From: Actinomycetes bacterium
Lineage (GTDB): Bacteria; Actinomycetota; Acidimicrobiia; Acidimicrobiales; SZUA-35
Direction: 5' to 3'
Assembly (NCBI GenBank): GCA_024276425.1
Contig: JAJRXF010000180.1
Location: 8,804-72,803, forward strand
Length of the DNA stretch: 64,000 nucleotides
The position numbers and the translations under genes are program-made. Below, in pieces: positions 1 to 64,000 of the stretch; within the stretch, counting starts at the first letter, position 1, and every line of letters begins with the position of its first letter. The notes beneath the pieces are model-generated. The model saw only the letters and a program-made list of their open reading frames with translations. It was not told the origin of the DNA and ran no database searches.

Positions 1-414
1 CATGCCGAGAATCGATGCAGCAATAAGCTGATAAAACTCGCTGTCGTAATAGTCACCTTCGCTCATGTAGTTCGTCGATAGCAACGCGATCACGTAACCC
101 GTGAGAAGAAACAGGCCCTTCAGAACCAGCGAATAGCGATCCACAACATAGGCCCCGTCAAATAGGGACCGGGGCAACTCATCTTCCTGACTCCAAAGGG
201 TTAGGACAGGAATGAGGGCAGCCAGGAAGGCAAAGCTGGTCAGGGTTGGCATTAGCTTGCGTACCCGCTCCAGCCCGACAAGATCGATGATCGTGATCAA
301 AGCACCAGCCGCCAACAGCACCAACTCGGGCGCTACCGCATGCCAATCAATCGCAGGCCGATTGAATGGCTCCAGTGTCACTTGAGCCAGAAGGCTGGCG
401 GCGTAGGCAAACAT
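1..414 (-). CDS. nuoN: NADH-quinone oxidoreductase subunit N, cluster 2 (5' part; runs off the window)
   Basis: Not in the ORF track. Manual translation from ATG at 414 gives MFAYAASLLAQVTLEPFNRPAIDWHAVAPELVLLAAG...YVVDRYSLVLKGLFLL...SEFYQLIAASILGM, a typical NuoN N-terminus; directly follows nuoM. Confidence 0.9.
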   Translation of the reverse strand, partial: MFAYAASLLAQVTLEPFNRPAIDWHAVAPELVLLAAGALITIIDLVGLERVRKLMPTLTSFAFLAALIPVLTLWSQEDELPRSLFDGAYVVDRYSLVLKGLFLLTGYVIALLSTNYMSEGDYYDSEFYQLIAASILGM

Positions 415-420
415 TGGCGC

Positions 421-1974
421 CTACTTCCCGGCCGCAGCTAGGGCGTCAGTTAGAACCGTCACTGGCCCATCAGTCATGTCGAAGATGAGACCTGGAACGA
501 AACCAAGCAAGACAATCAAAGCCAACAATGGCACCCACGCAATCCATTCGGTAGGCACAACATCGGTGATGGCCGGATCATTCTCGAACTCTTCGCTAGG
601 CCGACCAAAGGCCGTCCTCTGAAGCAGCCAAAGAAGATAGCCAGCAGCCAAGACCGTCCCGATGGCCGCCACCACCATGTAGACCCGGAACAGTCCAACC
701 GAGATCCCTTCCTGGGGGCTGTACGCGGCCAGAATCGCCGGGAACTCGCCCCAGAAGCCAGCCAGACCAGGAAGGCCCAGGGATGCCATCGTGGCTAGAC
801 CCAAGATCCACCCCATCCGCGGAGCCGAGATCAACAGACCACCAAGGCGCTTGATCTCCAAGGTGTGATACCTCTCCTTAATCGAGCCAGCAACAAAGAA
901 CAACAGGCCGGTGATCAAGCCGTGAGCCACCATGCCAAAGATGGCCGCATTGAGACCGAAGTCGGTCATGGTTGCGATGCCGAGCATGACATAGCCCATG
1001 TGAGCCACCGAAGAGAAGGCGATAAGTCGCTTCATATCCGTTTGAGCCAAACAGCCAAGGGCACCATAAATGATGCCAATGACAGCCAACAAACCAATCC
1101 AGGGGGCCCATTTTATCGAAGCTTCGGGAAGGATCTGAATGGCAATCCGGATGAACCCGTAGGTGCCGAGCTTCAACAAGACTGCGGCCAGGATTACCGA
1201 GCCCTGGGTTGGAGCCTGGGTGTGGGCGTCGGGGAGCCAGGTGTGAAACGGAAACATCGGCACCTTGATACCAAAGCCCAAGAACATGCCAGCGAAGATC
1301 AGAACCTGAGTGCTGAGCTTGACGTCATTGGACTGGACGGCTTCGGCTAAGCCGACCATGTTGAAGGTGGTTCCGCCGGTGACCCAGTAGAGGGCCAGGA
1401 AGCTCACCAGCATGAGGGCAGACCCAAACAAGGTGAAGAGGAAAAACTTGATGGCGGCATAGAGCCGGTTCTCGCCGCCCCAGACGCCGATCATGAAGTA
1501 CATGGGGAGGAGAACGACCTCGAAGAAGACGAAGAACAACACCAAGTCTTGGGCCACAAAGCTGCCAAGCATGCCGGTGTGGAGCACCAGCGTCAGCATC
1601 AGGAATGCCTTGGTATTGCCGGGCTGAGGGATGTGATTCCAGCTGTAGACGATGACCAATGGGACGACCAGCAAGGTCAGGGCAATGAGCGGAACAGAAA
1701 TGCCATCAACGGCCACGGTGTAGCGGGCATTAATGATATTGATCCAGGGTCTGTCAATGAGATAGCTGAGCTCGCTCCATTTCGCCGACCCCAGTCGATA
1801 GAAATCGACCACCATCCAGCCACCAATAATTCCGGTGATGACCGTTGTGGCCAAGGCGATGGTTTTGTGGGCTTCTTCATTCTTGCCTGGGACCATCATC
1901 ATTATGGCCGCCCCAACCAGAGGCAGGAAGACCATGAGAGTGATGCCGTAGTCGGCGAGGAAGGACTGTTCCAT
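421..1974 (-). CDS. nuoM: NADH-quinone oxidoreductase subunit M, cluster 2
   Basis: Antiporter-like subunit motifs FFVFFEVVLLPMY, KVPMFPFHTWLPDAH, LLKLGTYG, GLPGLAGFWGEF; operon position. Confidence 0.97.
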   Translation of the reverse strand: MEQSFLADYGITLMVFLPLVGAAIMMMVPGKNEEAHKTIALATTVITGIIGGWMVVDFYRLGSAKWSELSYLIDRPWINIINARYTVAVDGISVPLIALTLLVVPLVIVYSWNHIPQPGNTKAFLMLTLVLHTGMLGSFVAQDLVLFFVFFEVVLLPMYFMIGVWGGENRLYAAIKFFLFTLFGSALMLVSFLALYWVTGGTTFNMVGLAEAVQSNDVKLSTQVLIFAGMFLGFGIKVPMFPFHTWLPDAHTQAPTQGSVILAAVLLKLGTYGFIRIAIQILPEASIKWAPWIGLLAVIGIIYGALGCLAQTDMKRLIAFSSVAHMGYVMLGIATMTDFGLNAAIFGMVAHGLITGLLFFVAGSIKERYHTLEIKRLGGLLISAPRMGWILGLATMASLGLPGLAGFWGEFPAILAAYSPQEGISVGLFRVYMVVAAIGTVLAAGYLLWLLQRTAFGRPSEEFENDPAITDVVPTEWIAWVPLLALIVLLGFVPGLIFDMTDGPVTVLTDALAAAGK

Positions 1975-1986
1975 TTGCTATTTCCC

Positions 1987-4245
1987 TTACACAGCGACGA
2001 TGAAGACGGCGGCCAGCAAGGCGGCCGCTGCAAACATCAGGGTTGCGTACTGTCGGATCTTTCCGGACTGCACCTTGCGGAGGACTTCACCGGAGCTTTC
2101 TGCTCCGAATCCTGAAGCGTTGACTGCACCATCAATTGCGCCTTGGTCAATGAAGCGATAAACGAACCGACCAATAATGGTCGACCCGGTTCCGGCCGCA
2201 TTGATGATGCCATCCAAGACGTTCTGGTTGAACCAATAGGCGGCTCGAGCCACCGGCCCCTTCGTTCCACCGGCAATCACGCCAGTATAAAGGTGGTCCA
2301 GATAATACTTCTCAACCAGCAACTTGTGACCAGCTCGGGCCAGCCTGTTCTTGTCCCGGAGGCCTCCGGTTACCTCGGTGGCCAGCTTGTCCTTTGCGTA
2401 CAGCTTGGAGTAGTACGTCCAGACCAGCAGCCCCGTCGCCAAACCAATAATGGTTGCCAACAAGGCCAGGGCCACGCTGGGCTTAGCATGCCCAATCGTT
2501 GGGAAGGAACTGATACCGGACGGTTCGACCCAGCGAATGAACTTCTCCCCAATCCGGCTTCCCAGGACTGGGAATCCCTCAGGAATGTTGAATAGGCCAG
2601 CGAACACTGCTCCAAAGGCCAGAATGATCAAGGGGGTAGTAATCAGTGGGCCGGACTCGTGTGGCGTCTCGTGACCCCGGTACTCTCCAAAGAACGTCAG
2701 CCAGATAACTCGGACCATGTACCCAGCCGTCATTCCTGCTGCGATCATGCCGAAAATGAACGGAACCCAATAGGTTCCGTTACCACCGGTTCCGGGGAAC
2801 GCACCGGCTCCAACCAAGATCTCGTCCTTGGACCAGAATCCAGCCAGGGGTGGGATGCCAGCCAGTGCTCCGGATGCAATGACGAAGGTCCAGAACGTCT
2901 TGGGCATGAACTTGCGTAGACCCCCCATGTCCTTCTTCATATCAAAGCTGTGATGGCAGGCGTGGCTGACCGAGCCAGCGCCAAGGAACAGGGCCGCTTT
3001 GAAGATGGCGTGGGTGAACAAGTGGAAGAAGGCCGCGGTATAGGCGCCGACACCAAGGGCTAGCACCATGTAGCCGAGCTGTGAGACCGTTGAGTAGGCC
3101 AGGACCTTCTTAATGTCGTCTTGAACAAAGGCCAAGGCGCCTGCCCCCACAGTGGTGATACCGCCGATGAGGGCCATGGCATTGAGGGTCCCTCCCGAGA
3201 TGCCAAAGCCGATGAAGAAGACGGCATAAAGGCGACCGATGAGGTAGATACCAGCGACGACCATGGTGGCGGCGTGGATCAGAGCAGACACTGGTGTTGG
3301 TCCAGCCATGGCGTCAGGCAGCCAAGTGTGAAGGATGAACTGCCCCGACTTGGACATGACAGCGGCCATCAAGAAGAGACCAGCTACGAGAAGGGTGTTC
3401 TTGGAGATGGCACCGGAGATAGCAGCTTCATTGATGGCGACAATGTCAAAGGTCTTACCGGCCCCAAAATAGAGGATGATCATGCCGACCAACAGACCAA
3501 TGTCACCGACACGGTTGGTCAAGAAGGCCTTGAGTGCGGCATCGGAGTTTGGTTTTTCCTCCCACCAATGCCCAATTAGGGCAAAGGAGCAGACTCCAAC
3601 CAGTTCCCACCCGACGATCAACTGGAGCGTGCTGGAGGACAACACCATAAACAACATGGAGGCCGTGAACAGCGACAAGAATGCAAAGTAGTGGGTGTAG
3701 CGGCGATCCCCAGCCACATAGTCAGTGGAATAGACGTGGACCAGTCCGGATATGAACGTCACAACCACCAAGAGCAGCACGGACTGACCATCAACCAGGG
3801 TGCCAACGGTGATATCAGAGCCACCCTCCGAAGCCGGCCCGCCATTTTGGAACCAGGTGACGTCATTGACGACGGGGCAGGGACTGAACCTTTGCTCACC
3901 GTGGCCACTCTCGCCACCGCCCTCTCCCTCACCTTCGCCCTCAGCCGCAGCCTCAGTGTCGTGATTGCTCCCACCAACGGCTACTTCACCTCCGGCGCAG
4001 GAAATCGGACCAGCCTGAGCCTCGTTGACGTCCCCGTTGTAGCCGATCCAGGAAAAGGCGATGACGAGCGCAAACAAGAAGGAGCCAACGACCGCTGGCA
4101 CACCAACCAGGTGCGGCTTGATGCTCAATCGTTTGGAGAAAAACAGAATGAAGAGAAAGGAGGCGGCCATGACAGCCGGAATAAGCCAGACATAGTTAAA
4201 GACCGTGGGCACAGCGACGGCTTCGGCAGCAAGAAGAAGGTTCAC
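1987..4245 (-). CDS. nuoL: NADH-quinone oxidoreductase subunit L, cluster 2
   Basis: GWELVGVCSF, AFLTNRVGD, KSGQFILHTWLPDAMAGPTPVSALIHAATMV, GFWSKDEIL. Confidence 0.97.
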   Translation of the reverse strand: MNLLLAAEAVAVPTVFNYVWLIPAVMAASFLFILFFSKRLSIKPHLVGVPAVVGSFLFALVIAFSWIGYNGDVNEAQAGPISCAGGEVAVGGSNHDTEAAAEGEGEGEGGGESGHGEQRFSPCPVVNDVTWFQNGGPASEGGSDITVGTLVDGQSVLLLVVVTFISGLVHVYSTDYVAGDRRYTHYFAFLSLFTASMLFMVLSSSTLQLIVGWELVGVCSFALIGHWWEEKPNSDAALKAFLTNRVGDIGLLVGMIILYFGAGKTFDIVAINEAAISGAISKNTLLVAGLFLMAAVMSKSGQFILHTWLPDAMAGPTPVSALIHAATMVVAGIYLIGRLYAVFFIGFGISGGTLNAMALIGGITTVGAGALAFVQDDIKKVLAYSTVSQLGYMVLALGVGAYTAAFFHLFTHAIFKAALFLGAGSVSHACHHSFDMKKDMGGLRKFMPKTFWTFVIASGALAGIPPLAGFWSKDEILVGAGAFPGTGGNGTYWVPFIFGMIAAGMTAGYMVRVIWLTFFGEYRGHETPHESGPLITTPLIILAFGAVFAGLFNIPEGFPVLGSRIGEKFIRWVEPSGISSFPTIGHAKPSVALALLATIIGLATGLLVWTYYSKLYAKDKLATEVTGGLRDKNRLARAGHKLLVEKYYLDHLYTGVIAGGTKGPVARAAYWFNQNVLDGIINAAGTGSTIIGRFVYRFIDQGAIDGAVNASGFGAESSGEVLRKVQSGKIRQYATLMFAAAALLAAVFIVAV

Positions 4246-4257
4246 AGAGGCTCCCGA

Positions 4258-4557
4258 TCAACCCTTGAGTAGGTCGGCTTCAGCGACATTGATACTGCGG
4301 CGATTGCGAAAAATCAGAAGCACGATGGCCAACCCCACTCCGACCTCTGCCGCAGCCACTGCGATGACGAACAAGACGAACACCTGACCAGAGATGTCCT
4401 GGTGAAGAGCCCCGAATGCCACCAGGTTGATGTTGACCGCATTGAGGATGAGTTCGATCGACATCAAAACTAAGACACCGTTCTTGCGAGTAAGAACGCC
4501 ATAGACCCCGATGCTGAACAAGATGGCGGCGAAGAAGAGGAACTGATTGAGGAACAT
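4258..4557 (-). CDS. nuoK: NADH-quinone oxidoreductase subunit K, cluster 2
   Basis: 99 aa, three TM segments, MSIELILNAVN and AAAEVGVGLA. Confidence 0.97.
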   Translation of the reverse strand: MFLNQFLFFAAILFSIGVYGVLTRKNGVLVLMSIELILNAVNINLVAFGALHQDISGQVFVLFVIAVAAAEVGVGLAIVLLIFRNRRSINVAEADLLKG

Positions 4558-4560
4558 CGG

Positions 4561-5118
4561 CTAATCCCTTCTGGCCACGACGACGGCCCCAATCAGGGCG
4601 GCGAGCAGGAGCATGGACAATGCCTCAAAGGGCACGATGTATTGGCTGAAGATCGAATTCGCCACCTGGCCAGTTCGCTGTACTGCCATATCGGCCGGGA
4701 GTTCGTCAGTCCCAAAGGCCTCCCACAACGAGTAGCCCATGACGGCAAACATGGAGACCGCGCTCAACCCGCCGATCCACTTCGAGTCATAGTCAAGATC
4801 GCCGTCATCACCAATCTTGGCCCGAGTCAACATGACACCAAACAGCAGGAGCACCATGACCGCTCCGATGTAAACCATGACCTGAGTAGCGGCAGCAAAC
4901 TCGGCCCCAAGCACGATGTAGGTGGCAGCCACCACCGTAAGCACCACTAGCAGATAGAGGGCGGCGTGAACCACGTTCTTGGTGGTCACCATCTTGAGAG
5001 CAGCCACTATTCCAACAGCAGCAATGACATAGAAGAACGTATTGATAACCCACAATTCGTTTGGGGTCAGAGCAATCGGATTGGTCGACTGAATGGCCAG
5101 CAGGGCAGAGGACATCAT
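4561..5118 (-). CDS. nuoJ: NADH-quinone oxidoreductase subunit J, cluster 2
   Basis: NVVHAAL, QVMVYIGAVMVLLLFGVML, PFEALSMLLLAALIGAV. Confidence 0.95.
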   Translation of the reverse strand: MMSSALLAIQSTNPIALTPNELWVINTFFYVIAAVGIVAALKMVTTKNVVHAALYLLVVLTVVAATYIVLGAEFAAATQVMVYIGAVMVLLLFGVMLTRAKIGDDGDLDYDSKWIGGLSAVSMFAVMGYSLWEAFGTDELPADMAVQRTGQVANSIFSQYIVPFEALSMLLLAALIGAVVVARRD

Positions 5119-5618
5119 GGGCGCGGCACCTTCTTTACCTTTGCTGCGGACCCGGCCTCATAGGACTCATACTCTGGCACCGTCTCCATCCACTGACTCA
5201 ACCGAGTCTTATCGTGGAGCAGGTCGGCGATCCGTGGTTCGGAGTACTCATACTCTGGGCTCCAGAAGATGGCGTCGAAGGGGCAAACCTCGACACAAAT
5301 CCCACAGTACATGCACAAGCCGTAATCGATATCGAACCGGTCAAGGGCGTTCACCGTCCGTGGCTTGCCCCCGGTTCGGCGGGGCGGAGCCAACGTCTTA
5401 TGACCCTCGATGAAAATGCACCAATCGGGACACTCCCGAACACAAAGCATGCAGGCCGTGCAGTTTTCTTGGTGGAGGGCAATGACACCCCGAGCCCGAG
5501 GTGGTGGGTCTTCCTTCTCGTGGGGGTACTGAACCGTTTCCGCACCGGTGGTCACAGTCTTGATGATTTCCTTAAAGGTGACACCAAGGCCGGTAATCAA
5601 GCCTGGAACTAGACCCAT
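5115..5618 (-). CDS. nuoI: NADH-quinone oxidoreductase subunit I, cluster 2
   Basis: Two CxxCxxCxxxCP motifs (CTACMLCVRECP, CMYCGICVEVCP); start trimmed to ATG 5618 behind AGGAGG. Confidence 0.95.
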   Translation of the reverse strand: MGLVPGLITGLGVTFKEIIKTVTTGAETVQYPHEKEDPPPRARGVIALHQENCTACMLCVRECPDWCIFIEGHKTLAPPRRTGGKPRTVNALDRFDIDYGLCMYCGICVEVCPFDAIFWSPEYEYSEPRIADLLHDKTRLSQWMETVPEYESYEAGSAAKVKKVPRP

Positions 5619-5658
5619 GAGAGTCCTCCTGTGCTCGGAACTACCCTCGTCACACCCA

Positions 5659-6723
5659 TCACAGCCATACCTTGAAAGCACCGGTAACGGCGATGTTGAG
5701 CAGCGAAAGCGGAATCAGGAATTTCCAGGCGAACTTTTGCAACTGATCTTCCCGAAAGCGAGGGAAAGTGAAGCGAACCCAATAGACAACAAAGGTCAAG
5801 AGCAACATCTTGGCCAGCATGACTCCGGGACCAATAAGGTTGAAATACTGCCAGTTGGCGTCCACCCCGAGCAGATCATGGACGAAGGGTGGGACCTGCC
5901 ACCCACCAAGAAACAAGGTGGCACCAAGGAAGGCGAAAATGTTCGCTGTGGCGAACTCGCCGATGAAGAACATCAGGAACCGAAACCCGGAGTACTCCGT
6001 CATGTAACCCGAGACCAGTTCGGACTCGGCAATGGGCATATCGAATGGAACCTGGGTCAACTCGGCCTGAACGGCAACCAGAAAGATGAAGAAGCCGATG
6101 AACTGGGTGAAGAAGTAGGGGTTGCCAAGCCCACCGAAGCCGAAGATCTCCCCTTCGGTTTGGGCGGTAACGATGCCTTGCAGGTTGAGGGTGCCCGCCT
6201 GGATGACAACACCAACAACGGCCAGGATGAGGGGTAACTCATAGGCAATCAACTGACCAGCCGCTCGCAAGCCACCCAACAAGGAGTATTTCGAGGCCGA
6301 AGCCCAGCCAGCCATGATCACGCCAACAACCGAAACCGATGACACAGCGAGAGCAAAGAACACGCCCGTGTCGAGATTGATGAAGGTCGCTTGGGGCCCG
6401 AAAGGGATGACAACGGCCAACAAGAAGGTGCTAAGCAAGACAACATAGGGAGCTAGCGCAAAGACCCTCCGGTCGGCCTTGGCCGGAAAAATATCTTCCT
6501 TTTGAAGGTTCTTACCGACCTCGGCCAGAAGTTGCATCGAACCATACGGACCGGCCTCCATCGGGCCAAGGCGACTCTGCATGAACGAAACCATCTTGAA
6601 CAGGTAGAGGTACACGGTCACACCGGCAGGCAGTAGCACCACCACAATGGCAAAAATTAGGCGGACAACTGTGTCAGCCCACCACGGCCAATCCAGCCAG
6701 AACCACTCAACGGCGAGCATCAT
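5659..6723 (-). CDS. nuoH: NADH-quinone oxidoreductase subunit H, cluster 2
   Basis: MQSRLGP, PFDMPIAESELVSGYMTEYSG, PRFREDQL; start trimmed to the ATG overlapping the nuoD stop. Confidence 0.95.
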   Translation of the reverse strand: MMLAVEWFWLDWPWWADTVVRLIFAIVVVLLPAGVTVYLYLFKMVSFMQSRLGPMEAGPYGSMQLLAEVGKNLQKEDIFPAKADRRVFALAPYVVLLSTFLLAVVIPFGPQATFINLDTGVFFALAVSSVSVVGVIMAGWASASKYSLLGGLRAAGQLIAYELPLILAVVGVVIQAGTLNLQGIVTAQTEGEIFGFGGLGNPYFFTQFIGFFIFLVAVQAELTQVPFDMPIAESELVSGYMTEYSGFRFLMFFIGEFATANIFAFLGATLFLGGWQVPPFVHDLLGVDANWQYFNLIGPGVMLAKMLLLTFVVYWVRFTFPRFREDQLQKFAWKFLIPLSLLNIAVTGAFKVWL

Positions 6724-7892
6724 CGGTCGATGTCTCCCAGGATGAAATAAAGCGAGGCAAGGATAGTGATCACGTCCGGTACGTAGGCCCCCTTGAGCAG
6801 CCATGGCGAGATGGACATGTTCGAGAAGCTGGCGGAACGAATCTTAACCCGGAACGGCTCAAGGCCACCCTGACTGACAACGTAATAACCCATCACCCCC
6901 AGTGGATTTTCGGTTTCGACGAAGGCTTCGCCCTCGGGAACCTTGATGATCCTCGGGACTTTGGCCATGATCGGGCCAGCGGGGATGGAATCCAAGAGCT
7001 GTTCAACAATCTTGCAGCTCTCCCGGGTTTCCTGCAGACGGACCCAATAGCGGGCGAAAGAGTCGCCATCGGGGTGAGTCCAGACCCGCCAGTCAACCTG
7101 GTCATAGGCCAGGCCAGCGGGGCTGTCTCGACGGAGATCCCAATCGACCCCTGAGGCCCGTAGGTTTGGTCCGCTCAGGCCATAGCTCAGAGCAACGTCG
7201 GGCGGAATGACTCCGATATTGCGCGTCCTTGCTTGGAAGATTTCGTTGCCGATGATCAGATCGTCCATCTGGTCACAGAACTTGTGAATCTCACGAAGGG
7301 AACGCTTTGTCTCTTCGATCCAGCCAGCGGGGAGATCGTCCTTCAGCCCACCGATACGATCGAAGTTCGGGTGAAAACGACCGCCGGTGGCCGATTCGAT
7401 CTGGTTCAGGATGTGCTCGCGGTCACGGAACGCATAGAAGATCGGGGTAACCGCGCCCAACTGCACCCCCATGTCGCCCAGGAAAAGCGTGATGTTGGCG
7501 ATCCGGGCCATTTCAAACAAAATGGTGCGAATGTGTTGGGCCCGGGGAGGAGCCTCAATGCCCATGAGTTGCTCACAGGCAAGAATAAACGGGACCTCAT
7601 TGGCAAAGCTCCCCAGCCAGTCGATCCGATTAATCAGGGCCGTGACCTGAGGGTAGGTGCGAACCTCGGCCAGTTTCTCATAGCCGCGGTGCATATAGCC
7701 CATGACTGGATTGGCTTCGACGACCTGCTCACCATCAAGCCGAGCAACGATTCTCAGCGTGCCGTGAGTGGCCGGGTGCTGAGGCCCAATGTTTAGCGTC
7801 ATTCCCTCGGCCTCAAGCTCGACGTTCACCCGAGCGTCCGCTGCTTGGGCCGCTATGTAGGCAAGTTGTCTGCGATCGCTAATGGCGGTCAT
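6720..7892 (-). CDS. nuoD: NADH-quinone oxidoreductase subunit D, cluster 2
   Basis: LNIGPQHPATHGTLR, GYMHRGYEKL, C-terminal GDIDR; no NiFe-binding CxxC motifs. Confidence 0.95.
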   Translation of the reverse strand: MTAISDRRQLAYIAAQAADARVNVELEAEGMTLNIGPQHPATHGTLRIVARLDGEQVVEANPVMGYMHRGYEKLAEVRTYPQVTALINRIDWLGSFANEVPFILACEQLMGIEAPPRAQHIRTILFEMARIANITLFLGDMGVQLGAVTPIFYAFRDREHILNQIESATGGRFHPNFDRIGGLKDDLPAGWIEETKRSLREIHKFCDQMDDLIIGNEIFQARTRNIGVIPPDVALSYGLSGPNLRASGVDWDLRRDSPAGLAYDQVDWRVWTHPDGDSFARYWVRLQETRESCKIVEQLLDSIPAGPIMAKVPRIIKVPEGEAFVETENPLGVMGYYVVSQGGLEPFRVKIRSASFSNMSISPWLLKGAYVPDVITILASLYFILGDIDR

Positions 7893-8623
7893 GAGGGTAC
7901 GTCTTGTGGATTCTCAGTGGAGGCGGATGGTGAAAGTTTGGGCTCAGCCGTCGGTGGCTCTACAGCTTCAGGCATTGGTTCAACGTCAACGATGCCAGGC
8001 CAAGGTTTTACTATGCGAGACAACAGTGGAAAATCCTTCCGGAGAGGATGTCCCTCAAAAGCGCTAGGGAGGTACAGGGCGGTGAGACCAGGGTGTCCGG
8101 CGAAGTGAACTCCAAACATTTCGGCCGCTTCTCGCTCGTGCCAGTTGGCTCCGGGATACTCCTTGACCCAAGTGCCAACGCTCAGGGTGTCCTCGGGGAA
8201 GTCGGCCTTGACCGTTAGTCCCAGATTGGTGGTCAGACTATGGACCCGAGCGAGAACCTGGAAGCGAGTTGAGCCCCCGCCATAACCTGTCCCCAGCGTT
8301 TGGTCTGCTTCTTCGATTGACTCCCCGGCTGCTTGAGCCAGTGACACCTCGACCGCTGAATCATTCGAGCGGCCATAGGGGGAAGGCAACCAGTCGATCA
8401 CGGACAAGAAGTTGAAGAACCGGAACTGCTGATGGTTTTGTAGGTACTCAGCGGTGGCCCCCCACGATTCGCTGCTAACCCGGATCCACAGATCTTTTCC
8501 TGGCAGAAGATGCGATCCGACTAAGTCGTGGCCAAGATCAGCCGCAATCGCCTCAAGAAGGGCAGACCTGGCCTCATCGACCACAGGCTCCTCCGTGGTC
8601 GTCTCATCTGAGGAGTCGGCCAT
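7889..8623 (-). CDS. nuoC: NADH-quinone oxidoreductase subunit C, cluster 2
   Basis: ANWHEREAAEMFGVHFAGHP, GHPLRKDFPL. Confidence 0.95.
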   Translation of the reverse strand: MADSSDETTTEEPVVDEARSALLEAIAADLGHDLVGSHLLPGKDLWIRVSSESWGATAEYLQNHQQFRFFNFLSVIDWLPSPYGRSNDSAVEVSLAQAAGESIEEADQTLGTGYGGGSTRFQVLARVHSLTTNLGLTVKADFPEDTLSVGTWVKEYPGANWHEREAAEMFGVHFAGHPGLTALYLPSAFEGHPLRKDFPLLSRIVKPWPGIVDVEPMPEAVEPPTAEPKLSPSASTENPQDVPS

Positions 8624-9132
8624 TAGTCGACCACCCCAACCGCGAGGGGATCACGTTTCCACTTCTGGGCCATGTCCTCATTCTGGATGATCTCTTGAAG
8701 AAGCACGATTCCCTCGAGCAGCGCCTCAGGCCTGGGTGGACAGCCAGGAACATACACGTCGACGGGAATGATCTGGTCAACCCCCTTAGTCACCGAGTAA
8801 CTATCCCAATATGGCCCACCGCAGTTGGCGCATGAACCCATAGAGATTACGTATTTTGGTTCGGGCATCTGCTCGTACAAACGGCGGATGGCTGGGGCCA
8901 TCTTGTCAGTAACAGTTCCCGAGATGACAACAAGGTCGGCCTGGCGTGGACTGGCCGGGAGGGGGATGACGCCGAGCCGCATGACGTCGTAGCGAGGCGA
9001 GCCAAAAGCAGCACCCATCTCGATGGCACAGCAAGCAAGACCCCACTGGTACACCCAGAGTGAGTATTTGCGACTGGTATTCAGGATTGCTGTCAGGGGC
9101 TTGGGAAGCTTGCCTGATTCGACCAGACCCAT
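8623..9132 (-). CDS. nuoB: NADH-quinone oxidoreductase subunit B, cluster 2
   Basis: [29 protein letters not shown] (cluster N2 ligands). Confidence 0.97.
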
Positions 9133-9244
9133 CGGGGCGCCTCTCTACCTACGATCTCGGAACGGAATACAACACCGAACCAATGATTGACCTTGCTTCG
9201 GAACTGCGAAATAAACGGGGTGAAACGAACGGCGAACGTGCTGC

Positions 9245-9664
9245 CTATACCCAGCGGAGTACACCCTTGCGCCAGGCGTACGCCAGACCAAGGGCAAGAA
9301 TAAAAATGAAGATGACCATCTCCACCAAACCAAAGACACCGAACTGCTCAAGTCCGACAGCCCACGGGAAGATGAAAACTGCTTCAACATCAAACATGAC
9401 AAATAGCAGAGCAAAAATGTAGTAGCGGATCTGGCTTTGGGACCAGCCATCCCCGACGGGGTCAACGCCGCTTTCATAGTTCTCGATCTTGGCTGCAGTT
9501 GGGCGATCTGGTCGGAAAACACGAGCCAGCCCAATGAAGGTAGCGACGGTAGCGAATGCGAGCACACCAAAGAGACCAACTATGAGATACTCACGAAGAA
9601 AGTTCGAGTAGTCAGACACGGCACGAGATGCTATCTCGCCCAGAGCCCCCGAACCAAGGTTCAT
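9245..9664 (-). CDS. nuoA: NADH-quinone oxidoreductase subunit A, cluster 2
   Basis: YESGVDP, YYIFALLFVMFDVEAVFIFPWA, YAWRKGVLRW; ATG 9664 overlaps the glgB stop (alternative GTG start at 9619). Confidence 0.93.
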   Translation of the reverse strand: MNLGSGALGEIASRAVSDYSNFLREYLIVGLFGVLAFATVATFIGLARVFRPDRPTAAKIENYESGVDPVGDGWSQSQIRYYIFALLFVMFDVEAVFIFPWAVGLEQFGVFGLVEMVIFIFILALGLAYAWRKGVLRWV

Positions 9665-11658
9665 GCCACAAACTCTTCCCCGGCTCGATTTTGTCCGCTG
9701 GATTGAGACCTTTTTGCGCCGCTTGGGTCTGGGTTGCCGACGGGGCAAAGTACCAACGCACCAAGTGGCGCCAAGTCCAAGGACAGCGCCTGCTCGCGGC
9801 CGTGGGCTCCGGGCTTTTTGGTCTCAACCCACCGCTCCCCATCAAGCAGTTGGCCTTGACTCTGGCTCGACCCGGAACCGCCAAAGTCGAGATCGTTCGA
9901 GTCAAGTAGGATCTGCCAACCTCCAGGCAGCGGCACACCAATTCGGTAGTCGGCTCGAGGAACCGGCGTCATGTTGAGCACACATAACACCGGCTTGGCT
10001 CCCGTCGAGATGTCCCCATGACGCAGCCAAGCCAAAACCGAGTTCTCCCCATCATCCATGATTACCCATTCAAAACCAGCAGAATCGTTGTCTAACTGAT
10101 GAAGGGCTGGCGTGGAGCGGTAGAGGGAGTTGAGGGCACCAACAAAGGTTGCAATGCCGCTGTTGGCTGGCTCCGATGCCTCGCTCCAGGCCAACTCCTG
10201 GTCATGATCCCATTCGGCATCCATGGCAAACTCTTGCCCCATGAACAGGAGTTTCTTACCCGGACTCAGCCACTGATTGGCATAAAGAAGACGGATATTG
10301 GCCAGCCGTTGCCATTGGTCGCCGGGCAACTTGGCCACAATTGACCCCTTGCCATGAACGACCTCGTCGTGGGAGAGCGGCAGCACATAGTGTTCGCTAA
10401 AGGCGTAGAGCGAACGGAACGTGATCTCGTCGTGGTGATAGCGACGATGGGCACTGTCGCGACTGAAATAAGCCAACGTGTCATGCATCCAACCCATGTC
10501 CCACTTGTAATGAAAGCCAAGCCCACCTTCGCTCGTCGGTCTGGTGACGCCAGGGAAAGCGGTTGACTCCTCGGCGATGGTGATCACATCGTGGTGATTC
10601 TTTCCGATCGTGGCGTTGAGTTGTTGTAGAAACTCGATGGCCTCAAGGTTCTCCCGACCCCCATACATGTTGGGAACCCACTCCCCTTCCTCACGGGAGT
10701 AGTCGCGGTACAACATCGAGGCCACTGCATCAACCCGTATCCCATCAATGTGATATTGCTCGATCCATGACATTGCACTAGAGACCAGAAACGACCGAAC
10801 CTCATGTCGCCCATAGTTGAAGATATGGCTCTTCCAATCAGGGTGCCAGCCCTCCTTTGGGTCTCCGTGCTCGTAGAGGTGGGTGCCATCGAAGTTGCCC
10901 AAAGCGAAGTCGTCAGAGGGAAAGTGAGAGGGCACCCAATCGAGAACGATGCCGATCCCCCGCTGGTGGAGCCGGTCAACAAAGGCCATGAACTCGGTTG
11001 GAAGCCCATGACGGGCAGTCGGGGCAAAGTAGGACGTTGTCTGGTATCCCCACGATCCGTAGAAGGGGTATTCCATGATCGGCAACAACTCGACATGGGT
11101 AAAGCCGTGTTCGTCAAGATAGTCACAGAGCGGATCGGCCAGGCCTATCCAGCGATAACTCTCGTGGGCCCCGACATGGCGCCACGAACCAACATGCATT
11201 TCATAGATGGAGATGGCTTTGTCGTGACGCTGAACCTGAGCCCGCTCCGCCAGCCACTTTTGGTCATGCCATTCATAGCTCAGATCGGTCACAACCGACG
11301 CAGTAGCCGGGGGGAGCTCGGTAGCAAAAGCCAGCGGGTCAGATCTCTCTACTTCATCACCGCCTTTGGTCAGAATGCGGAACTTATAGCGATCACCAAT
11401 TCCGGCCTGTGACACGACCCCGGACCAAATCCCCGAGTCACCCTGAGGGCTCAACGCTGAGGAGGCCTCCGCACTCCAGCCGTTAAAGTCTCCAACGACC
11501 CAGACGCTGATTGCAGACGGAGCCCAGACCGAGAATCGACGGCCGGGGTTCGCCCAACCATCGAGTGGTTGGGCGCCCAGAACCCGATGCAGCCCGGCGT
11601 GAGCTCCTTCGCCAAATAGCCATCGGTCCTCATCGGAGATCAACTCACAATCCTGCAT
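9661..11658 (-). CDS. glgB: 1,4-alpha-glucan branching enzyme (GH13)
   Basis: IYEMHVGSW, SWGYQ, DWVPSHFP, DGIRVDAVASMLY, IAEEST, LPLSHDEVVHGK; start trimmed to ATG 11658. Confidence 0.97.
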   Translation of the reverse strand: MQDCELISDEDRWLFGEGAHAGLHRVLGAQPLDGWANPGRRFSVWAPSAISVWVVGDFNGWSAEASSALSPQGDSGIWSGVVSQAGIGDRYKFRILTKGGDEVERSDPLAFATELPPATASVVTDLSYEWHDQKWLAERAQVQRHDKAISIYEMHVGSWRHVGAHESYRWIGLADPLCDYLDEHGFTHVELLPIMEYPFYGSWGYQTTSYFAPTARHGLPTEFMAFVDRLHQRGIGIVLDWVPSHFPSDDFALGNFDGTHLYEHGDPKEGWHPDWKSHIFNYGRHEVRSFLVSSAMSWIEQYHIDGIRVDAVASMLYRDYSREEGEWVPNMYGGRENLEAIEFLQQLNATIGKNHHDVITIAEESTAFPGVTRPTSEGGLGFHYKWDMGWMHDTLAYFSRDSAHRRYHHDEITFRSLYAFSEHYVLPLSHDEVVHGKGSIVAKLPGDQWQRLANIRLLYANQWLSPGKKLLFMGQEFAMDAEWDHDQELAWSEASEPANSGIATFVGALNSLYRSTPALHQLDNDSAGFEWVIMDDGENSVLAWLRHGDISTGAKPVLCVLNMTPVPRADYRIGVPLPGGWQILLDSNDLDFGGSGSSQSQGQLLDGERWVETKKPGAHGREQALSLDLAPLGALVLCPVGNPDPSGAKRSQSSGQNRAGEEFVA

Positions 11659-11700
11659 TGGGGCCAAGGCTACGTCAGTGATTCGTGGCAAACTCCCTGG
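11659..11700. promoter_or_regulatory. Back-to-back putative leaderless promoters for glgB and dusB
   Basis: Minus strand TAGCCT (11672-11667) lies 8 nt before the glgB ATG; plus strand CAAACT (11689-11694) lies 6 nt before the dusB GTG. Confidence 0.45.
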
Positions 11701-12837
11701 GTGCAAATTGGTTCGCTTCAACTCGCAACGCCGGTCATTCTGGCACCGATGGCTGGGGTGACCAATGCGCCGTTTCGGCGACTTTGCCGCCGGTTTGCCC
11801 AGCAGGGGCCTGCAACCCCGGGTGAGGCCAGTTTGTTCGTCAACGAGATGGTTTCAGCCCGAGCACTGGTCGAAGGGAACCACAAGACCGACCGGTTGGC
11901 CAGCTTCGATCCGGATGAATCACCACGAAGCCTCCAGCTCGCAGGAGTCGAGCCGAAATACGTGGGGGAGGCCGTAAGCCGGCTGGTGTCTGAAGGCCGG
12001 ATCGACCATCTGGATCTCAACTTCGGCTGTCCCGTTCGTAAAGTCACAAAGAACGGGGGCGGAGGCGCTCTTCCCTACAAACGAAAGCTGTTTGCCGCCA
12101 TCATCCACGCTGCCGTTAGCAATGCTGGCCAGATTCCCGTCACCGTCAAGATGCGGGTTGGAATTGATGATGCTCACCCGACCTACCTTGAGGCTGGCCG
12201 GATAGCGGCGGACCTGGGAGTTTGCGCGTTGGCCTTGCACGGGCGGACTGTGGCCCAGCTTTATAGCGGACAGGCCGACTGGACGACGATTGGACGGCTT
12301 AAGGAAGCAGTGCCGGAGATTCCGGTCCTCGGCAATGGTGATATTTGGGAGGCTGGGGACGCGTTAGCAATGATGAATGAAACCGGTTGTGACGGGGTCG
12401 TGATTGGTCGAGGTTGTCTTGGGCGACCGTGGCTCTTTGCCGAGCTTGCAGCCGCCCTTGCGGGCCAGCCGGTCCCCGAACCACCAACAGTGTCCGAGAT
12501 CGTTCCCGTCATGACCGAGCATGCTGCCTCCCTCCAGGAGTGGTTTGGAACCGACCGCGGAATTCGAGAATTCCGAAAGCACACCGGCTGGTACCTAAAG
12601 GGGTACCCCGTCGGGGGAAAGACTCGGGGCCTGCTCGCGAACGTTGCCAGCATGGACGAACTCGAATGGATCCTCGGAAAGATCGCCGATGCGCCACTTC
12701 CACCAGAGAACCGTCGTGTCGCTCGCGGTCACACTCGCGGACCTCAAAACGTTTCCCTCCCCCAAGGGTGGTTGGACGACCCCGACGACGACGCGCTGGC
12801 TAGTCCCGAGGGAGATTCTGCCGCATCTGGGGGCTAG
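11701..12837 (+). CDS. dusB: tRNA-dihydrouridine synthase
   Basis: LAPMAGVT, DLNFGCP, VTVKMR, LHGRT, GNGDI, GVVIGRG. Confidence 0.95.
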   Translation: MQIGSLQLATPVILAPMAGVTNAPFRRLCRRFAQQGPATPGEASLFVNEMVSARALVEGNHKTDRLASFDPDESPRSLQLAGVEPKYVGEAVSRLVSEGRIDHLDLNFGCPVRKVTKNGGGGALPYKRKLFAAIIHAAVSNAGQIPVTVKMRVGIDDAHPTYLEAGRIAADLGVCALALHGRTVAQLYSGQADWTTIGRLKEAVPEIPVLGNGDIWEAGDALAMMNETGCDGVVIGRGCLGRPWLFAELAAALAGQPVPEPPTVSEIVPVMTEHAASLQEWFGTDRGIREFRKHTGWYLKGYPVGGKTRGLLANVASMDELEWILGKIADAPLPPENRRVARGHTRGPQNVSLPQGWLDDPDDDALASPEGDSAASGG

Positions 12838-14456
12838 CGAACAAGGGCAAGAGCGGCTTCGGCCAGGGCACCAGAACCAATATCAGGGAAGATCCCAAGA
12901 ACCAGAGTTACAACCGCAGCGAGAAGCACAACCGCCAACGTTGCCGGTGGAACCTCCAACGCCCGCACCTCCACTAGGGCCAACGTCTCATCCGCAGAGT
13001 CAGCCATTTCAGTGCTAGGCGACTCCTGAACATCGAGGAACATAGCAACGACGACCCTCAAGTACAGGTATGCCCCAACCGCGGCTCCAAGCATGGCCAC
13101 GCCAGCCAGGATGTAGGCCTCGGTCCGCTCAACCTGAGCCGCCGCAGCAATGACCCGAAACTTGGCAAAAAACCCGGCCGTGAAGGGGGCACCAACTTGT
13201 CCAAAAAGCAAAACCGTGAATGCCATCGCAAGAAGTGGCTCCCGTTTGGCCAATCCTCGGTACGCCTCAATGCTGTGGTTTCCGTCTCCCTTCTTACCCA
13301 CGATAGAAATCACTGCGAAGGTACCAATGGACATGAAGGTGTAAGCCAAGAGATAAAAAAGAACCGCTCTTTTCCCTGTGTCGCCGATGGCGACTGGGCT
13401 GGCTGCGGCATACAGCCCCACCAACATGAACCCGGCGTGAGCAATCGAAGAAAAGGCCATCGTACGCTTGATGTTGGTCTGGACAATGGCCAAGAAAGAA
13501 CCAAACAGAATCGTGAAACCGGCCATAAACAAGACCAGGACTCGCCAATCCGAAGCGAAGGTGCCACCGAATCCCACCAGGAAAACCCGCATCATTCCAC
13601 CGAAGGCCGCTACCTTGACCGCCGAGGTCATGAAGCCGACGATCGGGGTCGGTGATCCCTGGTAGACATCCGGAGTCCAGATGTGAAGAGGGAAGGCGGA
13701 GACCTTAAAGCCAAAGCCAATCAACATCAGAGCGATACCGACCATGACCAGAGAAGAATCGACCGCCGGAGATAACCCGGCCGCATTCCTTCCCGTCATT
13801 GAGCCCGCGACTCCGGTCAGGGTGGTCGAACCAGTGGCCCCATAGACCATGGCAATGCCGTACAAGAAAATGGCTGACGACAAGGCCCCAAGAATGAAGT
13901 ATTTGAACCCTGCTTCCTGAGATTCGGAGCGACGTAGATGAAGGGCAGCCAGAACATACACAGCGATCGACAAAATCTCCAGGCCAAGGAAGGTAACAAT
14001 GAGATCCTCGGCCGAAGCCAGAATGACTCCGCCACTAGCCGATATCAGGAGCAGGGCGTACCACTCGGGAGACTCAAACCCCTCCCGTTCCAGATAGCCA
14101 TCCAGCATGACCGCCACCAATATCACGGCCACAGATATCAAGCCGCTTACCCAAAGGGTGAAATGGTCAACCACCAAGGCCGAACTAACCAGGTCAACTG
14201 CAGGCCGACCCCCCTGCCCCGCGACAGGGTCGACAAGACCATCAAGCCGGGCTGCAATGAAGGGAAGAAAAGCCAGGGCTAGAACGCCAGTAGCTACGGT
14301 AAACAGGGCTGAGATGTGACGCCCTCGCATGACCGGGGCAACCGAGGTCAGAGTGATCAACAGGACGCCGCCTAGGGCGAGGATAAGAATGGGTGCCAGA
14401 TAGAACCATTGGATTTCTGGAGTCGATACTGGCACTTGGGCGAAGAGCGACATCAT
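12834..14456 (-). CDS. nuoN: NADH-quinone oxidoreductase subunit N, cluster 1
   Basis: FLGLEILS, EAGFKYFILG, FKVSAFPLHIWTPDVYQGSPT, GFFAKF. Confidence 0.96.
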   Translation of the reverse strand: MMSLFAQVPVSTPEIQWFYLAPILILALGGVLLITLTSVAPVMRGRHISALFTVATGVLALAFLPFIAARLDGLVDPVAGQGGRPAVDLVSSALVVDHFTLWVSGLISVAVILVAVMLDGYLEREGFESPEWYALLLISASGGVILASAEDLIVTFLGLEILSIAVYVLAALHLRRSESQEAGFKYFILGALSSAIFLYGIAMVYGATGSTTLTGVAGSMTGRNAAGLSPAVDSSLVMVGIALMLIGFGFKVSAFPLHIWTPDVYQGSPTPIVGFMTSAVKVAAFGGMMRVFLVGFGGTFASDWRVLVLFMAGFTILFGSFLAIVQTNIKRTMAFSSIAHAGFMLVGLYAAASPVAIGDTGKRAVLFYLLAYTFMSIGTFAVISIVGKKGDGNHSIEAYRGLAKREPLLAMAFTVLLFGQVGAPFTAGFFAKFRVIAAAAQVERTEAYILAGVAMLGAAVGAYLYLRVVVAMFLDVQESPSTEMADSADETLALVEVRALEVPPATLAVVLLAAVVTLVLGIFPDIGSGALAEAALALVR

Positions 14457-16156
14457 TTGGTTGTCTCGCCTTCTGCCAGGGAAGCCTCACGGCCCTCTTC
14501 ATCGACTGAATCTTCCACTTCGCCCTCCTCCCTGGCGGCCTTTTTCTCGGCCTCCTCCAAGGCTTCGGTGAGGGTGACTGCATCGCTGGGTCGCTCGGGT
14601 ACTTGCACAGGCCCTGGCTCGATGAAACCGTCAACATTGGCCTCGACGTGGGCTACCAGTCGTTCGATCGACGGCTCGATTCGTTCCAACATTGGTTTTG
14701 GGTATACCCCCATGAATACGATCAGAACGAGTAGTGGGAGCAGAACAAGTCCCTCAGAGGCCTTCAGTTCCGGCATATCGATATTGTCGCCAGTTGGGGT
14801 GCCATGGAAGACCCGCTGATAGGCCCAAAGAAGGTACAGGGCAGCAAGAATGACTCCAAGCACAGCAAAAACGGTCCACCAGCGTGCCGCCTGGAAGCCA
14901 CCGAGCAAAATCAGGAACTCACCGGTGAAACCATTGAGGCCAGGCAAGCCAATACTCGACAGCATCACCAGGGTGAACGCCGCGGCAAAGATGGGCGCAG
15001 GCTTCTGAAGACCACCAAGTTCCGCAATTTGTCGAGTGTGTCGTCGCTCATAGACCCAGCCCACCATGATGAACAACGCGCCGGTCGAAACGCCGTGCGC
15101 CACCATCTGGAATACCGATCCAGTAAGTCCCTGGGTGTTGAGCGTGAAGATGCCAAGAACAATAAATCCGAGGTGAGCAACCGAAGAATAGGCAACGAGG
15201 CGCTTGAGATCTTTCTGCATGGTTGCCACCACGGCGGCATACAGAATGCCGACCACTCCGAGGGTCAAGAAGATCCAAGCAAGGTCATAGGCCGCTTGGG
15301 GGAAAAGATAGACGCCGAAACGGATATAGCCATAGGTGCCCAACTTCAGCATGACACCAGCCAGGATGACCGAACCAGCAGTTGGTGCCTCGGTGTGAGC
15401 ATCTGGCAACCAGGTGTGGAGGGGAAAGATGGGGACCTTCACCGCAAAGGCTAAGGCGAAAGTTAAGAAAATTAGCCGTTGAGCGGTTGTCCCCAGGGCC
15501 TGGGCCTCAGCCAATTGGGTGACGTCAAAGGTGAGCGCATTGCCAGTTCGTGAGGCCGTTAGGAAGGCAAGGCTGACAATGCCAACCAGCATCAGAGCCG
15601 AACCCGCCATGGTGTAGATAAAGAACTTGAGGGCAGCATAAATTCGGCGACCGTGACCCCAGCCCCCAATCAAGAAATACATGGGGATCAGGACAACCTC
15701 GAAGAAGACAAAGAACAACAAAAGATCCAGAGCCATAAAGACACCCATAGATCCGGCCATGAGGACCATGATCCACGCGTGGTATGCCTTGGAGTCGTGT
15801 TGGGGTACCGCGGCAAGAATGGCTATCGGAAAAAGGATCCCGGTGAGAACAATCATGAACAACGAAATGCCGTCGACGGCAAAATGCCAGTTCAGGCCCA
15901 TGCTTGTGAGCCAGGGCTCATTCACGACGAACTGGAAGCCAGCCTCAGTCTTGTCGAATGCAGCCATCATCCAGACGGCCATCGCTCCGGTAATAGTCGA
16001 ACCGGCAAGGGCAACCAGTCGGACCTCGGACTGGCGATGAGATGGAACGAGCAGGATTGCCACCGCGCTAAGCAATGGCGTGATAATGAGAGCGGGCAGA
16101 ATGGGAAAAGCCGTTTGTGCGGCCAGAACCGAACTTTGGGCTAGAGCAGGGATCAT
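14453..16156 (-). CDS. nuoM: NADH-quinone oxidoreductase subunit M, cluster 1
   Basis: FFVFFEVVLIPMY, KVPIFPLHTWLPDAH, MLKLGTYG; TGATG overlap with nuoL; acidic C-terminal tail. Confidence 0.96.
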   Translation of the reverse strand: MIPALAQSSVLAAQTAFPILPALIITPLLSAVAILLVPSHRQSEVRLVALAGSTITGAMAVWMMAAFDKTEAGFQFVVNEPWLTSMGLNWHFAVDGISLFMIVLTGILFPIAILAAVPQHDSKAYHAWIMVLMAGSMGVFMALDLLLFFVFFEVVLIPMYFLIGGWGHGRRIYAALKFFIYTMAGSALMLVGIVSLAFLTASRTGNALTFDVTQLAEAQALGTTAQRLIFLTFALAFAVKVPIFPLHTWLPDAHTEAPTAGSVILAGVMLKLGTYGYIRFGVYLFPQAAYDLAWIFLTLGVVGILYAAVVATMQKDLKRLVAYSSVAHLGFIVLGIFTLNTQGLTGSVFQMVAHGVSTGALFIMVGWVYERRHTRQIAELGGLQKPAPIFAAAFTLVMLSSIGLPGLNGFTGEFLILLGGFQAARWWTVFAVLGVILAALYLLWAYQRVFHGTPTGDNIDMPELKASEGLVLLPLLVLIVFMGVYPKPMLERIEPSIERLVAHVEANVDGFIEPGPVQVPERPSDAVTLTEALEEAEKKAAREEGEVEDSVDEEGREASLAEGETTK

Positions 16157-18516
16157 CAGGCGAACAACCTCACTACGAACCAAAGTCCAATCAAACCAGC
16201 CGAACCGCTAATAAAAAGGGCGTACTGCCGAACAAGACCGGATTGAGAAGTCTTCAACTCCTTGCCGGTGAATTGGGCGAGACTCGCCGCACCATTGACC
16301 GCTCCATCAATGAAGGTCTTATCGAACCAGGCCATCCAATCAAAGAGGGTCCTGCCCGGGCCACCCATGAACCGAGCCAGGATGGCGTCCCATGTCACGG
16401 CCAAAGCAAAGTTCTTGCTTTCTATTTGTTCCGTGTTGCCTTGGCCATGTAGGTACACCCTGAACGCTACAAAAATGGCCGCCAGTCGACCAAGAACAGC
16501 GACTACAGCCAGGAGCCACTTGGTTGAGGTTGCCGACGTCACGTGCGCCTCGTTCACAAACAGAGAAGGCTCAAGCCAGTTCCCAAGAAACTGGAGCCGT
16601 TTGGCAAAGGGCAAGTTGATAGCTCCGCCGAGAGCCGCAAGCACGGCAAGTACGACCAGAGGCAGCGTCATAGTCCAGGGAGATTCGTGAGGTGTGTATT
16701 CCTTGCGTTCGTGGTAGGACTCCGGCAACTTGTCAACAAAGGCCTCAACTTCGGGCGCCTCGGTCAGAGCGGTCACCACTGGGGACACGGTTGGCGCTTC
16801 GGTCCTTCGACTGGCGGCGCGCTTCGCCTCAAGTTGGGCCGCTACAACCAACCCCTCGGCCTGGTCAACCGCATCGTCAAGCTCAGAAACCTTGCTGGTC
16901 GCTTTGGCCAGGGCAGCCTCGGCCTTGGGGACCGACTTGTTTGCCTTCTCAACCGCCTTAACCAGCTTGTCATACCCCTCTAGGCCCTCCGAACTCTCTG
17001 CCAGGGCATTGGTGGCCTCAGCAAGACTGTTTTGAGCCTTGGTTAAAGCCTCCGTTCTCTTTGCGACATCGGAACGGGCCTTGTCCAATGCGGTTGAGGT
17101 CTCATCGACCGTCTCTGCCGCCACGAGGTGTGCCGCCTGAGCCTCCTCGGCAAACTGGTCATAGGCGAAAGCGATCTCTTCGTTGGTGACATCCCAATAG
17201 CGAGTACGGCCGAAGAACGTGAGAATGACCTGCCTGGTCATGTAAAAGGCGGTCAAGATGGCGGTAACAAACCCGACGATCCACAAGGCCGGATTCTCAT
17301 TCCAGGCCGACAGAAGGATCTCATCCTTGCTCCAGAAGCCCGAGAACGGCGGAACTCCGGCAATCGCCAACCACCCAACGATGAACGTTCCAGCGGTGAT
17401 GGGCATGAATCGGGCCAGGCCGCCCATGCGCCTCATGTCTTGTTCGCCGTCTACACCATGGATTACTGAGCCCGATCCCAAGAACAACAACGCCTTGAAG
17501 AAGGCGTGTGTGATCATATGAAAGATTGCCGGGATGTATGCCCCGACTCCGACGGCCAGGAAGAGGTATCCAAGCTGGGAGACCGTCGAATAGGCCAAAA
17601 CCTTCTTGATGTCGGTCTGACTAATGGCAGCCAGGGCGGCAACGAAAGCAGTAATGGCACCGACCCAGGCAATCATGCTTGTGGCCCATGGATCAGCCTG
17701 GGCAAGTACCGGGTTTAGACGCGTAAGCAAGTAGACCCCTGATGTCACCATCGTGGCGGCATGGATCAGGGCCGAGACGGGCGTTGGTCCCGCCATTGCA
17801 TCGGGCAGCCACACAAAGAGTGGAATCTGAGCCGACTTTCCCGCTGCGGCAAGCAGAAACAAAAGCACAATGGCTGTCGCCGCACCAGCCGTAATTGGAG
17901 AGGTGAGGACATCGACATAGCGAATCGAGCCAATCTGGTTGAACACCAAGAAGGTTCCAAGCATGAACCCGAAGTCACCAACTCGATTGGTAACGAAGGC
18001 CTTCTTTCCCGCCGAGGCGTTGGCGTCAGAGTCGAACCAGAAGGAGATGAGAAGATAGGAGCAGGCCCCTACTCCCTCCCAACCTAGGAACGTAATCAAC
18101 AAGTTGTCACCCAGGACAAGCATCAGCATGGAGGCAGCAAACAAGTTGAGATACAGGAAGAACTTGGAGAAGTTGGCGTCACCGTGCATGTATCCGATGG
18201 AGTACAGATGGATGAGGAATCCAACGCCGGTGACGAAGAGACTCATCGTTATCGACAAGGGATCGACAAGAAATCCAAGGTCGACGCTGAAGGACCCGAC
18301 AGGGATCCACGTAAAGATCTTTTGGATATAGAACCGCTCGGCTGGAGCCTTATTCAGAAGCCCGATCAGTACGACGACGGTGGAGAGGAAACTCCCCCCG
18401 ATTGCTCCGGTAGCCAGCCAACCAGCGAGCGGCTCACCCAGGCGACGGCCAAGCAACAACAGGGTCAAGAATCCGGCAAGGGGGAGGGCGGGAATAAGCC
18501 ATGCGGCCTCAAGCAT
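16156..18516 (-). CDS. nuoL: NADH-quinone oxidoreductase subunit L, cluster 1, with a ~170-aa helical insertion
   Basis: GWEGVGACSY, AFVTNRVGD, KSAQIPLFVWLPDAMAGPTPVSALIHAATMV; long Ala/Glu/Lys-rich insert between FFGRTR and PHESP. Confidence 0.96.
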   Translation of the reverse strand: MLEAAWLIPALPLAGFLTLLLLGRRLGEPLAGWLATGAIGGSFLSTVVVLIGLLNKAPAERFYIQKIFTWIPVGSFSVDLGFLVDPLSITMSLFVTGVGFLIHLYSIGYMHGDANFSKFFLYLNLFAASMLMLVLGDNLLITFLGWEGVGACSYLLISFWFDSDANASAGKKAFVTNRVGDFGFMLGTFLVFNQIGSIRYVDVLTSPITAGAATAIVLLFLLAAAGKSAQIPLFVWLPDAMAGPTPVSALIHAATMVTSGVYLLTRLNPVLAQADPWATSMIAWVGAITAFVAALAAISQTDIKKVLAYSTVSQLGYLFLAVGVGAYIPAIFHMITHAFFKALLFLGSGSVIHGVDGEQDMRRMGGLARFMPITAGTFIVGWLAIAGVPPFSGFWSKDEILLSAWNENPALWIVGFVTAILTAFYMTRQVILTFFGRTRYWDVTNEEIAFAYDQFAEEAQAAHLVAAETVDETSTALDKARSDVAKRTEALTKAQNSLAEATNALAESSEGLEGYDKLVKAVEKANKSVPKAEAALAKATSKVSELDDAVDQAEGLVVAAQLEAKRAASRRTEAPTVSPVVTALTEAPEVEAFVDKLPESYHERKEYTPHESPWTMTLPLVVLAVLAALGGAINLPFAKRLQFLGNWLEPSLFVNEAHVTSATSTKWLLAVVAVLGRLAAIFVAFRVYLHGQGNTEQIESKNFALAVTWDAILARFMGGPGRTLFDWMAWFDKTFIDGAVNGAASLAQFTGKELKTSQSGLVRQYALFISGSAGLIGLWFVVRLFA

Positions 18517-18521
18517 TGGGG

Positions 18522-18827
18522 CTATCCCTTCATCTCGGCGAAATCATCAACCGTCGCCGTCGGGTTTCGACGGAGCAGGGCAACGACGATTGACAGTCCA
18601 ACGACCACTTCGGCTGCGGCAACGACAAGCACAAAGAAAACCGCGGTCTGGCCAGCGAGATCTCGGAGCGATCGAGAGAAGGCCACGAAACTAATATTGA
18701 CCGCGTTCAGCATCAATTCGACGCACATGAACATGACCAAAGGGTTTCTCCGAACCAACAGACCAAAAGATCCAAGCGCAAAAAGAACCGCACTTAGTAC
18801 GAGATACCAGGTAGTGGTTACCTCCAC
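18522..18827 (-). CDS. nuoK: NADH-quinone oxidoreductase subunit K, cluster 1
   Basis: [20 protein letters not shown]; AAGGAG upstream. Confidence 0.96.
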
Positions 18828-18903
18828 GACAATTCTCCTTGGTCAAAACCAGAACGAGGCGCTGGGAACCTACAGTTATCAGCCCTGTTCTTCGGGAAGC
18901 CAG

Positions 18904-19482
18904 TCATCGCACGCTTGTCCCTGGCTCGTCGACCACCAGATCTTCGCCTCCCCGGTTCTTGACCAGGACAACGGCTCCAACCGTGGCAATGGTCAACAAC
19001 AGACCTGTCGCTTCAAAGGCAAAGACGTTGCGGGTGAACAGATCATTGGCTAACTGGACCACATTGGGATCGGTGGTCAGTGGCACCATCTGGGAGGGCT
19101 TGCCCGTCAGAGCGACGGCCCCCCGGTTACCTCCTGGTCCGGAGAGAAATAGGCCAGCGAGGATGACGCCGAGCAGCAGAACCGAACCAATCAGGGCCGC
19201 AGCTCGCTGGCCGGGAATCGGTTCATCATCGAATCGTTCGATCTCCTCCACGCCAAGAAGCATGATCACAAAGAGGAATAGGACAACCACGGCTCCGCCA
19301 TAAACCACGACCTGGACCAGAGCGAGGAAATGGACCTCCTGAAGGATGAAAAGCACCGCCACCCCGAAAAAGCTAGCGATGAGCGACAGTGCCGCATGCA
19401 CCGGGTTCTGATTGAAGATCACCCCGACCGCACCACCAAGGATGATGATGGCCGAGACAATGAAGACAATGGCATCAACCAT
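18904..19482 (-). CDS. nuoJ: NADH-quinone oxidoreductase subunit J, cluster 1
   Basis: NPVHAAL, QVVVYGGAVVVLFLFVIMLL, FEATGLLL. Confidence 0.95.
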   Translation of the reverse strand: MVDAIVFIVSAIIILGGAVGVIFNQNPVHAALSLIASFFGVAVLFILQEVHFLALVQVVVYGGAVVVLFLFVIMLLGVEEIERFDDEPIPGQRAAALIGSVLLLGVILAGLFLSGPGGNRGAVALTGKPSQMVPLTTDPNVVQLANDLFTRNVFAFEATGLLLTIATVGAVVLVKNRGGEDLVVDEPGTSVR

Positions 19483-20183
19483 TAGTTGTGGCCTCCGTCG
19501 TGATCGCCTTGTTCATGAACTTCAGATTCCTCAGCACGATCGACCGCTTTGTCAGCAAAGGTTTGGCCCTTCTCCGGGTGGCGAACTCCGTATCCAAGTT
19601 CGCCCGACCATCCAATCTTGTTCTGATAGTCGGCTCGACCGGCGGGAGCGGTCGCCCTCATCCAGCCAGACGTATTGTCATCATCACCCGGCCGCCAGTC
19701 TTCCCAGGGCAGAAACTGGGGCCTGCCATCATCTCCAACCAGGAGCTCGTCCTTGGTGTAGATGGCGTCCTCCCGGTTCGTGAAACTGAATTCGAAGAGC
19801 TTCGTTTCGGTAATGGCCTGGGTCGGACAAGCCTCAACACACAAGTCGCAGTGGATACAGCGCAGGTAGTTGATCTCATAGACAAACCCAAAGCGCTCCC
19901 CTGGAGATTTAGGATCATCGATCGGGTTGTCCGCACCCCGGACGTAGATGCACTTCGCGGGGCAAACTCCAGCACAGAGTTCACAGCCAATACATTTCTC
20001 CATTCCGTCTTCGTACCGGTTCAGTACGTGTCGGCCATGGGCCCGCGACGGCTTGTCGATTTTCTGGTCCTTTGGCGACGGCTTGCCGTCGCTGTTCGGT
20101 CGCCCGCCTCGATATTCGGTGCTTACCTTCTGCTTACGCGGCCACTGCCGCAACGTGACCGCAAAACCCTCCAAGTATCCCAT
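19482..20183 (-). CDS. nuoI: NADH-quinone oxidoreductase subunit I, cluster 1
   Basis: [26 protein letters not shown]. Confidence 0.96.
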
Positions 20184-21502
20184 TAGTGGCCTCCTTGGGT
20201 TGTACCGGTCTGATGGCCTGCCAGCGACTCAGAATCCTGCGACTTGGGGGCGATTAGCTTGAGGCCTTCCTCCGCCAATCGCTCGCTTCGTGAGGTGCGT
20301 ATCGCGGCGTTCAGCATGGCATAGCCAAGCAGGCCAATGGCCAGTCCAAGGGCGATGACAATGACCAGGTCGGCCGAAGTGCTGTCAACAAAGGACAGAT
20401 CACCGGATCGAACAAGTTGGAGCCCACCGAGCATTAACAGCCAGGCCAGAGAAATCGGGATGAGGACCTTCCAGCCAAGGTCCATCAACTGGTCATAGCG
20501 GACTCGGGGAAGAGTGGCCCGGAACCACACAAAGATAAAGAGGAAGACCATGAGCTTGAGGAAAAACCAGATGAAGCCCATGAACGCACCAAGGGGCAAG
20601 AGTTGGGGGCCAGAGGGGCCACCAAAGAACAGGGTGACGATGATGCCACCCATGGTCACGGTATTCATGAACTCGGCCAGGAAGAACAAGGCGAACCGGA
20701 ACGATGAGTATTCGGTATGGAATCCACCGACGAGTTCCTGTTCGGCCTCGACCAAATCAAATGGCGGTCGGTTTAGCTCGGCCGTCGCAGCGATGAGGAA
20801 CACAATGAAGGGGATCAAGCCGGTTGTCACCACATTCCAGCGAGTGAAGTTAAAGCCGCCGTACCCTTCGGCTACTTGATTCAGGACGATCTGATTGGTA
20901 CTCAACGCGCCACTCACCAGGAAAACCGCAGCCAATGAAAGGCCGAGAGCTGCCTCATAAGAGATGGCTTGGGCGGTGGCCCGAACAGAACTGATTAGTG
21001 GATACTTCGATCCCGACCCGTAGCCAGCTAGAACGATGCCATACACGGCTAAGGAACTCATGGCCAAGAAAAACAGAATGCCGATGGGCACATCGGCAAC
21101 CTGCCACAGAAACTCCCGACTTCCAAGAAAGCCGGGCAACGTGCTACTGCCAGATCCCCCATTGGAAAAGTCACCAGCAATCGGAACTACCGTGAAGGTT
21201 AAGAAGGCGGGAACTACCGCCAAGAAGGGAGCCAGAACAAACAGGACCTTGTCGGCCTTGGCCGGGATGAGGTCTTCTTTGAACAACAGTTTCATGCCGT
21301 CGGCCATCGTTTGAAGCAGGCCAAATGGGCCAGCAACATTGGGACCGATTCGGTTCTGAAGGCGACCAACAACCTTGCGTTCGAACCAGACCATCAACAT
21401 GGTCATGACGAGCGTAAGAACTAAGGCAACAAGGGCCAAGACAACGGCCAAGATGACGTCGCCAAAATCGACGCCGTCGGCGAGGAAAGGATGCCCACCC
21501 AC
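20183..21502 (-). CDS. nuoH: NADH-quinone oxidoreductase subunit H, cluster 1
   Basis: [50 protein letters not shown]. Confidence 0.96.
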
Positions 21503-23946
21503 TAGCGCGCCACCCGAATTGTCGTTACCGGACTGCTAACAGAGATCAACTCGCCAACGTCAAACCCTGGTAGGCGAAAGGGAATGTGCGCCGTTCCACG
21601 AGGACAGGAATCATCGATGGTCACGACAAGATTTGCGCTGGCGCGTTCTGTCTCGATGGTGACTCGCTCACCCTCTTCGGTGGCCAACTTCTCGAAGTCG
21701 GACCTGGACAATGCCAGCCCAGCCTTCTCTGGCAGGCCAGCCAACGTGGCGGAGTTCTGAACCAAAGTCCCGAGATCCCACAATTTATGATCGACAACAA
21801 GGGCAAGCCCATAGCCGTCAACCGCGGGCACCGCCTTGCGCTCACCAAACTCAGGCGACCAGTCTCTCGTCGAATCGAGCAATGGCCCGTCGTCACCACG
21901 TCCCAGGTTGATCCAATCGACCTGAGAGAAACTCGCCACGTTGGCAGATAGGTCGATGCGCAGTTCTTCCAAGGTCGAAAAACCGAGATCGGCACCCAGC
22001 GATGCTGCCACGCCAACCGCGATAAGCCAGTCATCCCGAGATTGGCCCTTCGACGTTACTTTGGCCTGGATGGGACTCAGACGACCCTCGATATTGAGAA
22101 AACTACCATCAACCTCACCAAAGCCAGCCGCTGGAAGGACGATGTCGGCCAGGGTCGAGGAACTCGAAAGGAAGGTGTCAAGAGCAATAAGGTTGGTTAC
22201 CTGGTCGAAGGCTTGAGCAGCCAAGGCTCGATCAGGAAAGTCAGAGAGCGGATCTGCGCCAAGAAGCAGAAGCGTCTCGATTTGACCACCAACAACCGCT
22301 CGGAGAATCTGCTCGGTCGAGCATCCTCCCTCCGTTGGAACCCCGCCCATACCGAAGCCCGGGGCCAGTCCCATCTCAAACGCACCCATCAGGTTTCCGC
22401 GACGTAGCGCAGGCAAGAACTTTGCGTTGGGGGCAATAGTAAGGATCGATTGCACCGCGTCACGGAGAAAGTCTGAGGACTCGGCCAGATTCGCTCGGCC
22501 CAGAATGACCGTAACTGGCCGGTCACTGCCTAGGAGTTCGGCCGCCGCTTGGAGATCGCTCCCTTCGACCCCACCAACTGTTCCGCTGAAGGACCCATTG
22601 GCCATCGCCTCCGTTACCGAACCCAGGGCCCCAGGACGAGGGTGAAGGCTGAGGGCTGCATGCTTAGTCAACGATGTCCGTCGAGGTGTGATCTCGACAA
22701 TCGAGACCCCATCCTCAACCGCTGCGTGGCGTAGACGAAGGAAGAGAGTTGGCAGTTCTTCCTTTGGATCCCCTGCCATCAGAACAACAACGGACCCGGG
22801 TGCCACCGTTTCGGCAATACTCGCCCGTGGTAGGCCAAGGGCTAGATCAGCCGGAATACCATCGCCAAGGTCGGCATCGACATTGCTGATCAAGGCCACT
22901 TTGCTCAAAAGCTTGGACCACGCATATTGAGCTTCGACGCTCAATCGAGCGCCTCCGATGACTCCTACTCGCTCGGGGTTGGCGCCGAGGGCGGCGGCCG
23001 TTCGTGCCAGCGCGTTGTTCCACCGAATCGGAGCAAACCCAATATCACTTGTCTGGCCAGAACCGGTCTTGACTAGTGGTTCCGTCAACCGACTCGATGA
23101 GTTCGCCGACTCGTATCCAAACCGTTCCTTGTCTGACAACCATCCCCAATTGATGGCCTCGCTATCAACGCCAAGCACTCGGACTAGTTCATCTTGGGAG
23201 GATTGCAATGCAATGCGGGCGCCGGTGCCGTCAATGACGGCCGTCGACTCGGTCGCGGTTAGGTCCCACGGGCGCGCCTTGAATCGGTAGGGCGAGGCCG
23301 TGAGGGCCCCGACCGGACAGATCTGGACCGTATTCCCACTGAAATAGGAGGAGAAGGGGTGGTCCGGGAAGGTGTTGACCTGGGTCTCACTCCCCCGGCC
23401 CATAAAGTGAATGAGTGGATCGCCAGCCACCTCCTTGGAGAAACGCGTGCACCGATCACACAAGATGCAACGCTCACGGTCCAGGTTAACCAGGTCACTG
23501 ATCGGGATCGGCTTTTCGTAGTGCCGCTTCTCTTCCACAAAGCGGCTTTCACCGGGCCCATAGCTATACGCATTGTCTTGAAGTGGGCACTCTCCACCCT
23601 TGTCACAAACCGGGCAATCCAACGGATGGTTGATTAGGAAAAGTTCGAGCACTCCGCTCTGAGCCCGCTGGGTGACCTCATTCTCCGTCTGTACCTTCAT
23701 TTCCGGTGTGACCGGCAACATGCAGCTTGGCTGTAGGGCAGGACCGCGGCCAGTGTCGACCTCGACCAGGCACATTCGACACATTCCAACCGGTGTCATG
23801 CGTTCGTGGTAACAGAATCGTGGAATGTGAACTCCGTTACGTTCACACGCATCAATCAGAAGTTCGCCCTTGTTGGCGGTGAGTGACTTACCGTTGAGGA
23901 AGAAGGGAACCCCGGTTGCCGCCTCGGTCGATTCGGTTGCAGTCAT
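21502..23946 (-). CDS. nuoG: NADH-quinone oxidoreductase subunit G
   Basis: PRFCYH..GMCRMC..PSC (N1b), HPLDCPVCDKGGEC (N5), CILCDRC...CPVGAL (N4). Confidence 0.97.
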   Translation of the reverse strand: MTATESTEAATGVPFFLNGKSLTANKGELLIDACERNGVHIPRFCYHERMTPVGMCRMCLVEVDTGRGPALQPSCMLPVTPEMKVQTENEVTQRAQSGVLELFLINHPLDCPVCDKGGECPLQDNAYSYGPGESRFVEEKRHYEKPIPISDLVNLDRERCILCDRCTRFSKEVAGDPLIHFMGRGSETQVNTFPDHPFSSYFSGNTVQICPVGALTASPYRFKARPWDLTATESTAVIDGTGARIALQSSQDELVRVLGVDSEAINWGWLSDKERFGYESANSSSRLTEPLVKTGSGQTSDIGFAPIRWNNALARTAAALGANPERVGVIGGARLSVEAQYAWSKLLSKVALISNVDADLGDGIPADLALGLPRASIAETVAPGSVVVLMAGDPKEELPTLFLRLRHAAVEDGVSIVEITPRRTSLTKHAALSLHPRPGALGSVTEAMANGSFSGTVGGVEGSDLQAAAELLGSDRPVTVILGRANLAESSDFLRDAVQSILTIAPNAKFLPALRRGNLMGAFEMGLAPGFGMGGVPTEGGCSTEQILRAVVGGQIETLLLLGADPLSDFPDRALAAQAFDQVTNLIALDTFLSSSSTLADIVLPAAGFGEVDGSFLNIEGRLSPIQAKVTSKGQSRDDWLIAVGVAASLGADLGFSTLEELRIDLSANVASFSQVDWINLGRGDDGPLLDSTRDWSPEFGERKAVPAVDGYGLALVVDHKLWDLGTLVQNSATLAGLPEKAGLALSRSDFEKLATEEGERVTIETERASANLVVTIDDSCPRGTAHIPFRLPGFDVGELISVSSPVTTIRVAR

Positions 23947-25379
23947 TTACTCACCTCCAGTTGCTCCACCGCATCGGGCCCAACAGTAGGTGCCGTCGCC
24001 GAGATCAGTTCACTCTTAGGAATCAGCGCTTCGAACTCGGACCGGAACCGGCGAACCGCCGAGGTGATTGGAGCCACCGAAGACGGACCGAGCGGGCAAA
24101 TTGTCGTCTGTTTTGGAGGAAAGGGCACAGGGTCCAAATCCTCAGAAATGAATGAGGCTACGGGGTAATCTCCGGGGCTAATGCTCTGTCCAATCTCAAG
24201 AAGCAGGTCGAGGTCTTCGGGTCGACCGTGGCCGTCCGAAATACGCTGCAAGACCTTTTCTTCCCACGCAGTACCTTCGCGACACGGCGTGCATTTACCA
24301 CACGACTCCCTGGCATAGAACCGAACAAGCCGGAGACAAGCCTTGACGATGTCGGTTGTCTCGTCCATCACCATGATGGCGCCAGAACCAAGCATCGAGC
24401 CCTGTGATCCGACCTCAGACGCCTCGATGGGAAGATCGAGTTGGTCTTCAAAGAACCAGGGAGCAGATCCACCGCCGGGCACAAAAGCCTTCAGCGCGTT
24501 ACCATCCCGGATTCCCTGACAGAACTGTTCGCCGTAGAAAAGGTCTCGGAAGGTCACAACACCCTGTTCGACTTCGTAAACCCCCGGCCGGTTGACATGG
24601 CCACTGATGGCCAACATCCGGGTTCCTGGCGATTTCTCCGACCCATAGGATCGGAACTTGTCGGCCCCATTCACCATCAACCACGGCAAGTTAGCCAACG
24701 TCTCGACGTTGTTGACAATGGTTGGCTTCAAGTAGAGACCCTTCGCGGCCGGAAAGAACGGTGGCTTCAGCCGAGGCCGGCCAGGGTTTCCTTCCAGGCT
24801 TTCGATGAGGGCCGTCTCTTCACCAACGATGTAGGCACCTGCGCCCCAGTGCAAAACGACATCGATGGAGACGTCAGTACCCAAAATATTCTTGCCAACA
24901 TAGCCCGCGGCATAGGCGTCGTTGAGGGCCTGGGCGATCCGCTCCTGAGCCAGGGCCATCTCTCCCCGGACATACAAGAAGCATTGATTGAGTCCGAGGG
25001 CATAACAGGTGATGACGCAGCCTTCAATGAGCTGGTGGGGGTCGCGTTCCATGAGGAGCCGATCCTTATAGGTGCCCGGTTCGGACTCGTCACCGTTGAC
25101 CACCAGATATCGGGGCCAGACCGGTGGCATGAAGCCCCACTTAATTCCGGCTGGGAAACCAGCGCCGCCTCGTCCAAGTAAAACCGCATTCTTTACTTCA
25201 CCCGCAACCTCGGCTGGTGAGCGCCGAAGGGCATCTTTAAGGCCGTCGTACCCGCCGGTGGCCAGAGCCCGAACCAACGTATAGCTATCCTCATGGAGAA
25301 ACCGGCTGGTGACAATCTTGGGACCGTCATTGTCGACATAGCCCGCGGCGTGTGGGACATAGGCGTTCGTGGCCACCAT
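23943..25379 (-). CDS. nuoF: NADH-quinone oxidoreductase subunit F
   Basis: GRGGAGFP, NGDESEPGTYKDR, GAYIVGEETAL, ESCGKCTPCREG. Confidence 0.97.
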   Translation of the reverse strand: MVATNAYVPHAAGYVDNDGPKIVTSRFLHEDSYTLVRALATGGYDGLKDALRRSPAEVAGEVKNAVLLGRGGAGFPAGIKWGFMPPVWPRYLVVNGDESEPGTYKDRLLMERDPHQLIEGCVITCYALGLNQCFLYVRGEMALAQERIAQALNDAYAAGYVGKNILGTDVSIDVVLHWGAGAYIVGEETALIESLEGNPGRPRLKPPFFPAAKGLYLKPTIVNNVETLANLPWLMVNGADKFRSYGSEKSPGTRMLAISGHVNRPGVYEVEQGVVTFRDLFYGEQFCQGIRDGNALKAFVPGGGSAPWFFEDQLDLPIEASEVGSQGSMLGSGAIMVMDETTDIVKACLRLVRFYARESCGKCTPCREGTAWEEKVLQRISDGHGRPEDLDLLLEIGQSISPGDYPVASFISEDLDPVPFPPKQTTICPLGPSSVAPITSAVRRFRSEFEALIPKSELISATAPTVGPDAVEQLEVSK

Positions 25380-26008
25380 CAGGCCTTTCCAGAGTCTTCG
25401 GGGGCGGGCTGACGGCTGGCAAACCAGCTTGGGGTTCCGGCCTCTTCGGGAGATTCATTTCCAGCCAGACGATCCGCCGGAATGTGCTGGCGCACAAGCC
25501 CGAGGGTTCCATGCTCTGGGAGGTCGCTCCTGTTGCCCGTGCGAATGTCGTTGATGAGTTCGTCAAAGTCAGACGTGGTCAGGCGGTACTCGTAGCGATA
25601 GTTGACCTGCATGCATGGGGCCTCAGTACAAGCGGCTATGCACTCGACATCCTCGACGGTGAACAATCCGTCATCGGTGACATCTCCCGGGCGGACACCA
25701 AGGGCCTGCTCGGCATGGTGAAGCAGTTCTTCTCCCCCGTTGAGCTGACAACTTAGGTTGGTACAGATATTCAGAACGTATTTGCCAACGGGTTCGCGTT
25801 TGAACATCTCATAGAAGGTGCAAGTCCCCAAAACCTCAGCCGGGGCAACCCCGACCAACTCGGCCAACTGTTCCATGGCATCAGCCGCCACATAGCCGTC
25901 TTGCTCTTGGGCCAGATGCAACAACGGTATGAGCGCAGACTTGGGACGGGGGTAACGCGAAATAATCTCTCGCGCCAGGGTTTCATTGGCGGCACTTAGC
26001 CTGCTCAT
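25379..26008 (-). CDS. nuoE: NADH-quinone oxidoreductase subunit E
   Basis: CTNLSC...VECIAACTEAP 2Fe-2S ligands. Confidence 0.96.
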   Translation of the reverse strand: MSRLSAANETLAREIISRYPRPKSALIPLLHLAQEQDGYVAADAMEQLAELVGVAPAEVLGTCTFYEMFKREPVGKYVLNICTNLSCQLNGGEELLHHAEQALGVRPGDVTDDGLFTVEDVECIAACTEAPCMQVNYRYEYRLTTSDFDELINDIRTGNRSDLPEHGTLGLVRQHIPADRLAGNESPEEAGTPSWFASRQPAPEDSGKA

Positions 26009-27339
26009 CGGTCGGACTCACCCATAATTGGATCGGCGGAGGACAAAATGGCAACACCGTCGGCTAGCAAGCCGCCAGCCATCATGTGCGGCAATGTTTG
26101 AATGTTGATGAAACTCGGGCCTCGGACATGCATACGATAGGGCTTGGAACCACCGTCGCTGACGATATAGCAACCAAGTTCGCCCCGCGGAGACTCCACA
26201 GCGGCGTAGACCTCGCCCTCGGGAACTTTGAACCCCTCGGTAAAGATCTTAAAGTGGTGAATAAGGGCCTCCATTGATTCATCAATTCGAGCCCGAGGTG
26301 GCGGAGTGACTTTGGCATCCAGGGCGCGCCAGTCGCCCTCTGGCATCTTCTCCACGCACTGATCCACGATTCGAATTGATTCACGGATCTCGTTGAGGCG
26401 GATGGCGTAGCGATCAAAACAATCGCCATAGGTTCCGACCACTGTGTCGAAGTCAACCTGGTCGTAGAACAAATAGGGCTCGTCGTGGCGGAGATCTCTG
26501 GCCATGCCGGTCGAACGCAGGATCGGCCCGGTGGTCGACAGGGCAATGGCCTCATCCGCGGTAAAAACACCAACGCCTTGGAGCCGGTCACGCCAGATCG
26601 GCTGTCCCGTCATCAGAATGTCGTACTCGTCGAGACGGTCGGGCAACATGGCGGTGAGTGCCTGCACATCTTCTCGCCAGCCATCGGGCAGATCGGCTGC
26701 TACGCCACCAGGACGAATGTAGTTGTGATTCATCCGTAATCCGGTTGTCTTTTCGAAGAACCGAAGAATTTGCTCACGTTCCCTCCATCCGTACAGCATC
26801 ATGGAGACCGCTCCAAGGTCCATACCATTTGTGGCCATGAACAGAAGGTGTGAGGCAATTCGGTTGAGCTCGGTCATGAGCATGCGGATCCAGGTTGCTC
26901 GCTCCGGAACCTCGATTTCCAGAAGCTCCTCGACTGCGAGCGAGAACGCCAACTCAGTGAAAAGAGGGGAGATGTAGTCCATCCGGGTGACATTGGTGGT
27001 GCCCTGGAGAAACGTTAGGCTTTCGGCCTGCTTTTCCATGCCGGTATGGAGGTAGCCGACGATCGGCTTGGAGCGAACCACCGTCTCACCATCGAGTTCA
27101 AGCATGAGACGGAGCACACCATGGGTACTCGGATGGGCTGGTCCCATGTTGATTAGCATGGTCTGATCGGTCTCGTCGTCAATGCGTTCGTTGGCTGTTT
27201 CGGCCATCCGAACTTCGGTCATCCGCAACACATTGTCCCGATGGGGCAAAAGATGAAGTTGACCAATCGGCCGACTTGCCGGGTCCGGGTTTTTTGTCGT
27301 ATCTGCCCGGGCTGTCTCCTCCGAATCAATAGCGGTCAT
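26005..27339 (-). CDS. nuoD: NADH-quinone oxidoreductase subunit D, cluster 1
   Basis: NMGPAHPSTHGVLR, RMDY, ESPRGELG, terminal GESDR. Confidence 0.97.
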   Translation of the reverse strand: MTAIDSEETARADTTKNPDPASRPIGQLHLLPHRDNVLRMTEVRMAETANERIDDETDQTMLINMGPAHPSTHGVLRLMLELDGETVVRSKPIVGYLHTGMEKQAESLTFLQGTTNVTRMDYISPLFTELAFSLAVEELLEIEVPERATWIRMLMTELNRIASHLLFMATNGMDLGAVSMMLYGWREREQILRFFEKTTGLRMNHNYIRPGGVAADLPDGWREDVQALTAMLPDRLDEYDILMTGQPIWRDRLQGVGVFTADEAIALSTTGPILRSTGMARDLRHDEPYLFYDQVDFDTVVGTYGDCFDRYAIRLNEIRESIRIVDQCVEKMPEGDWRALDAKVTPPPRARIDESMEALIHHFKIFTEGFKVPEGEVYAAVESPRGELGCYIVSDGGSKPYRMHVRGPSFINIQTLPHMMAGGLLADGVAILSSADPIMGESDR

Positions 27340-27893
27340 GGCCGCGACCCTTCCGCCTTCGAGGATCCCTTGAACTGCACCGGTATTGCCCCGATGGCAT
27401 AGTCCTTGCGGAGAGGGTGACCAACCCAGGATTCTGGCATGAGCACCCGAGATAGATCAGGATGACCGGTGAAAACGATGCCGAACATATCAAAGACCTC
27501 GCGTTCCATGAAGTCAGACCCTGGATAGAGCACAAAAAGCGAGCTGATCGTCAAGGCATCGGCGTTCACCTGGGTCCGCATTCGGATTCGGTCCCTTGTC
27601 ACAAAGTTGGCAAAGCCTGCCACCACCTCGTACCGCTCCGGATTGATTCCCTCCGGGAGATCTCGTTGAGCCCTATAGGTCAGGTAGTCGACAGCAGTCA
27701 GGTCGATACACATCCTGTAGCCGTCCTCAAGGAGCGCCTGAGCGGTGGTAAACCACTGATCCTTGGATGGATGTATGACCCGCTGATTTCGGGAATAGCT
27801 GACCACGCAGTTATAGGCCATCTCGGGAGCTGGCTGGGCCCGAGCTTCCTCCTCACTGCCTTGTTGCTTCTCGGTGGCTGGGTCTGTAGTCAA
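27336..27893 (-). CDS. nuoC: NADH-quinone oxidoreductase subunit C, cluster 1
   Basis: [26 protein letters not shown]. Confidence 0.96.
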
Positions 27894-28477
27894 CTTCTGC
27901 TCAGATCAATCATGTGGGCCTCACCCTGGCCATCGAGTTGTTCGATCGTTACTCCCGCACCGGCTCCCGTGGTGCTTCGTCGGTGCAACAGTTCGCCGCT
28001 TTCAATCTTAAGATGAAGGGTGTTGATTGCGTGGAGAAGGGTCTGAGGTCCCGGAGGACAGCCGGGAGCGTACACGTCGACGGGCACGATCTGATCGACT
28101 CCCTGGACAATGGCATAGTTGTTGAACATGCCGCCACTGGAGGCGCAGACCCCCATAGAAATTACCCACTTTGGCTCCATCATCTGGTCATAAACCTGAC
28201 GCAGAACCGGGGCCATCTTTTGGCTGACCCGACCGGCAACGATCATAACGTCGGCCTGACGTGGAGAAGCTCGGAACACTTCCATGCCCAGGCGAGAGAT
28301 GTCGTAGTGGGCCCCGCCAGTAGCCATCATTTCAATGGCACAACATGCCAGTCCGAACGAGGCTGGCCAACTCGACCGAGCTCTAGCCCAATTCACCATG
28401 CTCTCAACGTGGCCGGTGATCACGTTGTGCTCAAGGGCTCCGATGCCATCAAACTCGAAATCGTCAAGCTTTGCCAT
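27890..28477 (-). CDS. nuoB: NADH-quinone oxidoreductase subunit B, cluster 1
   Basis: [34 protein letters not shown]. Confidence 0.97.
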
Positions 28478-29007
28478 CAGGCTGCTGCTCCGTCTTGTTC
28501 AGGAACCGAATCTGTCGCAGCGTTACCATCGATCAAGGCGTCCTTCAGACTCTCGACCTCTTCGAAACGACCGACTAACCCCACCTTGCGGACCGTCGAT
28601 TCCACGGTGCGATCCTCGTTGACCATGGGACTAAGGCGACGGTTGACCTGGAGGGTGCCCCAATCAAGGGCGCCCTTGGATATGAGATAGATGAAGGACT
28701 CAAAGACAAGAGCCGAGAAGATCAGGATGGCAACAAGTCCGAAGCGACCGAGCCCCGCGTTGGCAACCGCCCAGGGATACAAAAACACAATCTCAATATC
28801 GAAAATGATGAAGAGCATGGCAATAAGGTAGAAGCGAACAGGGAACCGGTGTGGAGGCTCGCGACCGGGCACGATCCCACACTCATAAGGAGCGAGCTTT
28901 TCTTCTGTCGGCCGACTTGGCGAAACAAGCTTGGACACGACCAGATTGATTGCAGCAAATCCGGACCCAAGGAGTAACAGAGCCAACACCGGCAGGTACT
29001 GGGCCAT
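28477..29007 (-). CDS. nuoA: NADH-quinone oxidoreductase subunit A, cluster 1 (C-terminal extension)
   Basis: [33 protein letters not shown]; start at ATG 29007 behind GAAAGGA. Confidence 0.95.
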
Positions 29008-29070
29008 ACTATGTCCTTTCACAAATTGTCAGAGATGTCCGCAAATCGGGATACGGCGGTCTCCAGGGTA

Positions 29071-30021
29071 CTACGCAGCGGCGGACCGAATGGCCTGTTC
29101 GCGACGGTCACGTAAGTGCATTGACCAGACGAGTAGTCCAAAGATGATGCCGTTAAAGATGCCAAAGAGGGCTGGAGTAACCCGAGTTCCACCGAACAAT
29201 ATCGGTAGCGGGCCACCACGATCACGTTCCATCACCACACTGATGACGGGCTTGTCCGGGTCTGGAGTAGCCACGGGCGGCGCTTCGCCCGGCAAGGCCG
29301 GTGTATCGATGACCCCTTGGACCTGGATGACCATGAGTTCTCGTGGATGCCAGAAACGTATGAACGTTGTGTCGAACTTGTGAAGCACTCGGTCATACCA
29401 GCGAGGGTCCTCAACCAAGAGTGGTTTCCCACCAATGTTGTAGGCCCCAAAACGAAGGGGAACATAGGCTGAGGTGTTCTCGAAAATCTTCTCTTCGCTC
29501 AGATACTCATCGGCCGAGGCCTGAGCCTCCCCCCTTCGAGGATTCGAGGTAACCAAGTAGCGCCATCCAGCAAGTGAGTCGGTGTTCTTCTTGGCATAGA
29601 TTGATGCCTCTTCCTGGGCTGCCTCAGGGTCATCTGATTGCACGCCATCAGCAATGGAAAAGGTCTCCAACGCCCGGGCTAGTTCAAGTACCTCTTCGTC
29701 TTCAGAAAAGACCAAGCCATCATCGCTTAGTGCTGGCGCATCGGCATCGATCTCCACCAGTTTCCACGACTCGGCCTCACCCTTCCAACCAATGCCATAA
29801 ACGGTCCAAAAGACCCCCATCGTGGCCATCCAACCAAAGAGCGCGGCCGCCGAGATGAGGCCACCTAAGCGAGGGCCCGAGTTGGTCGAGACGATCAGGT
29901 ATGTGCTGCCCATGAGCACGACGACACCGACCATAACCACCAGCACGCCACGGAAAAACGGGTCGAAGGCGACGCCACCAATGAAGGCCAGGCTATTGAC
30001 CCCAGCAAGGCTACCCATCAC
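29071..30021 (-). CDS. Uncharacterised membrane protein (2 N-terminal TMs, soluble domain, C-terminal TM)
   Basis: 316-aa ORF with GTGA overlap to the upstream cytochrome c; clear hydrophobic segments; no recognised family. Confidence 0.85.
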   Translation of the reverse strand: MMGSLAGVNSLAFIGGVAFDPFFRGVLVVMVGVVVLMGSTYLIVSTNSGPRLGGLISAAALFGWMATMGVFWTVYGIGWKGEAESWKLVEIDADAPALSDDGLVFSEDEEVLELARALETFSIADGVQSDDPEAAQEEASIYAKKNTDSLAGWRYLVTSNPRRGEAQASADEYLSEEKIFENTSAYVPLRFGAYNIGGKPLLVEDPRWYDRVLHKFDTTFIRFWHPRELMVIQVQGVIDTPALPGEAPPVATPDPDKPVISVVMERDRGGPLPILFGGTRVTPALFGIFNGIIFGLLVWSMHLRDRREQAIRSAAA

Positions 30022-31577
30022 AGACCCCGGACATAGTCGATAGCCGCCTGAATGTATTCAGCCGGAAGGAGACCCGCAAAACTCGGCATCATCCCGGCGT
30101 TGCTTTGTCCACCGTCGCCATAACCTGCTCCAGCCTCCGCGCCATTGGAAACGAAGTTGAACTGGGCCCGGCTGGTTCGTTCCGGCATCTCGACAATCGT
30201 ACAGTCGCCACCAAGTCGACCATCGGCAAACTCAATAACCGTTCCCGAAAGACTTCGGGCATTCAGTCGAGGGGGATCGATGAAGTTGCCATCGGCATCC
30301 ACTTGGACTTTGAAACTTGGATCGAATGGATAGGCGTTGGCCGCTACTCCACCTGGTTCCCACAGTTTGGAGTTGTACCCACAGACAGCCAGGTCCCCAT
30401 ACTGTTCACCACTCAGGATCTGATAAGGAATGGGATTGCCGTCGGCGTCTGTCTCATCAGATATTGGCCTGCCGGTGTCATCAAGGCGAATTTCCTGGTT
30501 GTCCATCGACAAGTAGTATCTATATTCGACAATGTCGGGATCGGACGCGAGATAGCTGGGATGTCCCCCCTCAGGAGCCCAGGTCCCGTCCGGATTCTTC
30601 CACGCATCGTCGGGGAAGCGTTCGGTTATACCACCACACAAGCTGAAGCCAATTCCCGACGGATCACCACCACCACAACCAGCCACTCCAAGGGCCAATG
30701 GATCGGTGCCAGCCTCACGCGGAATATCTGGTCCCAAAGACCAGCCAGCGGTATGGCAGCGAGCGCAACTTAGCGAGCCAGCCTTGAACCCACTGAAGTA
30801 GCCAAGATTGAACACTGCTTCGCCAATAGTGGAGAACTCACCGTCGTCGATTGATCGCTGGAGTTCGTCTCGAATCTCTTGGGCTAGTTCGTCGGCTGCT
30901 GCTTGAGCGGCCACGGAGTCTTCCTGCTGAGAAATGACAATGGGATCAAGCGTTTGCACCTGGAAGGTCTGAATGTACTCGATGATGTTTTGCACCTGTT
31001 GGCTCGTAAGGGGACCACCGCCAGGAGTGCCCCAAGCCGCCATCGGCGAACCGGGGCGCCCGTAATTGAGAATGTAGGTGACCTCTTCTTCGTCGTAGCG
31101 GTTGAAGATGTTATTCAACGCTGGCGCTTGCCATGTTGCATTCGCGATGAATTGACCGTCGGCGTCCTGTAACACATAGGGAGCCGAGCCGCCTACGCCA
31201 CCAGCCGCATGGCAATTCACACACTGTGCTCCGCTCAGATAGCTACCTTCGCCTCGGCTCTCGAAATTCAACTGGTAGGCGTTGACGGCGCCCTCTTGCC
31301 GACCCGGTTCCGCCAGCCAATAGAAGGGAAGCGAGATGGAAACGACTGCCAAAAGCACTAAGGCGAAGCTGAGAGACTTGTCGAGCTTGGGTCCTTCAAG
31401 CTCTTCGTCGTTGAGGTAAGGAACCCGGTTGGCGGCAAGTTCGATTTCCGAGCCGAGTTCCGGTTTTGCTATGAAGACATTGCGAATAAAGAGCGCGACA
31501 AAGGCAACGAGAACAACCACTGCCACGGTGAGGCCGATGCCGCGAAAACTCACGGCGAGAAGGACAGCGAAGGTCAT
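30018..31577 (-). CDS. Membrane-anchored dihaem cytochrome c of the Rieske/cytochrome b complex
   Basis: Two N-terminal TMs, CVNCH and CARCH, candidate distal Met ligands (GSPMAAW, GMMPSF). Confidence 0.88.
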   Translation of the reverse strand: MTFAVLLAVSFRGIGLTVAVVVLVAFVALFIRNVFIAKPELGSEIELAANRVPYLNDEELEGPKLDKSLSFALVLLAVVSISLPFYWLAEPGRQEGAVNAYQLNFESRGEGSYLSGAQCVNCHAAGGVGGSAPYVLQDADGQFIANATWQAPALNNIFNRYDEEEVTYILNYGRPGSPMAAWGTPGGGPLTSQQVQNIIEYIQTFQVQTLDPIVISQQEDSVAAQAAADELAQEIRDELQRSIDDGEFSTIGEAVFNLGYFSGFKAGSLSCARCHTAGWSLGPDIPREAGTDPLALGVAGCGGGDPSGIGFSLCGGITERFPDDAWKNPDGTWAPEGGHPSYLASDPDIVEYRYYLSMDNQEIRLDDTGRPISDETDADGNPIPYQILSGEQYGDLAVCGYNSKLWEPGGVAANAYPFDPSFKVQVDADGNFIDPPRLNARSLSGTVIEFADGRLGGDCTIVEMPERTSRAQFNFVSNGAEAGAGYGDGGQSNAGMMPSFAGLLPAEYIQAAIDYVRGL

Positions 31578-32443
31578 TAGTGGCCTGCTCCTACACAGTT
31601 GGGGCCCTCAGCCTCTTGGCCGGTGGTGTTGGTGCCAATGGGCGGGCCGTTGATGATGATCCCGGTATCGACGACTAGTTCGTTTGCCGCGTTGATTTCC
31701 ATGGGGAACCGATCCATGCCACGAGGGGCGGGGCCCCCCTTCTTTTCTCCGACACGGTTGTACTGGGAACCGTGACAGGGGCACTCAAACCATTGGGAGG
31801 TGCCGCATTCGGGAACCCGGCATCCAAGGTGGGGGCAAGTTTGCCATAAGGCCACGACACCTGCCTTCAGTCCCGGCGAAATCTGGTCATAAAAGCCATA
31901 GGTGCTAGCTGCCTTAGCCAAAGCAAAGTCGGGATACTCGGTAACCCACATTCGACCTTCGGGAACGTAGAAGAATCCCCCACCAGCCTTGATTGATGCC
32001 TTGATGTCGGGAATTCGACCGACATTGATCTTGGATCCGAAACCGCTGGATCCTTGTGGCCACAGGAAGGCAATGCTGGCTGCTCCGAATCCACTTAGCC
32101 CGACAATAAAGGTGAGCAAGATACTCCGATTCAGAAACTGGCGACGGGCGACACCCAACGTCTCAGGATCTGGCGGCACGTAGGCAACCGGGGCTGGGGC
32201 AGCAGCGCTCACCAGCTTGCCCGAGCGCTCCTCTTGGACAAATTGTTCGATGTCTCGACCCGACGTGGGGCGCGTTTGGGTGTCGGAGGACTCAAGATCT
32301 AGGGCACCGCGATCTCTTTTGATGGCCTCACCAGAGAGCTGACCGATGGCTCCCTCGGTGTCTTTGCGTCGCATCGACGCCATGGTCCCAACAAGGGCGA
32401 CCAAAGCGAGTAAGACGACACCTACCACGAGGACAATTTCCAT
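31577..32443 (-). CDS. Rieske 2Fe-2S subunit of quinol:cytochrome c oxidoreductase
   Basis: CPHLGC and CPCHGSQY boxes; internal Tat motif RRQFLN before a TM; start ATG 32443 behind GAGG. Confidence 0.95.
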   Translation of the reverse strand: MEIVLVVGVVLLALVALVGTMASMRRKDTEGAIGQLSGEAIKRDRGALDLESSDTQTRPTSGRDIEQFVQEERSGKLVSAAAPAPVAYVPPDPETLGVARRQFLNRSILLTFIVGLSGFGAASIAFLWPQGSSGFGSKINVGRIPDIKASIKAGGGFFYVPEGRMWVTEYPDFALAKAASTYGFYDQISPGLKAGVVALWQTCPHLGCRVPECGTSQWFECPCHGSQYNRVGEKKGGPAPRGMDRFPMEINAANELVVDTGIIINGPPIGTNTTGQEAEGPNCVGAGH

Positions 32444-32453
32444 GACTACCTCT

Positions 32454-33191
32454 CTAGAGCTCGAAGAATAGGCCGTCGGCCCACGGGAAGACGAAGTTGA
32501 AGCCGGGGCCACGGAAGAACGATCCGATCAAGACGAGCACCGACCAGAACATCATGAACGTGGTGAAAAGGCTGATGGCGAACTTGCGGTCCTCTGGCTT
32601 GTTGCTGGGGTTCTTGTCGATGTATGGCGCCATTGTCAGGATAATCAGGCCGATCCCGGGCACGGTTACCCCCGCCACCATCGGGTGGAACATGGTGAGC
32701 ATTTCCTGCAGCCCCAGGAAGTACCAGGGGGCCTTGGACGGGTTAGGAGTCTCATTGAAGTTCGCCAAGATCAACAGCGGCGCGTTGACAAAGATGGAGA
32801 AGATGGTGAGAAAGGCGAGGCTGAACAACGCTGCACCGAATTCGACGATAATTAGGTGAGGCCAGACATGCACCTTGTCCATTGGCTTCATCTTGATGTC
32901 TTGGATCGAACCAGACTTGACCACCGTGAGCAGCCGCTGGGTATGACCAGCGGCTCCAGTCATGACTGGGCCATCTGCGACCGCGGTGGCTGTGGCCACC
33001 GCGGCGGCTGCACTCGGTGCGGCCGCCGCCGCCCCCTTGCCTTTGGCTGAGCGGGATCGCTCAAGCAAGTGGGCGGGAATTTTCGAGCCAGAATCGCTGG
33101 CTGCCAGCGCTGACTCGGGAGCCGCAGCCGATTCGGCCTTTTTCCTAGCCTCTGATGCTCTTTTTCGAAGGTGTTCGGGGATCTCGGTCAT
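32454..33191 (-). CDS. Cytochrome b C-terminal part (subunit IV/PetD-like)
   Basis: VWPHL, TPNPSKAPWYFLGLQE, APYIDKNP...PEDRKFA; low-complexity N-terminal extension. Confidence 0.9.
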   Translation of the reverse strand: MTEIPEHLRKRASEARKKAESAAAPESALAASDSGSKIPAHLLERSRSAKGKGAAAAAPSAAAAVATATAVADGPVMTGAAGHTQRLLTVVKSGSIQDIKMKPMDKVHVWPHLIIVEFGAALFSLAFLTIFSIFVNAPLLILANFNETPNPSKAPWYFLGLQEMLTMFHPMVAGVTVPGIGLIILTMAPYIDKNPSNKPEDRKFAISLFTTFMMFWSVLVLIGSFFRGPGFNFVFPWADGLFFEL

Positions 33192-33243
33192 TCGGTTGTT
33201 CCTCTATTCCGGCAATCGATTCGGTGAGTTGAAAGCTGCTGGC

Positions 33244-34035
33244 CTAGAGCGGGCCAGAGATTCCACCATCCTTGCGAACACGCCAGAAGTGAATAGCCAT
33301 GAAGATAACAGTGACGAAGGGAAGCATGAGGACATGGAGCACATACCAACGAAGGAGTGTGTCGGTTCCGATTACTTTGCCTCCGAGGAGAACAAATTTA
33401 ACCTGCTCACCGAAGACCGGGGTGTAGCCCATCATGTTCGTGCCAACAGTCACCGCCCACAGAGCGAGTTGATCCCACGGAAGGAGGTAGCCGGTGAAGG
33501 AAAGAAGCAGGGTGAACTGGAGCAGCATTGTGCCAATAACCCAGTTGAATTCTCGGGGCGCCTTGTAGGCCCCATGGTAAAAGACCCTGGCCATGTGGAG
33601 AAATACACTGAGCACCATGAGGTGAGCGCCCCAGCGGTGCATGTTTCGTACGAGGAGACCAAAGGTGACCGACGTCTGCAAGGTATAGATGTCTCCCCAA
33701 GCGGCGGCGGCCGTGGGACGATAGAAAAACATCAAAAAAATGCCTGTCACCGTCAAGATAATGAACAAGAAGAAACTCAAGCCGCCGAGACACAAGGTGT
33801 AGGACACCTTGACCGCGTGGCGCTTCACCTTGACCGGATGCAGGTGATAGAGCACCGAGTTCATGATCACATACGAGCGATTCCGGGGACTGTCGGTATA
33901 GCCCTTACGAAAGATGGAGCCTGGGCGAAAAATGGAGTTCCAAACCTGACCGCCCTGCACGCTGTTCATCGTGTCCGTCAGTTGAGTTGCTGCTTTTTCA
34001 GCCATCGAGGGCTTGTCTTGAATCGACTTTGCCAT
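33244..34035 (-). CDS. Cytochrome b6-like N-terminal subunit (PetB-like)
   Basis: YTLCLGG, RNMHRWGAH...FLHMARVF, GYLLPWDQ, LHVLMLP...AIHFWRVRKDGGISGPL; start trimmed to ATG 34035. Confidence 0.93.
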   Translation of the reverse strand: MAKSIQDKPSMAEKAATQLTDTMNSVQGGQVWNSIFRPGSIFRKGYTDSPRNRSYVIMNSVLYHLHPVKVKRHAVKVSYTLCLGGLSFFLFIILTVTGIFLMFFYRPTAAAAWGDIYTLQTSVTFGLLVRNMHRWGAHLMVLSVFLHMARVFYHGAYKAPREFNWVIGTMLLQFTLLLSFTGYLLPWDQLALWAVTVGTNMMGYTPVFGEQVKFVLLGGKVIGTDTLLRWYVLHVLMLPFVTVIFMAIHFWRVRKDGGISGPL

Positions 34036-34067
34036 GGAGATTCCTGTGGTAAGTATCGAGGGAAGTA

Positions 34068-34093
34068 GGGGAACGAAAAGGGGGAACGAAAAG
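34068..34093. repeat. Tandem 13-bp duplication GGGGAACGAAAAG x2
   Basis: Exact copies at 34068-34080 and 34081-34093, between the ferredoxin and cytochrome b6 genes. Confidence 0.85.
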
Positions 34094-34096
34094 GAG

Positions 34097-34513
34097 TTAG
34101 CCGAGGCGCATGCCATAGCCATAGCCATGGGACGGCGTGCGCTGGTGGTGGTCGCCAGTAGGACTGGCGTCGGAAATCTTGCCGAGGATGATTACCCCGG
34201 TCGGGCAACGGTCAACGCACAGAGCGCAACGGGTGCACACGTCGTCGTCGATCGTGAAGATGAAGGCATCGGCGGGGTCGTCGCCAGGCCGGGCAATACC
34301 GAAACTCTCCGCCACGGAGTCGGTTTTTTGCATGTGGATACATTTCCATGGACAGATGTCCACGCAACCCTCGCAGGTAATGCATTCTGATTGGTCGATA
34401 TGGATGAACTGTTTCGGTTTGACGGCCCGAGCCAAATAGTCTGCGTCAACCTCAACCAAAACATAGTCGTCCCGGAATTCGGGAAGCGGGGGATTTGCGT
34501 CGGTGTAGCCCAT
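34097..34513 (-). CDS. 2x[4Fe-4S] ferredoxin
   Basis: CITCEGCVDICP and CTRCALCVDRCP; no TM or signal; start trimmed to ATG 34513. Confidence 0.92.
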   Translation of the reverse strand: MGYTDANPPLPEFRDDYVLVEVDADYLARAVKPKQFIHIDQSECITCEGCVDICPWKCIHMQKTDSVAESFGIARPGDDPADAFIFTIDDDVCTRCALCVDRCPTGVIILGKISDASPTGDHHQRTPSHGYGYGMRLG

Positions 34514-34521
34514 CGAACCGG

Positions 34522-34965
34522 TCAGCCCCGCTTTACCAATGGACGGCCATAGGTGCTCTTGGCCACGTCGGCACCCGCCTTGGACTTGCCCCGAGACTGC
34601 CACGACCCCCACATCCCAGACATGATACCGAGGAAGATGATGTAGATGAGCGCTGCCACCGAATCAGAGATTACTCGGCGGGTAATATCGAAGGGGAGCC
34701 AGCCTCCCTGGCTCTGGGGGCGGACAATGTCGCCCCAGCCAAAGACAAACTTGTCGGAGCGGAAACTCCACTCGTTTTCTGCCAACGTCAGCCACTGATG
34801 CGGGACGATGCCGAAAACAATGAACATCAGAAAGAAAATGTAGGCAGAAAACAATGCTGCCTCGCCCCAGGTCATGGTGGCACCAACGGGGCGCCGCTTG
34901 GAATACCGCCAAATGCCAGCGGCCATGAGCACGGAGATGAGTACCGACACCACTAGGGCAACCAT
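34522..34965 (-). CDS. Small uncharacterised membrane protein (3 TM), first gene of the cluster
   Basis: Strong GAGGAG RBS, three hydrophobic segments, 8-nt gap to the ferredoxin gene. Confidence 0.85.
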   Translation of the reverse strand: MVALVVSVLISVLMAAGIWRYSKRRPVGATMTWGEAALFSAYIFFLMFIVFGIVPHQWLTLAENEWSFRSDKFVFGWGDIVRPQSQGGWLPFDITRRVISDSVAALIYIIFLGIMSGMWGSWQSRGKSKAGADVAKSTYGRPLVKRG

Positions 34966-34983
34966 TGGCGAGAACTCCTCGTT

Positions 34984-35057
34984 TACTGCGATCGAACGCT
35001 ACTGCGATCGGGGCGGACTAGGGACTGGGGGCTGCACCCTCTCTCGCATGAGCGAGA
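34984..35057. promoter_or_regulatory. Candidate operator elements in the divergent promoter region
   Basis: Direct repeat TACTGCGATCG (34984-34994, 35000-35010) and inverted repeat TCTCGC-ATGA-GCGAGA (35042-35057). Confidence 0.35.
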
Positions 35058-35372
35058 TTGAGCGCGGTTTTGATCGGCTGACACAGATCAACGTGTGCAT
35101 AATCTACATCGCCAAAGGCTCGACATGACAAACTCATCGAGACCTTCATCGAATGGTCGCTATTTGTTTGCGCTTACAAGGGGCGCTTACCGGGCAATGT
35201 CAGCTACCTCGACAGGCAAACCACCGGAGCATCCGACGCGAGAAGGTGTAGCACGACTTGGTTCCAACTACCGTCATGAGTCGAAAATTCAGGACGAAGA
35301 GATCGTGGTCGCGGGAAGTTTCGGCCTAGAGTTAGCCAGCCTGTACCCGCATGATTTGAGTGAGAGCATTCC

Positions 35373-36188
35373 GTGACCGAGATCCCTGAACATCTCCTGA
35401 AACGCAGCAAGTCGGCCAAGGGCCAAAAAACGGGTGATGGCCCAGCTTCGACCGCCGAGTCAAGCTCGAGTGCGGTTACTCCCGCCGCGAGTGAGACCCC
35501 GGCTCCTTCGGGCCCTCCGGCCATTGCTGCAGCAGCCGCCGCTATTCCCAAGGACGTCGAACCCGCACCTGCCGCCCCAGAGCCACATTACGTTGCCGCG
35601 TCCCGGGCTCGAAACCGGATCCCGATGTGGGCCCTCCCGTTAGTATTCGCCTTGCCCATCTGGGCTCTGTCTTATGCTGGCACCATGCAGCTTCCACCAA
35701 CGGAAGACTTATTGTTTGTCGACGCGGCCCAGGCGTACTCAAGTTGTGCGTCATGCCACGGAGCCACCGGAGGCGGCGGCGTCGGCTACGCCCTCAGCGG
35801 CGGCGAAGTTCTGCAGACCTTTCCCGAACCCGTTGATCAGATGGCCTATGTTGCCCGAGGCTCCGCAGCCATTGCCGGAGAAACCTACGGTGCCAATGGT
35901 CGCCGAGTGGCGGGTGAACTTGGCGTAATGCCTGCCCACAAGGACACCTACACGCTTCTCGAACTCGAACTTGTGGTCTTCTACGAGCGGGCAATCTTGT
36001 CCGAGGAGGACACAACCGATGCGTCCTATCTGGAGTGGATGGACAACCTCCGGGAACGGATCGAAGCGAACGAACAAGACCCTATTGACCTTGACCAACT
36101 CCTGGGCTGCGCCGATCCCGCAATCACCCCTGGAGGCGGAGGCGGAGGCGGAGGCCCGGAGTGCCCCGGACCTGCCTCAGCGGGCTGA
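35373..36188 (+). CDS. Membrane-anchored monohaem cytochrome c
   Basis: Single TM (IPMWALPLVFALPIWALSYA), CASCHG, distal GVMP; N-terminal MTEIPEHLL motif plus Ala/Pro linker; Gly-rich tail. Confidence 0.88.
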   Translation: MTEIPEHLLKRSKSAKGQKTGDGPASTAESSSSAVTPAASETPAPSGPPAIAAAAAAIPKDVEPAPAAPEPHYVAASRARNRIPMWALPLVFALPIWALSYAGTMQLPPTEDLLFVDAAQAYSSCASCHGATGGGGVGYALSGGEVLQTFPEPVDQMAYVARGSAAIAGETYGANGRRVAGELGVMPAHKDTYTLLELELVVFYERAILSEEDTTDASYLEWMDNLRERIEANEQDPIDLDQLLGCADPAITPGGGGGGGGPECPGPASAG

Positions 36189-36330
36189 AACCATTCCTTC
36201 ATCTGACGCTAACCTTCAACTAGTCAAGAAGTCTGATGGTCTGCGTCAGAGTTAGCCGTGTCTCCCAAGTTTGCTCAACTGGAGGACCCCTCGCTCAAAC
36301 AGAGGACCCCTCTATGCCGATAAGGAACTT

Positions 36331-38628
36331 GTGATCGCACGCCCCCAACTTTTTCTCCCGCTAATCTCCTTCGCCCTTCTTATTGGCTCAACCCTGTCCG
36401 CCGTTGAGCCAGTTGGGGCCACACAACCAGCGCCAACAGACCAGCTCACCAACGAGAACCCAGACGTCCCCTTTATTGTGGATGTCTGGGATCCAACCAT
36501 CGATGCCGGGTCCGAAGCAGTACAGGAGGCGATGATGGCCTCCCTGGCCAAGGCGGACTCTTTGGCGAGAGCGGCAACCATCAATCTCCCACCGGGACAG
36601 ACCGCGCTGCGAGCCTCGGCCATTGGTGGCCAAATATCGGTCAGGTTCAAGAACTCGACGCCACCCGACGTTCAGAACATTGTTAACACCGCTGCAGCCG
36701 ACTGGAACGCCGTACTCAATATTCCCAGCGGCGCCCCAGTCGAAATTGATTTCTACTGGCAGCCCCTTGATCCGGGTTTCCTGGGATCATCTCGCCCCAC
36801 CTATATCGAACGTCTGGCCAGCCTGCCAACCCTGGACTACTACCCGGTTTCTTTGGCCAACGCTCTCCTGGACACAGACCTCCGACCCGACGACGCCGAA
36901 ATCGAGATCGCTGTTGCCTCCAACCTCTACAATGTCTCCAACGGCTGGTATGCGGGAACGGGGCCAGTTCCCTTTGACCGGCGCGACTTGTATTCGACCA
37001 TGGTGCATGAAATTGGTCATGGGCTCGGCTTTATCGGAACCGCCAGGAAACCAACGGCCGGCCAGCCAACACTTGATCAGATCCCGATGGTCTTTGACCG
37101 CCTTGCCCGCTACAACGGTGCGCCCATCGTAGGGATTCCCAACCTCAGCTCGGCTCTAACCTCAAACAACCTTCACATCAATCTCGGTGGCGAACGTCTG
37201 CTCCAACTCTACGCTCCGGGCTCATTCGTCAATGGCAGCAGCTTTTCCCACCTCGACGAGAAGTACCAGCCTGGCCAGCCAGGCTCGATGATGACGCCAG
37301 CTCTTGGACGTGGTCAGACCGACCGGAGGATTGACGCTGCGGTTCTCGGGGTGATGCTCGGTATTGGCTGGGATGTCAAAGCCAATCCTTTGACCCCAAC
37401 ATCACTCAGTGTGACGTCTCAATCCCAACAACTCACGGCGAACTGGTCGGTCGATCTCAGCCAGTCGGGACTTCCCCCCACAGGCTATGTTGTCCAGGTC
37501 GCTCAGGGCTCCTCGGTTATCGCCTCCAATAGTCTTTCCTGGGAGTCAAGTTCAACCACAATCGGTGGACTCACGAATTTCGAGGACTATGAGCTAGAAG
37601 TGAATGCGATTGCTGGCAACGGCTCGATGTCCAGCTTTTCCGTCCGTACCGTTGGCCACCCGTACCTGGTGAGGGCAACTGGCGGTGGTCTAACCCGGAC
37701 TCTGAGTTGGGAGCCTATGAACTCGCCAGGAACAAATGGTGCTACCTATAGCGTTGAGCGATCAAAGGACGGAGGTCCTTTCCATCCAGTCGGTTCCACC
37801 ACTGGGACCAGCCTGTTCGATCCAGCACTCACACCAGGCGTCTTTCAGTATCGGGTCACCGGATCCTCGGCTGGCGGAACCAGTATTTCAGCCCGCTCGC
37901 TGTTTGTGGGTGCAACCACCACGACCGTGAGGCCATTCTCACTCGACGGTCAGGTTGCTCGGCTCTATCGGGCCTATTTTGACCGTGAACCGGATGCATC
38001 GGGCATGGCCTACTGGCTGGACCGGCGGGCCGGTGGTCTGACCTTGGAGGCAATGTCGGCTGGGTTCGCCAGTGGACCGGAGTTTGCAGCCACCTACGGT
38101 TCGCTCAGCAACGCCGATTTCGTCAACCTGGTTTATACCAAAGTGATCGGTCGGTCCGCTGACCCTGAGGGCTTCAACTACTGGCTCAATCAACTCAATG
38201 ATGGCATGAGCCGCGGAGCCATGATGGTTGGATTCTCTGATGCCCCCGAATACATCGCCGCAACCGGAACCGTCGCTCCTCAAACCTCCGTCGAAGCTAG
38301 CGTCTACCGACTTTATGTGGCGTACTTCCTGCGGGCGCCCGACTCCCCAGGCTTTGACTACTGGGTCAGCCAGGCAACCTCAGGCACGTCCATCCCGGCC
38401 ATCTCGGCCCAGTTCGCCACCAGTCCGGAGTTTCTAAATCGATACGGATCGGTTGACAATGAGGACTTCGTCAACCTGATCTACCAAAACGTTCTGACCC
38501 GCCAGCCTGATGCCGCTGGCTTTGAGCACTGGACCAGCCAGCTCAATGCCGGGGCGTCGCGGGGTGAACTCATGGTTGGGTTCTCCAACAGCAAGGAGTT
38601 CCTGCTGGCCACTGGCACCCTGCCCTAG
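36331..38628 (+). CDS. Secreted zinc metalloprotease with FN3-like domains and two DUF4214-like repeats
   Basis: Signal peptide; HEIGHGLGF and SHLDE; repeats RLYRAYFDREPD...GFNYW and RLYVAYFLRAPD...GFEHW; start uncertain (TTG 36271 or GTG 36331 behind AAGGA). Confidence 0.8.
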   Translation: MIARPQLFLPLISFALLIGSTLSAVEPVGATQPAPTDQLTNENPDVPFIVDVWDPTIDAGSEAVQEAMMASLAKADSLARAATINLPPGQTALRASAIGGQISVRFKNSTPPDVQNIVNTAAADWNAVLNIPSGAPVEIDFYWQPLDPGFLGSSRPTYIERLASLPTLDYYPVSLANALLDTDLRPDDAEIEIAVASNLYNVSNGWYAGTGPVPFDRRDLYSTMVHEIGHGLGFIGTARKPTAGQPTLDQIPMVFDRLARYNGAPIVGIPNLSSALTSNNLHINLGGERLLQLYAPGSFVNGSSFSHLDEKYQPGQPGSMMTPALGRGQTDRRIDAAVLGVMLGIGWDVKANPLTPTSLSVTSQSQQLTANWSVDLSQSGLPPTGYVVQVAQGSSVIASNSLSWESSSTTIGGLTNFEDYELEVNAIAGNGSMSSFSVRTVGHPYLVRATGGGLTRTLSWEPMNSPGTNGATYSVERSKDGGPFHPVGSTTGTSLFDPALTPGVFQYRVTGSSAGGTSISARSLFVGATTTTVRPFSLDGQVARLYRAYFDREPDASGMAYWLDRRAGGLTLEAMSAGFASGPEFAATYGSLSNADFVNLVYTKVIGRSADPEGFNYWLNQLNDGMSRGAMMVGFSDAPEYIAATGTVAPQTSVEASVYRLYVAYFLRAPDSPGFDYWVSQATSGTSIPAISAQFATSPEFLNRYGSVDNEDFVNLIYQNVLTRQPDAAGFEHWTSQLNAGASRGELMVGFSNSKEFLLATGTLP

Positions 38629-38653
38629 ATGAAACCACTTTGGTGGCCATTGG

Positions 38654-39955
38654 CTACCCCTCAGCTAGCTCTTGGCCAACCTCTGAGGCGGCATCAATGG
38701 TGCGCTCGATCTCAGCATCGCTATGAGACAAGCTTGGAAACATGACCTCGTAGGGACCCGGCGCAAAGGCAAAGCCACGCTTGAGCATGCCGTGGAAGAA
38801 ACCCGGGAACTGACCCGTGTCGGCCGACCGTTTTGCGTCGTCATAGTTGAGGACCTCACGACTATCGAAGAACAACCCAACCAGGGCGCCAACCTGGGGA
38901 ATCTGAACGCTCAACCCGGCCCCACCCAATGCTGCTCGGAGGCCATCGGCCAAACGAGTGGCCGTTGTCTCCAACTGGTCAAACCGGTCCTGGCCTAGTT
39001 GACCGAGTGCTGCCAACCCCGCGGCAGTGGCAAGAGGATTCCCGGAAAGGGTCCCTCCCTGATAGACCGGCCCAAGGGGGGCAACATGATTCATGAGCTC
39101 TAGCGTTCCGCCGAAACATCCGACGGGAAGGCCCCCACCAATGACCTTGCCAAATGCCCACAAGTCCGGGGTCACGCCACTCCAGGCCGTGGCCCCTCCC
39201 CTCCCGAGACGGAACCCGGTGATGACCTCATCAAAGAGTAGGAGGGCCCCAACGCGGTCACATTCGGACCGGCATGCCTGGAGAAAGCCTGGTTCCGGGG
39301 GAACGAGACCCATGTTGGCCGCAACGGGTTCGACGATAAGCACGGCAGTGTCCTGATCGAGCTGGGGTACGACGTTGTAGGGAGCGACGACAGTGTCGGC
39401 CACTGCCGATTCAGTGACTCCGGCCGACCCAACCAATCCCTGGTTGGCTACTCCGGAACCTCCGGCCACCAAAAGTGCGTCAACGTGACCGTGATAGCAA
39501 CCGGCGAACTTGACCACCTTGGAGCGTCCGGTCGCTCCGCGGGCTAGCCGAATGGCTGACATCGTTGCCTCGGTGCCCGAGGAAGTCATTCTCACCATTT
39601 CCAAACCGGGCACCCATTGGCACAAGAGTTCCGCCAGCTGAACCTCGCGCCTTGTCGGGGCCCCAAAGGTCGTCCCCTCTGTGGCTGCCTCGCGGATGGC
39701 CCGAACAACCATCGGATCGGCGTGGCCCAAGATCGAAGCCCCATAGCTCTGGACATAGTCGATATAGCTCCTGCCATCCTCATCCCAGACTGTCGAACCC
39801 CTCGCGTTCTTCACGAAATACGGGGTGCCGCCGACAGACAAAAAAGCTCGCACCGGTGAGTTCACCCCACCGGGGAGCACCGCCTTGGCCCGCCCGAAAA
39901 GCTCCTCGTTGGTTGAGGCTGGCATGGCATCAAACTCTTCTTGTTCTGAGCTCAC
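38654..39955 (-). CDS. hemL: Glutamate-1-semialdehyde 2,1-aminomutase
   Basis: PGGVNSPVRAF, SGTEATMSAIRLARG, FDEVITGFR, GKVIGGGLP. Confidence 0.97.
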   Translation of the reverse strand: MSSEQEEFDAMPASTNEELFGRAKAVLPGGVNSPVRAFLSVGGTPYFVKNARGSTVWDEDGRSYIDYVQSYGASILGHADPMVVRAIREAATEGTTFGAPTRREVQLAELLCQWVPGLEMVRMTSSGTEATMSAIRLARGATGRSKVVKFAGCYHGHVDALLVAGGSGVANQGLVGSAGVTESAVADTVVAPYNVVPQLDQDTAVLIVEPVAANMGLVPPEPGFLQACRSECDRVGALLLFDEVITGFRLGRGGATAWSGVTPDLWAFGKVIGGGLPVGCFGGTLELMNHVAPLGPVYQGGTLSGNPLATAAGLAALGQLGQDRFDQLETTATRLADGLRAALGGAGLSVQIPQVGALVGLFFDSREVLNYDDAKRSADTGQFPGFFHGMLKRGFAFAPGPYEVMFPSLSHSDAEIERTIDAASEVGQELAEG

Positions 39956-40962
39956 TGGTTGTCTCCAGCCTTGGTTTCTTGTTGGTTTAGGTAATGAGCC
40001 ACTTCGGCCGCCAGGTAGGTGAGGATGAAGTCGGCACCGGCGCGCTTGATTGCCGTGAGGGTTTCCACTGCCGCCAATTCACCGTCAATCCAACCGTTGG
40101 CCGAGGCGGCCTTCAGCATGGCGTACTCGCCGCTCACGTGGTAGGCGGCCAGGGGAACATCGACCGCCGTGCGGGCTTGGGAGATGATGTCCAGATAGGT
40201 CATCGCTGGCTTGATCATCACCATGTCGGCCCCCTCGGCGAGATCCAGGCGGATCTCCTCCATTGCCTCACGGCTATTGTGAAAGTCCTGCTGATAGGCC
40301 TTACGATCTCCCCCGCCAGAAATAGTCACCCCAACCGCGTCACGGAACGGGCCATACATGGCACTTGCGTACTTGGCCGAATAGGCCAGGATCGGAATCT
40401 GAGCAAACCCCGCCCCATCTAAGGCTTGTCGAATGGCCCCAACCTGGCCGTCCATCATTCCCGAAGGAGCAATCACATCGGCCCCGGCCCTTGCTTGGGC
40501 CACCGCTGCCTTGGCGTAAAGTTCCAGCGTCTGGTCGTTGTCAACCTCTCCGTTGGCATCAACGACACCACAATGACCGTGATCGGTGTACTCATCCACA
40601 CACAAGTCAGCCATCAACACAATCTTGGTCCCAAAGGCCTGGCGCAGATGACGGAGCGCAACCTGAACAATGCCTTGCGGATCCCAGGCCTGAGAGCCGA
40701 CGGAATCTTTGTGCTCGGGGATACCAAAGAGGATGCAGGCCGGAACCCCAAGTTCAACCAGGGTGGCCACCTCTGCTCGAAGGGAATCAAGGGTGTGCTG
40801 ACACACTCCGGGTAAGGAACTGATGGGCTGAGGTTCGGTGATCCCCTGGCGAATGAAGAGGGGGGCAACAAGGTCGTCCACACTGAGTCGGGTCTGGGCC
40901 ACCAGGCGACGCAAGGCGGCACTTCGACGAAGTCGACGGAGTCGACGCTGGGGAAAGCTCAT
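39952..40962 (-). CDS. hemB: Porphobilinogen synthase
   Basis: DLCVDEYTDHGHCG, APSGMMDG, YGPFRDA, MIKPA, AYHVSGEY. Confidence 0.97.
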   Translation of the reverse strand: MSFPQRRLRRLRRSAALRRLVAQTRLSVDDLVAPLFIRQGITEPQPISSLPGVCQHTLDSLRAEVATLVELGVPACILFGIPEHKDSVGSQAWDPQGIVQVALRHLRQAFGTKIVLMADLCVDEYTDHGHCGVVDANGEVDNDQTLELYAKAAVAQARAGADVIAPSGMMDGQVGAIRQALDGAGFAQIPILAYSAKYASAMYGPFRDAVGVTISGGGDRKAYQQDFHNSREAMEEIRLDLAEGADMVMIKPAMTYLDIISQARTAVDVPLAAYHVSGEYAMLKAASANGWIDGELAAVETLTAIKRAGADFILTYLAAEVAHYLNQQETKAGDNQ

Positions 40963-41720
40963 GCCCCGATGGTACGCACCGTTGCCTCGATCAGCCCCAT
41001 CGCGGTGTGGGGATTGGCAACCTCTGTCGCTTTGGCCCCTCCTTTCTCCAGAGCGGAGGCGGTCTGGGGACCAATGCAGATCAGCGCAGCTTCCGTTTGG
41101 AGCCCAGCATCGGCGAAGAGCCCCAGGAGACGGTCGGCGATCGAGCCCGAAGTCAACAAAATCGCATCCGCTTCCGCCGCATCCGCAACCGACTGGGGCG
41201 AAACCGGGGGCATGACACTTCGATAGGCCACAACGGCGTTAACCGAAAGACCATGAGCTAGCAGGCCATCAACGAGATCCGAGCCAGCAAGCTCACCAAG
41301 GGGGGCCAGAATCTGTTGGGGCTGGTCCGAAGACTGGGCTAGTTTTCCCAAGTCCTGAGCCAAGGCAGCCGCCGTCGCCTGAGTCGCCACAAGGGAAACC
41401 GGAATTCCCGCATCAATGAAAGGTTGAGCGGTTGCCGAGCCAACCACGGCCACCTTGGTCCTTGCCGGCCATGGCCGTAACCCCCGGCCATCCACGACCA
41501 TTCGAGCCGAGTTTTTTGATGTGCATGCCACCCAGGTGTATGACTCCAGGCTGTCGATGGCCCGACCGAGCCCTTGGCCAACGATGGGTACAACGGCCAC
41601 TAGAGGCAAAAGCAAAACGGTCGCACCCAGTGACCCAAGAGCGGCCGCGAGGTCATTCGCCTGATCCGGGGCCCGGCATAGGACTACCGTGCGATCAGCC
41701 AAGACGGTGGCGAGACTCAC
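40959..41720 (-). CDS. hemD: Uroporphyrinogen-III synthase
   Basis: CTSKNS, VGSATA, LTSGS, CIGPQTA; between hemC and hemB. Confidence 0.88.
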   Translation of the reverse strand: MSLATVLADRTVVLCRAPDQANDLAAALGSLGATVLLLPLVAVVPIVGQGLGRAIDSLESYTWVACTSKNSARMVVDGRGLRPWPARTKVAVVGSATAQPFIDAGIPVSLVATQATAAALAQDLGKLAQSSDQPQQILAPLGELAGSDLVDGLLAHGLSVNAVVAYRSVMPPVSPQSVADAAEADAILLTSGSIADRLLGLFADAGLQTEAALICIGPQTASALEKGGAKATEVANPHTAMGLIEATVRTIGA

Positions 41721-42613
41721 GATCGGGTCGACTCCACCCGCTGCCGAAGTTCGACCGCTGCTGCCACACCGACCTCGCGATGACCCCGACCGGTCATAGC
41801 GAGTTCGATTCGCTCGTAGGCCCCGGTATCTGGATCGGCCAACATCGCTGACAGGGCGAACTCATTCGGCTTGTCTCGTGCAGGCCCACAAAATGCCCCG
41901 GCAGGCAGATCACAGTCACCGCCAAGCTCGGCCAAGAATGCCCGTTCGGTTTCCACCTGCAATCTGGTGAGTGGATCGTCGATCTTGGCCAACAAACCAG
42001 CAACGTCACTGTTGTCTTCACGACATTCGATGGCCAAGGCCCCCTGTCCGACCTGCGGAATCATGAGCCTGGGCTCAAGAACCTCCACCGCGTCCGGCTG
42101 TTCACCTAAGCGTTGCAGCGCGGCGGCAGCCATCACGATAGCCCCACCGTCGGGGATCTTGGACAACCGGGTTCCGATATTGCCCCGTAGCCCAACAAAG
42201 CTCAGATCGGGACGAATCCGAGCCAGTTGTGCCTGTCGACGATTGGATCCGGTGGCCACAACCGCACCCAAGGCTAAACCCTTGAGGGTCGACCCCACTA
42301 AAGCGTCTCGAACATCGCCCCGTCGCGGAAAGGCGGCGATGATCAGCCCATCGGGTGAGACCGCTTGCAAGTCCTTGGCCGAGTGAACAGCAATATCGGC
42401 CTCCAAGCCAAGAACTTGGGCCTGAACTTCCTTGCTAAATGCGCCCTTGCCTCCAAGGGCCGAGATTGGCAAACTCTGGTTCCGGTCCGCCTGAGTTTCC
42501 AGCTTGACAAACTCAATCTTGACCGCGGGATCGACCATGCTGAGGAGTGCGGCAATATGGCGACTCTGCCAGAGAGCCAACGGACTCTGGCGGGTAGCAA
42601 TCCTGATGGTCAC
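41717..42613 (-). CDS. hemC: Hydroxymethylbilane synthase
   Basis: IATRQSPLALWQ, AVHSAKD, LRGNIGTRL, LGGDCDLP. Confidence 0.96.
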   Translation of the reverse strand: MTIRIATRQSPLALWQSRHIAALLSMVDPAVKIEFVKLETQADRNQSLPISALGGKGAFSKEVQAQVLGLEADIAVHSAKDLQAVSPDGLIIAAFPRRGDVRDALVGSTLKGLALGAVVATGSNRRQAQLARIRPDLSFVGLRGNIGTRLSKIPDGGAIVMAAAALQRLGEQPDAVEVLEPRLMIPQVGQGALAIECREDNSDVAGLLAKIDDPLTRLQVETERAFLAELGGDCDLPAGAFCGPARDKPNEFALSAMLADPDTGAYERIELAMTGRGHREVGVAAAVELRQRVESTRS

Positions 42614-43869
42614 GATATGTCGAAAAGCTCTCGAAGTGCTTCGGCCAGACGGTCACCACGTCGCGAACCGGCAGCGTCGCGAAGCTGGATCGAGGGATCA
42701 TGGAGCATTTTGGCAACAACGGCATGGGTCAAGGCTTCGACTGCTTCGAACTCCGCCTCACTGAGGTTCTTGAGACGTTTCTGATAGTGCTCAACCTCGC
42801 CTCGACGAATGGCCTCTGCCTTGCGATGAAGCTGCCCAAGAAGCGGGGCCACCTCGGTTGCGCTTCTAGCTGATCGATAGCGAATGACCTCGTCGACGAC
42901 GACTAGCCGAGCCTCTGCGGCTTGCTTGTGTCGCTCTTGAAGCCCTCGGTTGGCAAACTCCTGTAGATCACGAAGAGTAAGCAGGCTGACCCAGTCAAGC
43001 TGGGTGACCTCGGGGTCGACGTCATGGGGCACGGCCAGGTCGAGAATGAGCATTGGCTCACGAGAGCTGGTGCGGGCACCCTCAATATCAGCCGTGCTAA
43101 TCACGATCCCGGGGGCCCCCGTTGCACTAATGACCACATCTGCCTCGGCTAAGGCCAAAGGCAGGTCACGAAACGGAGTGGTTTCCCCACCCAAGGTCTG
43201 CGCAATGGCTGAGGCCTTGGATGCTGTGCGGTTGGTTACGACAAGATTGACATCTACCGAGCGAGACAGGGCCGTTGCCACCCCAGCGCCGACCTCACCG
43301 GCACCAACGAGGAGTACGCGCTTCCCGTCAAGATCTCCACCGCTTTCCGCTACCAAACTAACCGCGGCCTGAGAAATGGACGCGGTACGCCGGCCAATGG
43401 CCGTGTCGGTACGGACTCGACGCCCCGCCCCGATCGCTGATGAGAAAAGCGAATCGAGAGCCCTTCCAACCACACCCTCAGCCTTGGCCGTCTCCCAGGC
43501 GGTCCGAATTTGACCAAGAATCTCATGCTCGCCCAGAACAGCGGAATCAAGCCCAGCGGCTACTTCAAACAGGTGCCTAACGGCGTCATCGTGGTAGTGA
43601 ACATACAGGTGATCACTGAAGTCATCCGGATCGACACCGGTGATGATCGAAAAGGCGTTTCGGACCTCCCGGTAGGCATCGTGGAACTGCTCGGCGTGAA
43701 CGTAGACCTCGGTTCGATTGCAGGTTGCCAATAGCACGGCTTCACTAACGAACTCACCACCAGTCAACTCGCCAAGCGCCTTTGGAACCCGATCGGCCGG
43801 CAAATTCATGCGCTCCAATAGATCGAGGGGCGCAGAGCGGTAATTCAGGCCAATGGCGACGATAGACAT
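42610..43869 (-). CDS. hemA: Glutamyl-tRNA reductase
   Basis: ATCNRTEVY, GLDSAVLGEHEILGQ, GAGEVG, DLAVPHD. Confidence 0.96.
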   Translation of the reverse strand: MSIVAIGLNYRSAPLDLLERMNLPADRVPKALGELTGGEFVSEAVLLATCNRTEVYVHAEQFHDAYREVRNAFSIITGVDPDDFSDHLYVHYHDDAVRHLFEVAAGLDSAVLGEHEILGQIRTAWETAKAEGVVGRALDSLFSSAIGAGRRVRTDTAIGRRTASISQAAVSLVAESGGDLDGKRVLLVGAGEVGAGVATALSRSVDVNLVVTNRTASKASAIAQTLGGETTPFRDLPLALAEADVVISATGAPGIVISTADIEGARTSSREPMLILDLAVPHDVDPEVTQLDWVSLLTLRDLQEFANRGLQERHKQAAEARLVVVDEVIRYRSARSATEVAPLLGQLHRKAEAIRRGEVEHYQKRLKNLSEAEFEAVEALTHAVVAKMLHDPSIQLRDAAGSRRGDRLAEALRELFDIS

Positions 43870-44039
43870 GGAACTCCCTGGGCGAACGGCGGCGGCCGCT
43901 GTTGGGGTGGAACCCAGTCAACCCGAAGAACGCTGCGCTTCCACCCCTCAACCTGGTCCCAATGTCGGGTACCTACCGGAGCTGCGGTGTCAAGCATGAC
44001 CCGACACAGCACATCAACCTGGTCTCAGCGCCTATCTGG

Positions 44040-45578
44040 TCAGGAATCAGGCAGATCCTGGCGTCGGAGCTTTCCGATTGTGCTGATCGGCAACTCCAGC
44101 ACGGGGCTGATACGCGTCGGCACCTTGTAACGCGCGAGTTCGGTGCCACAATGCTCTCGCAACAGGTGTGGGTCGATCGTGTGGTCGGCCGCAGCCACGA
44201 CATAGGCGACGATTCGCTCGCCGGTTGTGTCATCGGGTTCTCCCCTAACTGCGGCTGCGACCACAGACGGATGAGAAACCAGGGCTGTTTCAACCTCGGT
44301 CGGGTGCACATTGAAACCCGAAACGATGATCAGATCCTTGATACGAGTCATGATTGCGAGCCGACCGAAGTCATCAACAACAGCTAAATCGCCGGTCCGA
44401 AGCCAGCCGTTTTCGGTTTGGCTGGATGAGACAATTTCACCATCACCGCCCTCACCTAGTACCCAGTAGCCCGGAGACAGCATTGGACCCCGTACCCAAA
44501 TCTCACCAACGTCGCCCACCAATACATTGTTTCCCTGAAGGTCAACCAGGCGAGCCTCAACGCCGGGCATGAGAGGCCCAACGGATCCGACCGGGGCATC
44601 GCTACCCATGCTGGAGGACAGAACTCCACCGGTTTCTGTCAACCCATAGCCTTCTTTAATGTCAAGTCCAAGCTTGTCTCGTACCTCTAGGGCCAAGGCC
44701 GGTTCTAACCGAGCCGCTCCAGATACGGCAAGTTCGACGCTCGTCATGTCAGTTGCTTGGATCGTCGGATCCCGAATGAGACTGGCCCACATGGTTGGTG
44801 GCCCGACCAAAATGCTGACGGCATTCTCGCGAACCAACTCGCCGATCCGACCAGGACCGTCATGATCTTCAAGCACGATGGTCGCTCCGGTTGTGAGGGC
44901 CAAGTTGACAATCAGATTGATCCCAAAAACATGGAAGAGGGGGATCACGGCCAGCGCGGTGTGATGTTGGTTGAAGAAGTCCGGATTGACCGAGATCACC
45001 GACAGGATGCTTGTCCGCAAGTTCCGGTGAGTCAGCACGGCTGGTTTGGGATCTCCAGCAGTCCCCGAGGTAAAAAGGAAGATTGCCGGGTCGTGGTCGG
45101 CAACCTCAGCAACTGCTCCTGGTGTCCCCCTTTCAAGGTCGCTGATCGTTGGTACGGAGTCAAGGTCGTCGCTGGCCCCCTCACCGTGGCCAGCGACGAA
45201 ACACAACCCATCATCGAGGTCTCCCGAAAGGCCCATGGCGCGCAACTCCGACCAGACCTCACATCCAGCAACACCAACAATGATGGAACGGGCTGCTACC
45301 GCGTCGAGTTGACGCCGGAGTTCGGCTGGGGGGGATTGAGGGTTCAACGGGACCGTCACCAAGCCGGCGGTCAGACACGCGAGATAACCAATGACAAAGA
45401 TCTCGTCGTTTCCCGAAAGCAAAGCAACTCGATCACCGGGCCTGAGACCCGCAGACCTCAGCGAACCTCGCCAGCGGTCTACCCGCTCCGCCAGGGCGCT
45501 ATAGCTCGTGGACCGCCCACCGGCGACCAGGGCGACGCGATCCATGGGAGGGGTAGGAAATGACTCGGCGAGGTTCAC
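44040..45578 (-). CDS. AMP-binding acyl-CoA synthetase (long-chain fatty acid-CoA ligase family)
   Basis: FTSGTAGDPK, EGYGLTET, WLRTGD, RIKDLIIVSGFNV, GKL; start uncertain (45545-45596). Confidence 0.9.
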   Translation of the reverse strand: MNLAESFPTPPMDRVALVAGGRSTSYSALAERVDRWRGSLRSAGLRPGDRVALLSGNDEIFVIGYLACLTAGLVTVPLNPQSPPAELRRQLDAVAARSIIVGVAGCEVWSELRAMGLSGDLDDGLCFVAGHGEGASDDLDSVPTISDLERGTPGAVAEVADHDPAIFLFTSGTAGDPKPAVLTHRNLRTSILSVISVNPDFFNQHHTALAVIPLFHVFGINLIVNLALTTGATIVLEDHDGPGRIGELVRENAVSILVGPPTMWASLIRDPTIQATDMTSVELAVSGAARLEPALALEVRDKLGLDIKEGYGLTETGGVLSSSMGSDAPVGSVGPLMPGVEARLVDLQGNNVLVGDVGEIWVRGPMLSPGYWVLGEGGDGEIVSSSQTENGWLRTGDLAVVDDFGRLAIMTRIKDLIIVSGFNVHPTEVETALVSHPSVVAAAVRGEPDDTTGERIVAYVVAAADHTIDPHLLREHCGTELARYKVPTRISPVLELPISTIGKLRRQDLPDS

Positions 45579-45653
45579 CTCAAGAGTCAAACACACTTCT
45601 GGGCGAAGATCCTCACATCCTCAAATCGCGGCCAATGCTGCCGATGACAATGG

Positions 45654-46421
45654 GTGATGATGGCATTGTCCAAATCCCTATTGGCCACAGCTTCGCGGTC
45701 TCGGTTGCGGCTCCTGCTAGCCGTGGTTGTCAGCTTGGGTGCCCTGGCGATGAGTGGATCGGCTGTGCTAGCGGCCGAGGCTGACGACGAGGTAGCCTTC
45801 ATCGAGCGAATCAACGATTTGCGCGTCCGTGAGGGGCTCGCTCCGCTTCAAGTTGATAAGGAACTGGAAACTGCCGCTCGAATCTGGGCTAACCAGATTA
45901 GTATCGATGGTGCGCTGTCTCATGCTCCAGACCTATCGGTCGGGGTCTCATCGGAGTGGGCCAAGCTGGGCGAAAACGTCGGAGTGGCCGACGCTGATCA
46001 ACTTGATGAACTATTCGACGCCTTTGTGAATAGCCCCGGCCACTACGCCAATCTGACAGACCCATCGTTCACCCATATCGGGGTTGGGGTGGTCTATGAC
46101 CAACAGGGACAAATGTGGACTACTCATCGGTTTATGGCCAAAGTCGAGACCACCACGGTCACCCTCGCCCCTACACCAACATCCGAGGTGACCTCCACAA
46201 CCTTGGTTGCTACGACGTCGGTTCCGTCCTCCACATCAACTGTGCCATCCAGCCAACCGACACCAACCACGACTGAACTCAAGGACCCAACCACAACGGC
46301 GGCACCCACGACGACCGAACTCGTTCGATCAGAGAGTGGGCGCAGCCCGTTACAGGTCGTTCCGACCAAACCAATCGACACCAAAGTATTGGCCGACCTC
46401 TTCGCCTCGTTGAGTCGCTAG
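45654..46421 (+). CDS. Secreted CAP (SCP) domain protein with Thr-rich tail
   Basis: Signal peptide, INDLR..GLAPL, GENVG, NSPGHYANL, HIGVGV. Confidence 0.88.
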   Translation: MMMALSKSLLATASRSRLRLLLAVVVSLGALAMSGSAVLAAEADDEVAFIERINDLRVREGLAPLQVDKELETAARIWANQISIDGALSHAPDLSVGVSSEWAKLGENVGVADADQLDELFDAFVNSPGHYANLTDPSFTHIGVGVVYDQQGQMWTTHRFMAKVETTTVTLAPTPTSEVTSTTLVATTSVPSSTSTVPSSQPTPTTTELKDPTTTAAPTTTELVRSESGRSPLQVVPTKPIDTKVLADLFASLSR

Positions 46422-46558
46422 GTCCCTAGTTGTTTGGGACGAGCAGATAGAACTGCAACGCACCCGCGATTAGTATTGCTAGTAGGAGAAAGGCCATCAG
46501 GGCCACTGTCCTCGCTCTCATCGCTCAACCCGTCTCATGATGAAGCCTGCCTCAAGAT

Positions 46559-47479
46559 TCAGCCGGTACTCGGTTCGGGGCTCGGCGCCACAGTGGTTGG
46601 CTTGGATTGCCCAACAACAGGTGATTGAATAACCACTGGCGAGGGAGCGCTTGTGGGACCATCGGCTGCTCGAATCCTGACTTGTGAACCCTCATCGATT
46701 GCGAGTTCTAGGGCCGCCGAGCCCTGATCGACAGCGATGGCAAGCAGACCATATGAATCAACCACAAGTCCGACTGAACCGGTTGAAATCTCAGCGAAGC
46801 TGGTCACTCTCTTGGCTGTGCGGGTGCTCCGCCCTCCCTCAACTTGTACAAACTCACCCCAAGACTCCAATTCCTTCGGGTCCACATTAAGTTGGACATT
46901 GCCAAATCGGTCAACCCAGAGGACCTCGGCCCGAATTGATCCATCATCATCCGCCTGACTAACAGGAAGGATGCCCGGAACGAGCCCAGACGGATCGATC
47001 GGGGACCCAAGTTCGACCAAAGGTACGCCCTGGCAAAGATGAGCGGCCACGGGCCCAAAAATGTCTCGACCATCAAAGGTTGGTCCGGGGGCGCTCAGGT
47101 GATAGTTGGTGTTGTCCAATATCACCGCAGCGGTTGCGCCACCGACCAGCGAGACTGCCGGAGCGAACAGGCCGTTGTCCGGTCCAACCAGATAAGCCTC
47201 CCAATCCGCTACTTCGATTGCAATGGGTTTTCGCTCCGTCGCCACGCCCGGATCAACAACCCCAAGTACTACGCCGGGTGCCATGTATTGCACCGCTCGA
47301 GCCAAGGCCAAGCCTCCAGCGCGAATATCGTGAGGCTCGATGTCATGGCTGATATCGATCACTCTCACGTCGGGTGCAATCGAGCGAATGACCGATTTGA
47401 CCACGCCAACAAACTCGTCCTTAAGGCCGTAGTCGGTCAGGAATGAAATTGTTGATCGTTCCGGGGGCGATGCGCTCAC
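46559..47479 (-). CDS. SAM-dependent chlorinase/fluorinase/hydroxide adenosyltransferase (DUF62) family protein
   Basis: FLTDYG, VVDPGV, GPDNG, TFDGRD, VDRFGN. Confidence 0.9.
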   Translation of the reverse strand: MSASPPERSTISFLTDYGLKDEFVGVVKSVIRSIAPDVRVIDISHDIEPHDIRAGGLALARAVQYMAPGVVLGVVDPGVATERKPIAIEVADWEAYLVGPDNGLFAPAVSLVGGATAAVILDNTNYHLSAPGPTFDGRDIFGPVAAHLCQGVPLVELGSPIDPSGLVPGILPVSQADDDGSIRAEVLWVDRFGNVQLNVDPKELESWGEFVQVEGGRSTRTAKRVTSFAEISTGSVGLVVDSYGLLAIAVDQGSAALELAIDEGSQVRIRAADGPTSAPSPVVIQSPVVGQSKPTTVAPSPEPSTG

Positions 47480-48279
47480 GCTCCGTCATCCTCGATGGTG
47501 GTCCCTAGTTCGAACGACCGTTGGCTCGCAGCCCCCACAGCATCAATCAGGGCTGCCCGAATGCCGCTCTGCTCAAGGACTCGTAGGCCCGCAGCCGTCG
47601 TTCCCGCCGGGGTTGTGACTGCGGCCCGCAGAACTCCTGGTTCGTCCCCGGTTTCGGCCAGCATGGCAGCCGCTCCAGTCATTGTTTGTTCGGCCAGGGT
47701 TTTGGCGATTGGTCGAGGCAAGCCGGCAGTAACCCCAGCGTCAATAAGGGCTTCCACCATCAGGAAGAAGTAGGCCGGCCCCGATCCAGATAGCCCGGTC
47801 ACCGCATCGAGTTGAGCTTCGGTTACCACAACAGCCTTGCCAACGGCTGAGAGGAAGGACAGCGCCCATGCCAGATCATCATCGGTTGCCATTGACCCGG
47901 CGGCCAACGCGGATGCCCCAGCCCCAACCAATGCAGGAGTGTTCGGCATGATCCGAACCACCGGGGTGCCTTCGGGAAGTACTGACTCCATCCGAGAAGT
48001 GGTGATGCCAGCGGCGACCGATGCCACTCTGGCTGGTTTGGGCAGGGCCTTTGCCGCGGCTAGAACATGATGAGGTTTGGTGGCCAGAACGGCATCAACC
48101 CCTGGCTGGGCGACATCCAACACCTGAACTCCGGGAAACAGGTTCGTGAGGTGTTTCCGCTGGCCAGGATCCAGATCGACAACTACCAATTCTTCTGGTT
48201 TGGCCCAGTTCGCGGCAATCATGCCGCCAAGCAGCGCTTGGCCCATCTTGCCACCACCAACCATCTGCAGCTTCGTCAT
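47476..48279 (-). CDS. proC: Pyrroline-5-carboxylate reductase
   Basis: GGGKMG, RIMPNTP, GLSGSGPAY, VTTPAGTT; start trimmed to ATG 48279. Confidence 0.95.
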   Translation of the reverse strand: MTKLQMVGGGKMGQALLGGMIAANWAKPEELVVVDLDPGQRKHLTNLFPGVQVLDVAQPGVDAVLATKPHHVLAAAKALPKPARVASVAAGITTSRMESVLPEGTPVVRIMPNTPALVGAGASALAAGSMATDDDLAWALSFLSAVGKAVVVTEAQLDAVTGLSGSGPAYFFLMVEALIDAGVTAGLPRPIAKTLAEQTMTGAAAMLAETGDEPGVLRAAVTTPAGTTAAGLRVLEQSGIRAALIDAVGAASQRSFELGTTIEDDGA

Positions 48280-48319
48280 GACCCCAAAGTTATCGTTACC
48301 CGGCTGGGTGTGGACCATT

Positions 48320-48353
48320 TCAGTGCGCCTTATCAGTGCGCATATCAGTGCGC
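48320..48353. repeat. Triple direct repeat TCAGTGCGC upstream of proC
   Basis: Copies at 48320-48328, 48333-48341, 48345-48353. Confidence 0.75.
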
Positions 48354-48508
48354 CTTGATATGCCCGGGGCAACAAGCAGAGCCAAGGGCAGGCAAAGAAG
48401 CGGTTGGTTGGAGCGGCATTCTGAGGGCTTCCCCGACCCCTATCCAACACCGCCCCAACCGAACGATGAATCGTACTCTATGACGATGTTTATGTAATTC
48501 AACCGTAT

Positions 48509-48967
48509 TTAAGAGAAATAAGAAGAAAATCCGATACGTAAGGCTGGTCGAAAAAACTGTTCGATCCATACGTAGATCGACCCAAGCACCCGGTCAAGTT
48601 CGCCGGAGTTGACGAGGCTGTTGTCCACATGGCCTTCAAGGTAGATGCCGTCCTCGTCACCAACGGAGAACTTAGCTCCATAAAGCCGATGGTTCCGTCG
48701 AAGTAGATGGGCGAAGAATTCGACCTCATTGTCAATCGGCCACGGCATGACATAGGCCTCGAAGAAGAGCGTTCTTTGCCCAAGTTCGAACCGGACGGTA
48801 GTGAAATCCTTCTCGTTCCCCTCAAGACGAACGAACCAGCGGCGACTGGGGGCCACACGTTCAACCGAGACTACCGCTGGGTTCGATTCCAGCTGATTGT
48901 CAAACCAATGATCAAGAAACTCCTCAAGTCGGTGCAGGTTCTCGTCTGTCTGAAGGTTCGGTGTCAA
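48509..48967 (-). CDS. YbjN-domain (type III chaperone-like) protein
   Basis: VRLEGNEK..T, LLRRN..LYG..F, GDIYL-like segment, ELDRVLG; typical position downstream of mshA. Confidence 0.75.
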   Translation of the reverse strand: MTPNLQTDENLHRLEEFLDHWFDNQLESNPAVVSVERVAPSRRWFVRLEGNEKDFTTVRFELGQRTLFFEAYVMPWPIDNEVEFFAHLLRRNHRLYGAKFSVGDEDGIYLEGHVDNSLVNSGELDRVLGSIYVWIEQFFRPALRIGFSSYFS

Positions 48968-48982
48968 CCTAGTGGTCCAAGG

Positions 48983-50206
48983 CTATTCCGAACACGGTGC
49001 GAGCGTCCGGGTTGTCACATCGGCATAAATCCGCCGAAGGCGGGCGGCCGAGGTACTCCAGGTGTAGTCCGCGGCCCGGGCCGCCGAGGACACCGACAGG
49101 CGTCGAGCCAGAACCGGGTCACCCAGAATGGCGTCAACCCATTCGGCGTAGAGTGCAGGATCTCTAGAGTCCACGAGATAGCCCGTGGTTCCATGTTCGA
49201 CCAACGTCAGCAAACCACCGACAGCCGACGCAATTACGGGTGTTCCGCACGCCGCCGCCTCAAGCGCCACCAATCCAAAGGATTCAGAACGACTCGGAAC
49301 CAAACAAAGGTCGGCGGCTCGATAGAACGTAGACAGCAGGTGGTGAGGTTGTGGGGGCACAAACCGAACTCGATCGATTAACCCTAGATCACTAACCATC
49401 TGCCGGATGCGCTGTACCTCCTGGGCTCCACCAGTCCCGCTCGCGCCACCAACAATCCAAAGTTTGGCGTCAGCCCGCTCAATTTGCGCCAGCGTAGAGA
49501 TGGCAACATCCACTCCCTTGAGCGGCTGGATCCGACCAACAAACAGCAGGAATGGAGAGTCGTCTGCTCCCAGAGCCCAGCGAGCTCCCGCCTGACTCCC
49601 AGGGGAAAAGAACGCCTGGTCAACTCCGGGCGTGACAATTTCGACCCGATCCCGATCGACTTCATAGAACTGGGCCAGCTGCTCAGCCTCCGGTTGACAG
49701 TTGGCCAATACCACATCGGCGCAAGCCATCACGTTGGCCTCAGCCAAAGCCCGCGCCTCAGGCTCCCGATCACCACTGACGGCCTTGACTCGGGCCAGGG
49801 TATGGAAGGTGGTGACCAAGGGCAGATCGAGCTTTCGTTTCACAATCTGACCCGCTACCCCCGAGAGCCAGTAGTTGGCGTGAACTACATCTGGTTGAAA
49901 CTCGACGAGATCATCGATCACGCCAACCGCAAACTCTTCAACCAGTCCCGGCAGTTGTTCTTTTGTCGCGTCCGGTGGGCCCGCAGGAATGTGAACAACA
50001 TCGAAGCCGGGCTCTACCTGAACCCGGCGCTGCAACGAAGCGTCCCAAGCCCGGACATAAACCCGACACAGCACACCAGCCTGGGCGAGAGAAGACACCA
50101 GCTCGCGAACGTACACATTCATGCCTCCACCATCCCCCGTGCCTGGCTGGGCCAGGGGGGACGTGTGCAACGACAAGACGGCTACCCGCCGGACAAAAGG
50201 CTTCAA
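48983..50206 (-). CDS. mshA: D-inositol-3-phosphate glycosyltransferase (mycothiol synthesis)
   Basis: RVAVLSLHTSPLAQPGTGDGGGMNVY, HANYWLSG, GRIQPLKG, ESFGLVALEA; start uncertain (TTG 50206 chosen to avoid a large overlap). Confidence 0.88.
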   Translation of the reverse strand: MKPFVRRVAVLSLHTSPLAQPGTGDGGGMNVYVRELVSSLAQAGVLCRVYVRAWDASLQRRVQVEPGFDVVHIPAGPPDATKEQLPGLVEEFAVGVIDDLVEFQPDVVHANYWLSGVAGQIVKRKLDLPLVTTFHTLARVKAVSGDREPEARALAEANVMACADVVLANCQPEAEQLAQFYEVDRDRVEIVTPGVDQAFFSPGSQAGARWALGADDSPFLLFVGRIQPLKGVDVAISTLAQIERADAKLWIVGGASGTGGAQEVQRIRQMVSDLGLIDRVRFVPPQPHHLLSTFYRAADLCLVPSRSESFGLVALEAAACGTPVIASAVGGLLTLVEHGTTGYLVDSRDPALYAEWVDAILGDPVLARRLSVSSAARAADYTWSTSAARLRRIYADVTTRTLAPCSE

Positions 50207-50267
50207 GGCGTCGGCTTTCTCAGTCGGCTTCTCCCGCCGGACGAGCGTAGCAAGGCGTTGGATCTCC

Positions 50268-50801
50268 TCATGAGAGAAAGGTATCCACAGAGACTTCCCC
50301 ATCTCGATATCTGCGGCCAATTTCGATCTGGATGGTATCGATGCGCTCGTGCAACTGCCGACGAACCGACGACAAGGATGCTTCAAACTCGCCAATCCGT
50401 TCGCACACCATCCGCAGGGAACCATCATCGAGCGAGTCAACCCCGCTGAGATCACCAGGGGAGACCACAGCGTCCAACTCCTCAACCAACATGAGAGCGA
50501 TCGATCCAGGCTCGTTGATCACAACGGCCCGGCCGCTGGTCCCTCGAGACTGACTACTCAGGATGTCGGGCAAACTAAAGAGCAGGCCGGGTAGATCAGA
50601 TCCATCCCCCTCGGCACCAGCCCTACGCCGTATTTCATGACCAACAATGTCAAGTCGACCCTGGGCAACACGCCGAACCAAGGACACATCATTCTCCGCC
50701 TGAGCGGCCGTGACTCGGGCCTGGCGAAGATCCGGAAGAGGCCGGGTTGTAATGTCGGTGAGAATGTCGTCGTCAAGTAGGCGATTCAGCTGTTCGTTCA
50801 C
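50268..50801 (-). CDS. rsiG: RsiG/AmfC-like c-di-GMP-binding anti-sigma factor
   Basis: Two E-x3-S-x2-R-x3-[QH]-x3-D motifs in coiled-coil segments; C-terminal RRYRDGEVSVD. Confidence 0.75.
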   Translation of the reverse strand: MNEQLNRLLDDDILTDITTRPLPDLRQARVTAAQAENDVSLVRRVAQGRLDIVGHEIRRRAGAEGDGSDLPGLLFSLPDILSSQSRGTSGRAVVINEPGSIALMLVEELDAVVSPGDLSGVDSLDDGSLRMVCERIGEFEASLSSVRRQLHERIDTIQIEIGRRYRDGEVSVDTFLS

Positions 50802-50872
50802 TTCTACAGGCTAGCCGAATGATTGCTGTCACCCGTCCAGGTGACTGTCTGGTACCAGTCTCAGGGGCGGGA

Positions 50873-51697
50873 CTACAGGAGGAGCAACCAGAGCGGGCCA
50901 GCCAAAAGAAGAGAGTCCAGTCGACGCAATCCAGGAGCCCAAGCGTCGCCACGGGGCAAGATTGCCGAACCAAAGATCTGACCCAGCGGACAGCAGGCGG
51001 CAGTCAGGATCGAGAAACTGATGGCGCTGGGACCATCGAAGGGAAGAGGTTTGGCCAAGGCCAATCCCGCGCCAACGACGGCCAAGACGGCTACCCCAGC
51101 AATGGGACCCTCCACCGCGTTGGCCGAGCCGCTCCCAACCAAATAGTCGCCGACCTCATACCCACTAACCAACAAGAACAGAGCAATGGCCGCACCAACT
51201 CCGCGACCAGTTAAAACGATGAGGGAACCCGCAGCCAGTCCCACCGGTAGGGAAGAACGCACCAAGACCCCAGCAAAGCGGGTTACGTCCTGGTCGCTTT
51301 TGTGCAATACGCCAAGATGAGAGTAAGCCAATCCAGCAAAAGCGAGGACTACGACCCCCAGACCGAGGCCAAAGGTGCCAGCCAATCCGGATAGGGCGAG
51401 AACCGCCGCAAACAACGCACTAACTCGACGGTCCGAAGGAACATAACGAGACCAAGCGTGACCAGTCTGAAGTCCTGCAATCGCTGCTACTGGAACCACC
51501 ACGGCCGCCACCAACCACCCCGAGATCGACATGGCAACAACAATGGAGACGAACCACCCAACACTCAGACCAATAGTTGGCCTATCCATACGGTAGGGCA
51601 CGGCATAGCGATCACTCTTCCAGCGCTGTTCCCGATCTTGATTTCGACGGGCACCGACCTGCTTCTTGCGTTGCCTGCGAGTTGATGGGGTCGCCAT
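50873..51697 (-). CDS. Polytopic membrane protein, degenerate phosphatidate cytidylyltransferase-like
   Basis: About 8 TMs; YEVGDYLVG, VEG and RLDSLLLAGP resemble the CdsA C-terminal region. Confidence 0.6.
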   Translation of the reverse strand: MATPSTRRQRKKQVGARRNQDREQRWKSDRYAVPYRMDRPTIGLSVGWFVSIVVAMSISGWLVAAVVVPVAAIAGLQTGHAWSRYVPSDRRVSALFAAVLALSGLAGTFGLGLGVVVLAFAGLAYSHLGVLHKSDQDVTRFAGVLVRSSLPVGLAAGSLIVLTGRGVGAAIALFLLVSGYEVGDYLVGSGSANAVEGPIAGVAVLAVVGAGLALAKPLPFDGPSAISFSILTAACCPLGQIFGSAILPRGDAWAPGLRRLDSLLLAGPLWLLLL

Positions 51698-51706
51698 GGC
51701 CTGTGG

Positions 51707-51943
51707 TTATCCACCAGAGACCGGGGGCAGGACAGCTATCTCGTCTGCCGAACTAACGGCATCTTCCTCCAGTGCCGGATGACCATTCAGCCAAACCTTC
51801 GAACCGGCAAGGACAGCGGAGAACCCCTGGCCAAAGGCGCTCTCCGCTTGGCTCAAGATTTCTCCGACCGTTGACCCATCGAACTCAACGCTCTTGTTGC
51901 CAGCGGCCTCCCGGGCCTGAGCGAAAAGACGAAGAGTAGCCAC
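51707..51943 (-). CDS. MoaD/ThiS-family sulfur carrier (ubiquitin-like)
   Basis: LRLFAQAREAAG...DEIAVLPPVSGG with C-terminal GG. Confidence 0.9.
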   Translation of the reverse strand: MATLRLFAQAREAAGNKSVEFDGSTVGEILSQAESAFGQGFSAVLAGSKVWLNGHPALEEDAVSSADEIAVLPPVSGG

Positions 51944-52056
51944 GCCCCCAAGTTTAGACGCCTAGCAAGACATCCAGGACCCCAAATCTGTTCCCCATGT
52001 CCCGAATGCTTCCTCAACCTGTCTACTCGTTGGTTGACTGCCCTATGGTCAGGCAG

Positions 52057-52653
52057 ATGACTGATCTTCTCCTGACCCGCCATGGGCAATCGACATGGAA
52101 CGCGGAGGCGCGCTGGCAGGGTCAGGCAGATCCACCCCTGTCTAGCCAGGGCCGAGATCAGGCCTACTTTGCCGCACGGAGAGTTGGCATGGTCGATCTC
52201 ATCGCATCGTCCCCCCAGATTCGAGCCTTAGAGACAGCGACGATTATCGCCAGACACCTTGGTCTCGAACCCGTCATTGTGGTCGACGATCTTCGAGAAC
52301 GAGCAGCTGGGCCGTGGTCGGGGCTTACCCGTTCGGAGATTGACGAGAAATGGCCGGGCTGGGTCGAATCTGGAGAACGTCCTGAGGGCTATGAGCTGGA
52401 TGAACCTCTCTTTCAGCGGGTGGACGCTGCCCTGAAAAGGCTGGTTTCCGAATACCCGGTCGACTCTATGCTTGTCCTCTCCCACGGGGGAGTCATCAAG
52501 ACCATCGAAGAGCACCACGCCTGTTGGGAGGGTCGCATACCAAACTTGTCTGGTCGAGTTTTGCAGCACCGAAATCAGACGTGGACACTCGGGGATCAGA
52601 TTCGTTTGCTTGATGATGACCTGATGACCGGCGGGGATGGTGTGCGAGTGTGA
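52057..52653 (+). CDS. Histidine phosphatase (phosphoglycerate mutase family)
   Basis: RHGQSTWN, SSPQIRALETA, LRE, SHGG; start trimmed to ATG 52057. Confidence 0.92.
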   Translation: MTDLLLTRHGQSTWNAEARWQGQADPPLSSQGRDQAYFAARRVGMVDLIASSPQIRALETATIIARHLGLEPVIVVDDLRERAAGPWSGLTRSEIDEKWPGWVESGERPEGYELDEPLFQRVDAALKRLVSEYPVDSMLVLSHGGVIKTIEEHHACWEGRIPNLSGRVLQHRNQTWTLGDQIRLLDDDLMTGGDGVRV

Positions 52654-53249
52654 GTAACGACCCCCACCAGCTTCCGCTTACCTTCGCCCCACCCACATCC
52701 TCTTCGGGGTACTCAGGGGCTGAAGACCAATCCCAACCTGATCAACTACCGGACGAAATGTCGATCAAGGGCCTGGCTCCCGTAGACGTTATTCGCAGCG
52801 CCAGACGCAAAAAGTCTTCCCAAGCCCGGCTTATCAACGGCCGACTGGAAGTTCGAATCCCCGCCTGGTTCAACCACCAGCAAGAAATGGACACCGTCGA
52901 CTTTTTCTCAAAGAAGTTCGCCAAACGAAGCGCAACCACAGCCATCGATCTAGATAAACGGGTCGCCGTCCTGATTGCTCGCTACGGATTTCGACAGCCG
53001 GTGTCCATCCGATGGGTCTCGAATCAGGTTCACCGTTGGGGATCTTGCACTCCCGCACATGGATCGATCCGAATTTCTGATCGACTGGCCAACTATCCAG
53101 TCTGGGTCCTGGACTATGTGCTCTGTCATGAACTCGCTCACCTCACTCATTCAAATCACGGCAGGGAGTTCTGGGAATTGGTTGAGAACTATCCACTGAC
53201 GGAACGAGCCCGGGGTTTTCTGATGGCCAAAGGGCTATCAGAGGCCTAG
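52650..53249 (+). CDS. YgjP/DUF45-like metallopeptidase domain protein
   Basis: RWGSC, IRIS, DYVLCHELAHL, HGREFW. Confidence 0.85.
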   Translation: MSNDPHQLPLTFAPPTSSSGYSGAEDQSQPDQLPDEMSIKGLAPVDVIRSARRKKSSQARLINGRLEVRIPAWFNHQQEMDTVDFFSKKFAKRSATTAIDLDKRVAVLIARYGFRQPVSIRWVSNQVHRWGSCTPAHGSIRISDRLANYPVWVLDYVLCHELAHLTHSNHGREFWELVENYPLTERARGFLMAKGLSEA

Positions 53250-53318
53250 TTGGTGATCGAGGTAATTGGTGATCGAGGCAGAGACTCCAGATTGCACCAA
53301 GCAAAGTCGAATCCGACC

Positions 53319-53528
53319 CTAGGACAAGCCCTGTTTCGGCCGGTCCAGTTCAGCCAGGGTTTGATCAATCTGATCAAGGGAGACCGCTAAGGAATCAATG
53401 TCTGCCATGGTCGGAAGACTTCCAAGTCCTTCTGGGCGATCCAGGTCCTCAGGGTCTTGGTTCAACACAGGGTCTTGGTTCAACACAGGGTCTTGGTTCA
53501 ACACAGGGTCATGGTCAAATGAGGTCAC
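53319..53528 (-). CDS. Small acidic hypothetical protein with (DPVLNQ)3 repeat
   Basis: GTGA overlap with the upstream gene; C-terminal amphipathic helix LDQIDQTLAELD. Confidence 0.55.
   Translation of the reverse strand: MTSFDHDPVLNQDPVLNQDPVLNQDPEDLDRPEGLGSLPTMADIDSLAVSLDQIDQTLAELDRPKQGLS
53450..53510. repeat. 18-bp tandem repeat CAGGGTCTTGGTTCAACA x3 plus partial copy
   Basis: Exact copies at 53450, 53468, 53486; partial copy at 53504. Confidence 0.95.
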
Positions 53529-54625
53529 TGGCTAAGAGTATCTCGACCCACTGAAAGCCGCTGGCGGGCAAAAGTAACCGACAACGGATCGGTGACGTCA
53601 ATGACCTGGGCCGGTTCCTCCCCAAAAGGATCGAGAATCTCGACTGTTGACCCCTCCGGGTCCTCCCGAAGGTAGACCAGGCGCTGGCCGTCAAAGGAAA
53701 GCTGACTGATCTTCTGTCCGGCTCCGCCAATGGACAGATTGAACAGTTCCGCTTGGCTGGCCAGGTCCTCAGCGACGATCCTGGTCAGCGAGACGACCCC
53801 GTCGCTGCGGTAGCTCTGCTCGGTGTACACAACGCTGCTCCGGTCTGGACCGAGGGCAACCGCCCCATAGGCTGGTCGCCTCGCGACCACACAGGCTGGT
53901 CGACCAGGGCCACCGAGATCGACAAGTTCCCCAGACGAATTGAAAAACACCAGGTCTCCACAATTCTGATCGGACAGGACCACCGCATGGAGCCCATTGC
54001 TGGCCGACATATCGAGAAGGCTGCTGCCCTCTTCCAACCTCAGAAAAGGCACCCGCTCACCGGTTGTGAGACTGTAGGTATCAACCTGATCCCTACCAAC
54101 AAGAATGAGGGCATGAATGGCCGATGTCGCGTCCAGGAACCCGACGTCAAGCAACTGTCCGCCCGTTGAGTCCACCACAAGTGGTTCTCCCCCTTGGGCT
54201 CCAAACCATCGAATGTCACCCGAAGCTTCCTGCACAACAATTCCGCCATAAAAGTCGTCGACCAGTTTGGTTGCGATGGTGTCCCCGACGGGAGCAAGAA
54301 GTTCGGTGATGCCCAAGCCATCGTCGAGCACAAACAAGCCCGAGGGCGTCCCACCCAGAACTGAGGGCACATAGCCTTCTGGTCGAGGTGGGGCGAAGTC
54401 TCGAATGAGTGGCGAAAGAGGAACCGTTGCCTCCTCCGCTGGCGTGGCACCTTGGTCGGTACCAACGCTCGTGGTGACCGAAGTAACCGGATCCGCTCCA
54501 AGTTCTGGTTGCCCTATTTCCGCACACGCGCTGAGAGCAGCCAACCCAAACCCGGCCAACATGGCCATCCTCAGGCCGTTTCGTCGTGCGGAGGGCAAGG
54601 TCGTGCGAAGTAACATCACCGACAT
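53525..54625 (-). CDS. Putative lipoprotein, beta-propeller-like
   Basis: Lipobox LSAC after a hydrophobic stretch, Thr/Pro linker, beta-rich body; N-terminus trimmed because the longer ORF crosses the tRNA. Confidence 0.7.
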   Translation of the reverse strand: MSVMLLRTTLPSARRNGLRMAMLAGFGLAALSACAEIGQPELGADPVTSVTTSVGTDQGATPAEEATVPLSPLIRDFAPPRPEGYVPSVLGGTPSGLFVLDDGLGITELLAPVGDTIATKLVDDFYGGIVVQEASGDIRWFGAQGGEPLVVDSTGGQLLDVGFLDATSAIHALILVGRDQVDTYSLTTGERVPFLRLEEGSSLLDMSASNGLHAVVLSDQNCGDLVFFNSSGELVDLGGPGRPACVVARRPAYGAVALGPDRSSVVYTEQSYRSDGVVSLTRIVAEDLASQAELFNLSIGGAGQKISQLSFDGQRLVYLREDPEGSTVEILDPFGEEPAQVIDVTDPLSVTFARQRLSVGRDTLSQ

Positions 54626-54729
54626 GTTGCCACTGGACGTGGACCGACGGGAGCCGCGACCAAAAACTTCCTGAGCAATGTCAAGGGCCCATGGGCGTCG
54701 GCCGAGGCTTTGGCCGATAGCCTCGTCTC

Positions 54730-54804
54730 GCCCCTGTGGCGCAGTCTGGTTAGCGCAGTGGACTTTTAATCCATTGGTCGTGGGTTCGAATCCCACCGGG
54801 GGCA
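54730..54804 (+). tRNA. tRNA-Lys (anticodon UUU); CCA not encoded
   Basis: Acceptor GCCCCTG/CGGGGGC, anticodon stem GTGGA/TCCAT with loop CTTTTAA, T arm GTGGG-TTCGAAT-CCCAC. Confidence 0.97.
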
Positions 54805-54920
54805 CTGCATATGATTCCGCCCCGACGGGGTCGATTGAGACCGATTGCACCTCTCACACCTCACGAGCACCTAGAATTTCACAACACACCCATCGCTGAT
54901 CCACCGGGAGTCTGAACCTT

Positions 54921-55331
54921 ATGGCCAAACAGGTGCTAGAACTCGATACTCCGTTTCGAACTGGTGAGCGGGTCATTACCACTCGCGATCTTCGAGGTGC
55001 ACCAACCGGAACCCCCGGCAAGGTTCGGCTTGTGAATGGACTCTCCGATTCCGGCGGGGGCAACCCCTGGATTCGGTACTGGGTCCGATTCAATGATGGA
55101 CAGTTTCTCGGGCATATCGACCACGATGACCTGGTGCGACCAGCCCAGCTTGATGAGTGGAACGCCAGAATGACCCTACGAGAGGAACAGCAAAATCAAC
55201 CTGCGGTTGAGGTTGAGGAAGGGGCAGCGGCGTCCTTGGAGGCTCCCAGCGACGGGGGTGCAGTTGGCCTAATTCCAGCGGCTCTACTCGAACGAAGCCG
55301 AGCTGCCAAGGCCCGACTCTTGGGCGGGTGA
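54921..55331 (+). CDS. Small soluble protein: SH3-like N-terminal domain, acidic linker, C-terminal IPAALLERSRAAK peptide
   Basis: TAGAAT -10 and GGGAG RBS upstream; GTGA overlap with the next gene; pattern FRTGERV...GTPGKV...YWVRF...DDL. Confidence 0.8.
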   Translation: MAKQVLELDTPFRTGERVITTRDLRGAPTGTPGKVRLVNGLSDSGGGNPWIRYWVRFNDGQFLGHIDHDDLVRPAQLDEWNARMTLREEQQNQPAVEVEEGAAASLEAPSDGGAVGLIPAALLERSRAAKARLLGG

Positions 55332-56296
55332 TTCCTATCTTCACCCATCGAGAATTCCCTCCTCGTCAGCAATTTCTGGCCGCCGCAATTGTTGTCGTAC
55401 TGGTGGCCTCTGGGTGCTCTCAGGTTCAGTCGCCCAATGCCGCCACCCGGCCCCAGTCCACAACGACGCTTTCACCGACCACCACTGCAGCAGAGACCAC
55501 AGGCGCGGATGAGTCCCCCACAACGACCGCTGCTGACAACACCGATCAGCAAACAACGTCCTCCCAGAATGCTGGTAGCGACCCGACGGTTCCCGATACC
55601 GGTGAACTCCTAGGCGAACTCGAATTTTCCGTCGTTGGTCGTTTCCCCCATGACCCAGCCGCCTTCACGCAAGGTCTGGCTTTCGATCAGGGGGATCTGG
55701 TCGAAAGTGTCGGCTTATACGGTGAATCAGGGGTTCGACGCTACACCCCCGGATCGCCACCGTCAGCGGTCGAGGCTCTGGACGACGAGTTCTTTGGGGC
55801 CGGTATCGCCATTGTTGGAGACCAAGCCCTCCAACTGACCTGGCAAGAAGGTCGTGCCATCAGCCGCCAGGTCGACAATCTTGTCCCCTTGGAGAGCATT
55901 GGGTACTCCGGTGAGGGGTGGGGGCTTTGTTTTGACGGTGAACGTCTGATCATGAGCAATGGATCAACCAATCTCACCTTCCGTGACCCCAGCAGCTTCG
56001 AAGTTCTCGGCACGGTCGAAGTAACTCGAAATGGCCAGGTCGTTCCCAGGCTGAACGAACTGGAATGCGTCGAAGGATTCGTCTGGGCTAACGTTTGGCT
56101 GAGCAACGAAATCCTTCGCATCGACCCCAACAGCGGTGAGGTTGTTGCCTGGCTTGATGCTTCTTCCCTCGAACCTTCAGGCTTGTCTCAGGATGATGTT
56201 CTCAACGGGATCGCCTACTCGCCCCAAACCAACACCTACTTTCTCACCGGAAAGCGCTGGCCCCAACTATTCGAGGTCTCCATTGGTGCCCCCTGA
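55328..56296 (+). CDS. Glutaminyl-peptide cyclotransferase family lipoprotein (FGEG motif altered to FGAG)
   Basis: Lipobox ASGC, PHDPAAFTQGL, QLTW, GEGWGL, LNELE, ANVW, VLNGIAY, TGKRWP. Confidence 0.9.
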   Translation: MIPIFTHREFPPRQQFLAAAIVVVLVASGCSQVQSPNAATRPQSTTTLSPTTTAAETTGADESPTTTAADNTDQQTTSSQNAGSDPTVPDTGELLGELEFSVVGRFPHDPAAFTQGLAFDQGDLVESVGLYGESGVRRYTPGSPPSAVEALDDEFFGAGIAIVGDQALQLTWQEGRAISRQVDNLVPLESIGYSGEGWGLCFDGERLIMSNGSTNLTFRDPSSFEVLGTVEVTRNGQVVPRLNELECVEGFVWANVWLSNEILRIDPNSGEVVAWLDASSLEPSGLSQDDVLNGIAYSPQTNTYFLTGKRWPQLFEVSIGAP

Positions 56297-56355
56297 TCGC
56301 GCTGACCTCATCTGGGGTTGACACTGAGCCCACTCCCGGAGCAACCGCCGTTGCA

Positions 56356-57561
56356 TCAGGTCAGGTAGGACAGGGCAACTGCAGCATGACTAGCCACTCC
56401 AATGGCTAGGGCATCCTCGTCGAGCGTCATCCGATTGGAGTGACAGGCCGGAGCGACTCGGGCATCAAGCTCTGGGGGACAGACACCAAGAAATGCCATG
56501 CACCCGGGAACTTCCTGAAGCACATAGCTCCAATCTTCTGCCCCCATGACTGGGGCTGGCATGCGGAGTGTCTCGGTAATGACCCCGTCCAAAACCTCAA
56601 GAGTGTTGTCAACGAAATCCTTGTCGTTGACGGTTACCGGGTAGCCCCGATCAATGGTTACCTCAACCGTGCAATCATGAGCCGCTGCCACCCCCTCGGC
56701 AACCCGAACGATTGAGTCGTGGATGGCATCGCGAGTCGACTCCGAAACGGTTCGTAGCGTCCCTAACAAGGCGACCTCTTCGGGAATGACGTTGTAGGCA
56801 GTACCCCCCTGGATGCTGGCGACCGTCAGGACCCCAGGGTCAAAGATGTCAACCGTCCTTGTCATCATGGTCTGCAAGGCGATGACGATTTCGCATGCCA
56901 CTGGCACCGGATCCGCAGCCAAGAATGGTGACGAAGCATGGCCTCCCCGGCCGGTCACTTTGATGGCCACTTCATCAGCCGATGCCAACATTGCTCCAGC
57001 TCGCGTGGAAATCATCCCCGAAGGAAGATTCGGGGAGATGTGCAAAGCGAAGGCACCGTCGACCTTAGGTTCTTCGAGCACGCCTTCATCAATGGCATAC
57101 TTGGCTCCGAAGTACCCCTCCTCGCCAGGTTGAAAGAAGAACTTAACATTGCCCTGGAGTTCTGGCTGATGGGCGGCCAATAGCTGGGCTGCACCGACCA
57201 GCATGGCCACATGAGCATCATGACCGCAGGCGTGCATTCTCCCAGGGGCAGTACTGGCAAAATCCAGTCCGGTGTCTTCGGGCATTGGCAATGCATCCAT
57301 GTCTCCCCGAAGGAGCAAGGTTGGCCCCTCACTCGAGCCCTTGAGGGTGGCGACCACCATCGAGGTTTGGTCTCCGGTTGTGATCTCCAGATCCAATTCG
57401 GCTAAAGCCTCAAGAATCTTGGCCTGGGTCTTTGGAAGTTGCAGTCCAATTTCCGGTTCGGCGTGAATCCGGCGGCGTAGATCAACCACCTCCGAAAGCA
57501 GATCTCGGGCCTCGCCCAAAATCGCGTCACCGTCGAGCGCCGTTCTCCAATTCATCACCAT
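56356..57561 (-). CDS. M20D family amidohydrolase
   Basis: HAEPE, RGDMDALP, MHACGHD, FQPGEEG, GAEDW, CHS. Confidence 0.93.
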   Translation of the reverse strand: MVMNWRTALDGDAILGEARDLLSEVVDLRRRIHAEPEIGLQLPKTQAKILEALAELDLEITTGDQTSMVVATLKGSSEGPTLLLRGDMDALPMPEDTGLDFASTAPGRMHACGHDAHVAMLVGAAQLLAAHQPELQGNVKFFFQPGEEGYFGAKYAIDEGVLEEPKVDGAFALHISPNLPSGMISTRAGAMLASADEVAIKVTGRGGHASSPFLAADPVPVACEIVIALQTMMTRTVDIFDPGVLTVASIQGGTAYNVIPEEVALLGTLRTVSESTRDAIHDSIVRVAEGVAAAHDCTVEVTIDRGYPVTVNDKDFVDNTLEVLDGVITETLRMPAPVMGAEDWSYVLQEVPGCMAFLGVCPPELDARVAPACHSNRMTLDEDALAIGVASHAAVALSYLT

Positions 57562-57631
57562 TGTCCCAGTGTGGCAGGGAATGCAACGCAGCCGACCCGG
57601 AGATCGATAAAACGACCACTAGCGTGTCCCG

Positions 57632-58564
57632 ATGAGTTGGGAGAACTCGAGAACGAAGGTTACCGCGACGGCGGCTGCCCTAGCTGTTGTCCTGCTGACA
57701 GGAGCTTGTTCGCCTGCCATATCCGATGATCCCGAAGCTGGACAACTTCTGGCTACCCCGGCGACGACGACAAAACCGTCGAGTCAGACTCGCTCCGATA
57801 GCGATCTCGACCAGGCTGCCACCGATCAAAGAATCAGTGGGGACCCAACCCGCCTCGTTGGCAACCTTGCCGTCGAGGTCATCGATCAGATCGACCATCG
57901 CACAACCTCCTACGTGCAGGGCCTTGAGTTCTCCAACGGGCGCCTGCTCGAAAGCCAAGGAAGACGCGGGCTCTCTGCCCGCTCCTGGATCAACGCCGAA
58001 ACTGGCGAGGTCGAAGCCTTCGTTGCCCTGGAGGACGACACGCTATTTGGCGAGGGCATTACTCTGGTGGAAGGCCAATTTATTCAATTGACATGGCAAG
58101 CAGGACGGGCACTAACTGGGGACGGTGCCAGCCTGGCCGATCGGGGCCCCGACTTCACCTATGCGGGCGAGGGTTGGGGGCTGTGCTATGACGGCAAGCG
58201 TCTTATTCGAAGCGATGGTTCGAACACACTGACGTTCCATAACCCTATCGACTTCGCCGAACTCGGATCGATCGACATTGTCGACGCCAACGGGGTTCCC
58301 CAGGTGAACCTCAATGAGCTGGAGTGTGTCGGTAGTCAGGTTCTGGCCAACGTCTGGGGCTCTGAGCAGATCCTTGTAATTGACGCGTTCACCGGCAACC
58401 TCGATGCGGTCATTGATGCCAGCTCGCTCCGCCCTGCGGACACCCCCTTTGACCTCGATCACGCACTCAATGGCATCGCCTACGACTCCGAAACGGACAC
58501 CTACTTCCTGACTGGTAAGTTGTGGCCGACGATCTTTCGTGTCCGAATAGTCGACGGTGACTGA
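57632..58564 (+). CDS. Glutaminyl-peptide cyclotransferase family lipoprotein
   Basis: Lipobox TGAC, YVQGL, FGEG, QLTW, GEGWGL, LNELE, LNGIAY, TGKLWP. Confidence 0.9.
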   Translation: MSWENSRTKVTATAAALAVVLLTGACSPAISDDPEAGQLLATPATTTKPSSQTRSDSDLDQAATDQRISGDPTRLVGNLAVEVIDQIDHRTTSYVQGLEFSNGRLLESQGRRGLSARSWINAETGEVEAFVALEDDTLFGEGITLVEGQFIQLTWQAGRALTGDGASLADRGPDFTYAGEGWGLCYDGKRLIRSDGSNTLTFHNPIDFAELGSIDIVDANGVPQVNLNELECVGSQVLANVWGSEQILVIDAFTGNLDAVIDASSLRPADTPFDLDHALNGIAYDSETDTYFLTGKLWPTIFRVRIVDGD

Positions 58565-58567
58565 GCA

Positions 58568-60250
58568 ATGACCAAGGCGTCCACTGAGCTGGCGGCTGAG
58601 CAAGCCCTCCTTCGTCATGTCCAAGCCGTGCATGAGGCTCACCTTACGCGAGCCAAACGTCAGGCTCGTTCACTTGCAGCCGAAGCCGCTGAGGCCAGTG
58701 AGGAGGGAATCCGTGACATTGTCGACGAGGACGCCGAAGCCGACACCGCAGTCCGGGCGGCCCTTGTGCGCCAGACTTCGGCCCGGGCTATGCATGGGTT
58801 TCGGCGAGCGGCTGAGCTTGAGGCCATGGGTCAAGCCCTGACCTTTGGACACACCACCAACGAAAACGGCGAGCGAACATCGGTGGGACGATTAACGGTT
58901 GTGGATGAAGATGACGTTCTTCTCATCGACTGGCGGGCGAGGGCCGCTATGCCCTTCTACCGGGCAACACCCATGGCAAGACTCGGCGTTCGTCACCGCC
59001 GGCATCTTCACTACCGGGGCAATGAGCTGGTTGACTATTCCGACGAACTCTTCGAGCTCGAGGACTTTCCCAACAACGACGATGACTCGACAGAACTCCG
59101 AGGCGAGGCAGCCATTCTCGCCGCCGTTCGGGCGCCGACTCAGTCGCAAATGCGCTCCGTTGTGGCCACCATCCAGGCCGAACAGGACGCTGTCATCCGG
59201 GCCCCCAGCGATTCTACGCTGGTAGTTCAGGGAGCCCCAGGGACTGGCAAGACCGTCGTTGCTCTTCACCGAGCGGCCTACCTTCTCTATGATCAGCGGG
59301 ACAAGCTCTCCGAATCCGGCGTCCTTATCGTCGGGCCGAGTAGAGAGTTCTTGGCCTACATCGCGGGTGTGCTCCCATCCTTGGGTGAAACCGGTGTGGT
59401 CTCGGTGACGATCGAAAAGCTCTATCCAGGAGTGCTCCTTGGACGAGATGAGGACCCCGTCGTCGCCCGAATCAAGGGGCAAGAGATCATGGCGGAGTTG
59501 CTGTCAAACGCAGTCGGCAACCGCCAGCGTCGCCCCAAAAACGAGCTTTTGGTTTGGTACGGGGCCAACCGGGTTCACCTTGAGTGCGAACAACTTGACT
59601 CCATCTACCAGCGAGCCAAACGTGAGCCAAACCACAATGCCGGAGCCAACACATTTCGGCGGGAAATCATCGAGGCCTTGTCCTCCATTGTTCATGATCC
59701 ATCCTTTTCTAACCTTGAGGATGCCCGAGAAAGTTTTCGTGCCGATCCACAAGTCGAAGAGTTCCTGCTCCGCCACTGGCCACCTCTGACTCCCGAACAG
59801 GCGCTCAACGACCTGTTGGGGTCCCACGCTCTGTTGCGGCTAGCGAACCGCTCCACCGGGCTCTCGGCCACCGAAGTCAAGTTGCTTTACCGTCCCCGCG
59901 TCTCCGAACGCCAGTTGGGGCAGACACGCTGGACCAATGCCGACATTGCTCTGCTAGATGAGTTGCTCCACCTCGTTGGTGGACCCCTCGGCGGCCAAAC
60001 CGAAGACGAGCGAGTTCGGGAACGGGACGAGGCGGACGAGTTCGAACTCGCAATGTTAGAGGGCGATGAGGACGGAGGCGGAACGGCTGTACCATCCGGG
60101 ATCAGTTTCGACTATGCCCAAGCCATTCTGGATGATTCCGAGGCTCGCGCCGATGATCATCCAGATCTCCTCGATGAACCCGGCGTACTTCGCCTCGATG
60201 ATCCGGCTTTCGATCAGTTCGGACGAAGAGACACGGGGTACTGGGCATGA
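58568..60250 (+). CDS. HelD/HelR-like SF1 ATPase, N-terminal part
   Basis: DWRARAAMPFYRAT, MRSVVATIQAEQD, Walker A GAPGTGKT, ALHRAAYLLY, VLPSLGE. Confidence 0.85.
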   Translation: MTKASTELAAEQALLRHVQAVHEAHLTRAKRQARSLAAEAAEASEEGIRDIVDEDAEADTAVRAALVRQTSARAMHGFRRAAELEAMGQALTFGHTTNENGERTSVGRLTVVDEDDVLLIDWRARAAMPFYRATPMARLGVRHRRHLHYRGNELVDYSDELFELEDFPNNDDDSTELRGEAAILAAVRAPTQSQMRSVVATIQAEQDAVIRAPSDSTLVVQGAPGTGKTVVALHRAAYLLYDQRDKLSESGVLIVGPSREFLAYIAGVLPSLGETGVVSVTIEKLYPGVLLGRDEDPVVARIKGQEIMAELLSNAVGNRQRRPKNELLVWYGANRVHLECEQLDSIYQRAKREPNHNAGANTFRREIIEALSSIVHDPSFSNLEDARESFRADPQVEEFLLRHWPPLTPEQALNDLLGSHALLRLANRSTGLSATEVKLLYRPRVSERQLGQTRWTNADIALLDELLHLVGGPLGGQTEDERVRERDEADEFELAMLEGDEDGGGTAVPSGISFDYAQAILDDSEARADDHPDLLDEPGVLRLDDPAFDQFGRRDTGYWA

Positions 60251-61005
60251 GCGATCGGATTATTCGCGCGGTTGACAACAACGAACCTTTGCTGGATGGT
60301 GAAGGCCAACCCATCTCCGAACTCGAACTAGATCGGGTCGATTCGGCCGTCGATCAAGGGACAACGGTGGCCGAACTTGCCGCCGATCAGCGAGCTTGGC
60401 GATTCGGTCACGTAATTGTCGATGAGGCCCAAGATCTGACCCCGATGCAGTGGCGAATGGTGGCAAGACGCACGAGAGGCCAATCCATGACCGTGGTCGG
60501 TGATCTGGCCCAGCGTTCCATCGGGAAGCCCGGCCATTGGCGGGATCACTTGCCACCTTCGATAACCCGAGTCTCCTATCAGGAGCTAACAATAAACTAT
60601 CGAGCCCCGGCAGAGGTCAATGAATTGGCTAGGGCTATCTTGTCCGAACTCGCCCCGCAACTTCAGGCACCACGCTCGATTCGGTCAGTCGGCAAGTTGC
60701 CAACGGCCCTGCGAGTTGAAGACCTATCTTGTGCCCTACCGAATCTGGTCACCGAGACCAACAGTCGCCTCGCCGAGGGAACCTTGGCCGTCATCGGGTT
60801 CGACCTTGAACCCGCACCGCAACACTTCTCCCCTTGGCAGGCCAAGGGGCTCGAATTTGACTCGGTCATCATCGTCGAGCCAGCCAGGATTCTGGAAGAA
60901 GAGTTCGGCCTCAGCCTGTTGTATGTTGCTGTCACTCGCTCGACTCGTGAGCTTCAGATAATCCACAGCCGGCCTCTGCCCCCGGTTCTGGCACGAGTTC
61001 TCTAG
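60247..61005 (+). CDS. HelD/HelR-like SF1 ATPase, C-terminal part
   Basis: Walker B HVIVDEAQD, VGDLAQ, LTINYR, AKGLEFD, LYVAVTR; ATGA overlap with the N-terminal part. Confidence 0.85.
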   Translation: MSDRIIRAVDNNEPLLDGEGQPISELELDRVDSAVDQGTTVAELAADQRAWRFGHVIVDEAQDLTPMQWRMVARRTRGQSMTVVGDLAQRSIGKPGHWRDHLPPSITRVSYQELTINYRAPAEVNELARAILSELAPQLQAPRSIRSVGKLPTALRVEDLSCALPNLVTETNSRLAEGTLAVIGFDLEPAPQHFSPWQAKGLEFDSVIIVEPARILEEEFGLSLLYVAVTRSTRELQIIHSRPLPPVLARVL

Positions 61006-61020
61006 AGCTAGAGTCGGGCC

Positions 61021-61614
61021 ATGCGCTGTCTGGTCGTTCACGCCCACCCCGACCCCAGTTCCTACAGCGCCTCCCTGCTTCAAGCTGCCGTCAATGGCCT
61101 CGAAACCGGAGGCCACCAGGTTGACGTTTTGGACCTCTATGACATGAACTACCGAGCGTCCATGACCGGGCAGGAGCATCGTGACTACTACACCATCGCC
61201 GAGAATCACCCCGATCCTGTGGTGGCGAAACACATCGACCTGGTCAAAGCTGCTGAGATGTTGGTGTTTGTCTACCCGACCTGGTGGAGTGGATTGCCGG
61301 CCCTTATGAAGGCTTGGCTTGACCGAACCCTGCTCCCTGGGGTGTCGTTCGTCAAAAACGAAAAGACGGGGAAGGTTTCGCCTGCCCTTGGCAACGTGCG
61401 CCATCTGGTTTGTGTAACCACCACGGGTTCAACGTCTTGGAGGATTCGTTTGGTGGGCGATGCCGGTCGGCGAACGATCATGCGAACAATCCGTCTGGTT
61501 TGCCATTGGCGATGCCGTCGACATTGGTTCTGCCTGTCTTCAATCGATTCCACCACGCCGGATGAGAGAAGCAACTTCTTGGCCGATGTCTCTCGATCAT
61601 TGGCCACCCTATGA
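61021..61614 (+). CDS. NAD(P)H:quinone oxidoreductase, flavodoxin-like fold (MdaB/KefF family)
   Basis: AHPDPSS, DLY, PTWWSGLPALMKAWLDR. Confidence 0.88.
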   Translation: MRCLVVHAHPDPSSYSASLLQAAVNGLETGGHQVDVLDLYDMNYRASMTGQEHRDYYTIAENHPDPVVAKHIDLVKAAEMLVFVYPTWWSGLPALMKAWLDRTLLPGVSFVKNEKTGKVSPALGNVRHLVCVTTTGSTSWRIRLVGDAGRRTIMRTIRLVCHWRCRRHWFCLSSIDSTTPDERSNFLADVSRSLATL

Positions 61615-62228
61615 CACCCAAGCAAATACGACGTCGGACGGTCAAGCCAGCGAAATCCCTCGTTGTCCACTACCACCCACGTCGGGACTCGCTCGGTCAG
61701 GCAGCCACAGATCGGGTCTTGGGTGGACTCAGCCAGGCTGGCCACGCGGTTCGAATTCTCAACCTTGCCGAGGACTTCGATCCAGTCATGTCCCAACAGG
61801 AGTGGCAGATCTACAGCGAACCTCGACCGGAGCCGCAGTTGCACACCCACTTCGAGGCCCTGCGGTGGGCGACCAGGCTGATCCTGGTGTACCCAACCTG
61901 GTACGGGGGACAACCCGCTCCTCTCAAGGGGTGGTTCGATCGGGTTTGGATTAGGGGAGTGGCCTGGGATCTTCCTGCTGGTGGGGCCCGTCTGCGCCCT
62001 CGACTCACGAACATCAAAAAGATCGAGATCGTCACGACCCATGGCTCGTCTCGACTCATCAACTTTGTCCAGGGGAACCCGGGACGGATCACCGCCTTTC
62101 GAACCCTGAGGCTTGTTTGCCATCCTCTCTGTCGAACCCGCTGGACCGCCCTGTACAAGCTCGACGAGCAGACACCGGAAACCATCGCTGCCTGGCTCGA
62201 CCGAGTTGAAAAGCGCTACAGCCAATGA
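61611..62228 (+). CDS. NAD(P)H:quinone oxidoreductase, flavodoxin-like fold (second paralogue)
   Basis: YHPRRDS, FDPV, PTWYGGQPAPLKGWFDRV, TTHGS. Confidence 0.88.
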   Translation: MTPKQIRRRTVKPAKSLVVHYHPRRDSLGQAATDRVLGGLSQAGHAVRILNLAEDFDPVMSQQEWQIYSEPRPEPQLHTHFEALRWATRLILVYPTWYGGQPAPLKGWFDRVWIRGVAWDLPAGGARLRPRLTNIKKIEIVTTHGSSRLINFVQGNPGRITAFRTLRLVCHPLCRTRWTALYKLDEQTPETIAAWLDRVEKRYSQ

Positions 62229-63235
62229 ATCCGGCTGAACGCCCGGAGTCGCGGCCTGAGCGGCATCCGGCCTTCATCCAGCCAATGAGAGCTAAGTCTG
62301 GGTCGTTGCCGACGGCTGAAGGCTGGTCATATGAGTTGAAGTGGGATGGAATGCGCCTTCAAGCCAGTGTCTTGCCAGTTGCTCAAGGATCACCTCCGAG
62401 CCTTGAATTGCGCTCTGGTTCAGGTCGGGTTCTAACCTCAACGTTTCCCGACCTTGCATCGCTGGCTGAGGCAGTGGACCTTCGGGTTGTTCTTGACGGA
62501 GAGCTCGTTGTTTTTGACCAGGGCCGGCCAAACTTCTCCCGTCTGCAGCAACGGATCCATGTAGCAGACCCGAGTACCAGCCTGCTCCAAACACATCCCG
62601 TGGTCTTTATCGTCTTTGATCTGTTGCGCCTCGACGACTCCGATGTCACTTCTCTTCCCTACCATGACCGGCGTCGTCTTCTTCGATCGATTCTGGCTGA
62701 TGGCCCGAACTGGCGGGTGCCGTCCCATGTCGATGAAGACGGTCAGCAGTTGCTGGATCTGGCCAGAGCCCACGACCTTGAGGGTATTGTCGCCAAGCGA
62801 ACCCAGGGGGTGTACCGACCCAATAGTCGGGCTGGCGAATGGATCAAGATCAAACTACGCCGCCGTCAAGACTTCGTCGTTGGTGGCTGGCTGCCGGGCG
62901 CAGGCGGGCTTCGGGACCGTGTGGGGTCACTCCTGGTTGGAGTCCGTGACGGCGGGGAGCTTCGCTTTGCTGGCGCTGTTGGGTCGGGGTTAACCGACCA
63001 AATGCGGCAATACTTTCTTGAAAATCTGGATCCAACCATAACTTGTCCATTCTCCGTCGTTCCCAAACTCAGCAAGCCTCCCACCTGGACCGAACCGCGG
63101 CTCGTGATCGAAGTCGCCTACTGCGAGTGGGGTCACGGTCAGCATTTGCGTCACCCGGTTTTCGTTGGTCTTCGTCTCGACACCGATCCCAGCCAAGTCT
63201 TCGCGGACAGGATGCAGCCGGACAACCAGATCTAG
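62225..63235 (+). CDS. ATP-dependent DNA ligase, LigD ligase-domain type
   Basis: YELKWDGMR (motif I), LDGELV, FDLL, LEGIVAKR, WIKIK, LRHPVFVGLR. Confidence 0.9.
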   Translation: MNPAERPESRPERHPAFIQPMRAKSGSLPTAEGWSYELKWDGMRLQASVLPVAQGSPPSLELRSGSGRVLTSTFPDLASLAEAVDLRVVLDGELVVFDQGRPNFSRLQQRIHVADPSTSLLQTHPVVFIVFDLLRLDDSDVTSLPYHDRRRLLRSILADGPNWRVPSHVDEDGQQLLDLARAHDLEGIVAKRTQGVYRPNSRAGEWIKIKLRRRQDFVVGGWLPGAGGLRDRVGSLLVGVRDGGELRFAGAVGSGLTDQMRQYFLENLDPTITCPFSVVPKLSKPPTWTEPRLVIEVAYCEWGHGQHLRHPVFVGLRLDTDPSQVFADRMQPDNQI

Positions 63236-63274
63236 TCGCCGCCAACTGGCCCGCACCCTAGAGTGGGGAACACG

Positions 63275-63625
63275 ATGGCCTCCACCTCTGACGAAGAAAT
63301 GCGGGTGACCTTCCCCGCCAGCAACGGATTCGCCGCAGTTGGCCGGGTTGCTGCGGCCGGCCTCGCCTTCCGGCTCGGGTTCGACGTCGGCCAGGTCGAG
63401 AACCTGCGGCTGGCGGTGGAGCAGATCACCACCACCCTGGCCGGTGAGGGCTCCATCGACATGACAGGTCGGTGGAATGATGTTTCTCTTTCCCTCGAGT
63501 TAAAGAACCCAGCTGTCAACCTGCCACCACCAAGCACAGAAAATCTGCTGGAACTCCTGAGTTCATTAGTGAACCATTGCAGCATCGAAGACCAGACAAT
63601 CCATCTGTTGATCAATAGGCCCTAA
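63275..63625 (+). CDS. Anti-sigma factor (RsbW-like) fold protein, probably degenerate
   Basis: FPA...VGRVAAAGLAFRLGFD..QVENLRLAVE...LLSSLV pattern; ATP-binding Asn/Gly boxes not evident. Confidence 0.6.
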   Translation: MASTSDEEMRVTFPASNGFAAVGRVAAAGLAFRLGFDVGQVENLRLAVEQITTTLAGEGSIDMTGRWNDVSLSLELKNPAVNLPPPSTENLLELLSSLVNHCSIEDQTIHLLINRP

Positions 63626-63646
63626 CACGCCTAGTCGGAGAGACAC

Positions 63647-64000
63647 TCAACCGGAGCTTCCAAACCCCTGTGATCCACGATCGTCGGGGGCAGGTGGGAG
63701 TTCGAGGCTCGGGAGGAGCGAGAACCCAGCGAAGGGAAGCACAAGCAGTTGAGCGACTCGATCGCCTCTGGAAACGGTGTAAGCGTCAGTCGAAGTGTTG
63801 AGGAGGATGACCTTCACTTCACCGCGATACCCAGAGTCGATCAGACCCGGCGCGTTGAGGACTGTGATCCCATGGTTAAGTGCAAGGCCTGAACGAGGCA
63901 AAACTAGACCGAAAGCTCCCTCCGGGATGGCGATTGAGAAACCAGTGGGAATCAGGGCTCTTTGACCCGCCTCGATGGTCGTTTCGTGTCTGGCGGGTAA
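63647..64000 (-). CDS. dut: dUTP diphosphatase (5' end outside the window)
   Basis: Open to the window edge: LIPTGFSIAIPEG, PRSGLA, NAPGLIDSGYRGE, GDRVAQL, RGSQGFGSSG. Confidence 0.95.
   Translation of the reverse strand, partial: LPARHETTIEAGQRALIPTGFSIAIPEGAFGLVLPRSGLALNHGITVLNAPGLIDSGYRGEVKVILLNTSTDAYTVSRGDRVAQLLVLPFAGFSLLPSLELPPAPDDRGSQGFGSSG

Follow-up and report, generated by a model that had tools for sequence, protein, structure and literature searches.

Why should a core subunit of respiratory complex I carry some 170 additional residues in a loop that its own paralogue almost lacks? The question is raised by a nuoL gene in a stretch of 64,000 nucleotides from an Acidimicrobiales genome (the window), where a sequence-only reading had flagged a long insertion. 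Here we show that this insertion exists, where it lies, how it is distributed, that it is under selection and that its sequence is periodic, and we ask what it might be for. The gene (16156-18516, minus strand, as are the features of both NuoL genes given below) encodes 786 amino acids and is part of a complete nuoA-N operon, in which all 14 subunits are encoded, nuoA-K at 18522-29022 and nuoL, nuoM and nuoN at 12834-18516. The product contains three Pfam domains above cut-off: Proton_antipo_N (PF00662, residues 70-120, 1.2e-22), Proton_antipo_M (PF00361, residues 137-421, 5e-83) and Proton_antipo_C (PF01010, residues 603-692, 2.2e-09). The proton path of such subunits is lined by charged residues, namely Glu in TM5, Lys in TM7, His in TM8, His/His/Lys in TM11 and Lys/Asp in TM12. 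Among 44 aligned sequences, E147 (in GWEG), K227, H252, H337, K341 and K397 are invariant, and H333 and D398 are at least 90% conserved. The best solved relatives are 6hum_F and 8e9g_L, and the full-length model superimposes on the latter with a target-normalised TM score of 0.85 (Foldseek). The chain shares with canonical NuoL/Nqo12/ND5 (8e9g_L from M. smegmatis, 3rko_L from E. coli and 4he8_L from T. thermophilus) the three Pfam domains, the Glu/Lys/His motifs and the nuoA-N operon, and in the model also the 16 TM helices, the discontinuous TM7 and TM12, the transverse helix HL and TM16. By sequence and model, the insert-bearing chain is a real NuoL.

The insertion spans 16690..17199 (residues 440-609), exactly the in-frame segment of about 170 residues that had been flagged, and it appears as a gap against both the solved chains and the paralogue. 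Residue 440 pairs with 449 and residue 608 with 454 of 8e9g_L, and residue 439 pairs with 459 and residue 600 with 470 of 6hum_F; the alignments break at this place, and NuoL therefore has about 165 extra residues, whereas the canonical TM13-TM14 loop is short (about five residues in 8e9g_L). The paralogous NuoL (1987-4245, 752 aa) is nearly devoid of residues there, as had been noted: a BLASTP alignment of the two paralogues places its short equivalent loop at 2653..2694 (residues 518-531), with FFGEYRGHETPHES at the insertion site. An insert-less relative (L020) aligned without a break through the loop with the M. smegmatis, T. elongatus, T. thermophilus, E. coli and Paracoccus chains, and likewise with the plant, fungal and mammalian chains. 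The notion that this loop is normally short thus holds for most solved chains but fails for chloroplast NdhF, the exception, which has about 79 residues at the same site. Residues 438-610 consist of 20% Ala, 13% Glu, 9% Val, 8% Thr, 7.5% Lys and 7.5% Leu, with a net charge of -13; their highest 19-residue hydropathy is 0.86, so that the insert holds no TM segment. No Pfam family matched residues 431-616 of the window's NuoL above its gathering score (best 17.9 bits against cut-offs of at least 23). The sub-threshold matches were FliS, Seryl_tRNA_N, YkyA and other helical families, and YkyA was the commonest among 21 members (in 9, best E 0.015). A look-up of the insert in the ESM Atlas gave no usable match, and the literature searched contained no paper describing this insertion.

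Could the segment be an assembly artefact, an intein or a mobile insertion? Searching public species genomes with tblastn, we found the insert at 92 loci, in at least 92 independent Acidimicrobiales assemblies. All taxon labels available for the 80 kept loci read Acidimicrobiia/Acidimicrobiales or Actinomycetota, except for one metagenome-assembled genome labelled Actinomyces sp. The same in-frame insert recurs in long contigs and chromosome-level records, and none of the listed matches has an internal stop. The insert DNA contains no tandem repeat, and no mobile-element Pfam domain was found in it. An order-wide profile search (E <= 1e-5; one match) returned no second copy from the window's own genome. 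The independent assemblies refute an artefactual or mobile origin, in favour of which nothing was found, and we regard its probability as negligible; misassembly, named in advance as an outcome that would overturn the sequence-only reading, is contradicted by the same assemblies.

Within the order, the insert was carried by 47 of the 401 genomes sampled, which belong to 25 (of 216) genera and 8 (of 83) families; in the window's own family, 20 of 24 relatives had it (18 in full length, 2 on cut contigs). In a NuoL tree built from 618 core columns with the paralogue as root, all 108 insert-bearing tips belonged to a single clade of 111 tips (support 0.89). An insert-less genus that has kept intact nuoL and nuoM, and whose loop at this site has 11-12 residues, is nested in the window's family. 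The best explanation of this distribution is that the insert arose once, in the ancestor of a group of Acidimicrobiales families, and was cleanly excised in at least one small-genome, streamlined genus inside the clade. Since nuoL and nuoM are intact in the genus that lost it, the insert is dispensable at least there. A profile search of 1.84 billion representatives gave 106 matches at E <= 0.001. Among the best 20 of these 106, 13 had NuoL Pfam domains, five were HlyD-type or generic coiled-coil proteins, and two (P0014 and P0019) had no Pfam match; P0019, whose match spans the entire profile, could be a short fragment of NuoL. The HlyD-family matches P0024 and P0025 reached E ~1e-13, in several stretches of repetitive coiled coils, a pattern typical of compositional matches.

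Where does the segment sit in the enzyme? In the AF2 model, TM13 (17215..17292, residues 409-434) directly follows TM12b (residues 396-407), the site of the FWSKDEIL lysine, and closes the second five-helix repeat, called TM9-13 in passages of PMC5938582 and PMC8357420. After the insert come TM14 (16618..16677, residues 614-633, with a hydropathy peak at 620-638), TM15 (16450..16530, residues 663-689, peak at 667-685), HL (16246..16404, residues 705-757) as a single AF2 helix of 53 residues between TM15 and TM16, and TM16 (16162..16233, residues 762-785), which is again both an AF2 helix and a hydropathy peak. The C-terminal extension of TM15, HL and TM16 is accordingly present in the NuoL model, and hydropathy and AF2 agree on two TM helices between the insert and HL. 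Passages of PMC3046159 place HL on the cytoplasmic side, and passages of PMC5938582 assign the output channel to TM12b and the P side; in ND4, the homologous TMH13-14 loop touches a matrix helix (PMC8762328). The positive-inside count outside the insert loop was weak (9 versus 6 Lys and Arg), and the sidedness consequently rests on homology. From homology and the helix count, we infer that the insert is the TM13-TM14 loop and lies on the cytoplasmic side together with HL, at the distal tip of the membrane arm. We also considered the insert as the TM14-TM15 loop on the outer (P) side, which was ruled out by the AF2 helices and the TM12 lysine. The outer-face roles, such as cell-wall contact, a proton-exit antenna or pairing with the acidic C-terminal tail of NuoM, fell with that placement.

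The insert is predicted to form an antiparallel coiled coil of two helices, 9 nm long, whose core is Ala-rich and 'Alacoil'-like. AF2 modelled helix A at 16999..17184 (residues 445-506, pLDDT 85-91) and helix B at 16807..16974 (residues 515-570, pLDDT 76-89), joined by a turn rich in Ser, Glu, Gly, Asp and Pro (16975..16998, residues 507-514) that is non-helical in both models, with a pLDDT of about 76. A return linker (16699..16806, residues 571-606) with conserved V-T-A and L-P-x-S-Y-x-x-R-Q-E-Y motifs leads away from helix B; in the model its residues 571-590 are without helix and are followed by short helices at 591-596 and 599-606, with a pLDDT of 84-92. The models were built on shallow alignments of 44 and 21 rows, on which the hairpin has a pLDDT of 76-91 within the whole protein and a mean of 88 as the insert alone. 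The long helical hairpin proposed in the sequence-only reading is therefore also the predicted fold, with a conserved heptad register, and the alternative that the segment might be disordered and unconserved is at odds with its predicted order and its conservation among relatives.

The periodicity of the sequence is consistent with this fold. The normalised power at a period of 3.5 was 12.7 for residues 470-545 (reached by none of 5000 shuffles), 10.2 for residues 445-580 (1 of 5000) and 4.6 for residues 440-606 (49 of 5000); the heptad-like pattern that had been seen by eye in the letters is thus matched by at most one shuffle in the first two ranges. Among 21 relatives, the power was at least 5.9 in 19 and 4.9 and 2.4 in the other two, where about 1 is expected by chance. 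In an Alacoil, each heptad combines a large hydrophobic residue at one of its two core positions with Ala at the other. In 54 non-identical sequences, position a of the insert is V/L/I, with big hydrophobic residues at 0.6-1.0, and Ala occupies 14 of 17 heptad d positions, from 459 to 567, at 0.67-0.96. The exceptions at d are 452 (F/W), 487 (R/K) and 518 (L), and at 567 Leu (0.43) exceeds Ala (0.31). The hydrophobic fraction, Ala included, is 0.82-0.89 at the a and d positions versus 0.32-0.37 elsewhere. Sequence periodicity and register thus both place the insert among heptad coiled coils with the Alacoil core pattern.

The same core pattern bears on the dimerisation or supercomplex arm that the sequence-only reading had suggested, in which hairpins would pair with each other, or bind another respiratory complex, to form rows or supercomplexes. 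At the free end of the membrane arm, the predicted hairpin would be a rigid and exposed element, whose distal surface is conserved, and helical hairpins often pair into four-helix bundles. However, the pattern of Ala at d and V/L/I at a is wholly taken up by the two-helix core, and charged residues at b, c, e, f and g leave no second hydrophobic seam. We therefore consider such pairing improbable.

Conservation is unevenly spread along the hairpin. A conserved N-terminal anchor lies at 17161..17208 (residues 437-452), with the consensus R-T-R-F-F-D-A-x-x-E-E-I-x-x-A-F; it includes invariant and near-invariant alignment columns and is conserved across 54 sequences. The proximal half of the insert is acidic, variable and its least conserved part. 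The distal half (16882..17091, residues 476-545) is conserved and bears a ladder of lysines, formed by K479, K486 and K493 on helix A, and by K517, K524, K531 and K538 at position c and K520 and K527 at position f on helix B. These lysines occur at frequencies of 0.80-0.96 in the 54 non-identical sequences, except K493 at 0.50; P530 on helix B is near-invariant (0.96), and the exposed lysines, D483 and P530 are together conserved at 0.8-0.96. A ladder of at least three Lys spaced seven residues apart was found in 73 of 91 non-identical inserts. It is absent from the other 18, including whole length classes (127-128, 148, 152, 157, 161-163 and 184 residues), and hence the ladder cannot explain the insert across the whole clade.

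Is such a segment under selection at all? In 22 distinct pairs, the dN/dS of the insert ranged from 0.065 to 0.39 (median ~0.16), which indicates purifying selection, and that of the NuoL core from 0.04 to 0.16 (median ~0.075), the insert evolving two to three times faster. Insert length is under constraint: counted between residues 437 and 610 in 108 complete inserts, it was 174 residues in 48 and 172-177 in 72, and it ranged from 127 to 200 among families; other families have low-complexity loops of 15-51 residues at the site. The lengths of the two helix arms, located with a heuristic turn finder, showed a noisy relation across families, with r = -0.43 over all 56 unique inserts and a positive r of 0.71 solely in the 16 whose turn motif was clearest.

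These data allow the insert to be weighed as a near-neutral, entrenched expansion, that is, low-complexity helices in a tolerant loop, kept solely because the helices have to stay soluble and paired, and otherwise functionless. Its simple composition rich in Ala, Glu and Lys, its likeness to sub-threshold coiled-coil families and to no known domain, its faster evolution, its variable length with low-complexity loops at the site in other families, and the genus that lost it and kept the operon would all suit such an origin. Yet dN/dS is well below 1 in 22 of 22 pairs, two-thirds of the complete inserts (72/108) fall within 172-177 residues, and the insert has been kept in eight families. Moreover, the exposed lysines, D483 and P530 would be unneeded for hairpin pairing alone. 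On balance, we think a functionless expansion rather unlikely.

A second possibility is that the hairpin acts as an intramolecular brace, folding back over the cytoplasmic surface of NuoL and NuoM, next to HL, and stiffening the arm as a second clamp on that side. With about 90 Å, it could cover NuoL and part of NuoM; it begins at the distal tip, as HL does, its length is fixed within families, and the high pLDDT of the return linker suggests packing against something. But the helix surfaces are highly charged and have no conserved hydrophobic face beyond a and d, the proximal half, which would be expected to sit on NuoL, is the least conserved part, and the length differs widely among families. 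A brace therefore appears unlikely to us.

Our preferred explanation, which we hold tentatively and at somewhat less than an even chance, is a true lineage-specific NuoL insertion that folds as a hairpin and serves as a built-in accessory arm contacting a partner via its distal half. The insert would be a rigid arm built into a working NuoL at the distal tip, in which the acidic, variable proximal half might act as a spacer and the conserved distal half with its exposed lysine ladder might touch the partner, which could be a second protein or else something anionic, for instance a surface of lipid head groups or nucleic acid. The conserved linker would then bring the chain back to TM14. Rather than taking part in catalysis, such an arm might help to assemble, stabilise or position the enzyme.

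Several observations concern the accessory-arm role and its possible partners. The range of insert lengths argues against one target at a fixed distance; the insert-less genus with intact nuoL and nuoM and the faster evolution of the insert relative to the core likewise speak against the role. A control-free complex prediction pairing NuoM with the insert scored 0.00, below its mark of 0.32, and gave 'no answer'; it counts neither for nor against a contact. The C-terminal tail of NuoM was considered as a co-varying partner and rejected, as tails that are acidic or rich in His are found whether or not a genome carries the insert, the insert-less genus included.

Comparison with known systems might indicate what kind of element the insert is. 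The insert-alone model can be superimposed on known helical hairpins of 100 Å, and its best structural matches were the receptor-binding hairpins of colicins E3, E9 and E2 (2b5u_A, 5ew5_A and 2ysu_B), which are long antiparallel two-helix coiled coils, with query-normalised TM scores of 0.59-0.62 and r.m.s.d. of 2.2-6.4 Å; superpositions on the E9/E3/E2 hairpins over 119-132 columns gave 2.2-2.8 Å. The colicin hairpins pack in the Ala-rich 'Alacoil' manner and bind the receptor BtuB with their tip. The likeness is an analogy of shape only, because the E values of 0.03-0.09 are not significant, the identity is 18-22%, and the proteins and their context are unrelated. Membrane fusion proteins of the HlyD/EmrA type, of which EmrA (8zal_B) was among the fold matches, also carry long coiled-coil hairpins on a membrane machine, but these are periplasmic and reside on separate proteins.

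Among solved homologues, only chloroplast NdhF (9grx_F from spinach, 7wff_F from Arabidopsis and 7eu3_F from barley) has a large expansion in the same loop. In 9grx_F, it comprises about 79 residues between anchors 461 and 541, half as long as the NuoL insert, and by homology it shares the side of the insert, here the stromal (N) one. When searched by itself, the insert matched just NuoL of the Acidimicrobiales type and generic coiled coils, with no sequence similarity to the NdhF expansion, which therefore looks like an independent event. Other relatives of complex I carry accessory mass in the corresponding place, on the N face of their distal antiporter-like subunit, perhaps for a similar reason: NdhF3 bears CupA, and the NuoL-like DabB bears DabA. 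In chloroplast NDH, stromal PnsB subunits contact NdhF, according to passages of PMC12170339. These accessory masses are separate polypeptides with other folds, whereas here the extra mass is within the NuoL chain. A more far-reaching idea, which we regard as a long shot, is that the hairpin could be a cytoplasmic docking mast, whose lysine ladder recruits a dedicated partner to the distal tip or ties the enzyme to a second complex, the nucleoid or a membrane surface. If this were true, it would be an in-cis forerunner of the accessory modules found at the same spot in mitochondria, chloroplasts and cyanobacteria.

Bacterial complex I is usually treated as a minimal 14-subunit enzyme, and here a core pumping subunit has long kept what is predicted to be a 9-nm appendage, at a site where the organellar and cyanobacterial relatives dock accessory subunits. 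The NuoL insert thereby offers a natural case for asking how a distal subunit might profit from additional mass on its N side, with built-in controls in the form of a sister genus without the insert, families with arms of different lengths from 127 to 200 residues, and an insert-less paralogue in the same genome. It marks a largely uncultured clade of Acidimicrobiales as a worthwhile target for complex I structures.

The nuoL gene (16156-18516, minus strand) encodes 786 aa with the three Pfam domains typical of complex I chain L, Proton_antipo_N (residues 70-120), Proton_antipo_M (137-421) and Proton_antipo_C (603-692), and the nuoA-N operon around it is complete, with nuoA to nuoK at 18522-29022 and nuoM and nuoN at 12834-16183. 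Positions 16690-17199 correspond exactly to NuoL residues 440-609. The alignment to the M. smegmatis chain 8e9g_L breaks at this insert, NuoL 440 pairing with 449 and NuoL 608 with 454, and that to the cyanobacterial chain 6hum_F breaks in the same way. The insert contains 20% Ala, 13% Glu and 7.5% Lys, carries a net charge of -13 and has no hydrophobic stretch in the hydropathy of its residues. Its 3.5-residue periodicity is strong, being reached by 0-1 of 5000 shuffles (residues 470-545 and 445-580). Alignment break against solved chains, composition and shuffle test bear out the insertion of about 170 Ala/Glu/Lys-rich residues with heptad-like periodicity claimed in the sequence-only reading, and comparison of both paralogues confirmed its claim that the second NuoL has only about four residues at the site. 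The pumping residues of the insert-bearing NuoL are intact; therefore, the insert decorates a working subunit.

Several features of the neighbourhood were observed besides. The nuoL stop codon TGA overlaps the first in-frame nuoM ATG by one base (TGATG; 16154-16158, minus strand), suggesting that the two genes are translationally coupled and that nuoM starts at 16156 instead of the upstream TTG at 16183. Immediately upstream of nuoA, 29071-30021 (minus strand) encodes a predicted membrane protein of 316 aa that matches no Pfam family at E ≤ 1e-5; upstream of it is the gene of a 519-aa cytochrome c protein (30018-31577). NuoM ends in an acidic tail of 40-90 residues (14453 to about 14650, minus strand), seen also in relatives' loci L038-L117 and L136-L150, where it often includes short His-, Asp-, Ser- and Glu-rich repeats, and common to insert-bearing and insert-less Acidimicrobiales. 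Downstream of the complete operon come dus, an alpha-amylase-family gene and then, at a distance of about 3 kb, a second, partial nuo cluster (421-9748, minus strand). This cluster has homologues of nuoA, B, C, D, H, I, J, K, L and M and lacks nuoE, F and G, as in an 11-subunit-type complex. Its NuoL (1987-4245, minus strand, 752 aa), of which most relatives also have copies, also has an expansion, a Gly-, Glu-, Ala- and Ser-rich segment of low complexity (about residues 68-140) between TM2 and the Proton_antipo_N region, which begins at 141 instead of 70; this is a different loop, on the outer side by helix parity.

We searched 40 relatives for the insert, 24 of them genomes of the window's family. 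The same full-length architecture was found in 18 of these 24, and in two more on cut contigs; the relatives' insert-bearing frames are open, 770-835 aa long and free of internal stops. In one genus, genomes G008 and G021 (1.8-2.4 Mb) encode a NuoL of 645 aa in which the loop is 11-12 residues long and the insert is absent; two further family genomes (66% and 91% complete) yielded no NuoL orthologue. Outside the family, the TM13-TM14 loops span 11-51 residues in 15 representatives out of the 16 other families sampled. A pattern scan with one genome per species confirmed 92 insert loci; the titles of the 80 kept name Acidimicrobiia/Acidimicrobiales or Actinomycetota/Actinomycetes MAGs, with one exception (Actinomyces sp.), and chromosome-level records are among them. 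Across the order, the insert profile matched 47 of 401 evenly drawn genomes (E ≤ 1e-5), representing 25 of 216 genera and 8 of 83 families. Almost every genome sampled from the four carrier families tallied has the insert (9/9, 8/9, 6/7 and 1/1). Alignment of the relatives' NuoL for presence and length of the insert, as the earlier reading had proposed, shows it kept across many Acidimicrobiales assemblies. An assembly artefact is ruled out because the same in-frame insert recurs in many of them, chromosome-level records included.

AlphaFold2 modelling of NuoL (44-row alignment; mean pLDDT 84, pTM 0.77) predicts helix A at residues 445-506, a turn at 507-514 and helix B at 515-570 (pLDDT 76-91), after which the chain is extended over 571-590 and forms short helices at 591-596 and 599-606 (pLDDT 84-92 over 571-606). 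Folded alone, the insert gives the same elements (mean pLDDT 88). The long helical hairpin anticipated from sequence is thus predicted, and the heptad signal is present: in the 170-177 class (54 non-identical sequences), heptad position a is V, L or I, d almost always Ala and g often Ala, as in the tight antiparallel 'Alacoil'. The insert-alone model superposes best on the long antiparallel hairpins of colicins E9, E3 and E2 (r.m.s.d. 2.2-2.8 Å over 119-132 columns), followed by those of EmrA, Vipp1/PspA, YscO and SH3BP5. All of these matches are non-significant (E of 0.03 and above), and such matches to a predicted model reflect shape, not kinship. No Pfam family scored above its threshold on the insert. 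Its profile gave 106 matches at E ≤ 0.001 against 1.84 billion representatives; the best 20 of these comprise 13 proteins with NuoL Pfam domains, five HlyD-type or generic coiled-coil proteins and two without a Pfam match (P0014 and P0019). Judging by a match that covers the entire profile, P0019 may be a short piece of NuoL.

The lysine of FWSKDEIL marks TM12b (396-407), and helix 409-434 is TM13, the last of the TM9-13 repeat. After the insert come hydrophobic helices 614-633 and 663-689, the 53-residue transverse helix HL (705-757) and TM16. With TM13 before the insert and two transmembrane helices between it and HL, the insert lies in the TM13-TM14 loop. Passages in published accounts place the lateral helix on the cytoplasmic side, flanked by two transmembrane helices (PMC3046159), the input channel on the N side at TM7b and the output at TM12b (PMC5938582), and the homologous ND4 TMH13-14 loop in contact with a matrix helix of NDUFB4 (PMC8762328). 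Together, these points put the insert on the cytoplasmic (N) side, as we infer from homology and helix count; the positive-inside count in NuoL is too weak to add to this assignment. From there the insert could brace the membrane arm beside HL, which we regard as unlikely.

Conservation is unevenly distributed along the hairpin. Conserved segments are an N-terminal anchor (R-T-R-F-F-D-A..E-E-I..A) and a return linker (V-T-A and L-P-x-S-Y..R-Q-E-Y-H-P-H); in between, both helices are acidic and vary over their proximal half, and conservation is highest in the distal half (476-545). Exposed lysines occur at heptad c (K479 and K486 in helix A; K517, K524, K531 and K538 in helix B) and others at f (K520 and K527), all at frequencies of 0.80-0.96. 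K493 has a frequency of 0.50, and D483 and P530 are nearly invariant. Of 91 non-identical inserts, 73 have a ladder of three or more Lys at 7-residue spacing and 49 one of four or more; several families whose arms are shorter or differ in composition lack the ladder. Counted between residues 437 and 610, the 108 complete inserts span 127-200 residues, 48 having exactly 174 and 72 having 172-177. In one genus (L019 of genome G010, and L096), the insert has 142 residues; about 15 residues of helix A and 14 of helix B are missing, roughly two heptads per arm with uncertain gap placement, as expected if the arms must stay matched.

A maximum-likelihood tree rooted on the window's paralogue was built from 618 core columns, insert columns removed, of 124 sequences no shorter than 600 aa. 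It groups all 108 tips with the insert in a single clade of 111 (support 0.89). Three tips of this clade lack the insert: the small genomes G008 and G021, which sit deep inside the window's family, and one other genome, whose loop has 43 residues. The simplest reading of this tree is that the insert was gained once and later lost cleanly at least once. Insert-less families of the order often have TM13-TM14 loops of 37-51 residues rich in His, Gly, Ala and acidic residues (L022, L023, L028, L032 and L033); the L022 and L023 loops are nearest to the insert clade in the tree and therefore could be remnants or precursors of the insert. Near-neutral, entrenched expansion is a fairly unlikely explanation; in its favour are the clean loss that one genus shows and the range of insert lengths from family to family. 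Nei-Gojobori dN/dS over 22 distinct pairs (82-95% amino-acid identity) was 0.065-0.39 for the insert (median about 0.16) and 0.04-0.16 for the core (median about 0.075), some ratios being rough because dS exceeds 1. These estimates indicate purifying selection on the insert, two to three times weaker than on the core.

The conserved tip region, the variable stalk with a length fixed within families, the exposed conserved charges and the purifying selection lead us to propose, tentatively, that the insert is a putative rigid arm, in which the conserved distal half would make a contact. An arm for dimers or supercomplexes appears quite improbable. By analogy, the insert would be an in-cis counterpart of accessory proteins found elsewhere on the same face of the distal subunit. 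CupA of cyanobacteria is one such protein. Passages in published accounts place NDUFB subunits and the acyl carrier protein there in mitochondria (PMC8762328), and stromal PnsB subunits in chloroplasts (PMC12170339).

The NuoL of an insert-less relative aligns unbroken through the TM13-TM14 loop with bacterial, cyanobacterial, plant, fungal and mammalian chains. The one interruption at this loop is in chloroplast NdhF, which has about 79 residues between the anchors, with no detectable sequence similarity to the insert; the NdhF loop goes undiscussed in the available passages of the spinach NDH account (PMC12170339). No published description of the NuoL insertion was found in the literature. 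The protein is an ordinary NuoL with a new, clade-specific appendage that is predicted to be structured. No long-standing question hinges on the insert yet, and the insert clade offers natural controls.

Follow-up and report, generated by a model that had tools for sequence, protein, structure and literature searches.

The E2 chains of the 2-oxoacid dehydrogenase complexes carry a peripheral-subunit-binding domain (E3_binding, PF02817), a helical unit of ~35 residues on Ala/Pro-rich flexible linkers that docks enzymes. In FtsZ, a long disordered linker leads to a short conserved C-terminal peptide that binds several partners; in it, an acidic run is followed by [IV]-P-x-aromatic-[LM]-basic at the very end of the chain. 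The cohesins and dockerins of the cellulosome are modular docking units on linkers, occur in multi-copy arrays and show lineage-specific pairing. At the cytoplasmic face of the cyanobacterial cytochrome b6f complex, the SH3-fold protein PetP is a peripheral subunit, and NdhS, PsaE and the alpha subunit of ferredoxin-thioredoxin reductase are described in the same report as further SH3-fold modulators of electron transfer (PMC9342900). In the chloroplast b6f complex, the N-terminus of PetD is reported to dock the STT7 kinase (PMC13287000).

The tag described here, which was found on respiratory proteins of an actinomycete, resembles the E3_binding domain as a very small helical unit on flexible linkers, and it too would be dedicated to docking the enzymes of a multi-enzyme redox assembly. 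However, no family match was obtained, the tag hosts are membrane respiratory proteins, and the module is carried by many proteins instead of one core chain. With the FtsZ peptide it shares a length of ~10–15 residues, a Pro ahead of hydrophobic and basic residues, a position terminal to a variable disordered linker and, putatively, the role of a shared landing pad, but it contains no aromatic residue, occupies N-terminal, internal and C-terminal sites and has respiratory hosts. Like the cohesin and dockerin units, it is linker-borne and modular, with several copies per protein and lineage specificity; the cellulosome units, by contrast, are extracellular, rely on a pair of unlike partner domains of far greater size and have no link to electron transport. 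The interaction of STT7 with PetD also takes place at the stromal/cytoplasmic N-terminal end of subunit IV. As described in that report, however, it involves a short native N-terminus and a regulatory kinase in a eukaryotic organelle, with no repeated module and none on other proteins.

The four tag copies and their hosts

The window, a stretch of 64,000 nucleotides, contains the genes of a split Rieske/cytochrome b6 complex, a cytochrome c gene that is divergent from them and a gene for a small soluble protein.

30018..31577, minus strand: 519-residue cytochrome c subunit at the operon end (Pfam PF13442, PF00034)
31577..32512, minus strand: Rieske iron-sulfur subunit, same operon (Pfam PF00355, E 1.4e-09)
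32454..33191, minus strand: subunit IV (PetD-like) of the split complex (Pfam PF00032, E 2.4e-08, residues 143-225)
33042..33080, minus strand: tag copy 2, within the extension of subunit IV, KIPAHLLERSRSAKGK (translation, regular expression)
33144..33182, minus strand: tag copy 1, extreme N-terminus of subunit IV, MTEIPEHLRKRASEARK (translation, regular expression)
33244..34035, minus strand: cytochrome b6, N-terminal half of the split cytochrome b (Pfam PF00033, E 6.3e-44)
34097..34513, minus strand: ferredoxin-like 2x[4Fe-4S] subunit, same operon as the complex (Pfam Fer4 families)
35373..36188, plus strand: membrane-anchored monohaem cytochrome c (CASCH in the translation; Pfam, no family at E<=0.01)
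35382..35420, plus strand: tag copy 3, N-terminal on the cytochrome c, immediately downstream of the GTG start, TEIPEHLLKRSKSAK (regular expression, loci)
54921..55331, plus strand: small soluble protein of 136 aa (AlphaFold2 model, mean pLDDT 83.2)
55272..55310, plus strand: tag copy 4, close to the C-terminal end of the small protein, LIPAALLERSRAAKARLLGG followed by the stop (translation, regular expression)

In the first-pass annotation, the motif IP[EA]xL[LR][EK]R[SA]xxA[KR] had been noticed in four copies on three otherwise non-homologous proteins, each attached through an Ala/Pro/Ser/Glu-rich linker. By translation and motif search, all four copies were located where they had been placed. 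The regular expression gave four matches in the six-frame translation of the whole 3,953,846-base (3.95 Mb) genome, which were these four copies only, and none in five composition-preserving shuffles. Occurrence at background frequency was checked against the residue frequencies, from which 0.00045 (~0.0005) matches were expected in 7.9 million positions, a figure that is post hoc because the regular expression was derived from the four copies themselves. The copies share the consensus IP[EA]HLL[KE]R[SA], in which no aromatic residue occurs, and only one of the four is C-terminal. They are carried by subunit IV (two copies), the membrane-anchored cytochrome c (one) and the small beta-barrel protein (one), and the Pfam scan showed no shared family between these hosts, with PF00032 in subunit IV and no Pfam family in the other two. 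The Ala/Pro/Ser/Glu-rich stretches joining the copies to their hosts were seen as well and could not be aligned between relatives. The 519-residue cytochrome c subunit has no tag, as it contains none of the four matches of the genome.

Both copies of subunit IV lie in a cytoplasmic N-terminal extension of ~110 residues. In the cytochrome c, the N-terminal tag is followed by a linker of ~70 residues, one transmembrane helix and the CxxCH domain. The small protein, which had been called SH3-like, was modelled as a beta-barrel (residues ~17-66), a helix (74-92), a disordered linker and the C-terminal tag. A Tudor/PWWP/SH3-like barrel could be recognized in the model, but no structural match was significant: among the Foldseek matches listed (ranks 1 to 50, with gaps), none reached E<=1e-03, the top ones were Tudor, PWWP, chromo-barrel and SAWADEE folds (E 8e-03 at best), and a PetP entry was absent. 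From its tag, the small protein may associate with the b6-type complex, which would make it, like PetP, a small beta-barrel at the cytoplasmic side of such a complex. PetP, as described, binds via its folded domain and without a tag, whereas the best, non-significant matches of the barrel here are of the Tudor/PWWP type.

Conservation and distribution of the tag

Conservation is an independent test of the tag, unlike the regular expression that was built from the copies. In a class-wide search, 93 of 101 sampled class genomes were positive (E<=1e-03), and in a sample of the phylum the tag was identified in 20/22 same-order and 8/8 same-class genomes, with two weak matches in 370 others; since kin genomes are not independent, fewer independent observations stand behind these figures than the counts suggest. 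In the four same-order genomes where the tag was not credibly matched (G031, G038, G212 and G264), subunit IV was not matched either. A profile of the four tag sequences typically gave four strong matches per relative's genome.

The tag was also conserved among orthologues of its hosts. Orthologues of the cytochrome c were identified in 39/41 relatives, and the N-terminal tag was present in 20/20 loci examined. When 18 sequences, 49-72% identical overall, were aligned, M1, E3, I4, P5, H7, L8, L9, R11, S12 and K16 were invariant, giving 10 invariant columns in the first 16 residues, and the next invariant residue was D61. In the alignment of 38 subunit IV orthologues, conservation was seen in the tags and from G82 onward but not in the linkers; in copy 1, M1, E3, P5, E6 and R11 were invariant and H7 and L8 at least 90% conserved. 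Copy 2 is kept in same-order orthologues, but it is missing from five aligned orthologues with a single long-form module (L098, L099, L101, L102 and L107), and in L103 the long form is combined with a retained second copy. The small protein has orthologues in 24/24 family genomes, and its C-terminal tag was found in 27 of 30 loci; in the three most distant ones (L078-L080) the barrel is present without the tag. As in the cytochrome c and subunit IV, the tag of the small protein is conserved while its linker varies. The tag is thus under strong purifying selection, being invariant while the linkers drift, and it is the tag, rather than the surrounding tail, that selection preserves.

Among the other operon subunits, cytochrome b6 has 27 aligned orthologues that are 72-92% identical to its copy in the window. 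The ferredoxin-like subunit, which is only a candidate receptor for the tag, was identified in 100/101 class genomes (E<=1e-08), where operon-linked matches were 52-80% identical, and in 157/401 genomes of the phylum (E<=1e-15). Many tagless phylum genomes contain homologues of it, so its presence alone does not require the tag.

The two-helix module and its further hosts

The description of the tag as an isolated motif of ~14 residues had to be revised, since the window's tag is the first-helix short form of a ~30-residue two-helix module, which is found whole in other orders. In AlphaFold2 the long form was modelled as a helix (5-19), a turn and a second helix (23-31), the core having a pLDDT of about 90; the second helix is acidic.

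The first-pass annotation had proposed a profile scan of relatives for enrichment in bioenergetic proteins. Its outcome was favourable: in genome searches the tag was seen on only five kinds of host, namely subunit IV, cytochrome c, 2-oxoacid:ferredoxin oxidoreductase, an Nfu_N-like protein and the beta-barrel protein. Hosts in other families and among metagenome proteins include the alpha subunit of the 2-oxoacid:ferredoxin oxidoreductase, a CcoO-like oxidase subunit and the Nfu_N-like protein. A protein-library search with the long module gave 47 long representatives, comprising 8 subunit IV, 8 cytochrome c, 2 FixO-like, 2 other and 27 proteins without any family, a host census that is incomplete because many of the 27 domainless ones look like fragments. 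Where a Pfam family was matched at all, 18/20 were subunit IV, cytochrome c or the CcoO-like oxidase subunit. The tag is restricted to respiratory and redox proteins.

In the KorA-like oxidoreductase (Pfam POR_N, E 1e-49) the module is N-terminal or present at both ends, and the FixO/CcoO-like host P0382 scored 59.9 bits against a cut-off of 29.6. The Nfu_N-like protein was tagged in 6/6 loci fetched from another family; its match to Nfu_N (PF08712; E 1.4e-03 and 1.8e-03, 18.7-19 bits against a cut-off of 27) is below the Pfam gathering cut-off, and the name is used as a lead only. The orthologue in this genome ends without a tag and the barrel protein is tagged, but in the other family this is reversed, with an untagged barrel (L080, one genome seen) and tagged Nfu_N-like proteins (L108-L113). 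The tag is gained and lost as a modular add-on. It is also multivalent, with up to seven matched stretches on one protein (P0122), five on the cytochrome c P0249, two on KorA and two on subunit IV here. Its form co-varies between hosts within a lineage: the hosts of all four copies in this genome carry the short form, and in G456 both subunit IV and KorA carry the long one. In genomes of other orders, often one protein only is tagged, which is subunit IV.

On cytochrome c, CcoO and a cupredoxin of the sister class, the module precedes a single transmembrane helix, and periplasmic carriers therefore spend up to ~450 cytoplasmic residues on it. In the sister class, a quite different module of 37 residues was found on subunit IV, NuoI-like proteins and the membrane-anchored cupredoxin in 5/5 genomes searched. 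The NuoI-like hosts scored 102.3 and 103.2 bits on TIGR01971, under its cut-off of 113.05, but NuoI models were by far their best matches, and the two nuoI genes of the window are likewise under this cut-off (90.5 and 105.8 bits).

That no described family was known for the tag agrees with the searches, in which no curated profile or paper matched it. No Pfam-A or NCBIfam model covers the tag; Pfam matches were restricted to host domains (PF00032, and the POR domains in KorA), the NCBIfam scan gave nothing in the tag region, and no publication describing the tag or module was found in the literature. For three multi-copy proteins (P0122, P0124 and P0126), Pfam at E<=10 gave weak, unrelated matches below the cut-off only. 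E3_binding was absent for these three even at E<=10, although the HMMER speed filters drop most matches above ~0.1. Identity with the FtsZ peptide was rejected as well: the genome's own FtsZ ends in DDFDVPSFLK, with an aromatic residue. Ribbon-helix-helix proteins (Arc/CopG/MetJ) were not accepted, with Foldseek matches to VapB, Arc and CopG at E 2.4-8 and a probability of up to 0.28, and for Pfam CopG_antitoxin the scan of the multi-copy proteins gave E 0.032 (15.4 bits; cut-off 28). P0242, a subunit IV with five matched stretches, matched Xre-like-HTH over its full length with the repeats summed (E 7e-10, 39.5 bits); no single stretch passed, and the match was not seen in other multi-copy proteins scanned (e.g., P0243, P0245 and P0248) or in KorA proteins.

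Possible functions of the tag

On balance, we lean towards a docking role on the cytoplasmic side, in which the tag would be a lineage-specific module and a common putative address label that co-localizes respiratory components; that the respiratory hosts are unrelated in sequence and related in function was counted in its favour. The docking idea of the first-pass annotation is consistent with the conservation, the class restriction, the redox hosts and the lack of a described family, but its isolated 14-mer and its amphipathic helix were not retained. We infer that the tag binds, that it has a partner and that a supercomplex results. The unit displayed on flexible Ala/Pro/Glu-rich linkers would be a short helix or the full ~30-residue helix-turn-helix, which would mark the cytoplasmic end of proteins that cooperate in electron transport. 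These would comprise subunit IV of the quinol:cytochrome c oxidoreductase and the single-helix anchor of its cytochrome c acceptor and, in other families and metagenomes, the CcoO-like oxidase subunit, the 2-oxoacid:ferredoxin oxidoreductase and small soluble proteins. The copies may share one common partner or pair among themselves, and the components could be tied into one membrane-bound assembly because several hosts bear two or more copies. The anchored cytochrome c would then be held beside the complex and soluble proteins drawn to its cytoplasmic face. A purely tag-to-tag model needs pairing between copies of the same complex, because other orders often tag subunit IV only.

It is unlikely that the tag is instead a lipid-binding helix whose basic residues hold tails and soluble hosts on the acidic inner membrane face without a protein partner. 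Each copy has a net charge of +2 to +3, membrane-targeting helices are C-terminal and follow a flexible linker, as the tag does on soluble proteins, and copies at both ends would bring the soluble oxidoreductase to the membrane. However, the short amphipathic helix that had been predicted is poorly amphipathic: the four copies have a hydrophobic moment of 0.19-0.47, a mean hydrophobicity of -0.19 to -0.63 and three bulky hydrophobic residues each, values on which a membrane-targeting helix of the MinD/FtsA type, with its high hydrophobic moment and broad apolar face, was rejected. Such a helix would be superfluous on integral membrane hosts, and the second helix of the long form is acidic. That I, P, H, L, L, R and S do not vary, and that the sister class swaps in a different module on all hosts, fits a specific partner better than a general charge. 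We give little credence to a biogenesis or quality-control handle for a chaperone, cofactor-delivery factor or protease serving redox proteins, even though every host is a cofactor protein or belongs to a cofactor-bearing complex and one resembles the Fe-S scaffold domain Nfu_N (only at E 1.4e-03 to 1.8e-03, below the Pfam cut-off). The hosts have no single cofactor in common (haem c, a thiamine diphosphate enzyme, Fe-S and copper, with the barrel protein having none), a recognition handle is not usually repeated in arrays of up to seven copies, and on periplasmic carriers the tag is cytoplasmic, away from the site of cofactor attachment.

A helix-turn-helix-like nucleic-acid binder, tying respiratory proteins to the nucleoid or ribosomes, appears very improbable. 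It would agree with the basic module, the Xre-like-HTH match of the multi-copy subunit IV and the ribbon-helix-helix repressors and antitoxins that are the best, non-significant Foldseek matches. But the Xre-like-HTH match comes from no single stretch, no Foldseek match reached E<=1e-03 (best 2.4), the short form of the window has no second helix, and there is no apparent reason to tie a periplasmic carrier or a TCA-cycle enzyme to DNA. Hardly credible is a functionless similarity, produced by low-complexity tails or recent gene-to-gene copying. The linkers around the tag are indeed of low complexity and fast-evolving, but the motif columns are invariant class-wide while the flanks diverge, the four matches stand against 0.00045 expected by chance, and in at least four unrelated families the position of the tag does not change between orthologues. 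The conservation data already contradict such a reading.

Extending the docking module further, we tentatively suggest that deep-branching Actinomycetota with a split Rieske/b6 complex might organize their whole electron-transport chain cytoplasmically, via multivalent lineage-specific mini-domains on disordered linkers that act as "stickers and spacers". If so, the modules would pair mutually or via one multivalent adaptor, and complexes III and I (the latter via NuoI) would be gathered with the anchored cytochrome c or cupredoxin, the terminal oxidase and even a ferredoxin-reducing TCA-cycle enzyme into one membrane-bound respiratory cluster, in which the ferredoxin-like subunit built into complex III would be a cytoplasmic electron entry point.

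Tag copies in the window and their conservation

The tag, a motif of ~14 residues described by the pattern IP[EA]xL[LR][EK]R[SA]xxA[KR], is carried by three unrelated proteins encoded in the window: subunit IV with two copies, the divergent 271-residue cytochrome c and a small beta-barrel protein of 136 residues with one copy each. When a six-frame translation of the whole 3.95 Mb assembly was searched with this pattern, exactly four matches were obtained, all of them identical to the copies reported in the first-pass annotation, which confirmed both their positions and the short form on three unrelated window proteins. From residue frequencies 0.00045 matches were expected and five shuffles gave none. 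This expectation is post hoc, because the pattern was derived from the copies themselves, and the real test of the tag is conservation and not chance expectation. The tagged genes and their surroundings are as follows.

Tagged genes, the Rieske/b6 operon and neighbouring genes in the window
30018-34965, minus strand: single operon with the Rieske/b6 complex genes
34522-34965, minus strand: 147-residue membrane protein at the operon head, three hydrophobic stretches by eye
34097-34513, minus strand: ferredoxin-like 2x[4Fe-4S] protein within the operon
33244-34035, minus strand: cytochrome b6 (Pfam PF00033, E 6e-44)
32454-33191, minus strand: subunit IV (Pfam PF00032), two tags
31577-32512, minus strand: Rieske protein, operon member
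30018-31577, minus strand: 519-residue cytochrome c, operon member
35373-36188, divergent from the operon: 271-residue cytochrome c with one transmembrane helix, then a CxxCH site; one tag
54730-54805, plus strand: tRNA-Lys, anticodon TTT, directly upstream of the tagged barrel-protein gene
54921-55331, plus strand: 136-residue barrel protein, 20 kb distant, directly after the tRNA-Lys gene; one tag
29071-30021, minus strand: 316-residue ORF between nuoA and the b6 operon
12834-29022, minus strand: complete nuoA-N cluster, same strand as the b6 operon
421-9132, minus strand: second nuo cluster with nuoB, C, D, H, I, J, L and M and without nuoE, F and G

Among orthologues the motif is conserved on each host. 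Of 41 relatives, 39 have an orthologue of the tag-bearing cytochrome c, and [TS]EIP[EA]HLL[KS]RS was found right behind the start codon in 20 of 20 loci. When 18 sequences of this protein, 49-72% identical overall, were aligned, 10 of the first 16 columns were invariant and the next invariant residue was D61. In the alignment of subunit IV (n = 38) both tags and the segment from G82 onward were conserved, and the stretches between the conserved parts failed even to align. Orthologues of the small protein were present in 24/24 genomes of the family, and in 27 of 30 loci the protein ended with IPxxLLERS+AAKARLLG behind a variable Gly/Ala/Glu linker; in the three most distant loci the domain was kept and the tail absent. 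A profile built from the four copies of the window typically gave four strong matches per relative genome: a pair on subunit IV and single matches on the cytochrome c and the small protein. The tag is thus a real and strongly selected feature.

In eight genomes, including that of the window, the b6 operon and the barrel-protein gene are located on the same contig at a distance of 17-62 kb. Read-through translations typical of a tRNA were also seen upstream of the barrel-protein orthologue in several relatives. The b6 operon is flanked by two ORFs without a family, the 316-residue ORF and the 147-residue protein; for the latter, neither a Pfam family nor an NCBIfam family at E<=0.1 was found, and the ORFs at 29071-30021 (minus), 53525-54850 (minus) and 55328-56296 (plus) matched no NCBIfam family at E<=1e-05. 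NuoL of the second nuo cluster matches its model only from residue ~141 of 752, and the match to NuoL of the complete cluster (786 residues) is broken into two stretches, suggestive of an insertion. In the same complete cluster, NuoI (19482-20183, minus) ends in a C-terminal tail of ~80 residues with a high content of Asp, Glu, Gly and His; no tag copy was found in it. A HelD/HelR-like RNA-polymerase recycling ATPase is split over overlapping frames at 58568-60250 (plus) and 60247-61005 (plus); model positions up to ~457-517 are matched by the first frame and those from ~490-504 by the second. The gene may be truly split, or the break may stem from a frameshift or a sequencing error.

Distribution, further hosts and a second unit

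A profile made from 33 tag copies (A3) was used for a phylum-wide search, in which 31 of 401 genomes had matches at E<=1e-03. Apart from the genome of the window, they comprised 20 of 22 genomes of its order, all 8 sampled from other orders in the class, and 2 of the remaining 370, both of which matched weakly and are marked as unpublished. Sampling within the class gave 93 tag-positive genomes out of 101. Among the members of the class are bacteria abundant in marine and fresh waters whose genomes are very small and which have retained the module. Four genomes of the same order without a credible tag match had no match to subunit IV either, in a search performed without a positive control, so that this joint absence is weak evidence.

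The extra match in a different family of the order was a soluble protein of ~145 residues with a C-terminal tag (6/6 loci from six genomes), the domain of which resembles Nfu_N with a score below the Pfam cut-off. Its orthologue in the genome of the window is present and ends without linker or tag, and in one genome of the family with the tagged Nfu_N-like protein (locus L080) the barrel protein lacks the tag. This makes the tag a portable add-on.

Subunit IV of other orders bears, at its N-terminus, a longer unit of ~30 residues, AEIPE[HS]LLRRSAEAKAKALGVPVEQVLAEMKGE, for which the AlphaFold2 model contains a helix (residues 5-19), a turn and a second helix (residues 23-31) at a mean pLDDT of 83.6; the tag of the window is the first helix of this long unit. 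In a family with genomes of ~1 Mb the long unit was found on a KorA-like protein, the alpha subunit of a 2-oxoacid:ferredoxin oxidoreductase (Pfam POR_N, E 1e-49; POR, E 4e-27) with acidic repeat linkers, runs of EEVVEEPAAEV-like units. In one such genome with a tagged KorA the same long form is also present on subunit IV.

KorA-like proteins with acidic repeat linkers in genomes of ~1 Mb
L145, 2709-5000, plus strand: long module N-terminal
L146, 2375-5086, minus strand: long module at both ends
L147, 180-2174, plus strand: KorA-like protein

With the long unit as query, 238 of 1.84 billion representative proteins matched at E<=1e-03, 130 of them at E<=1e-10; a single protein had at most seven matched stretches. 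Scanning of 47 long representatives identified 8 subunit IV proteins, 8 cytochromes c, 2 FixO/CcoO-like proteins (one of them above the cut-off), 2 other weak matches and 27 proteins without a family, several of which matched the core of subunit IV or of the window's cytochrome c in direct comparison. A cytochrome c (P0249) has five copies before its membrane helix, and a protein related to subunit IV (P0122) has seven. An additional helix leads a third variant of the module, ..LLAAVAEARGMPESLIERSAKARA..G.SVE.VL..WA.., which occurs five times on P0249 and once on the FixO/CcoO-like oxidase subunit P0382.

Many other families of the phylum also have the operon with the ferredoxin-like subunit, b6 and subunit IV. 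In other classes, too, subunit IV has an extended N-terminal tail, on which another conserved unit is found (5/5 loci read). One such unit, from a sister class, DPEAVY..VL.E...KGSS..VA..RAK.ARV, is about 37-40 residues long and is present on subunit IV in 5 of 5 searched genomes of its family, and in two or three further places in each. In loci L163-L167 these places were NuoI-like proteins, a membrane-anchored cupredoxin whose cytoplasmic N-terminus bears the unit, and a 160-residue open frame, for which no family was found. The NuoI-like hosts have long Pro/Ala/Glu-rich C-terminal tails with one or two copies of the unit; NuoI models fitted them by far best with scores slightly below the cut-off, as was also the case for the nuoI genes of the window. 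In two lineages, the same kinds of protein are thus marked by two different units.

Loci with the sister-class unit
L163, 529-1764, plus strand
L164, 1486-2946, minus strand
L165, 1348-2859, minus strand
L167, 1453-2577, plus strand

Relation to described families

The first-pass annotation knew no described family for the tag, and indeed scans with Pfam-A and NCBIfam gave no model covering it. Literature searches by motif and topic, with supplementary files outside their scope, retrieved no paper on such a tag, which is therefore undescribed as far as searched. A structural search with the 36-residue module gave nothing at E<=1e-03, and comparison of the long module with PDB sequences gave three matches only, all at chance level (E 0.24-1.6). 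Most alike in function are the peripheral-subunit-binding domain of E2 in 2-oxoacid dehydrogenases and the C-terminal peptide of FtsZ; the unit is a member of neither. Mimicry of FtsZ was ruled out by the C-terminus of the FtsZ of this genome.

The small barrel protein is reminiscent of PetP, which a passage of PMC9342900 describes as an SH3-fold subunit on the cytoplasmic face of the cyanobacterial b6f complex, but a structural search with the barrel model gave no significant match. In the ESM Atlas it fell to unnamed clusters at 0.85-0.86, with DUF4314 as a lead at 0.80. The database proteins closest in sequence bear names that point to Acidimicrobiia, namely Acidimicrobiales and Ilumatobacteraceae. 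A split cytochrome b in Ilumatobacter was noted earlier in a passage of a 2014 survey (PMC4122944).

A putative docking unit and its candidate receptor

The unit is short, folded or foldable, placed on flexible tails and always on the cytoplasmic side; it is strongly selected, often multivalent, gained and lost in a modular way, and alike on all hosts of a lineage. Its hosts are limited to redox and respiratory proteins, and the enrichment in bioenergetic proteins that the first-pass annotation had named as a test of its docking idea was thus observed. The simplest reading, which we regard as somewhat probable, is that of a putative docking unit: every copy would attach to a shared partner or to other copies, and carriers and enzymes would so be kept next to the quinol:cytochrome c oxidoreductase. 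This reading has its strongest support in periplasmic carriers that bear cytoplasmic units. The cytochrome c, the CcoO-like subunit and the cupredoxin each devote between tens and hundreds of residues in the cytoplasm to the unit, which the functional domains of such carriers can never touch. Docking, as suggested in the first-pass annotation, hence stands as the best available explanation, with the binding itself as a proposal.

A basic helix that binds lipids would suit the charge of the tag and its C-terminal placement on soluble hosts; however, the hydrophobic moment of the tag is low, its residue-level invariance fits poorly and a different unit takes over in the sister class, which makes this explanation unlikely. 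A handle for biogenesis or quality control is still harder to accept, as the hosts do not have a common cofactor and arrays of seven copies would be left unexplained. We consider nucleic-acid binding very improbable; it could be suggested by a Pfam HTH score that was summed over the protein, with no single stretch passing, and by non-significant fold matches to ribbon-helix-helix proteins. Chance or neutral copying is contradicted by the conservation and has a negligible probability.

If the unit docks, the ferredoxin-like subunit is an attractive candidate receptor, because it is cytoplasmic and highly conserved and because one of the tagged proteins is a ferredoxin-reducing enzyme. It is unusual for a b6-type complex to have a soluble Fe-S subunit on its cytoplasmic side. 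Operon-linked matches were 52-80% identical across the class, which places the protein among the most conserved of the operon. Its homologues were found in 157 of 401 genomes of the phylum at E<=1e-15, genomes flagged as unpublished included, and adjoin b6 and subunit IV in many other families of the phylum. The phylogenetic profile was uninformative for finding the receptor; the ferredoxin-like subunit is more widely distributed than the tag. Residues 115-137 of the subunit align in lineages with the short or double tag, and in long-tag lineages the alignment mostly stops at residue ~114, although several still reach 133-136. That the C-terminal tail tracks the tag type is, from two lineage groups, no more than a lead. 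Co-folding was run twice without controls on the ferredoxin-like subunit, cytochrome b6 and the core of subunit IV (residues 76-245), with residues 1-30 of the cytochrome c as partner and a separate alignment for every chain; both runs scored 0.00, a result that counts neither way on binding.

Respiratory supercomplexes are held by contacts within and beside the membrane. If the docking reading is true, a portable, genetically encoded cytoplasmic tag for membership in the chain would mean assembly on a different principle. The long cytoplasmic tails on periplasmic carriers in these bacteria would be accounted for, and new chain members could be discovered from sequence, for which the beta-barrel protein, the Nfu_N-like protein and the 2-oxoacid:ferredoxin oxidoreductase are the leads here. 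The ferredoxin:quinone route of cytochrome b6f has long been debated, and a related question would become testable, namely whether a b6-type complex with a built-in ferredoxin-like subunit is fed by cytoplasmic low-potential donors.
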